From Trueperaceae bacterium (GTDB taxonomy: Bacteria; Deinococcota; Deinococci; Deinococcales; Trueperaceae), in assembly GCA_965215565.1 (NCBI GenBank), contig CBDCDZ010000004.1, positions 2,080,001 through 2,144,000 of the forward strand: a stretch of DNA of 64,000 nt. The letters are read 5' to 3'. This document shows positions 1-64,000 of the stretch, piece after piece. Position numbers and translations under genes: made by a program. The first letter of the stretch is position 1. Each line of letters begins with the position of its first letter. The notes under the pieces were generated by a model, which searched no databases, was not told the origin of the DNA, and was given only the letters and a program-made list of their open reading frames with translations.

Positions 1-379
1 TAAGAAGGCGGTTACTGAGTTCTTCGCGGGGGACCTCAATTAGGATAACAGCGGTCATCGGCGCAGACATCTCTTCTAGAAGGGTCCCTAATGCCTCGGC
101 TTGTCCCGTTGTACGCGGAAACCCGTCCAAGAGAACACGCACCTCGTCTTGATCGGCCATCTCTTGACGCACCATGCCGACGATGAGGTCATCGGAGACA
201 AGCCCGCCTTCGTTCATGACACTTTCAGCCTGCTGTCCCAACTCCGTCCCACGCTTGACGTGATCGCGGAGCATGTCGCCCGTCGAGAGCTTGCGCAGGT
301 TGCGAGCGCGGGCGAGCTTCTCTGCCTGCGTCCCTTTGCCCGCGCCGGGGGGGCCGACGAGGAGTAGCACTTCCGACAT
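1..379 (-). CDS. adk: adenylate kinase (3' end runs off the window)
   Basis: Translated by hand: MSEVLLLVGPPGAGKGTQA...STGDMLR...LLDGFPRT; directly follows secY. Not in the ORF track. Confidence 0.95.
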   Translation of the reverse strand, partial: MSEVLLLVGPPGAGKGTQAEKLARARNLRKLSTGDMLRDHVKRGTELGQQAESVMNEGGLVSDDLIVGMVRQEMADQDEVRVLLDGFPRTTGQAEALGTLLEEMSAPMTAVILIEVPREELSNRLL

Positions 380-1699
380 CTAAAAGCGCCTTCCGCGTCC
401 GCGAATGCGCCCTTTGCTGACGAACCCGTCGTAGTGACGCATCATCAGTTGCGACTCCATCTGGCGGAGCGTGTCAAGCGAGACGCCGACAACGATCAGC
501 AGACCGATTCCCGAGAAGACGAGTGAGAGCTGACCGACGCCCGTCATCCAGCCCAAAATCTGCGGCAGCGCGTTGACCGCGCCCAAGAAGAGCGCACCCC
601 ACAAGGTGATGCGGTTCGTGATGCGGGTGAGGTGGTCCGTCGTAGGCTGGCCGGGGCGGACGCCTGGGACGAAGCCGCCGTACTCGCGCAAGTTCTCGGA
701 GATGCGGCGTGGGTCGAAGGAAATCTGCGTGTAGAAGTAGGTGAAGAGCACGATGAGAATGGTGCTGACGATCAGCCCTTGCCACTGCTGCGGCGCGAAC
801 CACGCGCCTAGCGACTGCACCCAAGCGACATCTGGGAACGCTGCAATGATCGTGCTCGGGATGACGATGACCGACACCGCGAAGATGACCGGAATGACGC
901 CCGCCGCGTTTAAGCGAAGCGGAATGTAGGTGCTCTGTCCACCCATGACGCGCCGCCCAACAACTTTACGGGCATACTGAACCGGAATGCGGCGCTCAGC
1001 TTGTTGCACCAAAACCATCCCGGCTATGGCGATGACTAACAGAGTAAAGAAGATGAGCAGCCCGAAGATATTCGACTCACCCGTACCGATAAGCGCGAAC
1101 TGCTGGCTGATGGCGTTCGGATAGGCAGCGACGATGCCCGCGTAGATGATGAGCGAAATCCCGTTGCCGATGCCGTACTCGGAAATCTTCTCGCCGAGCC
1201 ACATGACGACGGAAATCCCCGCAATCTGGGTGATCATGACGACGATCCACAAGAAGGGACCGTTGCTCCAACCCACCTTGAGCGCACCCGATTGACCGAT
1301 CAGCGCAATCGCGAGGAAGAGTCCCTGAACTGCACCGAGCGCGGTCGCGCCGTAGCGCGTGTACTGCGTGATCTTGCGACGTCCCTCTTCACCCTCTTTG
1401 GCGAGTTTTTCAAGAGGTGGGTAGACCGAGGTGAGAAGCTGGATGATAATGCTCGCCGTGATGTAAGGGATGACGCCAAGCGCAAAGATCGAGAACACTT
1501 CGATGTTGCCACCTGTGATGAACCCCAAGAGGTCAAAGACGCCGCCACGCTGAGCGAAGTTCGCCTGGAGCGCGTCAGCGTCCACACCGGGTGTAGGGAT
1601 GAAGACCCCTAGCCGGTAGATGGCTAGGAGCCCGATGACCACCAAGAGCTTCTGCCTCAGGTCAGGGATGACGAGCGCGTTGCGAAACGCGGCGACCAT
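380..1699 (-). CDS. secY: preprotein translocase subunit SecY
   Basis: FSIFALGVIPYITASII and GIGNGISLII motifs; usual spc operon position. Confidence 0.98.
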   Translation of the reverse strand: MVAAFRNALVIPDLRQKLLVVIGLLAIYRLGVFIPTPGVDADALQANFAQRGGVFDLLGFITGGNIEVFSIFALGVIPYITASIIIQLLTSVYPPLEKLAKEGEEGRRKITQYTRYGATALGAVQGLFLAIALIGQSGALKVGWSNGPFLWIVVMITQIAGISVVMWLGEKISEYGIGNGISLIIYAGIVAAYPNAISQQFALIGTGESNIFGLLIFFTLLVIAIAGMVLVQQAERRIPVQYARKVVGRRVMGGQSTYIPLRLNAAGVIPVIFAVSVIVIPSTIIAAFPDVAWVQSLGAWFAPQQWQGLIVSTILIVLFTYFYTQISFDPRRISENLREYGGFVPGVRPGQPTTDHLTRITNRITLWGALFLGAVNALPQILGWMTGVGQLSLVFSGIGLLIVVGVSLDTLRQMESQLMMRHYDGFVSKGRIRGRGRRF

Positions 1700-2448
1700 T
1701 AGCTCTGCTCCTCGTCGTCCGCCGCGCTTTCAGATGAACCATTCTCTTCAGGGCTCGAGGGCGCTTCGGATACACCCTGGCTCATATTGTCACTCTCTGG
1801 ACCTGACTGCGTTTCTTCCGGCGAGTCGATGACGGTTTTTCCGTTGTCGTCCTCGTCGTCCCCGCTCTGCGATTCGTTTGACTGAGGTGCGCTTTGAGCT
1901 TGGACCTCTTCATCTGACTGAGCAACCTCTTGATCAGCTTTTTGAGTCGAGACCTCTTGGTTGGTAGCTTGACTCGAGCCCGCCTCTTCCTGCGCACTCT
2001 GCCCAAGACCCACGACACTTCCACCTGCATCCTGCACCGCTTGGGCTGCGCCGCGGCTGCAGGCGTCTAGCTCGAGCCGCAGATTTCGCACCGTCAACTC
2101 GCCGTCACCCAAGAGCTTCACAGGACGGTTCGCATGGCGAATCACACCCGCGTTGCGAAGCGCTTCAGCGTTCACCGTGCTGCCCTCGTCGAAATCATTG
2201 AGGTCACGCAGGTTGATGATCTGGTATTCAATCCCTTGATGCGTAAAGCCGCGTTTGGGGAGGCGCATGATGAGGCGGCTGCGTCCGCCTTCCCAACCGG
2301 AGCCCTGCGAGAAACCACTCCGGCTGGCCTGCCCTTTTTGACCGCGCCCGGCGGTTTTGCCGCGCCCGCTGCCCAAACCGCGTCCGACGCGGCGGCGCGA
2401 CTTCTTCGCGCCGGGGGCTGGTTTTAAGTCGTTGATCTTCATATTCAA
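1699..2448 (-). CDS. rplO: 50S ribosomal protein L15 with ~100-aa acidic C-terminal extension (start may be ATG at 2442)
   Basis: RVGRGLGSGRGKTAGRGQKGQ motif; position. Confidence 0.96.
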   Translation of the reverse strand: MNMKINDLKPAPGAKKSRRRVGRGLGSGRGKTAGRGQKGQASRSGFSQGSGWEGGRSRLIMRLPKRGFTHQGIEYQIINLRDLNDFDEGSTVNAEALRNAGVIRHANRPVKLLGDGELTVRNLRLELDACSRGAAQAVQDAGGSVVGLGQSAQEEAGSSQATNQEVSTQKADQEVAQSDEEVQAQSAPQSNESQSGDDEDDNGKTVIDSPEETQSGPESDNMSQGVSEAPSSPEENGSSESAADDEEQS

Positions 2449-2449
2449 G

Positions 2450-2539
2450 TCTCTCCGTAATGATTCTGCGGGCGTGGACCACGAATGAATCGTAGTCCTT
2501 AACCGCTAAACGCTGCTAAAATCTTGCAGATTTTAGCAG
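2450..2539. repeat. two-hairpin REP-like repeat, copy 1
   Basis: GGACCACGA-atgaa-TCGTAGTCC plus CTGCTAAAATCT-tgc-AGATTTTAGCAG; homologous to 3188-3276. Confidence 0.8.
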
Positions 2540-2542
2540 GAA

Positions 2543-2710
2543 TTACCCTTCAACTTTGAGGAGATATGAGACCTTGTTGACCATGCCACGCACATCGGGC
2601 GTGTCCTTGACCTCACGACTATCCCCTGACTTTTTGAGACCCAAGGCGTACACCGTCGCCTTTTGGTCCTTCTTCACACCGATTAAGCTGCGAACGAGCG
2701 TGACCTTCAT
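2543..2710 (-). CDS. rpmD: 50S ribosomal protein L30 (55 aa)
   Basis: Translated by hand: [27 protein letters not shown]...[11 protein letters not shown]; between rpsE and rplO; below ORF-track cutoff. Confidence 0.95.
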
Positions 2711-3183
2711 TATTCCGCCCGTGCTCTCTCGCGCTGGGACTCTTCAAAAGTTTTAAGCTGCTTGAGCCCGTCCATCACAGCGTAAGCGACGTTCGTCTGG
2801 TTGCGTGAGCCGAGTTCTTTGGTCAAGAGGTTGCGGAAGCCCGCGAGTTCGATGATGGCTCGAGGCACACTTCCCGCGATAACTCCCGTACCTGCGCCTG
2901 CAGGCTTGAGCATCACTTTGGATGTGCCGTGCGCACCTAAGACCTCATGCGGAACCGTGCCCGGTTCTTCAATCGGCACTTCGATGACGTTGCGGCGGGC
3001 GACGTACTGACCCTTTTGGACTGCGCCAGGGACCTCTTTCGACTTGCCCAAACCGACGCCCACACGACCGTTGCGGTCACCCACAACGACCATCGCGCCG
3101 AAGCGGAAGCGGCGTCCGCCTTGATAGGTTTTCGCCGTGCGGCGGATGAAAATGACCTTATCTTCAAACTCTGTGTCTGGCAT
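2710..3183 (-). CDS. rpsE: 30S ribosomal protein S5
   Basis: [22 protein letters not shown]. Confidence 0.98.
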
Positions 3184-3187
3184 AAAT

Positions 3188-3276
3188 TCTCTCCGTTATG
3201 AAAACGCGGAACCAGACCACGAATGAACCGTGGTCTTTAACCGCTAGACGCTGTTCGAATCTTGCAGATTCGAACA
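3188..3276. repeat. two-hairpin REP-like repeat, copy 2
   Basis: AGACCACG-aatgaac-CGTGGTCT plus TGTTCGAATCT-tgc-AGATTCGAACA. Confidence 0.8.
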
Positions 3277-3283
3277 AGAGGCT

Positions 3284-3637
3284 TCAGAACTCGAGCCCTC
3301 CTTCACGGGCACCCTCAGCGAGCGCCTTCACGCGCCCGTGGTAGCGGTACGCGCCTCTATCGAATACGACTCGTTTGACGCCTGCTTGGATCGCTCTCTC
3401 TGCTAGCGCCTTGCCAACTGCTGTTGCTTGGTCGGTCTTGTTGCCGGAAAGTTCCAAGCTCTTGCTGTTCGCTTCGGCAACGGTGTGACCCTTGTTCGCG
3501 TCGATAATCTGCGCGTAGATGTGCTTCGCGCTGCGGAACACGCTGAGCCGCAAGCGCCCATTGTTCACCGGACGCTGGATACGGCGGCGGGTGCGGAAGG
3601 CGCGGCGCTGTTTTCTTACCTCTGTGTTCGTATTCAT
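3284..3637 (-). CDS. rplR: 50S ribosomal protein L18
   Basis: [26 protein letters not shown]. Confidence 0.98.
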
Positions 3638-3648
3638 ACTCTAACCTC

Positions 3649-4188
3649 TTACCTTGCTGCCGCTTTGCCGGCTTTGAGTCGGACTTGCTCGCCCTCGTAA
3701 CGCACGCCTTTACCGTGATACGAGTCGGGCGGGCGTACCTCACGGATGTTCGCCGCCACTTGACCGACGAGTTGTTTGTCGATACCTGAGACCGTGATGC
3801 GCGTCGCTTCGGGCGCAGCAATCGTAATGCCTTCGGGCGGCGTGATGACGACGGGGTGGGAGAAGCCTAACGCAAGCTCTAGGTTCTGCCCCTTCATCGC
3901 GCAGCGATAACCGACGCCCTGAATCTGCAAGTTGCGGGTGAAGCCTTCCGTCACGCCGACGATGGCGTTGTTGATGAGACTCCGCGCTAAGCCGTGCTGA
4001 GCACGGTCATTGCGGTTGTCGGTAGGACGCTCGACGTGGATTTCACCGTCTTCTTGCTTGACCGTGAGACGCGGGCTGACGGGAACTGTAAGCTGTCCTT
4101 TAGAGCCTTTGACGACGACTTCGGTCTTCTTGATGTCTACGTTCACGCCGCTCGGGACGGTGACGGGTGCTCTGCCGATTCGAGACAT
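3649..4188 (-). CDS. rplF: 50S ribosomal protein L6
   Basis: MSRIGRAP start (ATG 4188 overlaps rpsH stop, TAATG); PDSYHGKG. Confidence 0.97.
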   Translation of the reverse strand: MSRIGRAPVTVPSGVNVDIKKTEVVVKGSKGQLTVPVSPRLTVKQEDGEIHVERPTDNRNDRAQHGLARSLINNAIVGVTEGFTRNLQIQGVGYRCAMKGQNLELALGFSHPVVITPPEGITIAAPEATRITVSGIDKQLVGQVAANIREVRPPDSYHGKGVRYEGEQVRLKAGKAAAR

Positions 4189-4583
4189 TACCAGACCTCG
4201 CAAATCACTTCGCCGCCGACGTTCTTTCGGCGGGCATCGCGGTCTACCATCAGGCCTTGCGGGGTGGAGATCACAGCGATACCAAGTCCTCCGCGTACCA
4301 CCGGAACCGCTTTCGCTTTGCTGTAGGCGCGGCGTCCGGGTTTGGAGACGCGGGTGAGTTCGTTGATGATCGAGGTGCGCTTGGGTCCATACTTGAGCCC
4401 GATGCGGATGACGGGATGCCCGTCTTTGGTTGCGTCCTCAACCGACTTGAGGTAGCCCTCGCGCACGAGCACCTCGGCTAACGACTTCTTGAATTTACTC
4501 GCTGGCACGTCCACGGTGGCGGAGGCGATCGCCGCGCCGTTGCGGATGCGGGTCAGCATGTCAGCAATAGGGTCTGTATACAT
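4188..4583 (-). CDS. rpsH: 30S ribosomal protein S8
   Basis: DPIADMLTRIRN, SKPGRR. Confidence 0.98.
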   Translation of the reverse strand: MYTDPIADMLTRIRNGAAIASATVDVPASKFKKSLAEVLVREGYLKSVEDATKDGHPVIRIGLKYGPKRTSIINELTRVSKPGRRAYSKAKAVPVVRGGLGIAVISTPQGLMVDRDARRKNVGGEVICEVW

Positions 4584-4719
4584 TACCTATTGTCCTTTCT
4601 TTTGACGGTGTACCACGTTTCGTATGCACGAAACGTGACACCTTTATCTTCTTTCTGGCGAGGTTGGTATCAGCGCAATCACGCTGACCATCACCTCTGG
4701 AAAACGGTTTCTGTGTTTA

Positions 4720-4830
4720 TAGCAGGTATCATCTGGTCACAAACGCCCTTAGCGAGAAATACTCCTAGACAATTATGTTCGTGGATGATAGCTGCGCCCT
4801 TCTATTTCTCAAGGCTAATAGAGACTTGAA
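4720..4830 (+). mobile_element. ~110-bp MITE-like repeat, diverged copy inside spc operon
   Basis: Begins TAGCAGGTATCATCTGGTCA, identical to copies at 20550, 27688, 42796; internal GGATGATAGCTGC; right end decayed. Confidence 0.7.
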
Positions 4831-4916
4831 GTGGCAGTTCTACGGACCGGTTTAAGCGGAAGAGGTTTTGCATCTCGGTTCTACTTGTAATGTCCGAGAT
4901 GAGATGCTACCTCTCT

Positions 4917-5102
4917 TTACCAGCTCGCCTTACGCACGCCGGGCAAATACCCGCTATGCGCCATCTCGCGCATACAAATTCGGCAGAGACCGAAGTCACG
5001 CATATAGCTCTTGGCGCGTCCGCAGCGCTGGCAGCGGTTCACCCCTCTGGTCGAAAACTTAGGCGTCCGTTTGGACTTTGCGATATGTGCTTTTGTTGCC
5101 AT
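4917..5102 (-). CDS. rpsN: 30S ribosomal protein S14, Zn-binding type
   Basis: 61 aa; CQRC...[12 protein letters not shown]. Confidence 0.97.
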
Positions 5103-5127
5103 GTAATCCTTTCTAGCTAGTCAACCA

Positions 5128-5182
5128 GTCAGCATTTCAGGTTTTAAGCTTTTCCTGACAAGCTGAAGTGCTGAGATGCTGA
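5128..5182. repeat. short-tandem palindromic repeat (TCAGCATT-type 8-mers)
   Basis: tcagcatttcag...gctgaagtgctgagatgctga; related to 6468 and 26919. Confidence 0.6.
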
Positions 5183-5187
5183 CATGC

Positions 5188-5739
5188 TTATTTCCTAAAG
5201 GGCATTCCTAATAGCTCGAGCAAGTTCCGCGCTTCCTCGTCCGTCTCTGCCGTCGTGATGATGGCGATGTCCATGCCGCGCGTCGCGTCGATCTGGTCAT
5301 ACGAGAGTTCGGGGAAGACGATTTGCTCGCGCAAGCCGAGGTTGTAGTTGCCACGTCCGTCGAAGGCGTTGGGGTTGATGCCGCGAAAGTCGCGTACACG
5401 GGGGAGGGCGACGCTGATGAGTTTTTCCAAGAAAACCCACATGCGGTCGCCGCGTAAGGTCACTTTAAGACCAATCGGCATCCCGGCGCGGACCTTGAAG
5501 TTTGAGACCGACTTCTTGGTGCGGGTAACGACGGGGCGCTGGAGGGCGATTTGGGCGAGTTCTCGAGAGGCGCGTTCCAACACTTTCGAGTCGTCGCGTG
5601 CTTCGCCTAAACCCATGTTGATGACGATCTTTTCCAACTTGGGAATCGCCATGATGTTGGCGTAGTTGTGGCGCTCCTGCATCGCAGAGACGACATTGTC
5701 TTTGTAGTTCTGCCGGAGCCCGACGGTATTCGTACTCAT
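5188..5739 (-). CDS. rplE: 50S ribosomal protein L5
   Basis: [22 protein letters not shown]. Confidence 0.98.
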
Positions 5740-6086
5740 GCGTCCACCTGCTCATCTAAGCGTGCACCGCTCTTCGTGCTCACGCGGACCTTCTCGCCAT
5801 CTTCCATCTTGTAGCTGATGCGCGTTGGCTCGCCCGTCTCGGGGTCGAGGATGCGCACATTGGAGGCGTGAATCGGCATCTCGCGTTCGCTGAAGCCGCC
5901 ACGCGGATTTTCCTGCGTGGGGCGTTGGGTCTTCGTCGCGACGTTCACGTCTTTGACAACAACGCGGTTCTTCTCGGGCATGACGGCGACGATTTCGCCT
6001 TCAGAACCCTTGTCTTTGCCCGCCATTACGCGCACTAGGTCGCCGCGCTTGAGCTTAATGCGGGTTGCGTTTTGTTTTTGTGCCAT
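5736..6086 (-). CDS. rplX: 50S ribosomal protein L24
   Basis: [22 protein letters not shown]. Confidence 0.97.
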
Positions 6087-6455
6087 TTAGAGGACCTCCG
6101 GTGCGAGCGAGACGATGCGCATAAAACGGCGTTCGCGCAGTTCGCGGGCCACGGGTCCGAAGACGCGCGTGCCGCGCGGCTCGTTCTGGTTGTTGATTAA
6201 GACGGCGGCGTTGCGGTCGAAGCGGATGCTCGAGCCGTCCGTCCGGTTAATTTCCTTAGCCGTGCGCACGATGACGGCTTTGACCACGTCACCCTTTTTC
6301 ACGCCCGCCCTCGGAATCGCGTCTTTAACGGCTGCCACGATAATATCGCCCACGCCGCCGAACGTCTGCGCCCCCGTGCCTAAAACACGGATACACTGAA
6401 TGCGGCGTGCACCGGAATTATCGGCAACATCTAGGTAGGACTCTTGTTGAATCAT
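6087..6455 (-). CDS. rplN: 50S ribosomal protein L14
   Basis: [16 protein letters not shown]; start adjusted to ATG 6455. Confidence 0.98.
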
Positions 6456-6467
6456 AGTGGTAAGCAA

Positions 6468-6535
6468 CTCAGCGTCTCAGCATTTCAGCATGTCAGGCTT
6501 TTAGTTTCTCCTGACTACTGACTACTGACTACTGA
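6468..6535. repeat. short-tandem palindromic repeat (TCAGCRTY x3, CTGACTA x3)
   Basis: tcagcgtc tcagcatt tcagcatg tcag ... ctgacta ctgacta ctgacta ctga. Confidence 0.65.
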
Positions 6536-6545
6536 TTAGCTCTAC

Positions 6546-6791
6546 TCACCCCCTCGCTTTCTCTAACAGTTTCGTCACCGCGAAGCGCTTGCGCTTGCTG
6601 ATGGGGCGGCGCGTGATGATCTCCACCGTGTCGCCGACGCCATATTCATTCGTCTCGTCGTGGGCTAAGTACTTCTTAGATACCGTTACAACCTTGCCGT
6701 AGAGCGGGTGCTTGAAGCGGCGCTCGACCAGAACGGTTACGGTTTTATCCGCCTTGTCACTCACCACACGACCTTGTAGCGTCTTCTTCAT
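6546..6791 (-). CDS. rpsQ: 30S ribosomal protein S17
   Basis: [24 protein letters not shown]. Confidence 0.97.
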
Positions 6792-6979
6792 CGGCTCGCC
6801 TCTTCCTGCGCGACCGTTAGCAGCCGCGCGATTTCACGCTTCGCGGCGCGGATGCGTCTTGGGTTGTTCGCCTGACCCACCGAGGCTTGGATGCGCAAGT
6901 CGAGGAGTTCCTCGCGGCGCTTGTTGACCTCGTCCTGAATCTCATCACGGGTCAGGTTACGAATCTCATTGGACTTCAT
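6788..6979 (-). CDS. rpmC: 50S ribosomal protein L29
   Basis: Position; KREIARLLT. Confidence 0.95.
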
Positions 6980-7390
6980 CGTAGACCTCGCGTTTGACCA
7001 TCTTGGTCTTGATGGGCAGTTTGTGACCTGCCAAGCGGAAAGCCTCTTTCGCCTGCGCCTCGGTCACGTTGGCGACCTCGAAGAGGATGCGCCCCGGCTT
7101 CACGACGGATACCCAGTATTCCACTGCGCCCTTACCCTTACCCATGCGGACTTCGGCGGGCTTTTTGGTGACGGGCTTGTCCGGGAAGATGCGGATGTAG
7201 ATTTTACCCCCGCGCCGGAAGTAGCGGCTCATGGTGATGCGGCACGCCTCAATCTGGTTCGACTTGATCCAAGCGGGCTCCATCGCGACCATGCCGAAGT
7301 CACCGAAGGCGACGTAATCGCCCCCTTTGGTGTCGCCGGTCATGCGCCCGCGCATCTGCTTGCGGTACTTGACTCGTTTCGGTAACAGCA

Positions 7391-7391
<1 letters not shown>
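6966..7391 (-). CDS. rplP: 50S ribosomal protein L16
   Basis: [19 protein letters not shown]. Confidence 0.98.
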
Positions 7392-8202
<811 letters not shown>

Positions 8203-8203
<1 letters not shown>

Positions 8204-8541
8204 TACGCTTCCTTTTCCTCGAGAAAGATCGTCACGTGACTCGTGCGCTTGCGCAAGAGGTCAGCGCGTCCCCGCGCACGCGGCAAGTACCGCTTGATCG
8301 TCGGACCTTCGTTGACCATAATTTTGGAGACGAAGAGATCGTCTTCGAACATATCGTGATTGTTGACCGCGTTCGCTTTGGCGCTTTTGAGGAGCTTGAG
8401 GAGCGGCTGCGCCGAGCCTTTCGGCGTGAAGCGCAAGATGCTTTCAGCTTCGGTTACATTTTTGCCCCGGATAAGGTCCGCGACGAGCCGCGTCTTCTGC
8501 GGCGTCACGCGGAGCATAGTGAGGTGTGCTTTCGCTTCCAC
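8203..8541 (-). CDS. rplV: 50S ribosomal protein L22
   Basis: PRARGRA...TSHVTI. Confidence 0.97.
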
Positions 8542-8543
8542 CG

Positions 8544-8810
8544 TTATCTCCGGTTCCCACTGTGCGTGCGGAAGGTGCGCGTCGGCGAGAACTCGCCGAG
8601 CTTGTGCCCGACCATGTTTTCTTGCACGAACACAGGCACATGCTGGCGACCGTTGTACACGCCGATGGTGTGCCCGATCATCTCCGGCACGACTGTCGAG
8701 CGGCGGCTCCAGGTGCGGATGACTTTGCGGTCCCCGGATTCGTTGGCGGCGTCCACCTTATCTAACAAGTGATCGTCCACGAAGGGACCTTTTTTAGCGC
8801 TGCGTGCCAT
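8544..8810 (-). CDS. rpsS: 30S ribosomal protein S19
   Basis: [18 protein letters not shown]. Confidence 0.98.
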
Positions 8811-9646
8811 TATTTCTTCCCTTTCCGGCGGCGGACGATGAAGCGGCTGCTCACCTTGCGCTTGGTGCGCGTCTTATAGCCCTTCGCCTTCTGACCCCAG
8901 GGGCTTACGGGCGGACGTCCGCTCGTCGAGCGACCTTCACCGCCGCCGTGGGGGTGATCAACCGGGTTCATCGCGCGTCCGCGCACGTGCGGCTTGCGCC
9001 CCATCCAACGGGTGCGTCCGGCTTTACCGATGGTGATGTTCTTGTGCTCCGAGTTGCTGACGACACCAACGGTGGCGTAGCACTCACCGTGAACGCGGCG
9101 AAGTTCGCCACTCGGCAAGCGGAGCGTGACGTAGTTGCCGTCGCGCCCTTGAAGCTGGATGCTCGTACCGGCGCTGCGGGCGAGCTGTGCGCCCTTGCCG
9201 GGGACGAGTTCGACATTATGAACGACCGTACCGACGGGGATGAAGCGGAGCGGCAGCGCGTTGCCGCGAACAGGCTCAGCTTCGGGTCCAGCGACAACTT
9301 GTGAGCCGACTTGGACGCCTTCAGGCGCGAGGATGTAGCGCTTTTCGCCATCTACGTAGTGCAGTAGCGCGATGCGGGCGCTACGGTTCGGATCGTATTC
9401 GATGGTGGCTACTTTCGCCGGGACGCTCTCTTTGTCGCGGCGGCGGAAGTCGATGATGCGGTAGCGGCGCTTGTGCCCGCCGCCCCTAAAACGCGTGGTG
9501 ATGCGCCCCCTATTGTTGCGGCCCCCGGTGCGCTTGCGGGTGTCCAACAGGGACTTTTCCGGTGTGTCAGTGGTGACCCCGGCAAAGTCCGAGGTGGTCA
9601 TGAAGCGCCTCGAGGGGGTGTATGGACGGTAACTCTTAGTCGGCAT
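8810..9646 (-). CDS. rplB: 50S ribosomal protein L2
   Basis: [26 protein letters not shown]. Confidence 0.99.
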
Positions 9647-9655
9647 AAACCCTCC

Positions 9656-9943
9656 TTAGGTGAGACCCTCGAGCTGCTGGATACGCTGTCCAGGTCTCAG
9701 GGTGACGATGGCTTTCTTGCGCTTAGGACGGAGCCCACGGTAGCGCCCGAGCGTCTTCTCCTTGCCGCGCACGTTGGCGAGGTTGATCTTCATCACGTCC
9801 ACACTAAAAACAGTCTCAATGGCGTCTTTAATCTGCGTGCGGTTCGCGCTCGGATGGACGTAGAAGGCGTACTTGCTGTTTTCAACCGTAGCGAGCGCCT
9901 TTTCGGATAGGACGGGTCTCAAGATGACGTCGTGAACGTTCAT
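9656..9943 (-). CDS. rplW: 50S ribosomal protein L23
   Basis: PVLSEK, KKAIVTL. Confidence 0.97.
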   Translation of the reverse strand: MNVHDVILRPVLSEKALATVENSKYAFYVHPSANRTQIKDAIETVFSVDVMKINLANVRGKEKTLGRYRGLRPKRKKAIVTLRPGQRIQQLEGLT

Positions 9944-10551
9944 GCGGCGTCCTCCATTTCGGAACCCTCGAGGTCAAACAAACCCGCGTCGGCGACCAGG
10001 CGGTCATGGCGCAAGATGTCGTAGACGTTCAAGGCGTTGCCAGGCAACACGCTGACCCACGGCAAGTTCCGCGCAGCGCGGCGCACCATCTCGTCGTCGG
10101 TGACGAGGAGGATGCGCTCTTTACCGTCAAAACCATTGTCCTTCGCCCAAGCGACGAACTCTTTGGTCTTGCCACCGATGTCGAAGCTGTCCACTAAGGT
10201 CAGCTTGTCGTCGTTGGCACGCGCTGAAAGCGCCATGTGAAGCCCTAAACGGCGCACGCGCTTAGGCAACGTGTACGAGTAGTCGCGCGGATGCGGACCG
10301 AAAGCGATGCCGCCGCCCACAAAGATAGGCGCTTTGTACGAGCCGTGACGCGCCCGTCCTGTGCCCTTTTGCGGGTACATCTTCGCGGTCGTGCCCGACA
10401 TCGTGCCGCGCGTCTTCGTCGCGGCTGTGCCTCTGCGACGCTTCGAAAGCTGCCACTGCACGACCTCGTGCAGCACAGCTTCTTTCGGCTCCGGCAAATC
10501 GAGCGTAACGGTGCGTCCGCTCCCTAAAATCTCTATGGTCACAGCCATCAT
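9940..10551 (-). CDS. rplD: 50S ribosomal protein L4
   Basis: [10 protein letters not shown]. Confidence 0.97.
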
Positions 10552-11183
10552 GACCCCCTCGTGTTTCTGCTGTCCCGCTTGGAATCTTTAATTGTTAAGA
10601 CGCCGCCGTTAGGTCCGGGAACTGCACCCTTGACGAGCAAGAGGTTCTCTTCGGGGCGGACCTCGAGTAGCTCCAAACCCACCGTCGTCACGCGCTCGCT
10701 GCCGTAGTGCCCAGGCATTTTTTTGCCTTTATAAACGCGACCCGGCGATTTGCGCTGCCCAATCGAGCCGGGCGAACGGTGCTTCTTCTTCACACCGTGC
10801 GTCGCAGGCAAGCCGCTGAAGTTCCAACGCTTGATGACGCCCGCCGTACCGCGACCTTTCGAAGTCCCCGTCACATCGAGCTTCTGCCCCGCCTCGAAGA
10901 TGTCAACGGTGACGGCGTCCTCTTCGGGCGCGTAGTCGCGAAACTCTAAGAGGTGACGTTGGGCGGCTACGCCCGCTTTTTTGACGTGTCCAAGCTCCGG
11001 CTTTTTCACGAGCTTGTTGCGCTTCTCCATCCAACCGAGTTGGACGGCGCTGTAGCCGTCCGTCTCAGGTGTTTTGCGTTGCACGACCGGGCAAGGACCC
11101 GCCAGAATGACCGTCACCGGCACGAGCCGATTGTCCTGCCATATCTGGGTCATCCCCACCTTCGTGCCTAACATCCCTTTCAC
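10548..11183 (-). CDS. rplC: 50S ribosomal protein L3
   Basis: KVGMTQI, PGSIG, KGAVPG. Confidence 0.98.
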
Positions 11184-11506
11184 TAGCGACCTCCAACCGT
11201 CTTAATTTCGATGTCCACCCCGGTTGGGAGGTCCAAGTGCATGAGACTGTCGATGGTGCTCTTCGTCGGCGCTTTGATGTCGATGAGACGGTTGTGCGTC
11301 CGAATCTCAAAGTGCTCGCGGCTGTCCTTGTTGACAAAGGGGCTGCGGAGCACACAGAAGCGCCGAATGCGGGTGGGCAGCGGAACCGGTCCGGCTACCT
11401 TCGCTCCGGTGCGCTTAACCGTATCGACGATTTTCGTCGCTGAGGAGTCGAGGCTCCGGTGGTCAAACGCGCGGAGTTTAATGCGAATACGAGGTGCAGT
11501 TGCCAT
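11183..11506 (-). CDS. rpsJ: 30S ribosomal protein S10
   Basis: [17 protein letters not shown]. Confidence 0.98.
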
Positions 11507-11509
11507 GAT

Positions 11510-12727
11510 TTACTTTGTCACCTCAGTCACGACGCCTGCACCCACGGTTCTGCCCCCTTCACGAATGGCGAAGCGCAAGCCCTCCTCCATCGCAATCGGC
11601 TTGATGAGGTCCACATCAAGTTCCACGTTGTCCCCAGGCATCACCATCTCTACTCCGTCAGGCAAGGTGCACACGCCTGTAACATCGGTGGTGCGGAAGT
11701 AGAACTGCGGACGGTAGCCCGTGAAGAACGCAGAGTGGCGTCCCCCTTCTTCTTTCTTGAGGATGTACACCGAACCCTTGAAGCCCGTATGCGGGGTGAT
11801 GGTGTTCGGTTTCGCTAAAACTTGCCCGCGTTCGATGTCGTCACGCTGCACGCCGCGCAAGAGGACACCCACGTTATCGCCCGCGATACCCGAGTCCAAC
11901 GTCTTACGGTGCATCTCCACGCCGGTGACAACGCTCTTGCGGGTGTCGGTAAGACCCACGATGGCAATCTCTTCGCCCGTTTTGACTTGTCCGCGCTCGA
12001 CTCTACCCGTGGCAACCGTGCCACGTCCCGTGATGGTAAAGACGTCTTCGACGGGCATCAAGAAAGGCTTATCCACGTCGCGTTCGGGCGTGGGGATGTA
12101 GGAGTCCACGGCGTCCAAGAGGTCCCATATCTTATCCACCCACTCGTTCTCGCCTCTTTGGGTATTGGGGTTTTCGCCTAGGGCTTCTAAAGCTTTAAGT
12201 GCCGAGCCTGCCACGATGGGGGTGTCGTCGCCGGGGAATTCGTAGGAATCCAAGAGTTCACGCACTTCCATCTCGACGAGTTCTAACAACTCTTCGTCGT
12301 CCACCATGTCGGTCTTGTTCATGAACACGACGATGTAGGGGACGCCAACCTGACGCGCCAAGAGGATATGTTCTCTCGTTTGCGGCATGGGACCATCCGC
12401 TGCCGAAACCACCAAGATTGCGCCGTCCATCTGCGCTGCGCCTGTGATCATGTTCTTGACGTAGTCGGCGTGTCCGGGGCAGTCCACGTGCGAGTAGTGG
12501 CGTTCTTTCGTTTGGTACTCCACGTGCGAGGTGTTGATGGTGATGCCCCTAGCCTTCTCTTCCGGAGCTTTGTCGATCATGTCGTAGCTGAGGGTCTCGA
12601 CGGTGGGGTCTGCAGCAGCCGCTGTAAAGGTGATCGCGGCTGTTAGAGTCGTCTTGCCGTGGTCCACGTGCCCCACGGTCCCTATGTTTACGTGTGGCTT
12701 CGTTCTGTTGAAGGTCGCTTTGGCCAT
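11510..12727 (-). CDS. tuf: elongation factor Tu
   Basis: [22 protein letters not shown]. Confidence 0.99.
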
Positions 12728-12853
12728 GAGATTATCTCCTTAAATCTCTAAAGTTGCGTGAAGGGTTCTTCGTCTTCGGAATGATGTCCCTTTAACGGAA
12801 GAAGGTGGAAGAGGTATCACTCACGAAAAATCGCAGAGGATACCTCCGAAAAC

Positions 12854-14941
12854 CTACTTCTTAACGAGGTCGTCCTGAATGTTCTTAGGTACTTGTGCGT
12901 AGTGGTCTAAGAACATCGTGAAGGTAGCGCGTCCTTGCGAAATGCTGCGGAGGTCCGTCGCGTAACCGAACATCTCCGAAAGGGGGACGTGCGCGTTGAT
13001 AATCTGCGCGTTACCGCGTGGCTGCATCCCTTGAATCTGTCCACGGCGCGAGTTGAGGCTGCCAATCACGTCGCCCATGTACTGCTCGGGGCTGACGACT
13101 TCGACGCGCATGACGGGCTCTAAGACCGACGCCGCACCCTTGCTCATGACCTCTTTAATCGCCATCGACGCGGCGATCTTAAACGCCATCTCGGACGAGT
13201 CCACCTCGTGGTACGAGCCGTCGTAGAGCTTGACCTTCATATCCACGATGGGAAAGCCGAGGAGCGGTCCGTTCTGCATCGCTTCTTCGATACCTTTTTG
13301 CACGGCGGGGATGTATTCCTTGGGAATCGTCCCACCGACAACAGCGTTCTCGAACTCGAAGCCGCTGCCGCGCTCTAGTGGCTCGGCTTGAATCTTTACG
13401 TCACCGTACTGACCGCGTCCACCCGACTGACGGACGAACTTGCCCTGTACGTCGACGGGCTTAGTGATGGTCTCGCGGTAGGCGACCTGCGGCGCACCGA
13501 CGTTCGCATTGACGTTGAACTCGCGGCGGAGGCGGTCCACGATGATCTCCAAGTGAAGCTCACCCATGCCCGAAATCTTGGTCTGTCCGGTTTCACTGTC
13601 CGTTTCGACGCGGAAGGTGGGGTCCTCTTCAGCGAGTTTAACCATGCCGCTGCTGAGCTTGTCTTGGTCCGCTTTCGAGGCGGGCTCGATGGCGACGGTG
13701 ATGACGGGCTCGGGGATTTCGATGGACTCCAATTCGATGGGGTGGTCCTGATTCGCGAGCGTATCCCCCGTCGAGGTGTCTTTAAGACCGATCACTGCAC
13801 CCAAGTCGCCTGCGCCGATCTGCTCAATCTCTTCGCGCGAGTTCGCGTGCATCTTGAGAAGACGCCCGATGCGCTCCTTTTTGCCCTTTGAAACGTTATA
13901 GACGTAGGAGCCGGACTCCAACACACCTGAGTACACACGCACAAAAGTCAAACGTCCAACGTAGGGGTCGGTCATGACCTTGAAGGCTAGCGCGGCGGTC
14001 GGTGCGGTCTCGTCGGCGGGGCGGGTGTCCTCTTCGCCGGTCTCGAGGATAACACCGCGAATTGCCGGTACATCCAGCGGGCTCGGCAAGTAGAGCGCGA
14101 CGCAGTCCAGAAGGCGCTGCACGCCCTTGTTCTTTAAGGCGGAGCCGCAGAGAACAGGGAACAGCTCTAAGCTGATCGTCCCTTTGCGGATTGCCGCGTT
14201 GATCATATCGGCGGGAACCTCTTCACCTTCCAAGAAGAGCATCGCCACGTCGTCGTCGGCGTCCGCAAGCTTCTCGATCATGAGGTTGCGCTTCTCTTCA
14301 GCGAGTTCCGCAAATTCAGCGGGCACATCCGTCACTTCGATGTCTTGACCCAAATCGTCCTTGAAGGTGTACGCCTTCATGTCGATGAGGTCGATCAAGC
14401 CCTTGAATGAATCCTCTTGACCCATCGGCCACTGAATCGGCACGGCGTTCGCTGCTAAGCGCTCCTCCATCGAGTCCAAGACAAGCTGGAAGTCCGCGCC
14501 CGTCTTGTCCATCTTGTTCGCAAATGCTAAACGCGGCACGCGGTAGCGGTCCGCTTGACGCCAGACGGTCTCGCTCTGCGGCTCGACGCCTTGCGAGGCG
14601 TCGAAGACAGCGACGGCAGCGTCTAAAACGCGCATGGAGCGCTCCACTTCCATCGTGAAGTCCACGTGTCCGGGCGTGTCGATGATGTTGATGCGGGTGT
14701 CGTTCCAGAACGCCTGCGTGACCGCCGACGTGATGGTGATACCGCGCTCTTTCTCCTGCGCCATCCAGTCCATCTGGCTTGCGCCTTCATGGGTCTCACC
14801 GATCTTGTGAATGCGCCCCGCGTAGAAGAGGATGCGCTCGGTCAACGTGGTCTTACCCGCGTCGATGTGCGCAGCAATCCCAATGTTGCGGGTTTTGCTT
14901 AGGTCGACACCTGTTTTGGTTCCTGTTGTGTTGGTTGCCAT
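12854..14941 (-). CDS. fusA: elongation factor G
   Basis: [22 protein letters not shown]. Confidence 0.99.
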
Positions 14942-14948
14942 AAAAAAT

Positions 14949-15043
14949 CAAGAAGAAGGGGAAAGAGGAAAGGGGAAAGATAAAAGAATAAACCTTTCAT
15001 CTTTTCTCTTTCGTCTTTTCTCTCCTATCCTTTTCCTCCTCTC
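14949..15043. repeat. purine tract followed by pyrimidine tract (imperfect 7-mer palindromic repeat)
   Basis: gaaggggaaagaggaaaggggaaagataaaag...ctttcatcttttctctttcgtcttttctctcc fills the rpsG-fusA spacer. Confidence 0.6.
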
Positions 15044-15514
15044 TTACCAGCGGTAGTGCGCGTACGCGCGGTTGGCTTCTGCCATGCGTTCGACGTCGTC
15101 TTTTTTCTTGACTGCGCCGCCGCGTCCAGCAGCGGCGTCTAAGAGTTCACCGGCGACGCGCTCGCTCGCGGTGCGTTCAGGACGGGCGTCCGAGGCGGCG
15201 GAGAGCCAGCGGAGTGAGAGCGATTGGGCGCGTCGCGGGCTCACTTCGACGGGGACCTGATAGGTTGCCCCACCAACGCGGCGGCTCTTAACCTCAATCT
15301 TAGGGCGGACGTTGTCGATGCCCTGACGGAAAACCTTTAGGGGCTCTTGTCCGCTGCGCTCTTGAATTAGGCGGCACGCGCCGTAAAAAATGCGGCTCGA
15401 GAGGTTCTTTTTCCCGTCGCGCATGAGCTTGTTGATAAACGCCGTGACCGTCGTGTCGCTGTAGACGAGGTCGGGCTCGAGCCTTCTGACTTCTGCTCTT
15501 CTTCTACGTCCCAT
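15044..15514 (-). CDS. rpsG: 30S ribosomal protein S7
   Basis: RRVGGATYQVP, MAEANRAYAHYRW. Confidence 0.98.
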   Translation of the reverse strand: MGRRRRAEVRRLEPDLVYSDTTVTAFINKLMRDGKKNLSSRIFYGACRLIQERSGQEPLKVFRQGIDNVRPKIEVKSRRVGGATYQVPVEVSPRRAQSLSLRWLSAASDARPERTASERVAGELLDAAAGRGGAVKKKDDVERMAEANRAYAHYRW

Positions 15515-15516
15515 AC

Positions 15517-15906
15517 TTACCCTTTCGGTTTCTTAGTGCCGTACTTGCTGCGGCCCTGATTGCGCTGCACGTAACGACCAACGCCCACGCCCTGCGTATC
15601 CAACGCGCCGCGCACGATGTGGTAGCGCACGCCCGGCAAGTCTTTAACACGCCCGCCGCGAATCAGGACAACGGAGTGCTCCTGCAAGTTGTGCTTCTCG
15701 CCAGGAATGTACGCGGTGACTTCGTAGCCGGATGAGAGGCGCACACGCGCAATTTTGCGCAGTGCCGAGTTCGGCTTCTTAGGGGTTTGCGTCTTGACAA
15801 CCGTGCATACGCCACGGCGCTGCGGGCTGCCCTTGAGGGCGGGAACTTTATTCTTTTTCGGTAGGGCTTTACGGCCCTTACGCAGTAACTGATTGACGGT
15901 CGGCAG
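15517..15906 (-). CDS. rpsL: 30S ribosomal protein S12 (probable CTG start)
   Basis: [29 protein letters not shown] 8 nt before CTG-CCG-ACC (canonical MPT start). Confidence 0.97.
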
Positions 15907-16079
15907 CGTGACCACTCCCTCTTTCTTTGACTTGAGCCTTAGATACCCGCAGCAGCGCTACGGACGCAGAGCTTCCGGTTAAATAACGACACTTGTTGGA
16001 CCTAAAAGGTGGGGTAACAAGCACACGACGACGGTGCCCCCTGACTTATCGCTGCAAGCCGGGAAGGGCAAACTCAAGT

Positions 16080-16109
16080 AGTATATAGGGGTGTATAGGG
16101 AGAAATCAA
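16080..16109 (-). promoter_or_regulatory. probable sigma-70 promoter of the str operon
   Basis: TTGATT-18 nt-TATACT on the minus strand, ~175 nt upstream of rpsL. Confidence 0.6.
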
Positions 16110-16778
16110 GGTCTAGCCTTACGTTCTGGTACGTAAAGCGCTGAAACCTTTGAACCTCATGAGAGGTTGGGCGCGGTGAAGCGCTGGAAGTTGAGGTTAT
16201 GGTACGAGAATTTTGGGAGAAATTGCGTGTAGGGTTTCACGTAAGCGTGGTTCGACTATTATTTTTGCTCGCGAAAGAGAGAAATTCAGTGTCCTAGTCG
16301 GCGTATGGGCAAGGCTTTCCCGTTACCGCTTCGAAATGATGCACTCTGCATAAGTGCGCAACTCTTATCGAACCTCGGTCACAGTTCTCTCGTTTGCAAG
16401 GTTTGCCTAAGTCTTCATCACCAAGCAATTCATACGAATTCTCGCTCGGTAGGTGTACTGCGGCTCTGGATTGGTGGTGGCGGTAGCGAAATGGGTTCTT
16501 CTTGGAAAGGTCCTATTTCCTCCTTGGACTCGAGCACCTGCCAGGGGCGCGAGCCAACATCGCTTATTCTGTCGTAACGCTCACCGCCGAGGGCGACAAA
16601 CAACTCAGTTGGTACGTCAAAAATGTAGTTTACATAGTCTCTATCGGCTTCGGTATCTTGCCGATGACGCAACTTCACGAATATCTCTTCAAATAAAGAA
16701 GGTGGATCACCTCCGACTTCAATAGAATTCTCCTCGTGCAGTACAGACCACAATTCAAGACCATCTTGCCACGCACTT

Positions 16779-17826
16779 CTAAGTACACGACAAAAGCCTA
16801 AAAGCGTTGTGTAGGAGCTTAGGGTCAAGGGAGAGGTTGGTGATAGCGCGGCGGATAAAGTCAAGCCCAAGCCGGAAGATAGACACTTCACGTCTACCGT
16901 GCGGTTTGATACGATAGGTCTAAGGCGGTGTTGCCAGTGGCCGACTTTGAGCGCCCAGAGGAAGGCGAGACTCACAACAGCGATCAGGGCGCTGAGGCGC
17001 TCGGTGTCCTTGAGGTGGGTATCTTCAAGGTTGAAACCGCTGGATTTGAGGGCTTTGAAAAGAGACTCGCTTCACGCCACCTACGGGCGTAAGCGCTCAA
17101 AGCTTCTTTAGGGCTACGATTGGTCACAATGATGACGAGTTGCTGGTCACAGCTCCTAGTTGCAGCAACGGCAAGCTCACAGCCACAAATCTTGTAGCGG
17201 TGGTGGAGGCTTCGCGTTTGTAAGGGTTCAAGCTGCTGAAAAAAGGCGGCGAGCCGAAACCAGTTGTCAGCTAAGCTGTTTTCCCGGATGCGAATAGCAA
17301 AAGGAATGTTGTGATCTACCAGGAACCCAAACCAGTCTTGACCGATGAACTCCCTATCTGCAAGTAAGACCTCTATACGCTCAGGTTTGATGACCTTCAA
17401 AACCTGCTCAAGCAACTCCGTGCGCTCTAGCGTGTTCGAGTTACCCCGCTTGCTTAGAAGAACAAACGCAAGGGGGATGGCGATACCTTCATCAGCGATA
17501 GCGATCATCAAGATATTGATGTTGAAGCTGCCAAACTTCCAGTTCGTTCTATCGACGCACAAGGTGTAACGCTGCTTGTCGAGCAGTTTGACCATAAAGT
17601 GCGTGAAAAGCGTTTCGTCAAGCTCTAGCTCAGCAAAGAACCGCTGCGCTCGCCTATACACAGAAGCCTCACGCGCCCAGCTCTGCACGGTACCCACCAC
17701 GCTCTTGAGATTGACTGTCCTGGCTTCAACGATGCCTAGCATCAACATGCTCAGAAACGTGAGCCTCGACCTATGCATGTTGACTCCTGCCTCTTTCAAC
17801 GCTTCGACTAATCCAGTATGCTTCAT
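16779..17826 (-). pseudogene. IS4-family DDE transposase with two frameshifts
   Basis: DRTNWKFG, LADREFIG, broken Y-R-E-K motif near 17070; second shift near 16910; natural stop lies in the IR. Confidence 0.85.
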
Positions 17827-17904
17827 TTGAGTTCTCCTTTGTTTAGCTACGCACTAAACATTCTTCAAGGAGAACTCCTTTTTGTAAAATTGTCGTGTAC
17901 TAAG
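16779..17904 (-). mobile_element. IS4-family insertion sequence (1126 bp)
   Basis: Terminal IRs CTAAGTACACGACAA / TTGTCGTGTACTAAG; 9-bp flanking repeats cacgcactt/cgcgcactt (1 mismatch). Confidence 0.9.
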
Positions 17905-18476
17905 CGCGCACTTACAAAATTCACCCCAATAGTCTCATTTACGTAATTGACCAGTACCAAAGCCTTACGGGATAAATTAGCAAGAATTGCTTCATCTAGA
18001 ACTCCATCATTGACGTTGATTAAATAGCTTTCATTGGTGGCTACCATACCTGAGATTGGGGAGTCTGGCACTTCCTGGAATTCACCTGTTGCTCTAAGCA
18101 ACAGTTCACTATGGATTCTTTCAGGTGATTTACCGGATGTTTGAATGTAAAGAATTCTGAACCCCATGCTTATTCAACCTTTGAGACACTTTTGTCTGCA
18201 TCTACAGTGATAGCGAATTTCGCTCACTACAGCCTAACAGCTTCTGCTTCAACACGTCGAACGCGCCACCTAAGCTCGAGCAAAGACTTACTTCACGTAA
18301 AACGATTCAGCATCCTGCTCTACTACTCACCAAACTCTCGCCCCATGAGGGGTTGCATAACGATGAGGTCAAACTTTGCCTCGAGCCTACCAAGAAAGCG
18401 CATCAACCGCCGGGCAGCGTAGAATTATCTTTCTACACTCCCACATCGCTACTGCTTTGATTTAACAAACAGATTA

Positions 18477-19294
18477 GGCTCTGTTGACATTCCCGAGGAA
18501 TGGTTGTTAGAAAAGGGCATGAGCGACGTTAAACTAACAGCTAAACAGTGGCGTAAAATCAGAGCGTTCCTAAATGAGAAGCCGCAAGTGTATGTAGGAC
18601 AGGAGAAACAGTGCCGCAAGTTTATTGAAGGGGTGCTGTGGATATTGCGTTCAGGTGCACAGTGGCGACTTCTACCTCCTAAGTACGGAAACTGGAACAG
18701 TGTATACAAGCGTTTTGACAGGTGGAGCGAAAGGGGCATTTGGGAAGCGATGTTCGAGCGCTTTGCCGATGACCCAGACCTGGAGAGCGTGATGATGGAC
18801 GGCTCAGTGGTGCGGGCTCATGCGTGTTCGGCAGGTGCGCCACATAAAAAAGGGGTCAACAGATGCAAGACCTCGGCTATAGTCGGGGCGGGTTCAGCAG
18901 CAAGATACACGTCTTAGTCGACGGTTTGGGCAATCCGCTGCGGTTGTTACTCAGCGCTGGACAAAAACACGAAGCACCCTACGCCCAAGCCTTACTCGCA
19001 GACTATGAGGTCGCGTTCGTATTCGGTGATAAAGCCTACGACGCTGACCCTATCCTTACAACTATTACTGAGATGGACGCGCAAGCAGTCATTCCACCTA
19101 AAAGCAACCGCAAAGAGCAACGCGACTACGACAAAGAACTATACAAAGAGCGTCACCTCGTGGAGTGCTTTTTCAACAAGCTCAAGCAGTATAGGCGTTG
19201 CTTCTCAAGGTTCGACAAATTCGCAAGAAACTACCTCAGCTTTCTCCACTTCGCCTCTGCTCTCATCTGGTTACGGTGAAATGTCAACACAACC
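18477..19294 (+). mobile_element. IS5-family insertion sequence (two-ORF type, ~818 bp)
   Basis: IRs GGCTCTGTTGACATT / AATGTCAACACAACC, flanked by TA; A6G4 slippery site 18846-18855. Confidence 0.9.
18504..19279 (+). CDS. IS5-family transposase (orfA+orfB via -1 frameshift; start probably ATG 18519)
   Basis: LRSGAQWRLLP..YGNWNSVYKRF; GDKAYD; YKERHLVECFFNKLKQYR. Confidence 0.88.
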
Positions 19295-19673
19295 TAATAA
19301 ATTCTCGCGCTCTCACGATGGGAATACCCTCTACTTTTTGCAACTCGAGCATGTCGCGTTTATCGCCAGAGACGATGTACTGCACCTGTCCGGCTATTCC
19401 CGTAGCAAGAATTGGGTTGTCTTTAGGATCGGGTGAATAACCAACCTCCGGTAACTTGTCCAAAACCAGAGCGTTTTGCCACAATTGGTTAATGAGCCTG
19501 CCTGCTGTCGCGGGTTTGATTTATCTTTGAGATGAGGGTAGCGGGTCACTTCTCGTAATTCACCAATTTGCCATGTAGAAGTGACAAGGTCAAAAACTCT
19601 GGCTTGCCAGAGCTGATAGAGGGTATCAGGGATACCCCCGGTAGTAATCAGTGCAGAAATTAGGATGTTGGTG

Positions 19674-19910
19674 TCAACGACGACGCGCATCTAGTACAGC
19701 TTCGTCGATAAGCCTCATGAGTTGGTCTTGGTCTTCGCCTTTGTTGCGCTCTTTGATGGCACTCACCGTTTCAGTAAAATCTTTAGTCAGGCTACTACTC
19801 TTTTGCTGTTCTAAAACGTCCATCTGTGCCGCTAATTGCTCGAGCATAGTTTCGTCGTAGCCTGCCATACGCTGCTGCAACTTTTGCTGCAATTTCTCAC
19901 GCACTGTCAT
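19674..19910 (-). CDS. putative antitoxin, small protein overlapping the PIN toxin start
   Basis: 78 aa helical protein ending LIDEAVLDARRR; TATTAT -10 six nt before ATG. Confidence 0.6.
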   Translation of the reverse strand: MTVREKLQQKLQQRMAGYDETMLEQLAAQMDVLEQQKSSSLTKDFTETVSAIKERNKGEDQDQLMRLIDEAVLDARRR

Positions 19911-20020
19911 AACTCAATAATACGCGCTTTTACGACCTACTGCAATGCGTTTGCCCCGCTGAAACCTCACATCAAGGAGTTATCAACGGGGCAGAATAGA
20001 GCGTTAAGGTGTCGCTACAT

Positions 20021-20143
20021 TTAGTTCGACGACAGCACTTCCCCACCCCAAGCCTCAAACTCCAACTCATACGTCCCTATCTCGCCCGCGTAGTAGCTCG
20101 TCACGATGACTTCATACGTGCCAGCGGAGAGGTCAACTCGAGC
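20021..20143 (-). pseudogene. C-terminal gene remnant resembling a pre-peptidase C-terminal (PPC) strand pattern
   Basis: ARVDLSAGTYEVIVTSYYAGEIGTYELEF...* with no start codon of its own. Confidence 0.4.
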
Positions 20144-20146
20144 GCA

Positions 20147-20548
20147 TCACCTTTCCAACCTCTCCACAATGAATGCGTCCACCTCGATCTCCACGAGCAT
20201 CTTAGGGTCAATCAGCGCACTCACCGCAACCAGTGTGGCAGCGGGGCGAATATCGGCAAAGACCTCACCGTGCGCCCGTGTGACCTCTTGCCAGTGGGCG
20301 ATGTCGGTGACGAAGATGCGGGTGCGCACGACGTCCTCTAAGGTTGCCCCAGCTTTCTCCAGCGCTGAGCGGATGTTTTTAAGAACTTGCTGCGCTTGCT
20401 CATAGGGGTCATCTACGCCGACGATGTGACCGTCACTATTCGTTGCGGTTGTTCCGGCGACGAACACGTGGGGACCGATGCGGACGGCCCTCGAGTACCC
20501 CACCGCCGCTTCCCAGGGCGTCCCGGACGAGATGTTCTGTCTCTTCAT
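20147..20548 (-). CDS. RidA/YjgF family protein
   Basis: [28 protein letters not shown]. Confidence 0.92.
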
Positions 20549-20549
20549 A

Positions 20550-20660
20550 TAGCAGGTATCATCTGGTCAGAGACACTCGCACTTTGTAAAACGATGTCTA
20601 GCACGTACTTTAAGAGATGATATCTGCGCTCAACTGTCTCAGTATGTCGTGGAACTGCTA
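20550..20660 (+). mobile_element. 111-bp MITE-like repeat, reference copy
   Basis: TAGCAG...CTGCTA termini; internal IR gcaggtatcatct/agatgatatctgc. Confidence 0.85.
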
Positions 20661-20856
20661 ATAAGTTCTCCATGGCCTCGAGTATAGAGGTTGTGACGTT
20701 CGCACCTCTTCATTCACCTTGAACTTGTCCGTCATGATGGGTTGCCTAAAGGTCGATAGGTGGCTACATAAACCCGGCTTGAAACAAGGTTTTGTTCTCC
20801 GTGCGCCGCTACAGTACCTTGAGTCACCATCAAGGTGCAGATGGAAAGAGGTACAC

Positions 20857-21771
20857 ATGAAAATAGGCATTGTAGGTGCAGGACTCGTTGGGTCAACAGC
20901 GGGCTACACCTTAGTCACTGAAAACCTGGTCAGCGAACTCGTCTTCGTGGATAAGAACGAAGCGAGAGCCGAGGGCGAAGCGATGGACGTGTCGCACGCC
21001 ACGCCCTTTTCGCACCCGGCGCGGGTTGTGGCGGGAAGCTACGAAGACTTAAAAGATGCCGCGATGGTTATCGTGACAGCAGGTGCGAACCAGAAAGAGG
21101 GGGAGACGCGGCTCGACTTGGCGGCTAAAAACGCCACAATTTTCCGCGACATCATCCCGCAAATCACTGAGAATGTACCCGACACCGTACTGCTCATCGC
21201 TACGAACCCCGTTGACGTGCTGACGCACGTCGCGTGGCAGGAGAGCGGTCTGCCCAAGGAGCGTGTGATCGGTTCAGGGACGATTTTGGATACGGCGCGA
21301 CTGCGCTCGCTCGTGAGCGAGAAGGCTAAGGTCGCGCCGCAGAACGTTCACGGTTACGTCTTGGGCGAGCACGGCGACTCGGAGATCGTCGCGTGGAGTC
21401 ATATGGACATCGCCGGAACGCCGCTCAAGCAGTACTTCCCCAAGCGCGGTCTATCTTGGGATGACGAAGACCAGCGTGAGGTGCAGCGTGACGTTCAGAG
21501 GGCCGCTTACAACATCATTCAGCGCAAAGGCGCGACGTATTACGGTGTGGCGACGGGCATTGCCCGCATCGCCCAAGCGGTCTTAGGCAATCAGCAGAGC
21601 GTCCTCACGGTCTCTATGAGCGACGGCGAGGTGGCGTACAGCTTGCCCCGCGTGCTCGGGCGTGACGGGGTAGTGGCGACGCTCGAGGTCGAACTCAGCG
21701 AAGACGAGCGAAGCGATTTGGATAAGAGTATCGGCGTGATTCGTGAGGCGATCGAAAGCGCCTCTAGTTAG
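20857..21771 (+). CDS. ldh: L-lactate dehydrogenase
   Basis: MKIGIVGAGLVG, GANQKEGETRLDL, LDTAR, GEHGDS; start adjusted. Confidence 0.95.
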   Translation: MKIGIVGAGLVGSTAGYTLVTENLVSELVFVDKNEARAEGEAMDVSHATPFSHPARVVAGSYEDLKDAAMVIVTAGANQKEGETRLDLAAKNATIFRDIIPQITENVPDTVLLIATNPVDVLTHVAWQESGLPKERVIGSGTILDTARLRSLVSEKAKVAPQNVHGYVLGEHGDSEIVAWSHMDIAGTPLKQYFPKRGLSWDDEDQREVQRDVQRAAYNIIQRKGATYYGVATGIARIAQAVLGNQQSVLTVSMSDGEVAYSLPRVLGRDGVVATLEVELSEDERSDLDKSIGVIREAIESASS

Positions 21772-21811
21772 TGCGAGTTCATGATTGTGAAGAGGTTAGA
21801 ATGCACGCCTG

Positions 21812-22784
21812 ATGCGAGCGAAGCAGAGAGATGAAACTCGAGACGAGATAGAGAGTGCCGCTGACCTCTTGCGTGCGGGTGGGCTCGTCGCCTTTCCGAC
21901 TGAAACGGTGTACGGTTTGGGCGCGGACGCCAGCAACAGCAGCGCCGTCAAACGTATTTTTGAGGCCAAAGGACGCCCCGCTGACCATCCGGTCATTGTC
22001 CATCTTCCCTCGGTTGACTCGCTTGCGGATTGGGCGAGAGAGGTGCCCGAAGAGGTCTATAAACTCGCTGAAACCTTCTGGGCTGGACCGCTCACCCTCA
22101 TTTTGAAGCGCTCAGAACGTGTACCGGACGTGGTGACAGGTGGACAAGACACTGTTGGATTGCGCGTGCCCGGACATCCGTTGGCATTGAGGTTGCTCGA
22201 GTCCTTCGGCGGCGGCGTCGCCGCCCCCTCCGCTAACCGCTTCGGACGCATCAGCCCAACCACAGCGGCGCACGTCCGCGCTGAACTAAGCGACTCCGTA
22301 GATATAGTTTTAGACGGCGGCGCGTGCGAGGTGGGCTTGGAATCCACGATTCTCGATATGAGTAGAGGTAGACCCCACCTCTTACGTCCCGGTAAGATTT
22401 CACCCCTTCAACTCGCCGAAATCTTAGGAGAGGAACCTCTTATGAAAAGCGACAATGCACCCAGAGCACCGGGAACTTTAGAGAGTCACTACGCCCCGAC
22501 GACGCCCGTTGTGATTGCCGAGAGTTTGACGGATTATCTGGGAGAGAATACAGAGAAAAAACTCGCTGTCTTGGCGAGAAGTCAAAAGCCTGCCTGGTTA
22601 GAGAGTGCGCGGTGGCTCGTTTTGCCAGGTGAGCCGGAAGGGTACGCCCAGCAGCTTTACGCCGGATTACGCGAACTCGACGGTGCAAAGTGCGATGAAA
22701 TTGTAGTGGAAACCGTACCCGATATTCCCGAGTGGCTCGCCGTGCGCGACAGGCTCACACGCGCGGCGACGAAGGAGGTGCCTA

Positions 22785-22801
<17 letters not shown>
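21812..22801 (+). CDS. tsaC: threonylcarbamoyl-AMP synthase (Sua5 type)
   Basis: [22 protein letters not shown]-terminal SUA5 domain (HYAP). Confidence 0.93.
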
Positions 22802-23302
<501 letters not shown>

Positions 23303-23306
<4 letters not shown>

Positions 23307-24436
23307 AGCCTACCCTTCCCGGCGCAACGATTGGCATTTTAGGTAGCGGTCAACTCGGGCGGATGTTGGCACTTGAAGCCAGGTACATGGGCTACCGCGT
23401 CCACACCTTTTCACCTGGCAAAGACACGCCGACGGGTCAAGTCGCTAACAAAGAGGTGAGCGCCGCTTACGACGACGTTGACGCAGTCAGAGCCTTTGCG
23501 CAAGCCGTTGACGTGGTGACGCTCGAGTTTGAGAACATTCCCGCTCGGACGCTCGAGGCTGCTTCCGAACACGCGGACGTTCGTCCCGGCATCAAAGCGC
23601 TCTACACCGCGCAAAACCGCCTGCGAGAGAAGACCTTTTTGTCGAATAACAGCTTTCCCATCGCGCCTTTTCGTGCGGTTCGAAGTGAAGGCGAGATTGA
23701 CGCTGCGCTGCAAGAGGTCGGCACGCCCGCTGTGCTCAAAACGGCAGGTTTTGGCTACGATGGGAAGGGACAGGCGAAGATTCAGAGCCCCGAAAAGGGG
23801 AGACGCGCTTTTGCGGAGTTGAAACAAGAGGCGGTTTTAGAAGCGTTCGTCACCTTTGAGCGGGAGGTGTCGGTGGTGGCGGCGAGAGGTGTAGACGGCT
23901 CTTTTGCACACTACGGGGTTATTGAAAATCGACACGAAAATCATATTTTAGACCTCTCGGTTGCTCCTACTGACCTCTCGAAAGAGGTTGTCAGCGAAGC
24001 AGTAGAGATTGCGAGAGGTATTTTAGAAGGGTTAGAAGTAGTCGGCGTGATGTGCGTCGAATTCTTCCTCACGCATGACCATGAACTCATCGTCAACGAA
24101 ATCGCGCCGCGTCCACACAACTCAGGACATCTGACCATCGAAGGGTGCGTGACGAGCCAGTTTGGACAGCAACTCCGCGCGGTCTGCGCTCTGCCACTTG
24201 GTTCAACCGAATTTGTGCGCCCCGCAGCGATGGCGAACCTCTTAGGGGATGTGTGGGGAAGAGGTGAGCCGAATTGGGTGGACGCGCTCGCTACGCCTAA
24301 CGTCTACTTGCACCTCTACGGCAAAACCGAGGCGAGATCGGGGCGGAAGATGGGACACATCACGGCGTTGGCAGAAGACACGAAAGAGGTTGTGGAGCGG
24401 GTCAAGGAGGCTCGAGCGTCGCTCACGAACCGCTAG
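23303..24436 (+). CDS. purK: N5-CAIR synthase
   Basis: [33 protein letters not shown]. Confidence 0.97.
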
Positions 24437-24488
24437 AGACGCCTTCTCTAAAACAGCAAGGTCTCAGGTTTCTTAGGTCTCGTGGACG

Positions 24489-24881
24489 CTATACACCTGC
24501 TGAGTCCACAAACGTCACCTCGTCGTCCAGCGGATTTGTGCCGATAGTGAGCACCGCAGCGGGCGCATCCGAGAGGTTGAGCAGCATGTGAGCTTTCGGC
24601 TCTTCAGCGTTGAAGCCGACGAAGTCACCCGGCCCGAGTTGCGTCACCTCCCCCTCAATCCAAACAGACGGCGTCCCTGAAAGGACCAAGAAAATCTCCT
24701 CTTTCGTTGAATGATAGTGCGTGGCAGCGGTGCGGCGTCCCGGCAAGATGACCTCTTGATGCACGAGCAAGGTGCCTATCCCCGCGAAGTCACTCAGCGA
24801 GCGAGCAAAACTCAGCCTTTCGCCTGTTTTCCGCGTGATAAGTTCTCGAGCCTCTAAATTATCAACCTTGCCTACCGTCAT
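24489..24881 (-). CDS. cupin-domain protein
   Basis: HYHSTKEE..LVLSG and AHML motifs; start moved to ATG after TAAGCT. Confidence 0.8.
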   Translation of the reverse strand: MTVGKVDNLEARELITRKTGERLSFARSLSDFAGIGTLLVHQEVILPGRRTAATHYHSTKEEIFLVLSGTPSVWIEGEVTQLGPGDFVGFNAEEPKAHMLLNLSDAPAAVLTIGTNPLDDEVTFVDSAGV

Positions 24882-25026
24882 GCTTGCCAGCTTAACAAGA
24901 GAAATGAAGAATAGAGAATACAGAAGGAGTATCCTCGCACCGTATTCTCTCTTCCCTTCGCACAGCACTTTACTCAACCTGTTCGGTGTATCTCACAAGA
25001 GGTCGCGCAAATGGTTTAGGGGCGTC

Positions 25027-25287
25027 TGGTAGTTCCAAAACGTACTGAGACAGAATGTCGCAGGTCTTATTGCGCAGCAATAGCGGGATTTCGTCTCTAT
25101 GGTGTACGTGCTAGTTATTGTTCATCCGTCCCTTCGGCTAGCGGGAGCGGTCCACGCGACTAAACTTCGTCCTTAATGGGCTTTCAGAAACGAAAGGGGA
25201 CGCAAGTTTGCTGCCTAGCAACGATATTTTATCTAGTGAGAGCGTTCCTGACCAGATGAAAGTGCCCCGGACGGGGTATATCTGCTA
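25027..25287 (-). mobile_element. MITE-like repeat expanded to ~260 bp by nested insertions
   Basis: Reverse-complement matches to both ends (gtagttcc..actgagacag; ctgaccagatga..tctgcta), interrupted by at least three inserts. Confidence 0.75.
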
Positions 25288-25288
25288 G

Positions 25289-25813
25289 TTATCGCTCCCA
25301 GAATGCAGGCGGCTCAACGCCTAACATCCGCAGATACACGTACCCTTGAGCGCGGTGGTGAATCTCGTTGTCGACGGCGTAGAGAACGAAGTATGGGTTC
25401 GGCATCGGCGGCAGACCGAAAGCGGACTCGGTAGCGCGAAAGCGTTCTGATGGGATGCGCGGCCACGCCTCTTGCAAGGTGGCACTGCTCTCGTCCCAAC
25501 GTCTTAGCAACTCGGCGCGGGTAGTTGTTTCTCTTTGAGCAGCCTCCGTTTTCTTCGCCCACTGCTCCATACTGAAGTCCGCACCTTCGCCTAAGAGGTG
25601 TTGAAGCGTAGGCTCGAGCATGATCGCCACCTCTAAGACCATCGCGCCAAAAGGTCGCATCGAATCCGCTGAGAAGGTGAAAAGCTGGTCCTCAGGAAAG
25701 GCTTGGGCCGTGCGGCGTGTCAAGCGTCTGTGCCCTTGCCAGTGCTCCAAAAGGGCTTCGGGGCTTAGAAAGACCTCTTTAGTCTCTACTTCAACTCCAT
25801 TGTTTGCGCTCAT
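25289..25813 (-). CDS. DinB-family protein
   Basis: HWQGHRRLTRR, NEIHHRAQGYVYLR.LG.EPP. Confidence 0.9.
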   Translation of the reverse strand: MSANNGVEVETKEVFLSPEALLEHWQGHRRLTRRTAQAFPEDQLFTFSADSMRPFGAMVLEVAIMLEPTLQHLLGEGADFSMEQWAKKTEAAQRETTTRAELLRRWDESSATLQEAWPRIPSERFRATESAFGLPPMPNPYFVLYAVDNEIHHRAQGYVYLRMLGVEPPAFWER

Positions 25814-25873
25814 GAGCCAACATCCTTTCGGGATCGCCTGAAGTCTTGCAACCTCAACTAAAGTCTAAAACCT

Positions 25874-25898
25874 ATTCCCGTCGGGACCTGTCGGGAAT
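25874..25898. promoter_or_regulatory. palindromic putative operator between dinB and the WYL regulator
   Basis: ATTCCCG-tcgggacctgt-CGGGAAT. Confidence 0.6.
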
Positions 25899-25917
25899 TC
25901 GTGGCATGATGAAACGT

Positions 25918-26883
25918 ATGTACGACCCTTCGATGCGCGTGCTGACGGTTTTAGAGCTTTTGCAGATTAGAGAGCGCATGTCGGGCGCGGAGTTAGCGGA
26001 GCGCTTAGAGGTGAGCCCCCGCACCGTGCAGCGCTACGTGGCGCGGCTTCAAGACTTAGGCGTGCCCGTGACGTCCACGAGAGGTCCAGGCGGGTCCTAC
26101 CGCCTCAGACCGGGTTTTCGGCTGCCGCCGATGATGTTCGGAATGGAGGAGGCGTTGGCGCTCGTGCTCGGGCTGGACGCGCTGACCTATCTGGGCTTGG
26201 GCGACATCGCGCCAGCAGCGACGGGCGCGAGGGTCAAGCTCGAGCGCGTGCTGCCAGACTCTGTTCGCGAGCAGGTGGACGCGCTCCGCGCCGCGCTGGA
26301 ACTAGAGAGGCCCCGTTGGACCGTAGACACGGATACCGCCGTTCTCACTCAACTCGCCGCCGCGATCCACGCACGTCAGCGCGCCACCCTAACCTACGTG
26401 GCGAGAGAGGGCAGCGTCACCTCGAGGGAGGTGGACCCGCTCGGGCTACTGCAACAGAGGGGGCGCTGGTTCTTAGCGGCGCACTGCCATCTAAGGCGAG
26501 ACCAGCGGCTCTTCCGCGTGGACCGCATCCAAAATGTGTCTCGCCTAGAGCGGACCTTCGAGCGCCCCTCTGAATTTGACCTCCGCGGCTTCGTAAGCAA
26601 GGGGCTCGCCTTCGCTACCGAACCCTGGCAGGCGACGGTCTGGCTCGAGCTGACCCAAGAAGCGTTGCAGTGCGCGCTGCCCTATCTTCCTCTAGAGAGG
26701 TCAGCAGAGCGTGAGGGAGACGGCTTTCTGCTCCGCTGTGAGGTTGCGGACCTAGAGGGCTTCGCCCTCTCCTTGCTCAATCTGCGCTGCGGGTTGGTGG
26801 TGCGTCATCCGCCGGAACTTAAAGAGGTGTTCGGGAGGGTGGCGAAGCGGGCGCTCGAGGTGGTAGGTAAGGCGTGCGCTTAG
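25918..26883 (+). CDS. YafY-type HTH-WYL-WCX transcriptional regulator
   Basis: MYDPSMRVLTVLELL, LEVSPRTVQRY, RWFLAA..C.LR...RLFRVDRI. Confidence 0.92.
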   Translation: MYDPSMRVLTVLELLQIRERMSGAELAERLEVSPRTVQRYVARLQDLGVPVTSTRGPGGSYRLRPGFRLPPMMFGMEEALALVLGLDALTYLGLGDIAPAATGARVKLERVLPDSVREQVDALRAALELERPRWTVDTDTAVLTQLAAAIHARQRATLTYVAREGSVTSREVDPLGLLQQRGRWFLAAHCHLRRDQRLFRVDRIQNVSRLERTFERPSEFDLRGFVSKGLAFATEPWQATVWLELTQEALQCALPYLPLERSAEREGDGFLLRCEVADLEGFALSLLNLRCGLVVRHPPELKEVFGRVAKRALEVVGKACA

Positions 26884-26918
26884 TGCCGGGGGAATACGGT
26901 ACTTTAACTTATAGGCGC

Positions 26919-26970
26919 CTCAGCATTTCAGCGAGTCAGGAAAACTTGAAACGCTGACCGCTGAGACGCT
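26919..26970. repeat. short-tandem palindromic repeat (TCAGCATT type)
   Basis: tcagcatttcagcgagtcagg...gctgaccgctgagacgct. Confidence 0.55.
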
Positions 26971-27030
26971 TCTACTCAAATTGAGGCTGCACTACGGCGC
27001 ACCTTCCGCGTGAAAGGTAGCCTGCACCCC

Positions 27031-27663
27031 ATGAAACAAGCTCTCATCATCGGTGCCACGGGGGGCATCGGCTCGGCGCTCGCGAAGCGTTTAGCGGGGG
27101 ACTACGCACTCATACTCGTCGGGCGTGACCAGACGAAGCTGCGCGAACTCAAAGGCTCGGCGGACGCGAAAGTCGTGCCGACGGACGTCTCGAGCGAACT
27201 CGAAGTTCAGGCCTTGTTCGATGAAATAAGCGAACTCGACCTCATCGTCTACACGGCGGGCGACATCCAACCCGAACTCCTCAAAACCGCGAGCGCCGAA
27301 AACTGGCGGCGCGTGATGGACGCGAACCTCACGGGCGTCTTCTTCACCCTCAAATACGCCGAAGCGAAACTGAACAAGGGCTCGCGTATCTTCGTCATCG
27401 GCGCTCGCCCCGAGTTGGTCAAGTATCGCGGCTTCGGCGCGTACGCCGCCGCCAAAGCGGGCGTCGCCTCGCTCGTGGAAATCGCCGCTGAGGAGATGAA
27501 GCGCAAGGCGTCCCTGACGCTCGTGCTGCCCAAGGCGGTGGATTCAGACTTTTGGGACAACGTAGGCAAACCGCCCAAAGGTGCGCTCAAACCCGACGAA
27601 GTCGCCCAGGCGATTCAGGAAAGTTTGCAGGGTGAGGCGGAGGAAAAACTCCGAGTCGGTTAA
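27031..27663 (+). CDS. short-chain dehydrogenase/reductase
   Basis: GATGGIG, YAAAK. Confidence 0.9.
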   Translation: MKQALIIGATGGIGSALAKRLAGDYALILVGRDQTKLRELKGSADAKVVPTDVSSELEVQALFDEISELDLIVYTAGDIQPELLKTASAENWRRVMDANLTGVFFTLKYAEAKLNKGSRIFVIGARPELVKYRGFGAYAAAKAGVASLVEIAAEEMKRKASLTLVLPKAVDSDFWDNVGKPPKGALKPDEVAQAIQESLQGEAEEKLRVG

Positions 27664-27687
27664 GGCTGTATCCGTACGCAATACAGT

Positions 27688-27870
27688 TAGCAGGTATCAT
27701 CTGGTCAGAGTGTACGAAGTTTTGCGAAGCAACACTCTCACTTTGTGAAACGATGTCGAGCACGCACTTTAAGGGATGAAATCCCGCAACGGCAGGGCGG
27801 CCTGCCCGTAACGCTAGTCCTACGGACAGAGACCTGCGTTCAACTGTCTCAGTGTGTCGTGGAACTGCTT
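27688..27870 (+). mobile_element. MITE-like repeat with two nested insertions
   Basis: Collinear with 20550 copy except inserts at ~27711-27731 and ~27780-27828. Confidence 0.85.
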
Positions 27871-27874
27871 AGTA

Positions 27875-27903
27875 TAGAGGCAGGTTTGAAACCCGCCTCT
27901 ACA
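27875..27903. repeat. REP-like palindrome
   Basis: TAGAGGCAGGTTT-g-AAACCCGCCTCTAca; related to 49241-49270. Confidence 0.6.
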
Positions 27904-28006
27904 AAGCGCAGCGTTCAGATGTATACGGGGCAGTGCTCACAACATAGATTTCTAGCTACATGTGCGAAAACGTGAAAAATCTTGCACAAACCCTTAAACT
28001 GACTTC

Positions 28007-29209
28007 ATGCGCACATGGTGGCAACCTCCAACCCTGAGCAGAACGGATAGCGAACGGCGGGCGGGCTGGCTCGAGCTGTTCTACGATCTCGTTTACATCG
28101 CAGCCGTCATCGAGTTGGGCTCCTACTTTCACGGCGAGCTGACCCCTTTAGGCACGCTACGCTATATTTTTCTCTTTCTCATCGTCTGGTGGTCATGGTC
28201 GGGCACGACCTACTATGAAAACCGCTTTATCGCCGACGACGCGCTCCACCGCATCCTCATCTTTTTGCAGATTTTCTTCGTCGGCAGCCTCGCCGGGAAC
28301 ATCCCGCGGGCGTTCGGCGAGGGCGCGGCTATCTTTGCGTTCTCCTACGCGGCGATCCGCATCATCCTGATCCTTATGTACGCGCGAGCTTACCGCGCTG
28401 TGCCGAACAGCCGCCCGCTCATCCGCAACTACACCGCCGGCTTTTCGCTCGGGATCTTATGCTTTATCGCCTCGATGTTTGTACCCGCACCCTGGAACTA
28501 CGCGCTTTGGGGGCTAGGTATCGGCGCAGAAGTTATCGTGCACATGCTTTTCGGAACGCAGGGACTCGAGCGCCACTTCCCCTTCAACCTCAACCACTTG
28601 AGCGAACGCTACGCGCTCTTCATCATCATCGTTTTAGGCGACTCGTTTATCAAAGCCATTGGGCGCACCGCCGAGGAAGGCATCGGTCCGAACACGTATA
28701 TCTTTGGCGCGATGGGCGTGCTGATGACGGTGAGCTTGTGGTGGACGTATTTTGACGACGTGGCAGAAGCCGCCCTCCGTCAAGGCTACGACTCGCTGAC
28801 CTCTTGGGTCTACGCGCACTTCCCGCTCTCAGTCGCTATTGTTGGCTTTGGCGTGGCAGTGGAGGACGTGACGCAGCTAAGGGTCAGCGTACCGATGGAA
28901 ATGCCCCTCTTCTGGCTCCTCTATCTGTCAGTGGGCGGCTACCTCTTAGCGACCTCTTGGGTGGACGTCCTCACCGAGACGAGTGCGCCGCAGCTCGGCT
29001 TAGAGCGCGCTTACATGCGCGTGGGCTCAGGTCTCGCCCTCGTCGCCTTCGCCGTGCTCTACACCTATTTAGGATGGGAGATGTCCGCGCTCTGGACGGT
29101 TGGGCTCGTGTCAGGTGTCTGCGCCGCACAGATTATCTACGACCTCTCGCATAGCCGTGAAAAGAGCGAGGTGCACGCCGAGGTGAAGGAGGTTCCAACC
29201 GGAGACTAA
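28007..29209 (+). CDS. low temperature requirement protein A (LtrA) family membrane protein
   Basis: WLELFYDLVY, HLSERYALFIIIVLG, WWTYFD. Confidence 0.9.
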   Translation: MRTWWQPPTLSRTDSERRAGWLELFYDLVYIAAVIELGSYFHGELTPLGTLRYIFLFLIVWWSWSGTTYYENRFIADDALHRILIFLQIFFVGSLAGNIPRAFGEGAAIFAFSYAAIRIILILMYARAYRAVPNSRPLIRNYTAGFSLGILCFIASMFVPAPWNYALWGLGIGAEVIVHMLFGTQGLERHFPFNLNHLSERYALFIIIVLGDSFIKAIGRTAEEGIGPNTYIFGAMGVLMTVSLWWTYFDDVAEAALRQGYDSLTSWVYAHFPLSVAIVGFGVAVEDVTQLRVSVPMEMPLFWLLYLSVGGYLLATSWVDVLTETSAPQLGLERAYMRVGSGLALVAFAVLYTYLGWEMSALWTVGLVSGVCAAQIIYDLSHSREKSEVHAEVKEVPTGD

Positions 29210-29270
29210 TGTTGGACAAGAGAAAAGGCGCAGCTTATACTGCGCCTCTTCTCGTAAAGAGGTCAGCGTT

Positions 29271-29762
29271 TTACGCTCGAGCCTCTTGATTAATCGAAGT
29301 CTCCGCAAGTTGCGAGAGTTTTTTGTCCGTCGACTCCTCTTGCTGTAGGGTCTCCTCTAAAATGCTCTGCACCTCGTCTAAGTTGAGCTGACGCGCGTAC
29401 GTCACCGAGGAACCGTAGCCCGCCATGCCGTAGTGCTGCATCCGCTGGACGGCGGCGACGATGGTGGCGTCTAAAGCTGCACCTTGCTCGTGCTCGCTCA
29501 CGTGCTCCTTGCCCTCTTTGATGAGCCCTTCCATACCGTGGCAGAACTCACCCTCCAAGGAAAAGTCCATGATCTGCGCCACACGCTCCAACTTCTCTAG
29601 CTGCTGCTTCGTCTCCTCCACGTGCTGGTTTAGGGCGTCTTGGAGCTGCGGCGACTGGGTCGCGTTGGCGATTTCCGGGAGCGCGTTCATTGCTTGATTA
29701 CCCGCGCTATAAAGGTCTTTGAGTTGGTGTTTGAGTACGTCTTCTAAGGTCTGTAATGCCAT
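29271..29762 (-). CDS. YciE/YciF ferritin-like (DUF892) protein
   Basis: LKDLYSA, CHGMEGLIKEG, TLQQEESTDKKL. Confidence 0.9.
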   Translation of the reverse strand: MALQTLEDVLKHQLKDLYSAGNQAMNALPEIANATQSPQLQDALNQHVEETKQQLEKLERVAQIMDFSLEGEFCHGMEGLIKEGKEHVSEHEQGAALDATIVAAVQRMQHYGMAGYGSSVTYARQLNLDEVQSILEETLQQEESTDKKLSQLAETSINQEARA

Positions 29763-29898
29763 ATTTTGCCCCTTTCATAAGTAGGGTAAAGCAGACGCAA
29801 AAATAAGACCGTAGATTGTGGCGAAATGTTGGGGAGAAAAGCAGCAACGAGCAATCCAGTCGAGCTGGTTCGCGCTAGCACTTGCGAAGCAAACGAAC

Positions 29899-29947
29899 GG
29901 TGAGTTGAAAGTGAAAGTCAAAGGCTTTTCACTCATTGCTCATTGCT
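29899..29947. repeat. AGCAATG-type heptamer palindromic repeat
   Basis: gtgaaagtcaaaggcttttcactcattgctcattgct; relatives at 30866, 45152, 62932. Confidence 0.6.
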
Positions 29948-30833
29948 GTTTTATCCAGTGTAGGACGTTATTTTCTAGCTCCAACGTCACTCGCCCTGAC
30001 TCACGCAAATACGTCAGGTACGCCATCACCGTGCAGAGGTTGAGGTAGTAGCGCGGCACATCTGTCATCTCGATGTGAAGTTTTTTACAGGTGTTTTGGA
30101 GAACGGCGGCGGTATCTACGCCTGCACAGACCTCTTCAATCACATCCGCCGCTCGTTGAAAGGTTTCTACATTCTTCCGAACGAGTTCGCCGACCTCTTC
30201 GGTGGGTTCGCCGTGACCGGGGAGGATGACCCGAGCCTCCAGCGTCACCATCTTTTCGGCGCTTGCTATCTGCCCTCCAATGTCCTGACCAAAAGGAAGC
30301 GGGTACTTCTCCAACGCGCTTTCACCAAACACCGCGTCCGCCGCAAAGAGCACATCACCGACTTTGACGGCGTAGTGCGTATGCGCATGACCGGAGGACT
30401 CGGTAATCTCTAAAGTGAGCCCAGCAAACTCGAGCGTTCCCGGCTCCAAGAGGTGATGCACGGGCGAAGGTTTCGCCAACAGCCACTTCGAGAGGAGTTC
30501 TTTGGGAGGTTTCGCGCCACCGAAGAGGTAGACGGGTTCTAAATACGGGCTCTGCATGATGCTCGCCTCGAAAGGTGGGGCGTAAACGGGTAAATTCAGA
30601 TTCCTGACCAAGTAGTCGTTGCCGCCGTAGTGGTCTGCGTGCGCGTGCGTGTTGACAATGGCGATAGGTGTTACGTTCAGCGAATCACACGCCTTACGGA
30701 TACGTCGCCCCGCATCTTTGTCGCCGCCTGTATCTACAAGAACGGCTTGTTTGTCATCTCCAACGAGAATAACCGAGTTGACGCCGCCGGGGAGGTAGAA
30801 GACGCTTTCGCTGAGTTGGATGGGGTTAGACAT
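29940..30833 (-). CDS. MBL-fold metallo-hydrolase
   Basis: THAHADH motif; start moved to ATG after TATGCT. Confidence 0.88.
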   Translation of the reverse strand: MSNPIQLSESVFYLPGGVNSVILVGDDKQAVLVDTGGDKDAGRRIRKACDSLNVTPIAIVNTHAHADHYGGNDYLVRNLNLPVYAPPFEASIMQSPYLEPVYLFGGAKPPKELLSKWLLAKPSPVHHLLEPGTLEFAGLTLEITESSGHAHTHYAVKVGDVLFAADAVFGESALEKYPLPFGQDIGGQIASAEKMVTLEARVILPGHGEPTEEVGELVRKNVETFQRAADVIEEVCAGVDTAAVLQNTCKKLHIEMTDVPRYYLNLCTVMAYLTYLRESGRVTLELENNVLHWIKQQ

Positions 30834-30865
30834 AGCTCGAGCATACCTAACTGCGTGTTTCGAGT

Positions 30866-30911
30866 AGCAATGAGAAACGAGCAATAAGTGAAAACCTCTA
30901 GACTCATTGCT
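30866..30911. repeat. AGCAATG-type heptamer palindromic repeat
   Basis: agcaatgagaaacgagcaataagtgaaaacctctagactcattgct. Confidence 0.65.
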
Positions 30912-30959
30912 GCTAGACCTCTTTACCTGAGCAACCGGACAGGGTGTAGCTCTGTTCCC

Positions 30960-33125
30960 TCACGCTGCTAACCCCGCCCGCACGCATTTCAACACGCCGT
31001 AGTCGTAGCGCTCCCCTAACTTTTCAAAAAGAGGTCTAAGATACGGCTTCTCTTCTTCGGGCAAATCGAAAAACGTCTGTTCGATGAAGGTAATCTCCTC
31101 TTTCGGCAGCTTCGTCGCCTCTTGGGCGGTGAGTTGACCTCTCGAGACCAGCTCCGCTAAATGATTCTCCACCGTGCGCATCTTGAGGTTACGCTCGCTC
31201 GCCACCTCCTGGAGCGTGTGTCCTGCTAAGACGAGCTGTAAGGTTTGCTCATACGTGTCGAGGTCGTCTTCAGCAGGTTCCAAAGGTAAAGAGGTCACAG
31301 GTGAAGTGGCTTGGGGCGCAACATCCGCGTACTGTTGCAACACCTCTAGGAACGCTTCGCCGTAGCGCTCCAACTTCGTCTTCCCTACCCCGGTGATGGC
31401 GTTCATCGCACCTAAGCTCTGCGGCACAACCTCCGCCATCTGCTTTAAGGTGGCGTCGTGAAAGATAACGTAAGGGGGGACGCTCTGTTCTTTGGCGAGT
31501 TCGGTGCGTAGGGTGCGTAGGGCGTTGAAAAGTTCTAAGGTCTCCCCCGTCAATTCAACCGCTTTGTTGCTAGTCGCACTCTTCTTCACAGGTTTGGGGT
31601 CCCGCCGGAAAGAAACAGTCTCTTGACTTTTGAGGACGGCGGCGCTCTGCGGCGTGAGGAGTAAAGAGCCGTAGCCGCCCCCGTCACTCGTCAAGTAGCC
31701 CCACGAAACGAGCTGCCGCAGCACCGAGCGCCACTGTTTTTCGTCCAACTCCGTACCGACACCGAAGGTGCTCAGCTCGTCGTGTTTCAAATTCTTCATG
31801 CGCGGCGTGTTCTTGCCTAAGAGCACGTCAATCACATGACCTGCGCCGAAACGCTGCCCCGTGCGGTAGACCGCCGAGAGCGCCTTTTGCGCCGCTACCG
31901 TGCCGTCCCAAGTTTCGACGGGGTTTAAGCACGTGTCGCAGTTGCCGCAAGGCTGCTCCAAAGTCTCGTCAAAATACGAGAGGAGCAGTTGACGCCGACA
32001 TCTGGGGGACTCGCAGTAGCCTAAGAGAGCCTCGAGCTTCTGCTGCTCGATTCGCTTGAATTCCTCGCTCGCTTCGCTGCCCGCCAACATCTGCCGCAGC
32101 ATGACCACGTCCGCTAAACCGTAAGTCATAAAGGCGTTCGAGGGCAATCCGTCGCGTCCGGCGCGTCCGGTCTCTTGGTAATAGCCCTCTAAGCTCTTCG
32201 GTAAGTCAAGGTGCGCGACAAAACGTACGTCCGGCTTGTCGATGCCCATCCCAAACGCCACCGTTGCGACCATCACGACGCCCTCTTCCAATAAAAAGCG
32301 CTCTTGATGCCGCTGGCGCATCTCGCTCGTCAACCCTGCGTGATAGGGCAGCGCTTTGATGCCGCGCTTGCCGAGCCAATCGGCCGTCTTCTCCACGCTC
32401 TTGCGCGACAAGCAGTAAACGATGCCCGCGTCGCTGAGATGCTCGCGCTTGTAAAAGTCCAAAAACTGCTGCTTGGCGTTGTTCTTGTCCACGACGGTGT
32501 AGCGGATGTTTGGACGGTCAAACGATGAGACGAACTGCCGCGCCCTTGTGAGATGCAAACGCTCCACGATGTCGCGCCGCGTGACCTCATCCGCCGTAGC
32601 AGTTAGCGCGAGGCGGGGAATATCCGGGTAACGTTCCGCTAGTAATGCCAACCCGCGATACTCCGGGCGGAAGTCGTGTCCCCACTGCGAGACGCAGTGC
32701 GCTTCGTCGATGGCGAATAGGGCGATATGACTGCGCCCCAAGAGGTCTAAAAAGCGCGGCGTCAAAAGGCGTTCGGGCGCGACGTATAAGAGGTCAAGCT
32801 CGCCGCGTAAAAGCTGATTTTCAACCGCGTAAGCGTCCGAAGAGGTGAGGCTCGAGTTCAAAAACGCCGCCTTAACGCCAAGTTGTAAGAGCGCGTCCAC
32901 CTGGTCTTTCATCAGCGCGATGAGAGGTGACACGACAATACCCACGCCCCGCCGCACCTGTGAGGGAATCTGAAAACAGAGCGACTTACCGCCGCCCGTC
33001 GGCATCAAAACGAAGGCGTCCCCACCAGCCGCCACATGCTCGACAATCTCCGCTTGTGCGCCGCGAAAGGCGTTGTAGCCGTAGACGGATGAGAGGATGC
33101 GTTCGGCGCTGGAGAGCGTGGTCAT
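30960..33125 (-). CDS. recQ: ATP-dependent DNA helicase RecQ
   Basis: [38 protein letters not shown] cysteines, one HRDC, C-terminal HTH. Confidence 0.97.
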
Positions 33126-33315
33126 AGGAGGTATTGTCTCACGTTGTTAGGGGCGAGGGCAAACGGATTCGTCACGTGGTTTGGCTCGAGATGGGAAGTG
33201 CAGACTCAGTCTATTAAAGCACTCTGGCTTTACCCTGAAACACGGAGCTGAACCCTAGAGAACTCAGCTTTGCACTTACTTTTACTTCGACCTCTTTAGG
33301 AGAGAACCGTGCAAC

Positions 33316-34728
33316 GTGAATAAACCTGCGGCTAACCCCAACCAAGTCTTCGACCCACAACACCGAGGGCTCACCATCGGCATCATTTTAGGCGTGACTA
33401 TCATCGCGTTTGAGGCTTTGGCGGTTGTCACCGTCGCGCCGCAAATCGCCGGGGCGCTAGACGGCATGGCGCTTTACGGCTGGATATTCAGCGCGTTTTT
33501 GCTCTCCTCGCTCTTGGGCATCACGGTAGGCGGGCAGCAAGCCGATAAAAGAGGTCCGGGGCTACCGCTTTTAGTAGGTATCGTCCTCTTCGGAACCGGG
33601 CTCCTCATCAGCGGTTTTGCGCCGACGATGCCGCTTCTCATCGCGGGTAGAGCGGTGCAAGGCTTGGGCAGCGGCGCACTCGTGACGTGTTTTTATCTCG
33701 CCATCAACCTCGCCTACGCCGACGCGCTCCGACCCCGGATGATGGCGCTGGTCTCGAGCGCCTGGGTCTTGCCCGGACTCTTAGGACCCACCGCCGCCGG
33801 CTTCGCCTCTGACCTCTTCGGCTGGCGCGTGGTCTTTTGGGGGATGGTGCCGCCCTTGGTATTGGTGGCACTGTTGACGGCTCGAGCCTTCCTAAAATTG
33901 GAGGGAAAAGGGCAGGGCACAGACCGCCTGCGCCCTGCGGCGAGTCTCGTCTTAGGTGCAGGACTTTTGATAAGTGGTTTAACACTCTCGACGCTCTGGC
34001 TTGCGAGCGTCATGGTCGTCGTCGGCGTGGTGTTCACCGTGCCTAGTTTGAAGGCGCTTCTGCCCGGCGGAACGTTGACGCTCAGCTCGAGCTTAGGCTC
34101 CGTCATCGCCGCGAGAGGTCTCATGTACGCCGCCTTCGTCGCCACCGAAGCGTTTTTAGTTCTCGCTCTAACAGACGTGCACGGGCTTTCGTCCTCGCTC
34201 ACGGGCGTCGCCATCGCGACGGGCGCGGTGAGTTGGACGGTGGGCTCGTGGCTCCAAGACTACTGGGACGAGCACTCGCCCGAAGGGGAGAAGGGCTCGA
34301 GGCGACGCTCACGCCTAGTCCTCGGCACGCTCCTCTTATCCGCTGGCATCGGCGTGCAACTCTTCGCCCTCTTCGTGAACGTCGTGCCGCTCCTCGTCAC
34401 CATCTCGGGCTGGCTGCTCTGCGGGCTCGGGATGGGCGTATCGCACTCCACGAGTTCGGTCTTAGCCTTTGCGTTCGCGCCCGAGGGGGAGGAGGGCGCG
34501 GTGTCGGCGTCCTTGCAGATTGCCGACCAGTTCACCTCGGCGCTGAGTACCGGGGTGGGTGGGGCGGTGCTCGCATTCGCAGTAGGGGTTCAGTGGGGGC
34601 AGCAGCTTGGGATTGCGGTGATTTTTGGGGTGAATTTGCTGCTTGTGGTGGGGGCGGTGGTGGCGGCGTACCGGGTGGGTGGAGGGCGTGGGGTGAGTGC
34701 TGGTTCATCGGAACGCGCGACGACTTAG
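33316..34728 (+). CDS. MFS transporter
   Basis: Many hydrophobic helices; ADKRG, GRAVQGLG motifs. Confidence 0.9.
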   Translation: MNKPAANPNQVFDPQHRGLTIGIILGVTIIAFEALAVVTVAPQIAGALDGMALYGWIFSAFLLSSLLGITVGGQQADKRGPGLPLLVGIVLFGTGLLISGFAPTMPLLIAGRAVQGLGSGALVTCFYLAINLAYADALRPRMMALVSSAWVLPGLLGPTAAGFASDLFGWRVVFWGMVPPLVLVALLTARAFLKLEGKGQGTDRLRPAASLVLGAGLLISGLTLSTLWLASVMVVVGVVFTVPSLKALLPGGTLTLSSSLGSVIAARGLMYAAFVATEAFLVLALTDVHGLSSSLTGVAIATGAVSWTVGSWLQDYWDEHSPEGEKGSRRRSRLVLGTLLLSAGIGVQLFALFVNVVPLLVTISGWLLCGLGMGVSHSTSSVLAFAFAPEGEEGAVSASLQIADQFTSALSTGVGGAVLAFAVGVQWGQQLGIAVIFGVNLLLVVGAVVAAYRVGGGRGVSAGSSERATT

Positions 34729-35254
34729 GCTGAAGGTGGGCGCTCGAGCCTAAGGGGGGTGTACCCCGTTCCAGAATAGCCCAAGAGGTTTTCTAACAAA
34801 TCTTTAGTAAGGATAAATGTACAAGAACTCACCCTGTTATTGGGATGAGTCCCTGTCTCGAGCTTCAGCATAAAGCTACCAGTGGTATCGGTCAATCCTT
34901 GAGCACGTTTCGCTCGAGCCGCTATACTACCCTTTTATGACTCTATAGAAAGGAATCTAAAAGATTATGTGGACCTTTAACCGCTCCGAACTGCAATCTC
35001 ACCTAGACGAAGGTCATATCCGCGAAGTCATTCATCCGAGTGGCACGCTCAAGCTGTACAACTACACGGCTAAGTGCCAATACGACAACGTATGGACACC
35101 TGTAACTAAGGCGTGCCGAGGTCTGATTGTAAGCAGTGAAGATACTGTTATCGCTCGTCCCTTTCCTAAGTTCTTTAACCTCGAGCAGCACGATCCCAAA
35201 GACCTCCCGAACGAGCCTTTCAAAGTCTTCGACAAGTTGGACGGTTCCCTCGGC

Positions 35255-36030
35255 GGTAGTGGCTCACCTCAGACTGCCAACCTTAACCTCCAGGTTGTAG
35301 CTAACGAGGAACATATGCAGGCAGATAAGGTGCATGTGCTGGGCTTTAGAGAAGGACAAGGTCTTTCTGACAAAGCGGGCGAGGCGCTGACGAATTGTGT
35401 TGTTGAAACGTTCAACGTGAGCCGTAAGTCCAGTTTCTTTGCCGACAGCCTGATGTTGCTCGTCGGGGATAACAGCTTGATAAGCTTCCCAAAAGTCACT
35501 GAAGACGAGACCTTTTTTGTAGGCGTTAGGTACGTTGCCCCAAAGCTTCTTGCACGTAGCGCTACCGCGTCCTCCTATGACGCAAGCAACGACTTGCCTG
35601 GTCTGTTTGCAAAGAGCCAGCCATATCCAGAGCTTTTTAGCTTTGCAGCTTACAAACGACCACATTTCGTCGAGTTCAAGCTCTACAGCTCCAGGTACTT
35701 TAGGAGCTATGAGTGTATCGCTAAGGGGAGGCGTTATCTTGGCTTTTTTTGAGCCAGGCGTCCAGTGTGTTACGTGATATCCCAAACGTTCTAGCGACAC
35801 CGCGCATACTAGAGCGCTCTTGATAAGCTTTAAGAATCTCTTCCTTTCTCTCTTTACTGTAGCCGTAATTTGGGTTCTCTAAACTCGCTCGGTTGCATTC
35901 CTTACAGTGGTAGCGCTGTTTGCCATTAGGGGCTTTGCCGTTCTTCTTTACGTTCTCGCTGCCGCAGTGATAACACTGTACTGTCTGAGTAACCATCCCT
36001 TAGCTTAGCAGTTCGTGTTGAGCCACTACC
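35255..36030 (-). mobile_element. IS1-family insertion sequence (776 bp)
   Basis: Perfect 12-bp IRs GGTAGTGGCTCA/TGAGCCACTACC; perfect 8-bp duplication CCCTCGGC (35247-35254, 36031-36038). Confidence 0.95.
35264..35996 (-). CDS. IS1 transposase InsAB (-1 frameshift at A7 run 35744-35750)
   Basis: InsA Zn finger CYHC...CKEC plus HTH; InsB ELDEMWSFV, SD.WEAY, ERFNNTIRQRL. Confidence 0.92.
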
Positions 36031-36834
36031 CCCTCGGCGTGCTCTACAAGCATGAAGGCGTTCCATATCTCGCTACGCGCGGCTCATTCACCAGCCCTCA
36101 AGCGGAAATTGGTACGCAGATGCTTAGGGAGCATCTGAAAGGCGCTGACCCTTTTGATGACGTGCTCACCTACCTCTTTGAAATCATCTATCCTGAAAAC
36201 CGCATCGTGGTGGACTACGGCGCAGAGCGCAACCTCGTCTTGCTCGCGGTACGTGAAACAGCAACAGGGCGCGAATTTAATCTCGGTGACTTCGCTCATT
36301 TGGGGTTTCCGCTCGCTAAGCACTTCGAGGACATAAACGATTATCAGGCGCTTCGCAACATGCAGCGCGATGATGCGGAGGGGTTCGTCGTCCTCTTTGA
36401 GAGCGGGCTTAGGGTCAAGGTCAAGTTGGAGGAGTACGTGCGACTTCACCGCTTGGTCACGGGTCTCAATCCGAAACACATTTGGGAGATACTCAAAGAG
36501 GGAGAGTCGCTCGATGCGACGTTGGAGCGCGTTCCCGATGAGTTCTACACGTGGGTCAAAGCGGTTGAGGGAAATTTGAGAGCGCAGTACGAGGAGATTG
36601 AAAGGGTGGCTCGAGAAGAATACTGTGACGATTTCGCCTCACGCAAAGAGGCTGCCGCATATTTCAAAACCCGCACCTATCCGGGTATTCTCTTCAGGAT
36701 GATGGACGATAAACCTTACGACGAGGCGATTTGGAAGCTCATCAAACCGAAAGGTGACGAAACCTTCAAGGTGGATGAGGTCTAACCCCACCCCGCATGA
36801 CAGATTTTTCACACCTCACCTCGTACACTAAGGT

Positions 36835-37992
36835 ATGTTCAAAAACTCCTACACCCTCCCCTTCAAACTCCTGGGCATCCCCCTCCGCCTAGACATCTCC
36901 TTTTTGTTCATCCTGGCGCTCTTCACCTGGATCGTCGGTATTCAGGTGGAAGCCTTCACGAACCTCTTCAACAATCTCTTGGGCACGTCTATCAATTTCA
37001 GCATGATTGGCGGCGGCGTGACCCCCTACTGGCTCGGCTTCCTCTCGACGCTGGGGCTCTTCGTGGGCGTGGCGATTCATGAACTTGGTCATGCAGTGGT
37101 GGCGCGGCGCTACGGCGTGGAGGTCAAAGACATCACGCTAATGTTTCTAGGCGGCGTCGTGCAGTTTAACGAGATGCCGCGTCAGCGCGGAGCGGAGGCG
37201 ATTGTCGGCATTGCAGGACCGATCACGAGCGTGCTCGTGGCGGGCGTGTCGTGGGTGCTCTTGCAGATTACACCGGGGAGCGCAGACTCGGTTCAGTTCG
37301 TCCTCGCCTTTCTAACTTTTCAAAACGTGTTTCTGGCGATTTTCAACCTCTTGCCCGCGCTGCCCTTAGACGGCGGGCGGGTGCTGCGCTCACTTCTCGC
37401 CTTGCGGATGCCGTACCTACGGGCGACGCAGATTTCAGCCAGCGTCAGCCGCTTCATCGCTATCCTATCAGGGATTTACGGGCTGCTCAACCTCAGCATC
37501 TTTTTAGTCATCATCGCCTTTTTTATCTACAGCGCGGTGCGGAGTGAGACACAGTACGCGCAAGTCTTCGAGCTGCTTTCAGGTATCCGCGTGCGCGACC
37601 TCATGACCAGAGATGTGGTCTCGGTCGAGCCGGACATGCCTGTCGCGCAACTCATCAAGCTGATGTTTTTCAAGAAGCACCTGGGGTATCCGGTTTTGGA
37701 GGGTGGACAGCTTGTGGGGATGGTCAAGCTCCAACACGCGAGAGGCTTAGATGACGAGGCGACGGTGGGCGAAATCATGTCCAAAGAGGTCAACACGATT
37801 ACCGAGGACAAGGACGCTTTAGAAGCCTTTAAGCGCATTAACCAGAACGACCTCGGGCGGCTCGTGGTAGTGGACGAGGCGGGCAGGATGACCGGGCTTT
37901 TAAGCAAAACCGACCTCGTGCGCACCTTGCAAGTGCAGTCCGTCGGCAACGAGATTCCGAACGTGCCCTCTAACCCTCAGCCAGACGCTTGA
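36835..37992 (+). CDS. site-2 protease (M50) with CBS domains
   Basis: HELGH, NLLPALPLDGG, two CBS repeats. Confidence 0.93.
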   Translation: MFKNSYTLPFKLLGIPLRLDISFLFILALFTWIVGIQVEAFTNLFNNLLGTSINFSMIGGGVTPYWLGFLSTLGLFVGVAIHELGHAVVARRYGVEVKDITLMFLGGVVQFNEMPRQRGAEAIVGIAGPITSVLVAGVSWVLLQITPGSADSVQFVLAFLTFQNVFLAIFNLLPALPLDGGRVLRSLLALRMPYLRATQISASVSRFIAILSGIYGLLNLSIFLVIIAFFIYSAVRSETQYAQVFELLSGIRVRDLMTRDVVSVEPDMPVAQLIKLMFFKKHLGYPVLEGGQLVGMVKLQHARGLDDEATVGEIMSKEVNTITEDKDALEAFKRINQNDLGRLVVVDEAGRMTGLLSKTDLVRTLQVQSVGNEIPNVPSNPQPDA

Positions 37993-38147
37993 ACTAAACG
38001 ATTGACGAACGCGGGTAGCGCGAAGGCGGCGCGGTGAACTTCGGGCGTGTAGTAGCGCAGCTCGTCCGCAAAAGGTAACGCTCGAGCGTCCAAATCCTCT
38101 ACGGGATACAGCTTTTTAGAACCTAACGTAAACGACCACATCCCCAT
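37977..38147 (-). pseudogene. speE: C-terminal remnant of spermidine synthase (polyamine aminopropyltransferase)
   Basis: GMWSFTLGSKK...LRYYTPEVHRAAFALPAFV matches the SpeE C-terminal pattern; N-terminal ~80% absent. Confidence 0.7.
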
Positions 38148-38243
38148 ATCTGACTAAAAACGCTCTTGGGGAGTAAACACACGTTGGCTCACACGTTACA
38201 GGATGATAGCTGCGTTTATTCAACTCAGTTTAGCGCGAACTAC
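38148..38243 (+). mobile_element. degenerate, left-truncated copy of the MITE-like repeat
   Basis: atctgact..aacgctctt...GGATGATAGCTGCG...ctcagt...gaactac, most similar to the 4720 copy. Confidence 0.5.
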
Positions 38244-38385
38244 GCCACAACCTAGCTGCGTTTTCAAGTAAGCGTCAAACGCGAATCCTTATTAAAGCTC
38301 ATTTGAAAACCGCTGTCAACTTTCGGGGACACTCCACGGTCAGCTATCTAACCGTCTCTAGCGTCCTAGCCTGCCATACTAAAGC

Positions 38386-39507
38386 ATGTTGAGTTCTCTT
38401 TCGGGCATCTTGCTCACCGCAGTTGTTTTCATCATTATTATCACCGTGTCGGTGGTCATCCACGAGTTAGCGCACTACTTCAACGCGCGGAGCGTCGGCG
38501 TGCCTGTTCGCGCCTTTAGCGTCGGGATGGGTCCGATTGTCTGGCGTAAACAGTGGCGCGGGACGGAGTGGCGGCTCTCGCTCTTGCCCCTGGGCGGCTA
38601 CGTGGACCTCCAAGGGTTAGCGCCCGAGCAGGGCGAAGACGGCGAACTGTACTACCCGGACGAAGGGTTTATGCGGAAAAGCTTTTTACAGAAGTTCTGG
38701 GTCTTGATCGGCGGGGTGATCGCGAACTTTATCTTGGCGATTTTGCTGATTTCTATCGCAGTGACGGCTGCGCCCAACTCGAACTTTCGCTACATCATTG
38801 CGGGCGAAACACCGAAGAGTTGGGGGGTGGCGTTTCAGGAGGTCATGCCGGACTCGCCTGCTGAGAGGCTGGGCATCCAACCGGGCGACATTGTTCTCGC
38901 TATCAACGGGATACAAGACCCAAATACGGAGACGTTCCGCAACACGGTTCAAAGTGCTTCGGAGCTTTCGCTGGTGTTACAGCGTGGCAGCGAAGAGGTC
39001 ACGGTGCAGACGCCTTGGCCGCCCGAGGGCGCAGAGAGTCCTCTTCTCGGGGTGGGCTTAGCGCCGCTCGAGGTAGATACGCTCCCCGCACTCTCCTACG
39101 GCGAAGCGCTAACGGATACTACGGTCTTTCTCGCCCGCATCGTCCCCGAATCGGTTACGGGCATCGTCGGCGGCTTCGGCTCAGCGCTTTCGGGGCAGCG
39201 CAGCGAAAACGTCGCGGGTCCAGTGGGCATCGTCACGATGACGGGACAAGCGGCGCGTAGCGGGCTCATCCCGGTGCTCTTCTTCGCGGGCATCATCAAC
39301 TTCTCGCTCGCGCTCTTCAATGCGCTGCCTATTCCCGGTTTAGATGGTGGGCGCATCCTCTTATCGGGTATCGTCGCCTTGCGCGGCAAGCCCTTTAAGC
39401 CCGGTCAAGAGGAGTTCGTCAACTTCTTGGGCATCGCCTTTCTGATGTTCTTCGTCGTGCTCATCACCTTTGGCGAGGTAGGCGACCTCATCGGCATCGG
39501 TCAGTAG
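38386..39507 (+). CDS. rseP: RseP-like M50 intramembrane metalloprotease with PDZ domain
   Basis: HELAH, FSVGMGP, PLGGYV, NALPIPGLDGG. Confidence 0.88.
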   Translation: MLSSLSGILLTAVVFIIIITVSVVIHELAHYFNARSVGVPVRAFSVGMGPIVWRKQWRGTEWRLSLLPLGGYVDLQGLAPEQGEDGELYYPDEGFMRKSFLQKFWVLIGGVIANFILAILLISIAVTAAPNSNFRYIIAGETPKSWGVAFQEVMPDSPAERLGIQPGDIVLAINGIQDPNTETFRNTVQSASELSLVLQRGSEEVTVQTPWPPEGAESPLLGVGLAPLEVDTLPALSYGEALTDTTVFLARIVPESVTGIVGGFGSALSGQRSENVAGPVGIVTMTGQAARSGLIPVLFFAGIINFSLALFNALPIPGLDGGRILLSGIVALRGKPFKPGQEEFVNFLGIAFLMFFVVLITFGEVGDLIGIGQ

Positions 39508-39586
39508 ACCTTTAACTCATTTCAATAAAAGTGCGTCAGGTCAAGAGCCTGACGCTTTTCTTTGCGAGAGCGGTTAGACTACGGAT

Positions 39587-40249
39587 ATGGCTTTTGACTC
39601 GCGCTCCTGCGGCGTCCTCATCCCCGCTTACAACGAAGCAGCGCGGCTGGGGCGCGTCGTCGAAACGGCGCTGAGCGCGAAACTTGGACCCGTTTTGGTG
39701 GTAGACGACGGCTCTACGGACGCCACCGCCGCCGTCGCTAAAGAAGCGGGGGCGCAGGTACTCAGGCTGCCTCACAACTTGGGCAAAGGTGGCGCGGTCT
39801 TCGAGGGCGCGAAGCGGCTACAAACGGACGTCGTCGTGATGATCGACGCCGACCTCACCGGCCTAGCTGAAACCCATCTATACGCGCTCGCCGAGCCTGT
39901 CTTGGAGGGCGACGTCGAGATGACGCGCGGCATCTTCGTCGGCGGGCGGTGGCGCACGACGACGGCGCAGCGCATCGCGCCGCAGCTCAACGGGCAGCGG
40001 GGCGTCGTGAGGGAGCAGCTTTTGGAGGTGACGGGTCTAAAGGGAAGCCGCTACGGTGTCGAAATCGCCATCACCAAGCACGCTAAAAGGTCGCGCTGGC
40101 GCACCGTCGACATCGCGATGCCGGGCGTGTCGCAAATCATGAAGGAGGAGAAGCGCGGCGTCGTGCCCGGCTTTATCGTCCGGCTGAGGATGTACCGAGA
40201 AATCTTAGGAACGTGGTTTCGCAGCCTGACGCGAGAAAATAGCAGGTGA
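39587..40249 (+). CDS. glycosyltransferase family 2
   Basis: IPAYNE, VVDDGSTD, GKGGAV, DAD. Confidence 0.92.
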   Translation: MAFDSRSCGVLIPAYNEAARLGRVVETALSAKLGPVLVVDDGSTDATAAVAKEAGAQVLRLPHNLGKGGAVFEGAKRLQTDVVVMIDADLTGLAETHLYALAEPVLEGDVEMTRGIFVGGRWRTTTAQRIAPQLNGQRGVVREQLLEVTGLKGSRYGVEIAITKHAKRSRWRTVDIAMPGVSQIMKEEKRGVVPGFIVRLRMYREILGTWFRSLTRENSR

Positions 40250-40256
40250 CACCGCC

Positions 40257-41282
40257 CTAACGCACCACTAAAAACTCGTCAACCTGCTTGCGGGACGACT
40301 GAGCGACGAGCAGCGCGCCTGGCAGATGCCCTACGGCGATCATCATGATCACGGCTTCGGCGTCGGGAATATCGGCGGCGCGGCGCATGTTCGCGTCCGT
40401 GTCTCGCTTGACGCTCCAGTTGAGCATACATGTGCCTAGCCCGAGCGAGTGAAGCGCGTACACCAGCGACATAGCGAAAAGCCCCCCGTCCACCCAACAC
40501 TGGTTGCGCTCCCCTGTCATCATGAAATGCTGCATGTCGGACGTCACGACGAGAACTTTAGATATCTGCTCTCCCCAGCCCTGATTGCCCGGTTGAAAGC
40601 TGAGCACGCGCGCCTTGTCCTCCGGGCTGCTAAAGATGTACACTTTCGACGACTGACGGTTGCACACTGAGGGGGTCTTCTGAGCCATCTTGACCGCTTC
40701 CTCGATGAGACTGGTATCGACCTCTTCGCCCGAGAACTGGCGCACGCTGTAGCGGTTGGCGAAAAACGCTCGCAAGTCCTTTTGCGACGCCTCTAGTATC
40801 TGCTCCTTCGACACGTGCTTGACGCCACCGTGACCGATTTGTACACCCTCCTTGCGGGCAAGCTCGGTGAATTTGGCGCGAAACTTTTCCCGGTCAATGC
40901 CGTGTTGAACGTTGAATTCGTCGTGAGCTTTGAGCACGTTGAGGGCGACTCGAGCCGTTTCGTCCAAGCCGTAGCGGGCGGTGTACTTTTCGAGCATCCC
41001 GAGCAATTGGTGGGCTTTCTTTTCACCAAAGCCTGCTCTGGGCTGCGGGAGCGCGAGCCCCTTCTCGAGCGAGTGGTACGTCCTGACGATGTCCGCGCGA
41101 AACGCCGTCTGGCTGGGATAATTCTTCTTGATCATCGACCACCGGAAGAAGCGCTTGTAGTCGTAAAGAGAGTTGTTGGCGAGTTCTACCACGCGCCACG
41201 TTATGAGAAGGCCACGTTTGATAGGTCGCGGCACCGAGCGTCTAAGGGTTGAGCTTACAGAAGGTTTTGGGATAGTTGTCAT
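40257..41282 (-). CDS. nitroreductase-family protein with N-terminal extension
   Basis: RYSVRQF, TPSVCNRQ, SLGLGTC; start uncertain. Confidence 0.85.
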   Translation of the reverse strand: MTTIPKPSVSSTLRRSVPRPIKRGLLITWRVVELANNSLYDYKRFFRWSMIKKNYPSQTAFRADIVRTYHSLEKGLALPQPRAGFGEKKAHQLLGMLEKYTARYGLDETARVALNVLKAHDEFNVQHGIDREKFRAKFTELARKEGVQIGHGGVKHVSKEQILEASQKDLRAFFANRYSVRQFSGEEVDTSLIEEAVKMAQKTPSVCNRQSSKVYIFSSPEDKARVLSFQPGNQGWGEQISKVLVVTSDMQHFMMTGERNQCWVDGGLFAMSLVYALHSLGLGTCMLNWSVKRDTDANMRRAADIPDAEAVIMMIAVGHLPGALLVAQSSRKQVDEFLVVR

Positions 41283-41559
41283 AACCAGACAAAAGATACC
41301 ACAAGGACGCATAGCCTTCTGTAGATTCACTACCGAACTAAGCGCCTCACCGACGCAATCTTTGCCGTAGTCTTCGCCCAGCTCACCACCTCAAACGTGG
41401 CGGAATCCAAGCGGGTAATGCCGAAGCATTGTGGAGGACGGCGCGGCGCATTGTATAAAAGCACTCCCGCTAGTCCAACGTAACGGCGTTTTCGTGGGAA
41501 GAACACCCCTAGCACTCACAACCAGAGGTCATACTTTACGCATACAGGTAAACTCTTTT

Positions 41560-42183
41560 ATGCTTTCACTGCAACGCTTCACGGTTGGTCCCCTGCAAGA
41601 AAACTGCTATCTGCTTACTGACGACGAGACGAATAGTGCTATCCTCGTTGACCCCGGTGACGAAGCGCTTAAACTCGTCCGGGCCTTGGAGGGCTATACC
41701 CTGGAGGCGGTTTGGCTCACCCACGCGCACTTCGATCATGTAGGCGCGTTAGCCGAGCTGCAAGAGGTTTGCGGCGCGCCTACGTTTCTTCACCCCGACG
41801 ACGAACCTCTTTTAGCTAACGCAGCGGCTTCAGCGGCGCGTTTTGGTCTAGAGGTGCGGCAGCCCCAGGTCGCGTATACGCCGCTCGAGGACGCGCAAAT
41901 TCTCTCGTTTGGTGTTCAAGAGGTTCGCTGCCTCTTCACGCCCGGTCACGCGCCGGGGCACACTGCGTTTTACTTTCCGAGCGGAGGTGCCGTTCTAGCG
42001 GGTGACGCGCTCTTTAAGGGTGGAATCGGGCGCACGGACCTGCCCGGCGGCAACCCTGCGCAGCTTATAAAGAGCATCCGCACCCAACTCCTCACGCTGC
42101 CAGAAGAGACCGTCGTCTACCCCGGTCACGGACCAGAAACGACGATTGGGGACGAAACGAGGAGTAACCCGTTTTTAACTTGA
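41560..42183 (+). CDS. MBL-fold hydrolase (glyoxalase II-like)
   Basis: THAHFDH, TPGHAPG, GDALF, PGHG; start after TAAACT. Confidence 0.9.
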   Translation: MLSLQRFTVGPLQENCYLLTDDETNSAILVDPGDEALKLVRALEGYTLEAVWLTHAHFDHVGALAELQEVCGAPTFLHPDDEPLLANAAASAARFGLEVRQPQVAYTPLEDAQILSFGVQEVRCLFTPGHAPGHTAFYFPSGGAVLAGDALFKGGIGRTDLPGGNPAQLIKSIRTQLLTLPEETVVYPGHGPETTIGDETRSNPFLT

Positions 42184-42192
42184 TCATGAGGT

Positions 42193-42507
42193 CTAGTAGG
42201 CGCTTAGCCACACAGACAGTTCTCTGTTCTGAGGCAGGCTGAATTCACCCCTGTAGGGCCTATAACCGGGCGCACGGACTTCGTAGCTGTAGTGCCCGGT
42301 GGAGAGGTCAAACGAGGTCAGAGGACCCTCTTGCTCCAGCGCCGCCGCGATCGGCGGCGCCTTCGCCTCGCGCACCCAGACCGTGGCGTGGGACGGCTGC
42401 ACTTCGATGGTGAGGGGATGCTTGGGCGTACCGCCTTGAGCGTTGCCCTCACAGCCCGCGATGAGGAGGGGGAGAAACCCGATGAGTAGGAGCTTGAGCG
42501 CCTTCAT
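42193..42507 (-). CDS. putative lipoprotein
   Basis: Signal peptide with lipobox LIAGC. Confidence 0.7.
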   Translation of the reverse strand: MKALKLLLIGFLPLLIAGCEGNAQGGTPKHPLTIEVQPSHATVWVREAKAPPIAAALEQEGPLTSFDLSTGHYSYEVRAPGYRPYRGEFSLPQNRELSVWLSAY

Positions 42508-42604
42508 ACCTGCAAGCGTAGTGTAGGGGCGCGGCGTCTCGAGTGACCAATATCTTAGCGTGTGAGGTCTTTTACGACGTTTTCGCGGACGAGTGCGCTA
42601 CTTC

Positions 42605-42640
42605 ACGTAAGAAGCCGCGCGAGGGCGCGGCTTCTTACGT
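42605..42640. terminator. perfect hairpin, probable terminator
   Basis: ACGTAAGAAGCCGCGC-gagg-GCGCGGCTTCTTACGT. Confidence 0.65.
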
Positions 42641-42795
42641 TTTGATTGTGCGCTCACTGACTATTCATCGTCGTGATCTCCAAGCGTTTTCGTGTTGTAC
42701 GGGACTGCATAATTTGCTTATCCTTGTCAGGGGCGTTAGAGCTTACCATCGCAGATGAGCGTGAGTTAGCTTTGCAAACCAACTCATGCAACCTC

Positions 42796-42905
42796 TAGCA
42801 GGTATCATCTGGTCAGAGACACGCTCACTTTATAAAACGATGTCTAACACGCACTTCAAGGGATGAGACCCGCGCTCAACTGTCTCAATGTATTGTGGAA
42901 CTGCT
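42796..42905 (+). mobile_element. 110-bp MITE-like repeat
   Basis: Collinear with the 20550 copy over its full length. Confidence 0.85.
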
Positions 42906-42912
42906 GCTCGTA

Positions 42913-44097
42913 TTACCTCGAGCCCTTGTAGAGCAGCCGGTTCGGTGAGCCTGAGCCGATGCTCGAGAGTTTATTGGTTGACGCCGTGTCGCGCAGGTAG
43001 TTGAACACTGCGCCTGGTGAAGCGTTAGGGTTGTCCTCTAGCACGAGCGCGATTGCGCCAGCTACGTGCGGGCTCGCCATCGAGGTGCCGCTGATGGTGT
43101 TGGTCGAGCGGTTGCCCGTGTACCAAGCAGAGGTGATGTCTGAGCCCGGCGCGAAGAGGTCGACGCACGAGCCGAAGTTGGAGAACGACGAGCGGCGGTC
43201 GCTGCGCGTCGTTGCGCCTACTGTCATGGCGGCGTCTACACGAGCCGGCGAGACGTTGCAGGCATTCTGGTTCTCGTTGCCCGCCGCGACCGCGTAGGAC
43301 ACGCCCGCCCGGATGGAGTTGTTGATGGCGTCATCCAAGGCTCTCGAGGCTCCCCCGCCCAAGCTCATGTTCACCACGGCGGGCTTGCGGTGGTTCGACG
43401 TGATCCAGTCTACCCCGGCGATCACGCCCGAGTTGCTCCCCTCACCTCGGCAGCCCAAAACGCGCACCGCGAAGAGCGAAACCCCTTTCGCCACGCCGTA
43501 ACGACTGCCGCCCACCGTGCCCGCCACGTGTGTACCGTGACCGTTACAGTCGTCCGCGCCGCGCCCGTCATCTATGGCGGTGACGCCGCCCACAACGCGC
43601 CCGCCGAACTCGTCATGGCTCGCACGGATGCCCGTGTCAACGATGTACGCCGTTACGCCTGAACCTGTTGCATTGTAGCGGTACGCGCGGTCTAAGGGAA
43701 GAGAGCGCTCGTCGACGCGGTCGAGCCCCCACGTCGGGCTGCTCTGCGTCGCGGTGGCTTTCATGATCTGGTCTTGCTCGACGTAGGCGACGCGCAGATC
43801 GGCGCGGAGCGAGGCGAGCTTCGCGTCTTCAAGCCGCGCGACAAAACCGTTGATCACCTGCAGCGGACGCACGGACTGGACGCCTAGGTCGGTGGCGACA
43901 GCGGCGGTCTGTAACGCAAAATTTTCCGCCGACTGCGTACTCAGCGAGCCGCTTAGCACCACGATGTATTGCCCCGGAATGGGTTGACCCGCGACGACTT
44001 CGCGCTCGGGCACCTCGACTCCGGCTACCTCTTCAGGGGCTACGCTACACGCCGCCAACACCGCACCCAGCAAAACCAACACCAGTAGTCTCTTCAT
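42913..44097 (-). CDS. S8 subtilisin (aqualysin/proteinase K-like) lipoprotein
   Basis: Lipobox LAAC, I9 propeptide, DTG, HGTHVAG, GTSMASP. Confidence 0.95.
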   Translation of the reverse strand: MKRLLVLVLLGAVLAACSVAPEEVAGVEVPEREVVAGQPIPGQYIVVLSGSLSTQSAENFALQTAAVATDLGVQSVRPLQVINGFVARLEDAKLASLRADLRVAYVEQDQIMKATATQSSPTWGLDRVDERSLPLDRAYRYNATGSGVTAYIVDTGIRASHDEFGGRVVGGVTAIDDGRGADDCNGHGTHVAGTVGGSRYGVAKGVSLFAVRVLGCRGEGSNSGVIAGVDWITSNHRKPAVVNMSLGGGASRALDDAINNSIRAGVSYAVAAGNENQNACNVSPARVDAAMTVGATTRSDRRSSFSNFGSCVDLFAPGSDITSAWYTGNRSTNTISGTSMASPHVAGAIALVLEDNPNASPGAVFNYLRDTASTNKLSSIGSGSPNRLLYKGSR

Positions 44098-44354
44098 ACG
44101 TCCTCCCATGACGTGAAGTCTCAAAACTGCGCGTCCTCCGCTGAGCACATAGCAAGTCAAATAGAATACGGAACGTATGCCGTTTTTGAGTTAGAGAACC
44201 GTATCATCTTTCAAACTCGAAAAAGAAGTAAAAAATTCACTTCGGCATGAGCCGGTGGATGGTAACGATTAGACTTTGATGAGACTCATCAGAGGAGCCT
44301 TTTCAGCGCGATATTTTTTCTGAGGAGGTGGAGCGCGCTCCCTCTTCCGGCTCG

Positions 44355-44807
44355 CTACCCGCGCAACTCCGCCGTATCCAGCCAGAGCGTCACCGGACCG
44401 TCGTTGAGCAAGCTGACCTGCATGTCCGCGCCGAACTTGCCCGTCGCCGTCTCGAGACCCAACTCGCCCAGCACCTGCACGAAGCGCCCGTAGAGCGCGT
44501 CCGCCTGTTCCGGTCTCGCCGCCTTGACGTAACTCGGACGGTTGCCGCGCCGCGCGTCGGCGTAGAGGGTGAACTGGCTCACCACGAGGACCGCCCCGCC
44601 GACGTCCGACACGCTCAAATTCATCTTGCCCGCCTCGTCGCTAAAGATGCGCAGTTTGCTCACCTTATTTGCTAAGAGGTGAACCTCGTCTTCGCCGTCG
44701 TCCTCAGCGACGCCCAGAAGGATGAGGAGCCCACGCTCAATTTGACCGGTGACTTCTCCCTCTACTTCAACTCGGGCGTGGGCGACGCGCTGCACAAGGA
44801 CGCGCAT
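44355..44807 (-). CDS. dtd: D-aminoacyl-tRNA deacylase
   Basis: QRV, SQFTL, NDGPVT. Confidence 0.96.
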
Positions 44808-45097
44808 CAGTTGCTTTGAGTTCGGGGTGGTGTCTGCGGTGATTCGGGCAGGGTCTCGAGCCTCTCCCTAATCGTGCGCATCGCCCCGTACAGCGCGCCG
44901 CGCTCCGTTTCGTCCAGGTTGCCGTTCGTCTTTTGCTGGAGCATCTCTAAAAGCTGCAAGCTCTTCTCGCCCGTGCGCCGCGCCAAGATGCCGTCGCGCG
45001 CCAGCCGCGTCACCATCGGGCTATTCATCTCGCCCAAGGCCGCCTCCGCCGAGCTTAAAATAGAGTGAACCAAGCCGATAAAACGTGGGTCAGACAT
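44807..45097 (-). CDS. DUF1844-like small protein
   Basis: [14 protein letters not shown]...[12 protein letters not shown]; start after TACACT. Confidence 0.75.
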
Positions 45098-45151
45098 GGG
45101 AGTAGTGTACCAGTCAGTGGAGAGGGGTTCTGTTATGAGAGCGTAAATGGA

Positions 45152-45201
45152 AGCAATGAGGAACGAGCAATGAGTGAAACCCTTTAGACTCATTGCTCAT
45201 T
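45152..45201. repeat. AGCAATG-type heptamer palindromic repeat
   Basis: agcaatgaggaacgagcaatgagtgaaaccctttagactcattgctcatt, near-identical to 30866. Confidence 0.7.
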
Positions 45202-45325
45202 AGGTGAAGGCACAGGTTAAGGCTGAAAGCCGTTGCACTTTGTGCTCACCTGTAAGAGCCTACTGAGCTTTGCTCTAACCTGTTTGAGCTTCGCTCTGAC
45301 CTGTGCTTTCAACTCATTACTGCTT

Positions 45326-45946
45326 CTAAAACAACCCCTCCTGCTGCGCCGTATCAATCACCAAACTGTTCGGCTTCGCGCCCAGGTTGTCCATCTCCTC
45401 GCGTAAGACCTTTACGTCTTGCCACATGAGCCACTTGGGGGAGCCTTTTTCGCGGCTCGGGTTGCGTAAGAGGTAGGCGGGGTGAAACATCGGGTAGATG
45501 CGCACGCCGTTCCAGTCAAACCAGTTGCCGTGTGTTTTGGTGATGCCCTCTTTCGTGTTGACGAAGTACTGCGTGGGGATGTTGCCCAACGTCGCAATGA
45601 TCTGCGGGCGGATGAGTTTAAGCTGCTCCATCAAAAGAGGTTCGCTCGCGGCGATCTCTTCTGGCTTAGGGTTGCGGTTGCCGGGCGGACGGTACTTGAC
45701 GATATTGGTGATGTAGACCTCGTCGCGGTCAATCTTGACAGAGTCTAAAATGCGGTCTAGAAGCTGCCCGGCGCGTCCAACGAAGGGGCGTCCAGTGGCG
45801 TCTTCGTCCTCACCGGGAGCCTCACCGATGATGACCACGTTAGCGTCCGGGTCGCCCTCGCCAAAGACGAGGTTGTCGGCGGTGTCCGACAAGGCGGGGG
45901 GTTTAGGGGCTTCTTTGGCCTGCTGCTCGAGTTCGTCTAACGTCAT
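45326..45946 (-). CDS. uracil-DNA glycosylase, family 4-like
   Basis: [32 protein letters not shown]. Confidence 0.92.
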
Positions 45947-46103
45947 CGTTCCTCCTCATACGCGGTCAACCTCTCGAGCCTCAGTCAAGATAGCGAGAGG
46001 TCAACACCTTTGTCGTCGCAGCTTATAATGGTCTCTGTTGCAACAACCCATGACAAGGTTTCATTTTAACGCGGCGACGCGCGTAACGCGGTAAGCGGTA
46101 GCC

Positions 46104-46126
46104 AAAAAAACGCGCCGAAGCGCGTT
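46104..46126 (-). terminator. intrinsic terminator
   Basis: AACGCGC-ttcg-GCGCGTTTTTTT on the minus strand. Confidence 0.65.
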
Positions 46127-46151
46127 GTGTATAGAGGTTAAGATAACCGGG

Positions 46152-46532
46152 TTACGACTTGAGCGAAGTGAGGGGTGGACGCTGGCTCCGCACCTCGCGG
46201 CGCACTTTGGGCTCTAAACCGATCATCAAAAAGAAGTTCTCCAAGGCGTTCTCTTGCCCTTTAATGTCGGTGTGTTCGTCTTCAGCGGTGCCCGTCACAA
46301 AGGGAAGCTCTTTGTAACACTCGAGCGCCTCGATGACCACGTCGGCGGGGCTTTGCGCCTCAGCGACGTCGGTCAAGCGGGCATAGATGGTGCGCCGCGC
46401 TTCGGCGTGGCAGCGGAAGACCTCCGGGTTAGCAGTCTCCGGTGCGCGCAAGATATCTTGCTTGGCGATGCGCCTATAGTGCTTGAGCCCCCGTACGATC
46501 TCATCCGAACTAAGAACCACTTTTACATCCAT
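46152..46532 (-). CDS. hypothetical protein
   Basis: AGGAG SD, open frame, terminator downstream. Confidence 0.75.
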   Translation of the reverse strand: MDVKVVLSSDEIVRGLKHYRRIAKQDILRAPETANPEVFRCHAEARRTIYARLTDVAEAQSPADVVIEALECYKELPFVTGTAEDEHTDIKGQENALENFFLMIGLEPKVRREVRSQRPPLTSLKS

Positions 46533-46849
46533 CTTCACTCCTCTCTTTTGATTGGAAGCTATGTTACCTTTTGTGCTCTTACACCACTGTGAGAAAATAG
46601 GGATTGAGAAGGATGCTCTACCTTAATGAATTCGGTGCGTCTGTAATAGAGACGCACGTACTATTGACTATAACGCCTAAACCTCTGCGCAGAATAAAAG
46701 TGTGAAGAGCGGACGGTGCTACGGTTGAACTTTGAAAGCGTCACGTCCCTGACGCAACTTGTCAAAATAAAAACCTTTCATAGCACTCGCTCGCATCTCA
46801 CTATAAGAAATATCACATTCGCCTCGAAGAGCGCGCTCCAGGTAGCGCG

Positions 46850-47077
46850 TTAGGCTTCGAGCTTCTTGATAGGAATAGGCGGCAAATCTTTGAGTTCGCG
46901 CTCGCTCAGGTCCCCCCGGTAGCGTGCCAACTCCGAAATCTCCTGCGACTCGCTGCTGTAGCCGCACCTATAGCACTCCAACTCGGTAAAGCCCTCTAAA
47001 TAGACATATGTGACGGTATCGCTGCTGCCGCATTCGGGGCAGACCTCCCCGCGCTCGATTCCTTCGGCGTCGTACAC
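46850..47077 (-). CDS. small zinc-ribbon protein
   Basis: CPEC...CYRC; GGAGG SD before GTG. Confidence 0.7.
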   Translation of the reverse strand: MYDAEGIERGEVCPECGSSDTVTYVYLEGFTELECYRCGYSSESQEISELARYRGDLSERELKDLPPIPIKKLEA

Positions 47078-47218
47078 CCTCTCACCTCCATCGTTGTAGC
47101 AACAGAACATACTGAAACAAGTTACCGCGGATTTTAGCGCAGAGCGCTAACGGAACCTCGTAAGCAAGTTCTAAAGTGTGTCCTCTTCACTCAGCGTGTA
47201 GATACCCGGAGTGCAGAT

Positions 47219-47522
47219 GACCAGTCGGCACCCCGTTCTCGCGAAGCCGACCCGCTAGGCTTTGCCTGAAAGCGGAATGGCTCGCGGCTGAGCACGCGAA
47301 GTAACCTGCTACTAAGCTTAGCCCACCGAGATGAGCGTAGAGGTGTCGGCAAGCCTTGACGCGGCTGAAACGCGCCCATATAGAGGGCTCGAGCTTCCTC
47401 CTAGCGCAGCGACGTAGCTAAAAGAAAACCCTCTGTATGACCTCGTCAAGCTGAGCTGTCGGGACCTATCACGCGAAGAGGTTGTCGCGGCACAGCTAGT
47501 AAAGAGGTCACGCCGACGGCGT
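47219..47522 (-). ncRNA. candidate structured RNA of unknown family
   Basis: Consecutive hairpins with G-U pairs mostly favouring the minus strand; CATAAT at 47530-47535. Confidence 0.4.
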
Positions 47523-47570
47523 AACTCACATTATGGCACCCCCTTTTCAGTTTAGTATTACAATCGTCCC

Positions 47571-48041
47571 GTGACTCAGCGCTGGCTCCTCAAAACCGAA
47601 CCCGACGTGTTTAGCTTCGCTGACCTCCTGCGAAGCGCCGAAAAGAGCGCTATGTGGGAAGGTGTGCGCAACTATCAGGCGCGAAACTTTTTGCGGGAGA
47701 TGAAAGTAGGCGACAAGATACTTATCTATCACTCTAACTGCAAGCCGCCCGGCGTCGTCGGCGTGGCGGAGGTTGCCAAAGAAGCCTATCCTGACCCTAC
47801 CCAGTTCGACACCTCGAGCGAGTACTACGACGAAAAGTCGTCCAGAGATGACCCGCGCTGGACGGTTGTAGAGGTGCGCGGACTCCACCCTTTGGAGAGG
47901 TTTGTGCCGCTGCAAGAGGTGAAGGAAGAACCTGCGCTGGAGGGGATGAAGCTCGTTCAGCGCGGCAACCGCCTCAGCGTCATGCCCGTCACGGAAGCGG
48001 AATTCGACAAAATCCTAGCGTTAGGAGAGGTCTATGACTGA
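47571..48041 (+). CDS. EVE domain protein
   Basis: WLLKTEP, WEGVRNYQARN, YHSN, RLSVMPV. Confidence 0.93.
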   Translation: MTQRWLLKTEPDVFSFADLLRSAEKSAMWEGVRNYQARNFLREMKVGDKILIYHSNCKPPGVVGVAEVAKEAYPDPTQFDTSSEYYDEKSSRDDPRWTVVEVRGLHPLERFVPLQEVKEEPALEGMKLVQRGNRLSVMPVTEAEFDKILALGEVYD

Positions 48042-49206
48042 TACTTCACTAAGAGACGCGGCTAGAGCGCTGAGCGGCGAAACCGTCCAGACCCGCCGCG
48101 ACTTTCACAAGCATCCCGAAACCGCCTTCGAAGAGGTCAGGACGAGCGGCGTCATCGCTGAGAGGTTGGAGAAGCTCGGCTTAGACGTGCGCCGTGAGGT
48201 CGGCAAGACGGGCGTCGTCGCGCTTTTAGATTTGGGCGAGGGCAAGACCGTGCTCGTGCGGGCTGATATCGACGCGCTGCCCATTCACGACGAGAAAACC
48301 GTGGACTACCGCTCGGCGGTGGACGGCAAGATGCACGCCTGCGGTCACGACGGACACGCCGCCGTTCTGCTGAGCGTGGCGAAGATTCTGAGCGAGCGCA
48401 AAGACACCCTCTCCGGCAAGGTCATCTTCGTCTTTCAACCTGCCGAGGAGATCGTCGGGGGAGCGAGGGCGATGTTGGAAGACGGGGCGCTAGAAGCTGG
48501 GCCGGAGCACAGCATCGGCCTGCACCTCAGCTCGCAGTTCCCTACGGGCACGGTGGCGGTGCGCAGCGGTCCCTCGATGGCCGCGACGGATTCGTTTCGG
48601 CTCGTCGTCTCCGGTAAGGGCGGTCACGCGGCGCGTCCGCACGAGAGTGTGGACCCCGTGCTCATCGCCGCGCACCTCATCACGGGCTTGCAGAGCCTCG
48701 TCTCCCGCGAGACCGACCCATTGGACAACGCGGTCATCAGCCTGACCTCAGTTCGCGGCGGCACTGCGTACAACGTCATCCCCGAAAATGTCGAAATTAA
48801 GGGCACGCTCCGCACCTTTTTGCCGGAGACGCGCGACTTTCTTCAGGGCAGGATAGAGCGCTTTAGTGGAGATTTGGCCCGGAGTATGCGTGGGGCGGTA
48901 GGGCTCGAGTGGATCACCCAATCGCCCGCCGTAGTGAACGACGAGGCGATGACGGAGCGGCTGCGGAGCGTGGCGAGAGCCGTCGTCGGGGAGGACAAGG
49001 TGCTCGTCGCTCCGCCGATCATGGGCGGCGACGACATGGCGCTCTGGCTTCAGAGAGCGCCCGGTTGTTACTTCTTTTTAGGCGCGAGAAGCGAAGAGAA
49101 GGGCTCGCACTACGCGCACCATCACCCCATGTTCGACTTGGACGAGGACGCGCTACCCGTAGCGGTAGAGGTGTTGGCGCAAGGAGTCCTAGAGTTCCTG
49201 CGTTAG
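48034..49206 (+). CDS. M20D-family amidohydrolase
   Basis: HPE, RADIDALP, MHACGHDGH, FQPAEE. Confidence 0.93.
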   Translation: MTDTSLRDAARALSGETVQTRRDFHKHPETAFEEVRTSGVIAERLEKLGLDVRREVGKTGVVALLDLGEGKTVLVRADIDALPIHDEKTVDYRSAVDGKMHACGHDGHAAVLLSVAKILSERKDTLSGKVIFVFQPAEEIVGGARAMLEDGALEAGPEHSIGLHLSSQFPTGTVAVRSGPSMAATDSFRLVVSGKGGHAARPHESVDPVLIAAHLITGLQSLVSRETDPLDNAVISLTSVRGGTAYNVIPENVEIKGTLRTFLPETRDFLQGRIERFSGDLARSMRGAVGLEWITQSPAVVNDEAMTERLRSVARAVVGEDKVLVAPPIMGGDDMALWLQRAPGCYFFLGARSEEKGSHYAHHHPMFDLDEDALPVAVEVLAQGVLEFLR

Positions 49207-49240
49207 AAGCGTAGCCTATACACGTGAGGGTATGTACGGC

Positions 49241-49270
49241 GTAAGGGTAGGTTTCGAAACCCACCCTTAC
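49241..49270. repeat. REP-like palindrome between convergent genes
   Basis: GTAAGGGTAGGTTTC-GAAACCCACCCTTAC. Confidence 0.6.
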
Positions 49271-49297
49271 ATAACGTCAGAAGCACATCGGTTCGTA

Positions 49298-49753
49298 TCA
49301 GCTTTGCGGCGGCAAGAGGAAGACCAACCCGCCCGCGAGCAGCGCCAGACCCAACACCCGGCGCAAATCTATAGGGATCACACTGCCCGACCAGCCGAGC
49401 GCGTCCGCGAGCACGGAGAGCGTCAACTGCCCCAAGATGACCGCCGCGATGCCCGCAGCGACGCCGACGCGCGGCAGCGCGAAAGCGATAGAAAACACGA
49501 CGAATATACCGATGCCGCCCGCCAGCACGACGGTAGAGGCGGCTCTAGCGTCCACAGCTTGAAGAGGTAGCGCCCTCGAGAAGAGCACCAACAGCAGAAG
49601 TGAGAGCGTCCCGCCAGCAATGTTGACGAGTAAGCCCGTGAGGGGCGCGCCCAGTGACCTTCCGGCAAGGCTATTGAGCACCCCCTGAAAGCCGACCGCT
49701 AAACCGCCACACAGCGCGATGAGTAGTGCAACCAACCATCCGTTCACCTTCAA
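49298..49753 (-). CDS. DMT-superfamily (YdcZ-like) membrane protein
   Basis: Q..LN..L, GQL..S..AD..G pattern; about 5 TM helices. Confidence 0.8.
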   Translation of the reverse strand: MKVNGWLVALLIALCGGLAVGFQGVLNSLAGRSLGAPLTGLLVNIAGGTLSLLLLVLFSRALPLQAVDARAASTVVLAGGIGIFVVFSIAFALPRVGVAAGIAAVILGQLTLSVLADALGWSGSVIPIDLRRVLGLALLAGGLVFLLPPQS

Positions 49754-50060
49754 CCTCCTAAAGTTCGCAGAGCTATCTAACCTCTTCGAACCGCACCCTC
49801 GAGGCTTTTATCCTTGGGATGGTCTCCGCCACGCAGATATGCGCAACGGCTTTCATGGCACTCGGTCCGAGCCCCGCACAGCGTCATCTAAAAGGTGCGG
49901 GTGGAACCCTAGCCAAACGGTCTTTAAGAGTGTACCAAAATCTTCAGCTCGAGCCACCACCTCAAAATTCGTGAGAAACACACTAAGACCTTTTAACCTT
50001 TTGCCCTCTACGAACCTCTAAAACGTGATAGGTAAGGGCAAAATGCTATACTATACGCAG

Positions 50061-51020
50061 ATGAACGAGCGCACCGCCCACATCCTCGACCTCGTCACGG
50101 CGCACTACATTACCTCAGCGAAGCCGGTGGCGTCGGCTCCTATCGCCAAGCAACTCGGCGTGAGCAGCGCGACGGTCAGAAGCGAGTTTGCGGCGCTCGA
50201 GGAGGCGGGCTACTTAGCTCAGCCCCACACCTCAGCGGGGCGCGTTCCTACGGCTGAAAGTTACAGGCGCTACGCGCGCAAGTTCATTCCGCCTAAACGT
50301 TTGCCCAAACTCCAGCGCGACCTCTTGAAGATGCGGCTGAAAGGCGCGCACGGCGACACGCTCTTGCAGCAAGTTGCCAACGTCACCGCCGAACTCTCCG
50401 GCTACGCGGTAGTGGTGAGCCTGCCCGCCGATGACGACTTGCACACCCTGGAGATTCACCTCTCGGCGCTCTCGAGTACGCGCCTCTTAGCCGTCGTCGT
50501 TTTGGAAAACGGTCTCATCCGCCAACTCGTCTTGGATCTCGCGCCGACGCCAAGCGACGACGCGCTGCGTGAAGCCGAGAGGGGTTTACGCAGCTTGGAC
50601 GTACCCGTGCAAGAGGTTCCGGTGGCGCTTGTGAATATCGCGACGCGCGCCGAGGAAGAGGTTGCGCGCACCTTCCGCGCTTTAGCCGACGCTTGGCCCA
50701 CCATGAACCCGCCCCGGCTCTTCTCGCAGGGGCTCAAAAACCTCTTGACGGAGCCCGAATCCACCGACCCAGAGTTCGTGCGCATGGTGGTGGAGCGCGT
50801 CGAGCAACCCAACACGGACGCGGACATAGACGAGGCGCTGCGCATTGTTTTAGAAGAGACCGTGGCACTGGTGTCGGCGCGTCTCGAGCTGGGCTCCTCC
50901 AAAGCCGGGTTGATGCTCTTAGGACCGCTACGAATGCGCTACCCCGAGACGCTAGCGATTGCGCAAGGGGTGACGGAGACGGTGGCGAAACGTGCCGAGC
51001 AACAGGCGAGCTTCAACTAG
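50061..51020 (+). CDS. hrcA: heat-inducible transcription repressor
   Basis: VSSATVR, QPHTSAGRVPT, GP.RM.Y. Confidence 0.93.
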   Translation: MNERTAHILDLVTAHYITSAKPVASAPIAKQLGVSSATVRSEFAALEEAGYLAQPHTSAGRVPTAESYRRYARKFIPPKRLPKLQRDLLKMRLKGAHGDTLLQQVANVTAELSGYAVVVSLPADDDLHTLEIHLSALSSTRLLAVVVLENGLIRQLVLDLAPTPSDDALREAERGLRSLDVPVQEVPVALVNIATRAEEEVARTFRALADAWPTMNPPRLFSQGLKNLLTEPESTDPEFVRMVVERVEQPNTDADIDEALRIVLEETVALVSARLELGSSKAGLMLLGPLRMRYPETLAIAQGVTETVAKRAEQQASFN

Positions 51021-51038
51021 CCGCGTTACACTAAGCAC

Positions 51039-51752
51039 GTGACGATTGAACTCCTTCTTTTTGCCAGCTACCGCGACCAGGTGGGTCAGCGGGAGATGAC
51101 GCTCGAGCTACCTGAGCACACAGACGCCCGCACAACCGTCCGTGATATCGCCGACAAACTCCAAGCCGACTACCCTGACCTCTCCTTAAAAGGCGCACTC
51201 TGCGCCCTCAACGAGCGCTACGTTTCCCCCGATCAAGAGGTCAAGGAGGGCGACACGCTCGCGCTTTTCCCGCCCGTGTCGGGTGGTGAGGTGGACGCGC
51301 CAGAGACCGCCCACCTCACCGATCACCTCTTTGTCACCGAGGGCGTTTTAGACCTTGCCCACCTGCACGCGCTCGCGGTGGCGGACCCTTACGGCGCAGT
51401 CGCGAGCTTTGTCGGCACGGTGCGCTCGCCTAACTTGGGGCGAGAGATCACGTATATCGACTACGAGGGGTACGAAGCGATGATCCTCACGCAGATGAAG
51501 GTGGTGGCGGGTGAGATGCGCGCCCGATTCGATCTGGGCAAAGTCGTCATCTCGCACCGCCTCGGGCGGCTCAGACCGAGCGAGGCGTCCATCGCCATCG
51601 TCATCTCTTCGGAGCACCGGCGCGCCGCGTTAGACGCGGCGCACGCCTGCATCGACCGGATCAAGGAGCTTTTGCCCGTGTGGAAGCGCGAGGTGAGCGC
51701 GCAGGGTGAGGCGTGGGTGGAGGGCTCGAGCGCTGCAGGCGAAACCTTGTAA
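51039..51752 (+). CDS. fused molybdopterin synthase MoaD-MoaE
   Basis: PPVSGG then SFVGTVR, YEGYE.M, HRLG.L, PVWKRE. Confidence 0.92.
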   Translation: MTIELLLFASYRDQVGQREMTLELPEHTDARTTVRDIADKLQADYPDLSLKGALCALNERYVSPDQEVKEGDTLALFPPVSGGEVDAPETAHLTDHLFVTEGVLDLAHLHALAVADPYGAVASFVGTVRSPNLGREITYIDYEGYEAMILTQMKVVAGEMRARFDLGKVVISHRLGRLRPSEASIAIVISSEHRRAALDAAHACIDRIKELLPVWKREVSAQGEAWVEGSSAAGETL

Positions 51753-51828
51753 ATGAGCGGTTGTAATTGTCGGTAGTGGGTTCAGGTTGAATGCCAACGG
51801 GCACTTCTTGCGCCGTTTCTGTGTGATG

Positions 51829-51852
51829 AACAAGGGGTTGCAACCCCTTGTT
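51829..51852. repeat. perfect palindrome (REP-like or terminator)
   Basis: AACAAGGGGTTG-CAACCCCTTGTT. Confidence 0.6.
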
Positions 51853-51944
51853 TTAACCTCCGCGTCATTTCGAATAGCGCCACTACCTAATTGTTAAAGA
51901 TGGAGAGGTTGCAGAGACCTCTTCATCTTTAACGTTCGTTCAGT

Positions 51945-52871
51945 CTAATTCGCTGTTCCTTGGGGCTCGTCGGGGATAGCCTCGAACGCTTCAGGCGGGT
52001 TCAGGAGCCGCCAGTTCCAACCCCCCTCGCGGCGCGGCGGCCAGATGACCGCTGTGGCCTGCCCTGCGATAGCGATGCTCTCGATGGGTCCGAAGTAGCG
52101 CGAGTCTTCGCTGCCGTTGGGCGAGCGGTTATCGCCCATGATGAAATAGTGACCCTCGGGGACGACGAGTTCGTGTAGGAAGGGTTCGCCTTCGGGAGCG
52201 TCGCTCGGAACAGGGGCGAGCGCGCTTACGGTGCCGCCATAGAAGAACTGCGTCGCGGGGTTGTCGACGGGCGCGGGCTCTAAACCGCCCAAGCCGCCCA
52301 AGCCGCCCTCGAACGTCCCGCCGACGAGACCTTGAAAGCCAGTTATCTCGCCGCCGTTCACCTCAACGACGGGGAAGTTTACGGGTTCGGGGCGAATCTC
52401 GCCGCTCTCGGTGATAAATCCTTGATCGAGCAGTTCGCCGTTGACGTAAACCTGCCCGTCTTGAATGTAGATGTGGTCTCCCGGCACGCCGATGACCCGC
52501 TTGATGAAGAAGCTGCGCCGCCCCGAGTTCTGCGAGTTGGGCGAGTTAGCGGGCTCGCGCACCACCACGATGTCGCCGCGCTCGTAGGGTCCCAAGATAC
52601 CCGCGCGGCGCAGCCAGGTGCCGTACTTGGGGATGAAGACCCTGTCACCCGTGAAGAGCGACTGGGGGAGCCTACCGCTGCCCCCGTCCAAATTTGGGCG
52701 CATCGACGAGCCCACCACGCCGACGGTTGTAAAGACGAACGTCACGATGAGAAACGCCACGACGAGCGCCTCGGCGTAGCCCCTCACTTCTGCCCAAAAG
52801 CGCTGCGAGGCGGTCTTTGGTGGCGGCTGTTCGCCAGACTGTTTAGAGGTTGCGGTAGCGTCAGTTGCCAT
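51945..52871 (-). CDS. lepB: signal peptidase I
   Basis: GSSMRPNL, FIKRVIG.PGD, GDNR...SEDSRYFG. Confidence 0.94.
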   Translation of the reverse strand: MATDATATSKQSGEQPPPKTASQRFWAEVRGYAEALVVAFLIVTFVFTTVGVVGSSMRPNLDGGSGRLPQSLFTGDRVFIPKYGTWLRRAGILGPYERGDIVVVREPANSPNSQNSGRRSFFIKRVIGVPGDHIYIQDGQVYVNGELLDQGFITESGEIRPEPVNFPVVEVNGGEITGFQGLVGGTFEGGLGGLGGLEPAPVDNPATQFFYGGTVSALAPVPSDAPEGEPFLHELVVPEGHYFIMGDNRSPNGSEDSRYFGPIESIAIAGQATAVIWPPRREGGWNWRLLNPPEAFEAIPDEPQGTAN

Positions 52872-53058
52872 AACGTGTAGTGTACCCTTTCGAGATGACG
52901 ACTCGTTTGGGCAGGGCTACGCGCGCACCTGTGAACAAATCATCAAAAAGCGCGGCGCGGTGGCGAAAATCAGCGCCGAGTTCATAGCTGGGTTCTCTTT
53001 TGCGGCGGAGAGTATTGCGGAGACTGTTGGTGTATTTTGCTCCTGCACATACCACGCC

Positions 53059-53985
53059 CTAGCGCAAACCCTTCACAGGAACAAAAAGGTCCTCCGGTAT
53101 CCCTTCGGGCGGCGTGTACGCCTCGATGACCTCTTGAGACAGGAGTCCGGCTTGCCCGAAAACGCGCATTGCCTCCCACTCGCCGAGCGCCACGATCTCG
53201 TCGAACGCCCAGAACGACTCGACGCGCACGTGCGGCATGGCGTGTTGGACGCGCACGTCGGCGGGGTGCATGTTGTACTGGATGTCGGTCAGAATGCTCT
53301 GCATGATGTCCGTGGAGCGCAAGACCATCTGCGCCATGAGGCTGCGGCGCTCGAGCTTGATCGTCGCCGTCATCCGCCGCCACCAATTCTCGTCCCCCAA
53401 GGGGTCAGAGAACGCGGCGCGGCGCGGCGCAGTGGCGTCGCTGGCGATGGAGCAGTTCGCGCCCAAAAAGGCGACGGCGTTCACCGGCAGGTTGTTCACA
53501 ATGCCGCCGTCCGCCAACATCCGCCCGTTGAAACTGACGGGCTCGAACGCGCCGGGATAGCAGCTAGACGCGCGCACCGCCGTGACCAAGTCGCCCTCTA
53601 GAATAAAGACTTCGTCGCCCGTTTCCACATCCGTCGTAGCCACCGCGAGCGGCTTTTTAAGCTCACCGAAGTCGGCGGGCAGGTGCAGCGCCAAGAGGTC
53701 ATGGAGCTTCTCGCCCTTGAGGAGCCCCGCTTGCATCGAGAAGTCCAAGAGGTGACGCCACGAGACCGACTTAGCCAAATCAAAAATTTCGTCGGCGCTG
53801 TAGCCGCTCGCGTAGAGCGCCCCTAAAATTGCGCCGATGGAGGTGCCCGCCACCACGTCCACGTGGATATTCGCCCGCTCCAACACACGCAGCGTGCCGA
53901 TGTGGGCAAAGCCCCTCGCGCCGCCGCCGCTCAGGATAAGCCCAACCTTGCGCTTGTTTTTGCCGGGACGTTCCGTCAACTCCAT
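53059..53985 (-). CDS. patatin-like phospholipase
   Basis: GGGARG, GTSIG, DGG. Confidence 0.93.
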   Translation of the reverse strand: MELTERPGKNKRKVGLILSGGGARGFAHIGTLRVLERANIHVDVVAGTSIGAILGALYASGYSADEIFDLAKSVSWRHLLDFSMQAGLLKGEKLHDLLALHLPADFGELKKPLAVATTDVETGDEVFILEGDLVTAVRASSCYPGAFEPVSFNGRMLADGGIVNNLPVNAVAFLGANCSIASDATAPRRAAFSDPLGDENWWRRMTATIKLERRSLMAQMVLRSTDIMQSILTDIQYNMHPADVRVQHAMPHVRVESFWAFDEIVALGEWEAMRVFGQAGLLSQEVIEAYTPPEGIPEDLFVPVKGLR

Positions 53986-54137
53986 ACCTGAGCATTTTAC
54001 CACCGCAAGATGAACTTTGGAGGTGCGGATGTGAACAGCGCGGGTCTCAGCTTGTCTCGGCATCTAGCGGGGTCACCAGCAGATGCTCCAACGAAGTCGC
54101 CGCTCAGCTAATCCGGGCGATTACACCACGCGCTATA

Positions 54138-54291
54138 TAGCAATTAACATAAGTACTGATTGGAATAGCGCAAGTCTCAGCCGCAGGCTAGCGGGATTTC
54201 ATTCTCAAATGTGCGTGCTGCTTACGAAGTTTTCGAAAGCGAAACGGTGTTCTACATCGTGAGAGCGTCTCAAACCAAATGATACTTGCTA
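54138..54291 (-). mobile_element. MITE-like repeat (subfamily 2) with two nested insertions
   Basis: tagcaattaacataa...caaaccaaatgatacttgcta. Confidence 0.8.
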
Positions 54292-54304
54292 TACTCGTCA
54301 CCTG

Positions 54305-54859
54305 ATGATTCCCGGCGTTCCCGAACGAATAGAAACCGAGCGCCTCGTCATCCGCAAGCCGCGCCTAGAGGACGCGGAAGCCATCTACGCCTCCGTGCTC
54401 GAGTCGCTGCCCGAACTCTCGCCCTGGATGCCCTGGGCGACACCCGGATACTCGCTCCAAGGCTGCGAGGATAATACTCGTGAGGCTATCGCTCAGTTCA
54501 TGACCCGCCAGAACTTGCGCTACCACTTCCACGATAAGGCGACGGGCGAACACATCGGCAACAGCGGGCTGCACAGGATCGACTGGAACGTGCCCAAGTT
54601 CGAAATCGGCTACTGGTGCCGCACGTCAAAAAGCGGACACGGCTACGTCACGGAAGCCGTTCGGGCGCTGACGGCGCTCGCTCTGGAGGACTTCGGGGCG
54701 GCGAGGGTTGAAATTCAGTGCGACGACAAGAACGTGAAGAGCGCGCAGGTGGCGCAGAGATGTGGGTACGGGCTCGAGGGCGTGTTGAAGGGTTACTCGA
54801 GGGGTACGGACGGCTCTTTGCGCGACGCGCGCATTTACGCGGTGACGCAGGAGGTATAA
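54305..54859 (+). CDS. RimJ/RimL-family GNAT acetyltransferase
   Basis: IETERL, WMPWA, EIGYW...G.GY.TEA, N.KS..VA...G. Confidence 0.92.
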   Translation: MIPGVPERIETERLVIRKPRLEDAEAIYASVLESLPELSPWMPWATPGYSLQGCEDNTREAIAQFMTRQNLRYHFHDKATGEHIGNSGLHRIDWNVPKFEIGYWCRTSKSGHGYVTEAVRALTALALEDFGAARVEIQCDDKNVKSAQVAQRCGYGLEGVLKGYSRGTDGSLRDARIYAVTQEV

Positions 54860-54969
54860 AGCAATTAACATAAACACTGAGCTTGAATCACGCAAGTATC
54901 ATTCCTTAAAGTGCGTGCTAAACCGCGTTCTTTCTTCTCAGACTGGCTCAAACCAAATGATACTTGCTA
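54860..54969 (-). mobile_element. 110-bp MITE-like repeat (subfamily 2)
   Basis: agcaattaacataa...caaaccaaatgatacttgcta; perfect internal IR gcaagtatcatt/aatgatacttgc. Confidence 0.8.
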
Positions 54970-54976
54970 TAGAAAC

Positions 54977-55008
54977 AAAAAAAAGGACGCACCCGTAGCG
55001 CGTCCTTC
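54977..55008 (-). terminator. intrinsic terminator of the HtrA gene
   Basis: AAGGACGC...GCGTCCTT hairpin plus T8 on the minus strand. Confidence 0.7.
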
Positions 55009-55031
55009 TCCTCTGCAGTGCTGACTGGAGC

Positions 55032-56789
55032 CTAGTTGCTACCCTGACCTTCAGGCGCGGCGAGCGTCACCTGGACGGTCTGCTCTTCGCCGTCACGTAG
55101 GATTCTCAAGTCGATAGTGTCGCCTGCTTGCTGGCTCGAAATGACTTGCTGAAGCTCCTGCGGCGTCGTGACCTCTTGTCCATTGACTCCAAGGATGATG
55201 TCGCCACCTACGGGCACTGCTTCACCGTCTATATCCACAGTGAATTCGCCTACTTGAAGCCCAGCTTGTTCGGCGGGGCTGCCCGGCTGCACGGCTGTTA
55301 CGGCGACGCCCTGAGCGGGCAAACTTAGACTTTCACGCACCCCTTCCGGGTAGTTTTGCACGTCGAAGATGCCGACGCCTAAACGTGGCCCGGAGGGCGC
55401 TTGAGCGGTGCCGCCTGTATCCTCTTGCGGCGCTTGCGCTTGCTGCTCCTGCGGCACCACGGAGAGCGTGACGGGCACGGTCCTCTTTTCGCCATTGCGC
55501 CAGATGCGTAACTCGACGGTATCGCCCTCCTCTTGCGCGAAGATGCGCTGCTGGAGTTCGCGCGTGCTCGTGACCTCTTGACCGTTCACCGCGAGGATAA
55601 CGTCGCCGCCCACCGGGATGGGCTGACCGTTCACGTTGATTTCGAACTGACCACCCTGTAGCCCGGCTCTTTCTGCTGCACTACCCGGCGCGAGTTCCAG
55701 GAGCGCCACGCCCTCGTCGGGCAAGTTCAGCTCCTGGCGGACGCTCTCGGGGAAGGACTCCACGTCCGCGATGCGTGCGCCGAGCCTCGCCCGCGTCGAG
55801 AGGTCTATGACGCCGCCCGCTTCCAGCCCCTCTAAGCTGCTCTGCAAGAGGTTGCTAGGGACCGCGAAACCGATGCCAATGTTGCCCCGCTGTCCTAAAC
55901 CACCACCTTGTCCAGGAATGATCGCGGTGTTTACGCCGATGAGTTCGCCTCTCGAGTTCAGCAGCGGACCGCCCGAGTTGCCGGGGTTAATAGCCGCGTC
56001 GGTCTGAACCAGAGGGATGTCTACCCCCGCCTCACCGACGCCCGGTAAGCTGCGCCCTACGCCCGAGACGATACCGATGGACACGGACGAGTTGAACCCG
56101 AAGGGGTTGCCGATGGCGATACTTTTTTGACCGATACTCAGTTCGTCCGAGTTTGCAAAGGGGATCGGCAGAACGTTCGCGACGCTCTCGGGCAGTTCGT
56201 CTGAGTTTTGCAGTTCCAGAAGTGCAAGGTCATAGAGCGCGTTTGCGCCCACAACCCGCACCGGGTACTCCTCATCGTTGCTGGGGAAGGTCACGGTGAC
56301 TTCGGAGCCTTCCGTCAGGTCTACACTGCCCTCTTGCAAGGCGGCGCGGATCACGTGATAGTTCGTGATGATGCGCCCCTGCTCGTCGATCACGAACCCG
56401 CTGCCCGCGCCCTCGACGGGCTGTTGGGGCTGCTGTCCTTGACCTGGTTGCCCCGGCTGCCCTGGAAGCTGGTCAAAGAACTCGCGGAACTGTGGGGGAA
56501 GCTGCTCTAAAAAGTCGTCGGGCAAGTTCTCGGGCAGCGAAGGGTTCGTCACCTGCTGACCCTGCGCGGTCACGTTGACCGAGACAACGCTTGGACCGTA
56601 CTCCTCGACGACGCTGATGGTATTTTGCTCATACGCTAGAAGCCCTTCGGCGTCGCTCTGCGCTTGCGCGCTCGTCTGCCCGCCGGTCTGCTCTTGCGCG
56701 CTCACCGCGTTCGTGCTGACGACGCCAAACGCGCCGAAGCCTAAAAGCGCCGTCACGCCTAGCGAAAGAAATGTTCGTCTTGCGTTCAT
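55032..56789 (-). CDS. HtrA/DegP-like serine protease with two PDZ domains
   Basis: GSGF, TNYHV, DLALL, QTDAAINPGNSGGPL. Confidence 0.95.
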   Translation of the reverse strand: MNARRTFLSLGVTALLGFGAFGVVSTNAVSAQEQTGGQTSAQAQSDAEGLLAYEQNTISVVEEYGPSVVSVNVTAQGQQVTNPSLPENLPDDFLEQLPPQFREFFDQLPGQPGQPGQGQQPQQPVEGAGSGFVIDEQGRIITNYHVIRAALQEGSVDLTEGSEVTVTFPSNDEEYPVRVVGANALYDLALLELQNSDELPESVANVLPIPFANSDELSIGQKSIAIGNPFGFNSSVSIGIVSGVGRSLPGVGEAGVDIPLVQTDAAINPGNSGGPLLNSRGELIGVNTAIIPGQGGGLGQRGNIGIGFAVPSNLLQSSLEGLEAGGVIDLSTRARLGARIADVESFPESVRQELNLPDEGVALLELAPGSAAERAGLQGGQFEINVNGQPIPVGGDVILAVNGQEVTSTRELQQRIFAQEEGDTVELRIWRNGEKRTVPVTLSVVPQEQQAQAPQEDTGGTAQAPSGPRLGVGIFDVQNYPEGVRESLSLPAQGVAVTAVQPGSPAEQAGLQVGEFTVDIDGEAVPVGGDIILGVNGQEVTTPQELQQVISSQQAGDTIDLRILRDGEEQTVQVTLAAPEGQGSN

Positions 56790-57157
56790 CTCATCACTCC
56801 TCTTAGATTGTTCTATTTAGGGATAGCCCTGCAATCTTAAAATTAAGCGTACCCACCCGCTATGAGTCTCTCTCATGAAGGGCGTGAAGTCTGTGAGGCA
56901 GGGCAACGTTCCGCCTTAACCTCGGCTTCATGGTGTCAAATGCGCGACACAATAAGGGCGCTCGCGGCGCTCTTTTAGTGACCAAACAGCTAGAAACGCG
57001 CGCCTTGTTTAGACGACCGTGTCAATCTTTCGTCCCCACAGTGAGACCCTAAACTTCCGACCGAGCAAAAACGCATTACCGCCGTACAATCGGCTGAGGA
57101 CACCGCCGACTTCTACCATCCTCGAGACCAAGCCTCCGAAGAGAACCTGCGCGTGCG

Positions 57158-57550
57158 CTACTCTCCTTCTCGCATCTCCCTCTCTTCCACTTCCCTCTGT
57201 CGCATTGGCATCGCGTCAATCACTGCAAAGAGGTCAGCGGGCTGTATGGGCTCCTCCAAACGCTCTTTCGCCGCGCCGTCCTTACCGATCAAAAGAACGA
57301 TAAAGTCATCTTCGGCGACGCCGTAGCGTTCGCGTAACGAGGTTACGTCTTCGGCAGACAGCGCTTTATCCTCCATATATCCTTCTTCTTGAAAGAGGTA
57401 AGAAACAATGAGGTCACGCTCTCGCAGCTCAGCCTCTTGACCCTCAAAAAGCTGCCGCTGCGCCCTTACCTCTTCATGCTCTGGTAAAGGCGCAAAGACG
57501 AGCAACAAACGGTTTTGCCACTGGTAATTGCCAAAGTCAACTTGAGCCAT
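57158..57550 (-). CDS. DUF4174-like protein
   Basis: WQNRLLLVFAP, LIGKDG..K, IDAMPMR..E. Confidence 0.85.
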   Translation of the reverse strand: MAQVDFGNYQWQNRLLLVFAPLPEHEEVRAQRQLFEGQEAELRERDLIVSYLFQEEGYMEDKALSAEDVTSLRERYGVAEDDFIVLLIGKDGAAKERLEEPIQPADLFAVIDAMPMRQREVEEREMREGE

Positions 57551-57601
57551 AACCCCTCCTGTCAGTAAGAATAGAGCCCTCAGGAGGGGCGTGAAAAGTG
57601 C

Positions 57602-58549
57602 CTACACTTCTGCTGACGTGGATATGTTGTCCGGGTCGCTCTTGCGCCTGAGCGATTCCGCCTCGATAAAGATGCGCTTAATCTGCGGATACTCCTCACG
57701 GATGCGCTTTTCTAGTCTATCGATAGACGTCTCCACCTCTTCGGCGGAGAGGTTATTTTTGAAATCGACCTCGAGCGTCAGCAAAACCTCTCTGGGCGCA
57801 AGGTACATCGTCAGAGGCGGCGCAACGTCTTCAACGGCTTCGTCTTGCCTGCCAATTTCTTGAATACCTCTTACGACTTTGAGGTCCGCGCTTTCGCCTA
57901 TCAAAAGCCCTTTGCTCTCGTAGGCTAGAAAGACCGCCACCGCCGCTAGAATGAAGCCGATGATAATCGAGGCGATACCGTCGAACGCAGGGTTGTCGAA
58001 GCGGTGACCGAGATAGACACCGAAAAACGCGACGATAAGCCCGAGCATCGCGGCTGTGTCCTCACCTAAGACGATAAAGACTGCCGGGTCTTTGCTCTCG
58101 CGCAAGGCTTGCCAGAGGGAACGCTCGCCCTGTGACTTGAGGAGTTCTTTAAGCGCGAGCCACCAAGCGACAGATTCGACGACTAACGCGATGCCCAAAA
58201 CCCAGTAGTTCCAAGTGGGGTCACCGAGTTCGGACGGATGCCTGAAATGCCTTATTCCCTCGTACATCGACATGCCGCCGCCGATGCCGAAGAGCAGCAT
58301 GGCGACGATGAGGCTCCAGAAGTAGAGTTCTTTACCGTAGCCGAACGGGTGGCGCTCGTCGGCAGGTGTTTTGCTGCGTTTAATGCCGAACAAGATGAGG
58401 AGTTGGTTGCCCGTGTCCACAACGGAGTGGATGCCCTCGGCTGCCATCGCCGACGAGCCCGTAAAGCCTGCAGCGACGAACTTGGTGATGGCGATGATGC
58501 CGTTGGCGGCTGCCGCCCCGTAAACGGCAATCGGTTTCTCTCCAGCCAT
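57602..58549 (-). CDS. cation diffusion facilitator transporter
   Basis: EGIHSVVDTGNQ, HPFGYGKE. Confidence 0.93.
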   Translation of the reverse strand: MAGEKPIAVYGAAAANGIIAITKFVAAGFTGSSAMAAEGIHSVVDTGNQLLILFGIKRSKTPADERHPFGYGKELYFWSLIVAMLLFGIGGGMSMYEGIRHFRHPSELGDPTWNYWVLGIALVVESVAWWLALKELLKSQGERSLWQALRESKDPAVFIVLGEDTAAMLGLIVAFFGVYLGHRFDNPAFDGIASIIIGFILAAVAVFLAYESKGLLIGESADLKVVRGIQEIGRQDEAVEDVAPPLTMYLAPREVLLTLEVDFKNNLSAEEVETSIDRLEKRIREEYPQIKRIFIEAESLRRKSDPDNISTSAEV

Positions 58550-58636
58550 GATGACCCCTTTGGTATCCCTAAATTTTGTTACAGCTTAACGCGGTGCTGA
58601 CTGAGTGGCTTTGAGCGGTTAGCTTTTAGCTAACGG

Positions 58637-59605
58637 CTATTCTAAGTTCTTCCGCTTGCGCGACTCCACCTCGACAAAGATGTGCTTCATCTCGGGGTAC
58701 TCCTCTCGGATTTTACGCTCGAGCCTGTCTATCGCCCGCTCCGCCTCATCCGCGGAAAAGGATGATTCGAAGTCTACCTCGAGCGTCAGCAAAACCTCTT
58801 TGGGCGCTAAGTGCATGGTGAAAGGCGGGTTGAAGCGTTTGATGGAATCATCTGACCTGAGAATCTCTTTAAGCCCGTCGATGGTTTCTTGGTCTGCGCC
58901 TTCGCCCACTAGAAGTTTCTTGCTTTCGTACACCAGGAAGACCGCGACGGTTCCCAACACCACGCCGATGAGAATCGTTGCCACCCCGTCGATAATGGGG
59001 TTCTCCAATACGTGACCGAGCCCAACGCCGAGCGCGGCTAAGGCGATGCCGATGAGCGCCGCTGAGTCCTCCGCCACCACCACGAATACCGCCGGGTTCT
59101 TGCTCTTCTCCATCGCTTCCCAGAAGCCCCTGTCTGGATTCTCCTTACGCAGCTCTCTAAGCGCGGTGAGGAGAGAAAACCCTTCAGCGAAAAAGGCGAT
59201 CGAGAGGACGAAGGCGGTGGCTTTGATGTCGCCGATGGGATGGGGTTCTAAGATGTGTTTGACGCCTTCGTAGATAGAAATCCCTGCACCGAGCCCGAAG
59301 AGGAGCACGGAGACGATGAGGCTCCAGAAATAAAGCTCTTTCCCGTAGCCGAAGGGGTGACGTTCATCAGCGGGCTTTTTACTGCGGCGGATGCCCAAGA
59401 GGAGCAGGAGTTGGTTTCCTGTATCCACCAGCGAGTGAATCGCTTCGGCGATCATCGCCGAGCTGCCAGAGATTGCGGCGGCGACAAACTTGGCAATGGC
59501 GATGGTCAGGTTCGCCGCTATCGCGGCGAGAACAGCAACCGGGCTTTCCGACTCGGTCTCGGGTTCTTCTTGCACGTCGGCGGACTCGGTGTCAGCGTCG
59601 GACAT
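58637..59605 (-). CDS. cation diffusion facilitator transporter (tandem paralog)
   Basis: EAIHSLVDTGNQ, HPFGYGKE; start at ATG after GAGG. Confidence 0.93.
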   Translation of the reverse strand: MSDADTESADVQEEPETESESPVAVLAAIAANLTIAIAKFVAAAISGSSAMIAEAIHSLVDTGNQLLLLLGIRRSKKPADERHPFGYGKELYFWSLIVSVLLFGLGAGISIYEGVKHILEPHPIGDIKATAFVLSIAFFAEGFSLLTALRELRKENPDRGFWEAMEKSKNPAVFVVVAEDSAALIGIALAALGVGLGHVLENPIIDGVATILIGVVLGTVAVFLVYESKKLLVGEGADQETIDGLKEILRSDDSIKRFNPPFTMHLAPKEVLLTLEVDFESSFSADEAERAIDRLERKIREEYPEMKHIFVEVESRKRKNLE

Positions 59606-59770
59606 AGCAACCTCCTCTATAGCGTTTCTCCACAGCATCCTTGCCCCTGTTGCTGTCATGGCTGGACCACTTGTAACCTCAGATTACAAAGGACGGCGGG
59701 GTAACTTTGGCGCGCAGGGCGCATTGTCGTGGCAACTTCTGCGTGCAGCCGCGCGTTAGAATGAAGCGGT

Positions 59771-60610
59771 ATGGAATCTCGGCAAACGCTCAAGCAGCGT
59801 CTAGGCGACATCATCTTCGAGCACGACAAGCCGCCCGACAAGCTCTTCGACATCGTCATTCTCGTGCTGATCGTGCTGAGTATCATCCTAGTGATGTTGG
59901 AGAGCGTCCCCTGGATTCGTGGAGCGTACGGCGGCGCGCTGCGCGTCGCTGAGTGGGTTTTCACGGTCCTCTTCACCGCCGAATACGCGCTTCGCGTCTA
60001 CACCGCGCGCAAGCGACTGCGCTACATCACGAGTTTTTTCGGCGTGGTGGACCTCTTAGCGATACTTCCCGGTTACTTGAGCCTCTTCCTCTTCGGCTCG
60101 CAGTACCTCATCGTGGTGCGCTCCTTGCGGCTTTTGCGTATCTTTCGCATCCTCAAACTGGCGCGGTTTCTGGGCGAGGCGAGCGTGCTGCGGCGGGCGC
60201 TCCGTGCTAGCACGCCGAAAATCATCGTGTTTTTAGGCACCGTCGTGACGATTGTGATGATTATCGGGGCGCTCATGTACGTGGTTGAAGGCGCGGAGAA
60301 CGGCTTTACCAGCATCCCTAAGAGCATCTACTGGGCGATCGTCACGCTGACAACCGTAGGCTACGGCGACATCTCGCCGCAGACGCCCCTCGGACAGACC
60401 CTCTCGGCGGTTGTCATGATCATCGGTTATGGGATCATCGCGGTGCCGACGGGCATCGTGACCTCAGAAATCTCCAAAGTGGATAAGGGGGGAGGGCAAG
60501 CGGCGATGTGCCCCGAGTGCGGACACACCAAACACGACGACGACGCGGCGCATTGCAAATACTGTGGGACGGGGCTCGAGGCGCAACAGAAAGCAGAAAC
60601 CGCTCAGTGA
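59771..60610 (+). CDS. voltage-gated K+ channel / ion transporter
   Basis: S4 RxxRxxR pattern, TTVGYGD filter, C-terminal CPEC...CKYC. Confidence 0.93.
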   Translation: MESRQTLKQRLGDIIFEHDKPPDKLFDIVILVLIVLSIILVMLESVPWIRGAYGGALRVAEWVFTVLFTAEYALRVYTARKRLRYITSFFGVVDLLAILPGYLSLFLFGSQYLIVVRSLRLLRIFRILKLARFLGEASVLRRALRASTPKIIVFLGTVVTIVMIIGALMYVVEGAENGFTSIPKSIYWAIVTLTTVGYGDISPQTPLGQTLSAVVMIIGYGIIAVPTGIVTSEISKVDKGGGQAAMCPECGHTKHDDDAAHCKYCGTGLEAQQKAETAQ

Positions 60611-61365
60611 ACCTTGTGCGGCAACCACGCGAGCACGTCCAAACGTTTGGAGAAGTGTAGAAGGGGTGGCTCGTCGGGTAGTCTGACGCCTATCTGCGTC
60701 GTCATCGCGCTAAAGTCAGTTTCCAACTCAACCTCGGCACGCTGCAACGGCCACATCTCATGATGAATCTCACCGCGCCGCACCTCTCCTTTGCGGTTGG
60801 CACTGTAGAGGCAGTAGCGCTCAGTTAGGAAATGGGTAAGGTCATCGGGCTCCGCCTTTTTCGCCATCGGCTTATAAAGTCCTACAAAATTTGCCTCTTT
60901 CGCGCCCTTGTGGGTTCGCACGCTCTTGTAGTAAACCGTCTCCCCTTTCACCTCACAGGACATGTCCGCGTCGTAATACGGCAGGTTGAAAGTTGCCCTG
61001 GCGAGCCGCACGGCGACAGGGTTGTGCGCGTCCAGGCTGAAAAACCACACGCCGGGTCTACGCTTTTGGTCTCGAGACGTCACATAGGTTCGCAGATTCA
61101 ACTCAGGAAAGTTCGACAGCCAGGGCACGCTCGGCAAATAGTGCGGGCGGACGTTACGCATATCGAAGGGAACGACGCCCAGCCACGCACTGCCGTTAGA
61201 GGTATCTAGCTCGAGCCCCTCTGGTATCAAATGACGCAGTGAACTTGCAGGCACAGGCCAGTGCATAAACAAGAGGTCGTGCCACTCCATCGAGAGCGCC
61301 CAGGGGTTGGACTCGAGGGGATAAGGGCGGTGGGCGGTGTGCTCGAGGAGGGAGGATACGGACAT
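60604..61365 (-). CDS. YqjF/DUF2071 family protein
   Basis: W.DLLF.HW, FPELNLRTYV, FFSLDA, FLTERY. Confidence 0.9.
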   Translation of the reverse strand: MSVSSLLEHTAHRPYPLESNPWALSMEWHDLLFMHWPVPASSLRHLIPEGLELDTSNGSAWLGVVPFDMRNVRPHYLPSVPWLSNFPELNLRTYVTSRDQKRRPGVWFFSLDAHNPVAVRLARATFNLPYYDADMSCEVKGETVYYKSVRTHKGAKEANFVGLYKPMAKKAEPDDLTHFLTERYCLYSANRKGEVRRGEIHHEMWPLQRAEVELETDFSAMTTQIGVRLPDEPPLLHFSKRLDVLAWLPHKVH

Positions 61366-61397
61366 TTGTCTAGTTTAAGAGGTCGCTCAAAGCGTCT

Positions 61398-61997
61398 CTA
61401 GGGGCTAGCTTGCAGCTCTTTCACGGGTTCATAGCGAAAACAATTCGTCACGTGGTCGTTGACCATCCCCACCGCCTGCATGTAAGCGTACATAATGGTG
61501 GAGCCAACAAACTTAAAGCCGCGCTTCTTGAGGTCTTGACTCAAAGCGTCGGACTCAGGCGTCGTCGCGGGAACCTCTTCTAAACTTCGCCACGCATTGA
61601 CAAGGGGTTGACCCTTCACAAACGGCCAGAGGTAAGCGTCAAAACTACCGAATTCCTCTTGAATCTTTAGAAAATGCTGCGCGTTGGTGACAGTTGAATT
61701 GACCTTTAGCTTGTTGCGGACGATACCTCTATTCTCGAGCAGTTCAGCAACCTTAGCCTCGCTATAATTCGCTACCTTTTGGGCGTCGAAGTGGTCAAAC
61801 GCCTCGCGGTACGCCGCGCGCTTTTTGAGGATGGTCAGCCAGGACAAGCCGGCTTGGGCACCCTCCAACACCAAAAACTCGAAGAGCGTCCGGTCACCAA
61901 AGACGGGGACGCCCCATTCGGTGTCGTGGTACTCGAGATAGAGCGGGTTGTCCGTCACCCAAGCGCAGCGCGTCGGCTCATTCGTCCTCATCATCAT
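61398..61997 (-). CDS. tag: DNA-3-methyladenine glycosylase I
   Basis: RCAW, YHDTEWG, EGAQAGLSW, NDH..C; exact start among three tandem ATGs uncertain. Confidence 0.95.
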   Translation of the reverse strand: MMMRTNEPTRCAWVTDNPLYLEYHDTEWGVPVFGDRTLFEFLVLEGAQAGLSWLTILKKRAAYREAFDHFDAQKVANYSEAKVAELLENRGIVRNKLKVNSTVTNAQHFLKIQEEFGSFDAYLWPFVKGQPLVNAWRSLEEVPATTPESDALSQDLKKRGFKFVGSTIMYAYMQAVGMVNDHVTNCFRYEPVKELQASP

Positions 61998-62916
61998 CCG
62001 CGCCATCTTTATAGAGCTTGAGCGCCGCGTAAATAAAGTCGTTCGCGGGCGTCTCGAGGCCGAGTTCATCGCCCAACTTGCTCGCATAGCCGTTGAGCGC
62101 GTCAAGCTCTAAAGGTCTACCTCTCGCCAAGTCCTGCTGCAAGGATGAATGCATTTCAGGGTCTAAGGAGTTGCGGCTGAATTCCAACCTCTCCTCCACA
62201 ATGTCCTCGGGCAGGTCAACCCCTTTGGCTTTCGCCAACGCCGCAATCTCTTCCATTACCTTGCGGTAGAGCGCAGTGGTATCTTCGTCAGCTAAGACTT
62301 GACCGATAGGCTTGCGCGTCAACGCGGTAACGCCGCTAAACGCGCAGATAAAGAGCCACTTCGTCCAGATGACACGCTGAATGTTGTCCTCTAACTCCGC
62401 TTCGACATCTACCGACTTAAACGCCTCTAAAAGCCGCTCAGCGTTCTCCGGCACCTCGCCGTTAAAAGGACCAAACGACAGACGAGCAAAGGGGCTTTTA
62501 TGCGCGATCACACCGGGTTCACTGATTTCCGCTTCGACGTACGCCACGCCGCCAAGTACGTATCCGTCACCCAAGACCTCTTGTAACACCTCTTCGTTCC
62601 CCACACCATTTTGCAAGCTCACGACAACCGCACCGTCTTTGAGGAGCGGTTTAACTTTTTCAGCCGCGTCCTTCGTATCTTGCGACTTAACCGTGAAAAG
62701 TACTGCGTCCACCTCACCGATGTGCTCAGCGTCGTCCGTCACCGGAATCGCCATGATGTCGAAGTCGCCCAGCGTGCTCTTAACCTTGAGACCCTGCTCG
62801 CGCAGCACCTCTAAATGCTCACCTCTCGCGATGAAGTGAACGTCGTTTTCACCTTGCGCCAAGCGCCCCCCGAAGTACCCGCCGACGCCACCGGACCCCA
62901 TGACAGCGATTTTCAT
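61978..62916 (-). CDS. panE: 2-dehydropantoate 2-reductase family
   Basis: GSGGVGG, VKS, LQNG, W.K, SSLQQD...GRPLE. Confidence 0.88.
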   Translation of the reverse strand: MKIAVMGSGGVGGYFGGRLAQGENDVHFIARGEHLEVLREQGLKVKSTLGDFDIMAIPVTDDAEHIGEVDAVLFTVKSQDTKDAAEKVKPLLKDGAVVVSLQNGVGNEEVLQEVLGDGYVLGGVAYVEAEISEPGVIAHKSPFARLSFGPFNGEVPENAERLLEAFKSVDVEAELEDNIQRVIWTKWLFICAFSGVTALTRKPIGQVLADEDTTALYRKVMEEIAALAKAKGVDLPEDIVEERLEFSRNSLDPEMHSSLQQDLARGRPLELDALNGYASKLGDELGLETPANDFIYAALKLYKDGADDDEDE

Positions 62917-62931
62917 TATTATCTCCTTAGA

Positions 62932-63003
62932 GAAGCAAGCAACGAGTTCAAAGCAATGAGCAATGAGTCAAGTCTTTTCACTTTTAACTCGTTGCTCGTT
63001 GCT
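62932..63003. repeat. AGCAATG-type heptamer palindromic repeat
   Basis: agcaacgag...agcaatgagcaatgagtc...ctcgttgctcgttgct. Confidence 0.65.
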
Positions 63004-63035
63004 TCGTAATTCGCTCTAGCATACCCTCTTATTCA

Positions 63036-63719
63036 TCACGACATCGGCAGCACGTAGAGCAGCATCAACATAAAATGCGCCGCGCTACCCGCTAACACGA
63101 AGAGGTGCCACAGTTCGTGATAGCCGAACCACTTAGGGTGGAAGTTCGGCTTTTTGAGACCGTAAATGACCGCGCCGACTGAGTAGAGAAGCCCGCCCAG
63201 GACGAGCCAGAATACGCCACCAGCGGGGAGCGATTGGATGATGGGGACGATGGCGATTAGAGCGAGCCAGCCCATTAAGAGGTAGAGCCCGGTGGAGAGC
63301 CAGCGCGGAGCGTCCAGCCACACCAGCTTAAAGACTACGCCCAAGAGCGCAACGCCCCACGCGATGCCGAAGAGCGTCCAGCCTAGCGTCGCGTAGCCCT
63401 CTTGCAAAGTCACTAAAGTAATCGGCGTGTAACTGCCCGCGATAAGCAGGAAAATCGCCGCGTGGTCGAAGAGCTTGAGGTAGCGCCGTCCTTTGGGTCC
63501 AGCGCGTAAGCTATGCAGGAGCGTTGAAGCGGTGTAGAGCAAGATGAGTGTCGCGCCGTAAACCGCGAAGCTCGCGGTGCGCCAGGGCTCGCCCTCGGAC
63601 AAGACGAGCAGCGTGACGAGCCCGATAATGGAGAGCACGATGCCCGCCAAGTGCGTGAGCCCGTTGACGGGCTCGCGGAAGTAGCGTTCTAGCCCTTTGG
63701 GGTGGTCTTCTTTGGTCAT
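63036..63719 (-). CDS. hemolysin III / PAQR (TrhA-like) membrane protein
   Basis: N.LTH, DHAAIFLLIAGSYTP, HELWHLFV. Confidence 0.93.
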   Translation of the reverse strand: MTKEDHPKGLERYFREPVNGLTHLAGIVLSIIGLVTLLVLSEGEPWRTASFAVYGATLILLYTASTLLHSLRAGPKGRRYLKLFDHAAIFLLIAGSYTPITLVTLQEGYATLGWTLFGIAWGVALLGVVFKLVWLDAPRWLSTGLYLLMGWLALIAIVPIIQSLPAGGVFWLVLGGLLYSVGAVIYGLKKPNFHPKWFGYHELWHLFVLAGSAAHFMLMLLYVLPMS

Positions 63720-64000
63720 GGTTAAGTTTAGCAGGGGAATGTGAAAAATAACGTGCGGAGTGAGGGGAGGCTCGAGTGAAATAGAGGTCGTGAAAATATA
63801 GCTTGTGAGTGCGGAGCTATTTAGAGAAAGTGGTTACTTCAAAATCAGTTTTCCTGAAGTTCTAGTTCATTCTCAGGGAAATCAGCACTATCTAGGCGTT
63901 GCGCTTTCAATGAGTCCGCTCTCGGAAAAGAAAGTTTACTAAGCTCGATAAAGGCACTCAACCTCTCAATTGCCTCTTGAGTAATTTCGCCTTTAAGCTG

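Follow-up and report, generated by a model that had tools for sequence, protein, structure and literature searches.

What are the short sequences that interrupt several copies of one repeat in this Trueperaceae genome, and how did they come to lie there? The window, the whole 64,000-nucleotide stretch of DNA that was analysed, contains seven listed copies of a 111-bp repeat present at 551 loci in the genome. The repeat has the features of a MITE, namely inverted ends TAGCAG/CTGCTA, a target duplication and no ORF; the duplication is 3 bp long and surrounds 172 of 335 full copies. A search for an autonomous partner or cognate transposase found none. IS630 genes near 1.93 Mb were rejected as the partner, being decayed and merely interrupted, and Rfam at the gathering threshold gave no match within the window. 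The copies in the window are as follows.

4720..4808 (+), truncated copy
20550..20660 (+), empty copy, the ancestral state
25027..25287 (-), copy loaded at three sites
27688..27870 (+), copy loaded at sites 23 and 72
42796..42906 (+), copy without units; site 72 has G and the junction is hybrid, probably the scar of a deletion
54138..54291 (-), copy loaded at sites 48 and 72
54859..54969 (-), empty copy

The loaded copies hold these units, designated by family.

25066..25090 (+), family A, class II, replacing the target A at site 72, GCA loop
25115..25221 (+), family B at site 48, with ~83 nt of nested units between its second and third bases
25138..25161 (+), family D, nested in the split B unit; family D also occurs in other hosts
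25162..25188 (-), reversed B core plus family-I-like piece, nested in the split B unit
25259..25278 (+), family H, splitting the left end of the repeat
27711..27732 (+), family C at site 23, class I, with two cGNAg mini-hairpins, SDR5-like; its final base is the target A
27780..27831 (-), 25-nt family A unit at site 72 with a family E unit nested inside
27788..27814 (-), family E, 27 nt, lacking a GNA loop and with GC at each junction; present in transposase genes as well
54176..54198 (+), family A at site 72, GCA loop
54222..54244 (+), family B at site 48, class I

The original prediction described very small mobile sequences, each a fixed leader plus a variable hairpin, and all its motifs were found where it had placed them. 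The copies at 25027-25287, 27688-27870 and 54138-54291 share an insertion site, repeat position 72, with the described leader in the host-forward reading. The leader was confirmed, but what was described at 27688 as a longer hairpin is family A with family E nested within. The second motif, ACGAAGTTT, recurs at different sites as proposed, but comprises two families, C at 27711-27732 and B at 54222-54244. Its variant at 25200 is a family B unit split by nested units, including D and the reversed B/I-like piece. The third insert, said to split the left repeat end near 25260, is the family H unit at 25259-25278.

Insert sizes peak at 20-25 nt (301 of 439 inserts), and longer inserts are mostly nests of 20-25-nt units. 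Single units are non-coding, measure ~17-28 nt and fall into about nine families with few fixed sites each. The proposal that they target the repeat holds for the many that lie inside it (114 of 135 family A and 74 of 89 family C units are near the MITE); others occur in different repeats and in genes. The family A leader-plus-hairpin pattern gave 182 matches, overlapping ones counted twice, versus 3 in a Markov-simulated genome. Because of this excess and the size peak, the units cannot be attributed to chance. A short-read contig of run X1, which may be the source sample, covers 24400-26048 with no difference, so the nested inserts are not an assembly artefact. Contig joints skipping units were rejected as empty alleles; they derive from other repeat copies. 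When indels were first scanned across the genome with 11-nt flanks, noise prevailed, and a flank filter left 438 of 1198 groups. Folding z-scores of single units were weak (-0.4 to -1.8), and folding energy is therefore no evidence for the units.

The inserts are real, derived insertions, neither chance nor artefact. Filled copies keep a left and right flank haplotype known from an empty copy in 57 of 88 cases (shuffled mean 25.6, maximum 36), and one 52-nt cargo was found in 10 flank haplotypes among 17 copies. Unit load is nearly independent of the backbone tree (at site 72, 89 changes versus 98.6 shuffled), a tree that rests on ~70 columns of repeat copies that may recombine. Near-identical copy pairs were discordant in load in 180 of 364 cases. 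Family B lies in frame inside a hicA-like gene whose orthologue is empty, and family E lies inside genes of two transposase families with empty orthologues. Among 20 intervals with the repeat in both this genome (G000; G001, G002, G005 and G063 are other genomes compared) and a relative, most are independent insertions; six, counted by eye, are truly orthologous, and four of these are discordant in filling. The interval at C4:1979198 was dropped from the orthologous set for its different backbones. What was found is a set of small mobile sequences that recur at independent sites, with empty orthologues and with filled copies that retain both host flanks; neither of the two conditions named for refuting the prediction held.

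Insertion occurs at a target A without duplication; the proposed check for target duplications found none at unit insertions and A as the target base. Most loops are c(GNA)g or GNNA on one strand, the signature of DNA mini-hairpins, and the target A lies on the same strand. On this strand the leader, originally taken as the start of the unit, is at the 3' end. According to passages of PMC13037366, GCGNAGC/GCGNNAGC mini-hairpins are far less stable in RNA form than in DNA form and are nuclease-resistant. Class I units start with T, contain two mini-hairpins and enter just 5' of the target A; the junction is either clean 5' of A, or a unit ending in a purine takes the place of A. Class II units replace the target A in 115 of 116 units with a canonical empty allele (lost base A in family A 84/85, F 18/18, D 10/10 and G 3/3). 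Two family D units replace G instead of A. Where the boundary leaves the base free, A was found at 13 of 14 site clusters, and empty site-72 copies carry the complementary T in 173 of 183 copies and in 276 of 283 haplotype-matched pairs.

Units at site 23 were identified from their host flanks only, and their loops are GNA/GNNA in 59 of 63 and 54 of 63 cases. In family A, 26 of 40 variants have loops of this type versus 1 reversed, the background being 381 of 4173. GNYA loops, disallowed by RNA GNRA, are also present among the units. The second hairpin of family B has GNA in 22 of 65 copies with a hairpin, and one family A subfamily has a GAA/AAA loop on the opposite strand. Family E breaks both rules, having no GNA loop and fitting clean insertion with GC at both junctions. 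The leader as a guide was considered and dropped; the constant end of family A resembles the target only loosely, and leader variants do not clearly track target alleles.

The reading we favour, with a probability of roughly 0.55, is that units of ~17-28 nt are inserted one at a time as ssDNA, by a putative trans-acting enzyme, at target adenines without duplication. The GNA strand would be copied or peeled from a donor as short ssDNA, its mini-hairpins perhaps shielding it from nucleases and serving as the feature recognized by the helper. A putative trans helper, most likely with an HUH-like ssDNA strand-transfer or nick-and-ligate activity, would open the same target strand at A, each family favouring a particular context of a few bases, for the most part in repeats that form hairpins. 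In class II the target A would be lost during joining. Replication would then fix the insertion, and the MITE may carry the cargo along on transposition. To our knowledge, loss of a target base is not given by IS200/IS605 or REP-type HUH chemistry, which counts against an ssDNA helper of this type for class II. Also counting against an ssDNA model are the lack of a helper among the genes found, the absence of strand bias in filling, the junctions and loops of family E, the two family D units that replace G, the second hairpin of family B and the family A subfamily whose loop is on the opposite strand.

An HUH/RAYT nuclease or a reverse transcriptase had been suggested as the helper, and the search did not bear this out. 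No reverse transcriptase was found in G000, G002 or G005; group II-type RT genes occur in G001 and G063. No free Y1 nuclease gene was found in G000, G001 or G002. The only Y1 domain in this genome lies within a restriction-modification enzyme, and no Y1 HUH, nuclease or recombinase gene flanked by units was found in it. Ten ORFs with units on both sides were rejected as helpers, being ordinary genes between two repeats as judged by eye from their N-termini. None of the GIY-YIG genes of G000 is flanked by hairpin repeats or units. Unit filling showed no bias between leading and lagging strands, in a test limited by weak skew and a dnaA 0.5 Mb from the skew minimum, or between sense and antisense in 186 copies with co-directional flanks; later moves of the MITE would blur any strand bias. 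G005 has the repeat and family E and lacks patterns B and C; 11 of its repeat copies were read and all are short, a sample biased because it was picked with an empty query. Viral contigs had no family B or D pattern, and a looser SDR5-like pattern gave 66 matches there, mostly chance, 2 of them in HIP1. A metagenome scan for units gave three contigs and one site. Of the B-like matches in 7 non-Trueperaceae records, most are symmetric palindromes of greater length.

Four other explanations were weighed. That a longer ancestral repeat contained the inserts and short copies lost them by deletion has almost no chance of being right. Some loss is seen (G stands in six of the 183 copies empty at site 72, and in two of these the junction is hybrid), but deletion is unable to restore the same A at many sites, and the idea is refuted by units that interrupt genes with whole orthologues; the absence of patterns B and C from G005 and, within the bias of their sample, its short copies also speak against it. 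We consider it unlikely that one or a few accidental entries of a family at each repeat site were followed by its spread among repeat copies, through gene conversion over very short tracts or through annealing of ssDNA by host enzymes, the hairpins diversifying later. That each family keeps to few fixed sites, that many backbones share one composite cargo, that most units lie inside repeats (families A and C as counted above), that loads co-occur above expectation (62 vs 34.3) and that no dedicated enzyme was found would all suit such spread. Among copies with the same cargo, though, flanks differ within 3-5 nt of the junction, which is too short for ordinary recombination. The same families are found in unrelated hosts and in single-copy genes, Nostoc HIP1 sites share only 8 nt of context, and founder insertions would still need an A-specific step.

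Rather improbable, in our estimate, is a route through RNA, in which a reverse transcriptase, on reaching an adenine of the target transcript, switches to a small RNA, and the cDNA re-enters by recombination. The RTs of DGRs are known to stall at A, and this stalling, the RT genes of G001 and G063, the GNRA-compatible loops in family A and the sense orientation of the sole class I gene insertion are in its favour. It is opposed by the three genomes without RT and by the lack of sense bias in the 186 copies. IS110 elements are bridge-RNA elements that target repeats and insert without duplication, and the units might be minimal donors of the resident IS110 recombinases, a suggestion we hold to be very improbable. 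IS110 is the only tested mobile enzyme found in all three unit-rich genomes, its seven identical copies lie at repeat positions 9-10, which are insertion sites of families A, D and H as well, and its donor junction has a 9-nt word in common with one family A leader variant. Like the units, the resident copy inserts into the same repeat end without duplication; unlike them, it is ~1.1 kb and autonomous, and its insertion retains every target base around a TC core while class II loses A. Families D, F and G have targets without a common core, a large number of bridge RNAs would be needed for the many unrelated targets, family E occurs in G005 although IS110 gave no match there, and IS110 matches occur in 6 of 14 control genomes as well. 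As to RNA, triloops with any middle base and GNYA tetraloops suit DNA and not RNA, as passages of PMC13037366 indicate.

The inserts had been put forward as a candidate undescribed system recalling cyanobacterial small dispersed repeats (SDRs). The likeness was tested on Nostoc plasmids and stands; the novelty does not, since class I is built like the HIP1 insert that has been described as SDR5, and the units are a variant of SDRs, not wholly undescribed. The SDRs of Nostocales were reportedly described by Elhai et al. in 2008, and range from 21 to 27 nt. They are covered in parts of PMC4390886, PMC13756078 and PMC2884548; a passage of PMC13756078, a 2026 paper, gives SDR5 as 21 nt and calls its function unknown. 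In five Nostoc plasmids, 21-nt HIP1 inserts, equated with SDR5 by description, that is by size and site, have the class I design with a T start and two cGNAg hairpins. Their loops are GNA in 54 of 57 and 53 of 57 cases, and the following base is A in 57 of 57. Like SDR5, the units are ~21 nt long and inserted precisely, without duplication and with empty sites in relatives; class II units lose one base. The entry point of SDR5 lies after the third base of HIP1 and before the fourth, which is 5' of its A, like that of class I. Like SDRs, the units lie in genes, intergenic DNA and other repeats. Unlike SDR5, they have a Deinococcota host, A contexts in the MITE and other repeats as targets in place of HIP1 (GCG|ATCGC), class II families that replace A, deep nesting of about nine families, and a family E with a GC junction and no GNA loop.

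Like REP/REPIN-RAYT systems and IS200/IS605 ends, as portrayed in parts of PMC6006769, PMC3733652 and PMC3116915, the units have a 20-40 nt hairpin with a fixed unpaired part, an ssDNA logic and repeat mosaics. Unlike them, they lack a GTAG or CGTC tag on the 5' side of the hairpin, are inserted into other DNA singly and not as dimers, lose a target base in class II, and come from genomes (G000, G001, G002) with no free Y1 gene and none flanked by units. NTS/SRM repeats with Ssn GIY-YIG ssDNA nucleases are similar in being oriented hairpin repeats, cut as ssDNA in the SRM case, and parts of PMC11893778 show Ssn to cut, not insert. A few GTCATTC...GAATCT repeats with a C-like interior occur in G000, but no small GIY-YIG gene there is flanked by such repeats or by units. 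Our literature search turned up neither an account of such units in Deinococcota nor one of the A-replacement rule; the loops or junctions may already appear in Elhai et al. 2008 and its supplements. Tentatively, Trueperaceae and Nostocales (SDR5) may have in common cross-phylum 'oligonucleotide transposons', ssDNA units of 21-28 nt with GNA mini-hairpin caps, written at or over a single adenine by a chemistry unlike that of DDE, HUH, RT or bridge recombinases.

How ~21-nt sequences move has been an open question since SDRs were described in 2008. The hundreds of filled and empty pairs in this genome lead to two rules that can be tested. Mini-hairpins with GNA loops of the DNA type lie on one strand, and on this same strand the unit enters at an A or takes its place. 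The Nostoc HIP1 insert follows these rules too, so that the question can be approached in culturable Nostoc. If the proposal is true, an enzyme able to overwrite one base with a short oligonucleotide, with neither a double-strand break nor homology arms, would be new chemistry and possibly an editing tool.

Among 364 near full-length loci of the host repeat, a 111-bp element with TAGCAG/CTGCTA ends and 551 loci on the G000 chromosome (the genome of the window), 210 carry an insert of at least 12 nt. The window belongs to a 4.39-Mb contig (C4) of this genome, whose same-genus relatives are labelled Trueperaceae, and the flanking genes are ordinary. The host repeat behaves as a MITE, given that 172 of its 335 full copies are bordered by a 3-bp target duplication; its cognate transposase was looked for and not found, and an Rfam search of the window gave no match. 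The repeat was matched in 5 of 31 genomes (G000, G001, G002, G005 and G018, the last by one 26-nt match). A partial, decayed copy lies at 38149-38229 of the window. A second repeat family, of AGCAATGAG type, occurs at 29916-29944, 30866-30915, 45152-45201 and 62952-62978 and elsewhere in the genome is also host to B- and C-like units. The top 8-mers of the whole G000 genome, GCTCGAGC (1576) and AAGAGGTC/GACCTCTT (1366/1298), show HIP-like over-representation.

We extracted 439 inserts from 485 well-scoring host repeat loci and assigned the units to families A-I by eye. Most inserts are 20-25 nt long (301/439), with 72 of 40-52 nt, 36 of 60-70 nt, 10 below 20 nt and 6 of 26-39 nt; the longer ones are mostly units nested in units, and two of about 103 nt resemble another small repeat. 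Inserts lie at repeat positions 8-13, 19-24, 48-50, 66-76 and 89. All three loaded copies and every motif of the original prediction were confirmed, some details of the units being corrected, and its motifs do recur independently: at several host repeat positions, in four or more other repeats that likewise host units of these families, and in genes. Exact patterns were present in 3/61 genomes for family B, 5/121 for family E and 4/201 for family C, with 0 matches to the backwards patterns; by this search they are limited to the lineage. B-like hairpins were seen in Acidimicrobiales, Spirochaetaceae, Clostridia and Desulfovibrionaceae records (L079, L083, L084, L087, L097, L099, L082), some within nested hairpin mosaics. 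Seven GTCATTC...GAATCT repeats (CGTC/NTS-like; C4 517444, 1020489, 2351572, 2364369, 2688164, 3586161, 4187352) have a family C-like interior, and no Ssn-like gene was found beside them.

The units are derived insertions. A 24-nt family B unit lies in frame within a gene at C4:643216, which we take to be hicA-like from its motifs, and the G002 counterpart is empty; this gene (about C4 643130-643370) also has a frameshift relative to G002, further on from the unit. Two transposases are split by family E: one of the Mutator family (Pfam PF00872), with homologues free of the unit in G001 and G002, and a different one that carries the unit in G005 and G063 but not in its G079 homologue. The opposite reading weighed in the original prediction, ancestral sequence lost by deletion from short copies, has a probability close to nil, as gene-interrupting units have empty homologues in relatives. 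Across about 0.9 Mb of G001/G002 DNA, both flanks were orthologous at 40 of 97 repeat loci, and at 20 G000 had a repeat as well; six of these are the same old copy (judged by eye), four of the six differing by one unit.

The tree built from the backbones of 344 copies, which is short and whose copies may recombine, barely predicts unit load: 89 changes at site 72 versus 98.6 when shuffled (minimum 85), 76 versus 87.7 at site 48 and 69 versus 72.7 at site 23. Near-identical copy pairs were discordant at site 72 in 180 of 364 cases. Left and right flank combinations of filled copies also occur in empty copies in 57/88 cases (shuffled, 25.6; empty against empty copies, 89/183). Long conversion tracts are thus an unlikely source of filled copies, since these retain both flanks in combinations known from empty copies; rare founder insertions followed by short-tract conversion among repeat copies are rather unlikely.

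No unit is surrounded by a long target duplication. For units with a one-base empty allele at the canonical boundary, the lost base was A in 84/85 of family A (135 pattern matches; 89 with any empty allele), 18/18 of family F (25 matches), 10/10 of family D (22 matches, 12 with an allele; two lose G) and 3/3 of family G. Units replacing the target A form class II. Clean entry 5' of an A, or a terminal G in the place of that A, is the pattern of families B, C, H and I; T-start units with two mini-hairpins entering 5' of the A form class I. Family E (27 nt, GC at both junctions) fits neither. With a clustering that merges both repeat arms and splits some variants, the target base was A in 27 of 29 site clusters, and in 13 of 14 once families B, H and I, with their A-favouring boundaries, are set aside. 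Of the 183 empty site-72 copies, 173 show the complementary T and six a G; in two of the six a hybrid junction resembles a deletion scar, and unit loss thus does not restore the target. The copy at window 42796-42906, with G at site 72 and a hybrid junction, is likely a scar of a lost family A unit.

On the target-A strand the loops are c(GNA)g or GNNA. Host flanks alone served to locate the site-23 units, of which 63/63 begin with T; their loops are GNA/GNNA in 59/63 and 54/63. The first family B hairpin is cGNAg in 141/157 with all four middle bases (the G was part of the search pattern), and the second loop is GNA in just 22/65. Distinct family A variants have G..A loops in 26/40 and the reverse in 1/40, compared with 381/4173 and 344/4173 of background hairpins. 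Family E, without such a loop, and one inverted family A subfamily are exceptions. GCGNAGC and GCGNNAGC form nuclease-resistant DNA mini-hairpins of very high stability, the RNA versions being much weaker, according to PMC13037366.

The HUH/RAYT nuclease or RT helper originally suggested did not materialize. Movement through RNA and RT is unlikely, as G000 contains no RT; among the relatives checked, RT occurs in G001 and G063 only. Four G001 RT copies (L158, L160, L162, L163) have a Pfam match split by about 175 nt within a 618-637-aa open frame. G001 and G002 have no Y1 domain, and the only one in G000 is a Y1_Tnp (HUH) domain at aa 707-811 of a 1319-aa Eco57I-type restriction-modification enzyme (L022:4708-8667, minus strand), adjoined by a PLD-SNF2 helicase gene. 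No units surround any of the three GIY-YIG gene matches of G000, and filling showed no replication or transcription bias (a weak test in G000). That the units are IS110 by-products is quite improbable: IS110 is shared by the three unit-rich genomes, and seven identical copies occupy host repeat positions 9-10, but their insertion has a TC core and costs the target no base.

IS110 copies in the host repeat of G000 (records L015-L018)
C4 638904, 681817, 1227201, 1291182, 2530389, 3106709, 4136505: IS110 copy

The IS110 donor junction has a 9-nt word in common with one family A leader variant, possibly by chance. The anatomy of the units, their junctions and loops, their independent gains and the match in Nostoc are direct observations. 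For the mechanism we favour, at roughly 55%, a single model in which the GNA strand would be copied out as ssDNA, its mini-hairpins would protect it and serve for recognition, a trans-acting strand-transfer or nick-and-ligate enzyme would open the target at an A, the A would be lost in class II, and replication would fix the insertion.

SDR5, a 21-nt small dispersed repeat of Nostocales, interrupts its 8-nt target HIP1 after the third base (PMC4390886 and PMC13756078), and so lies 5' of an A. Over 350 kb, pNPUN01 yielded three HIP1 21-mers (two in a duplicated stretch), all of which begin with T and have two GNA hairpins. Relatives were seen in 70 plasmid records, including 47 from Nostoc. A pattern that fixed neither the loops nor the junction base matched 57 times in five Nostoc plasmids picked for many matches, with 0 matches in the control; by eye, we counted GNA in loop one of 54 and in loop two of 53, with A as the following base in 57/57. 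One Nostoc variant is almost identical to a site-23 unit. The SDR5-like 21-mers therefore share the class I design, which bears out the predicted likeness to cyanobacterial small dispersed repeats and speaks against an undescribed system. The literature found, as far as its passages extend, contains no report of such units in Deinococcota (including PMC3116915, PMC6006769, PMC3733652, PMC2884548 and PMC11893778). Class I resembles SDR5 in how it works as well as in design, yet its targets, unlike those of SDR5, are not HIP1, and class II and the nesting of units exceed small dispersed repeats as described in the published passages.
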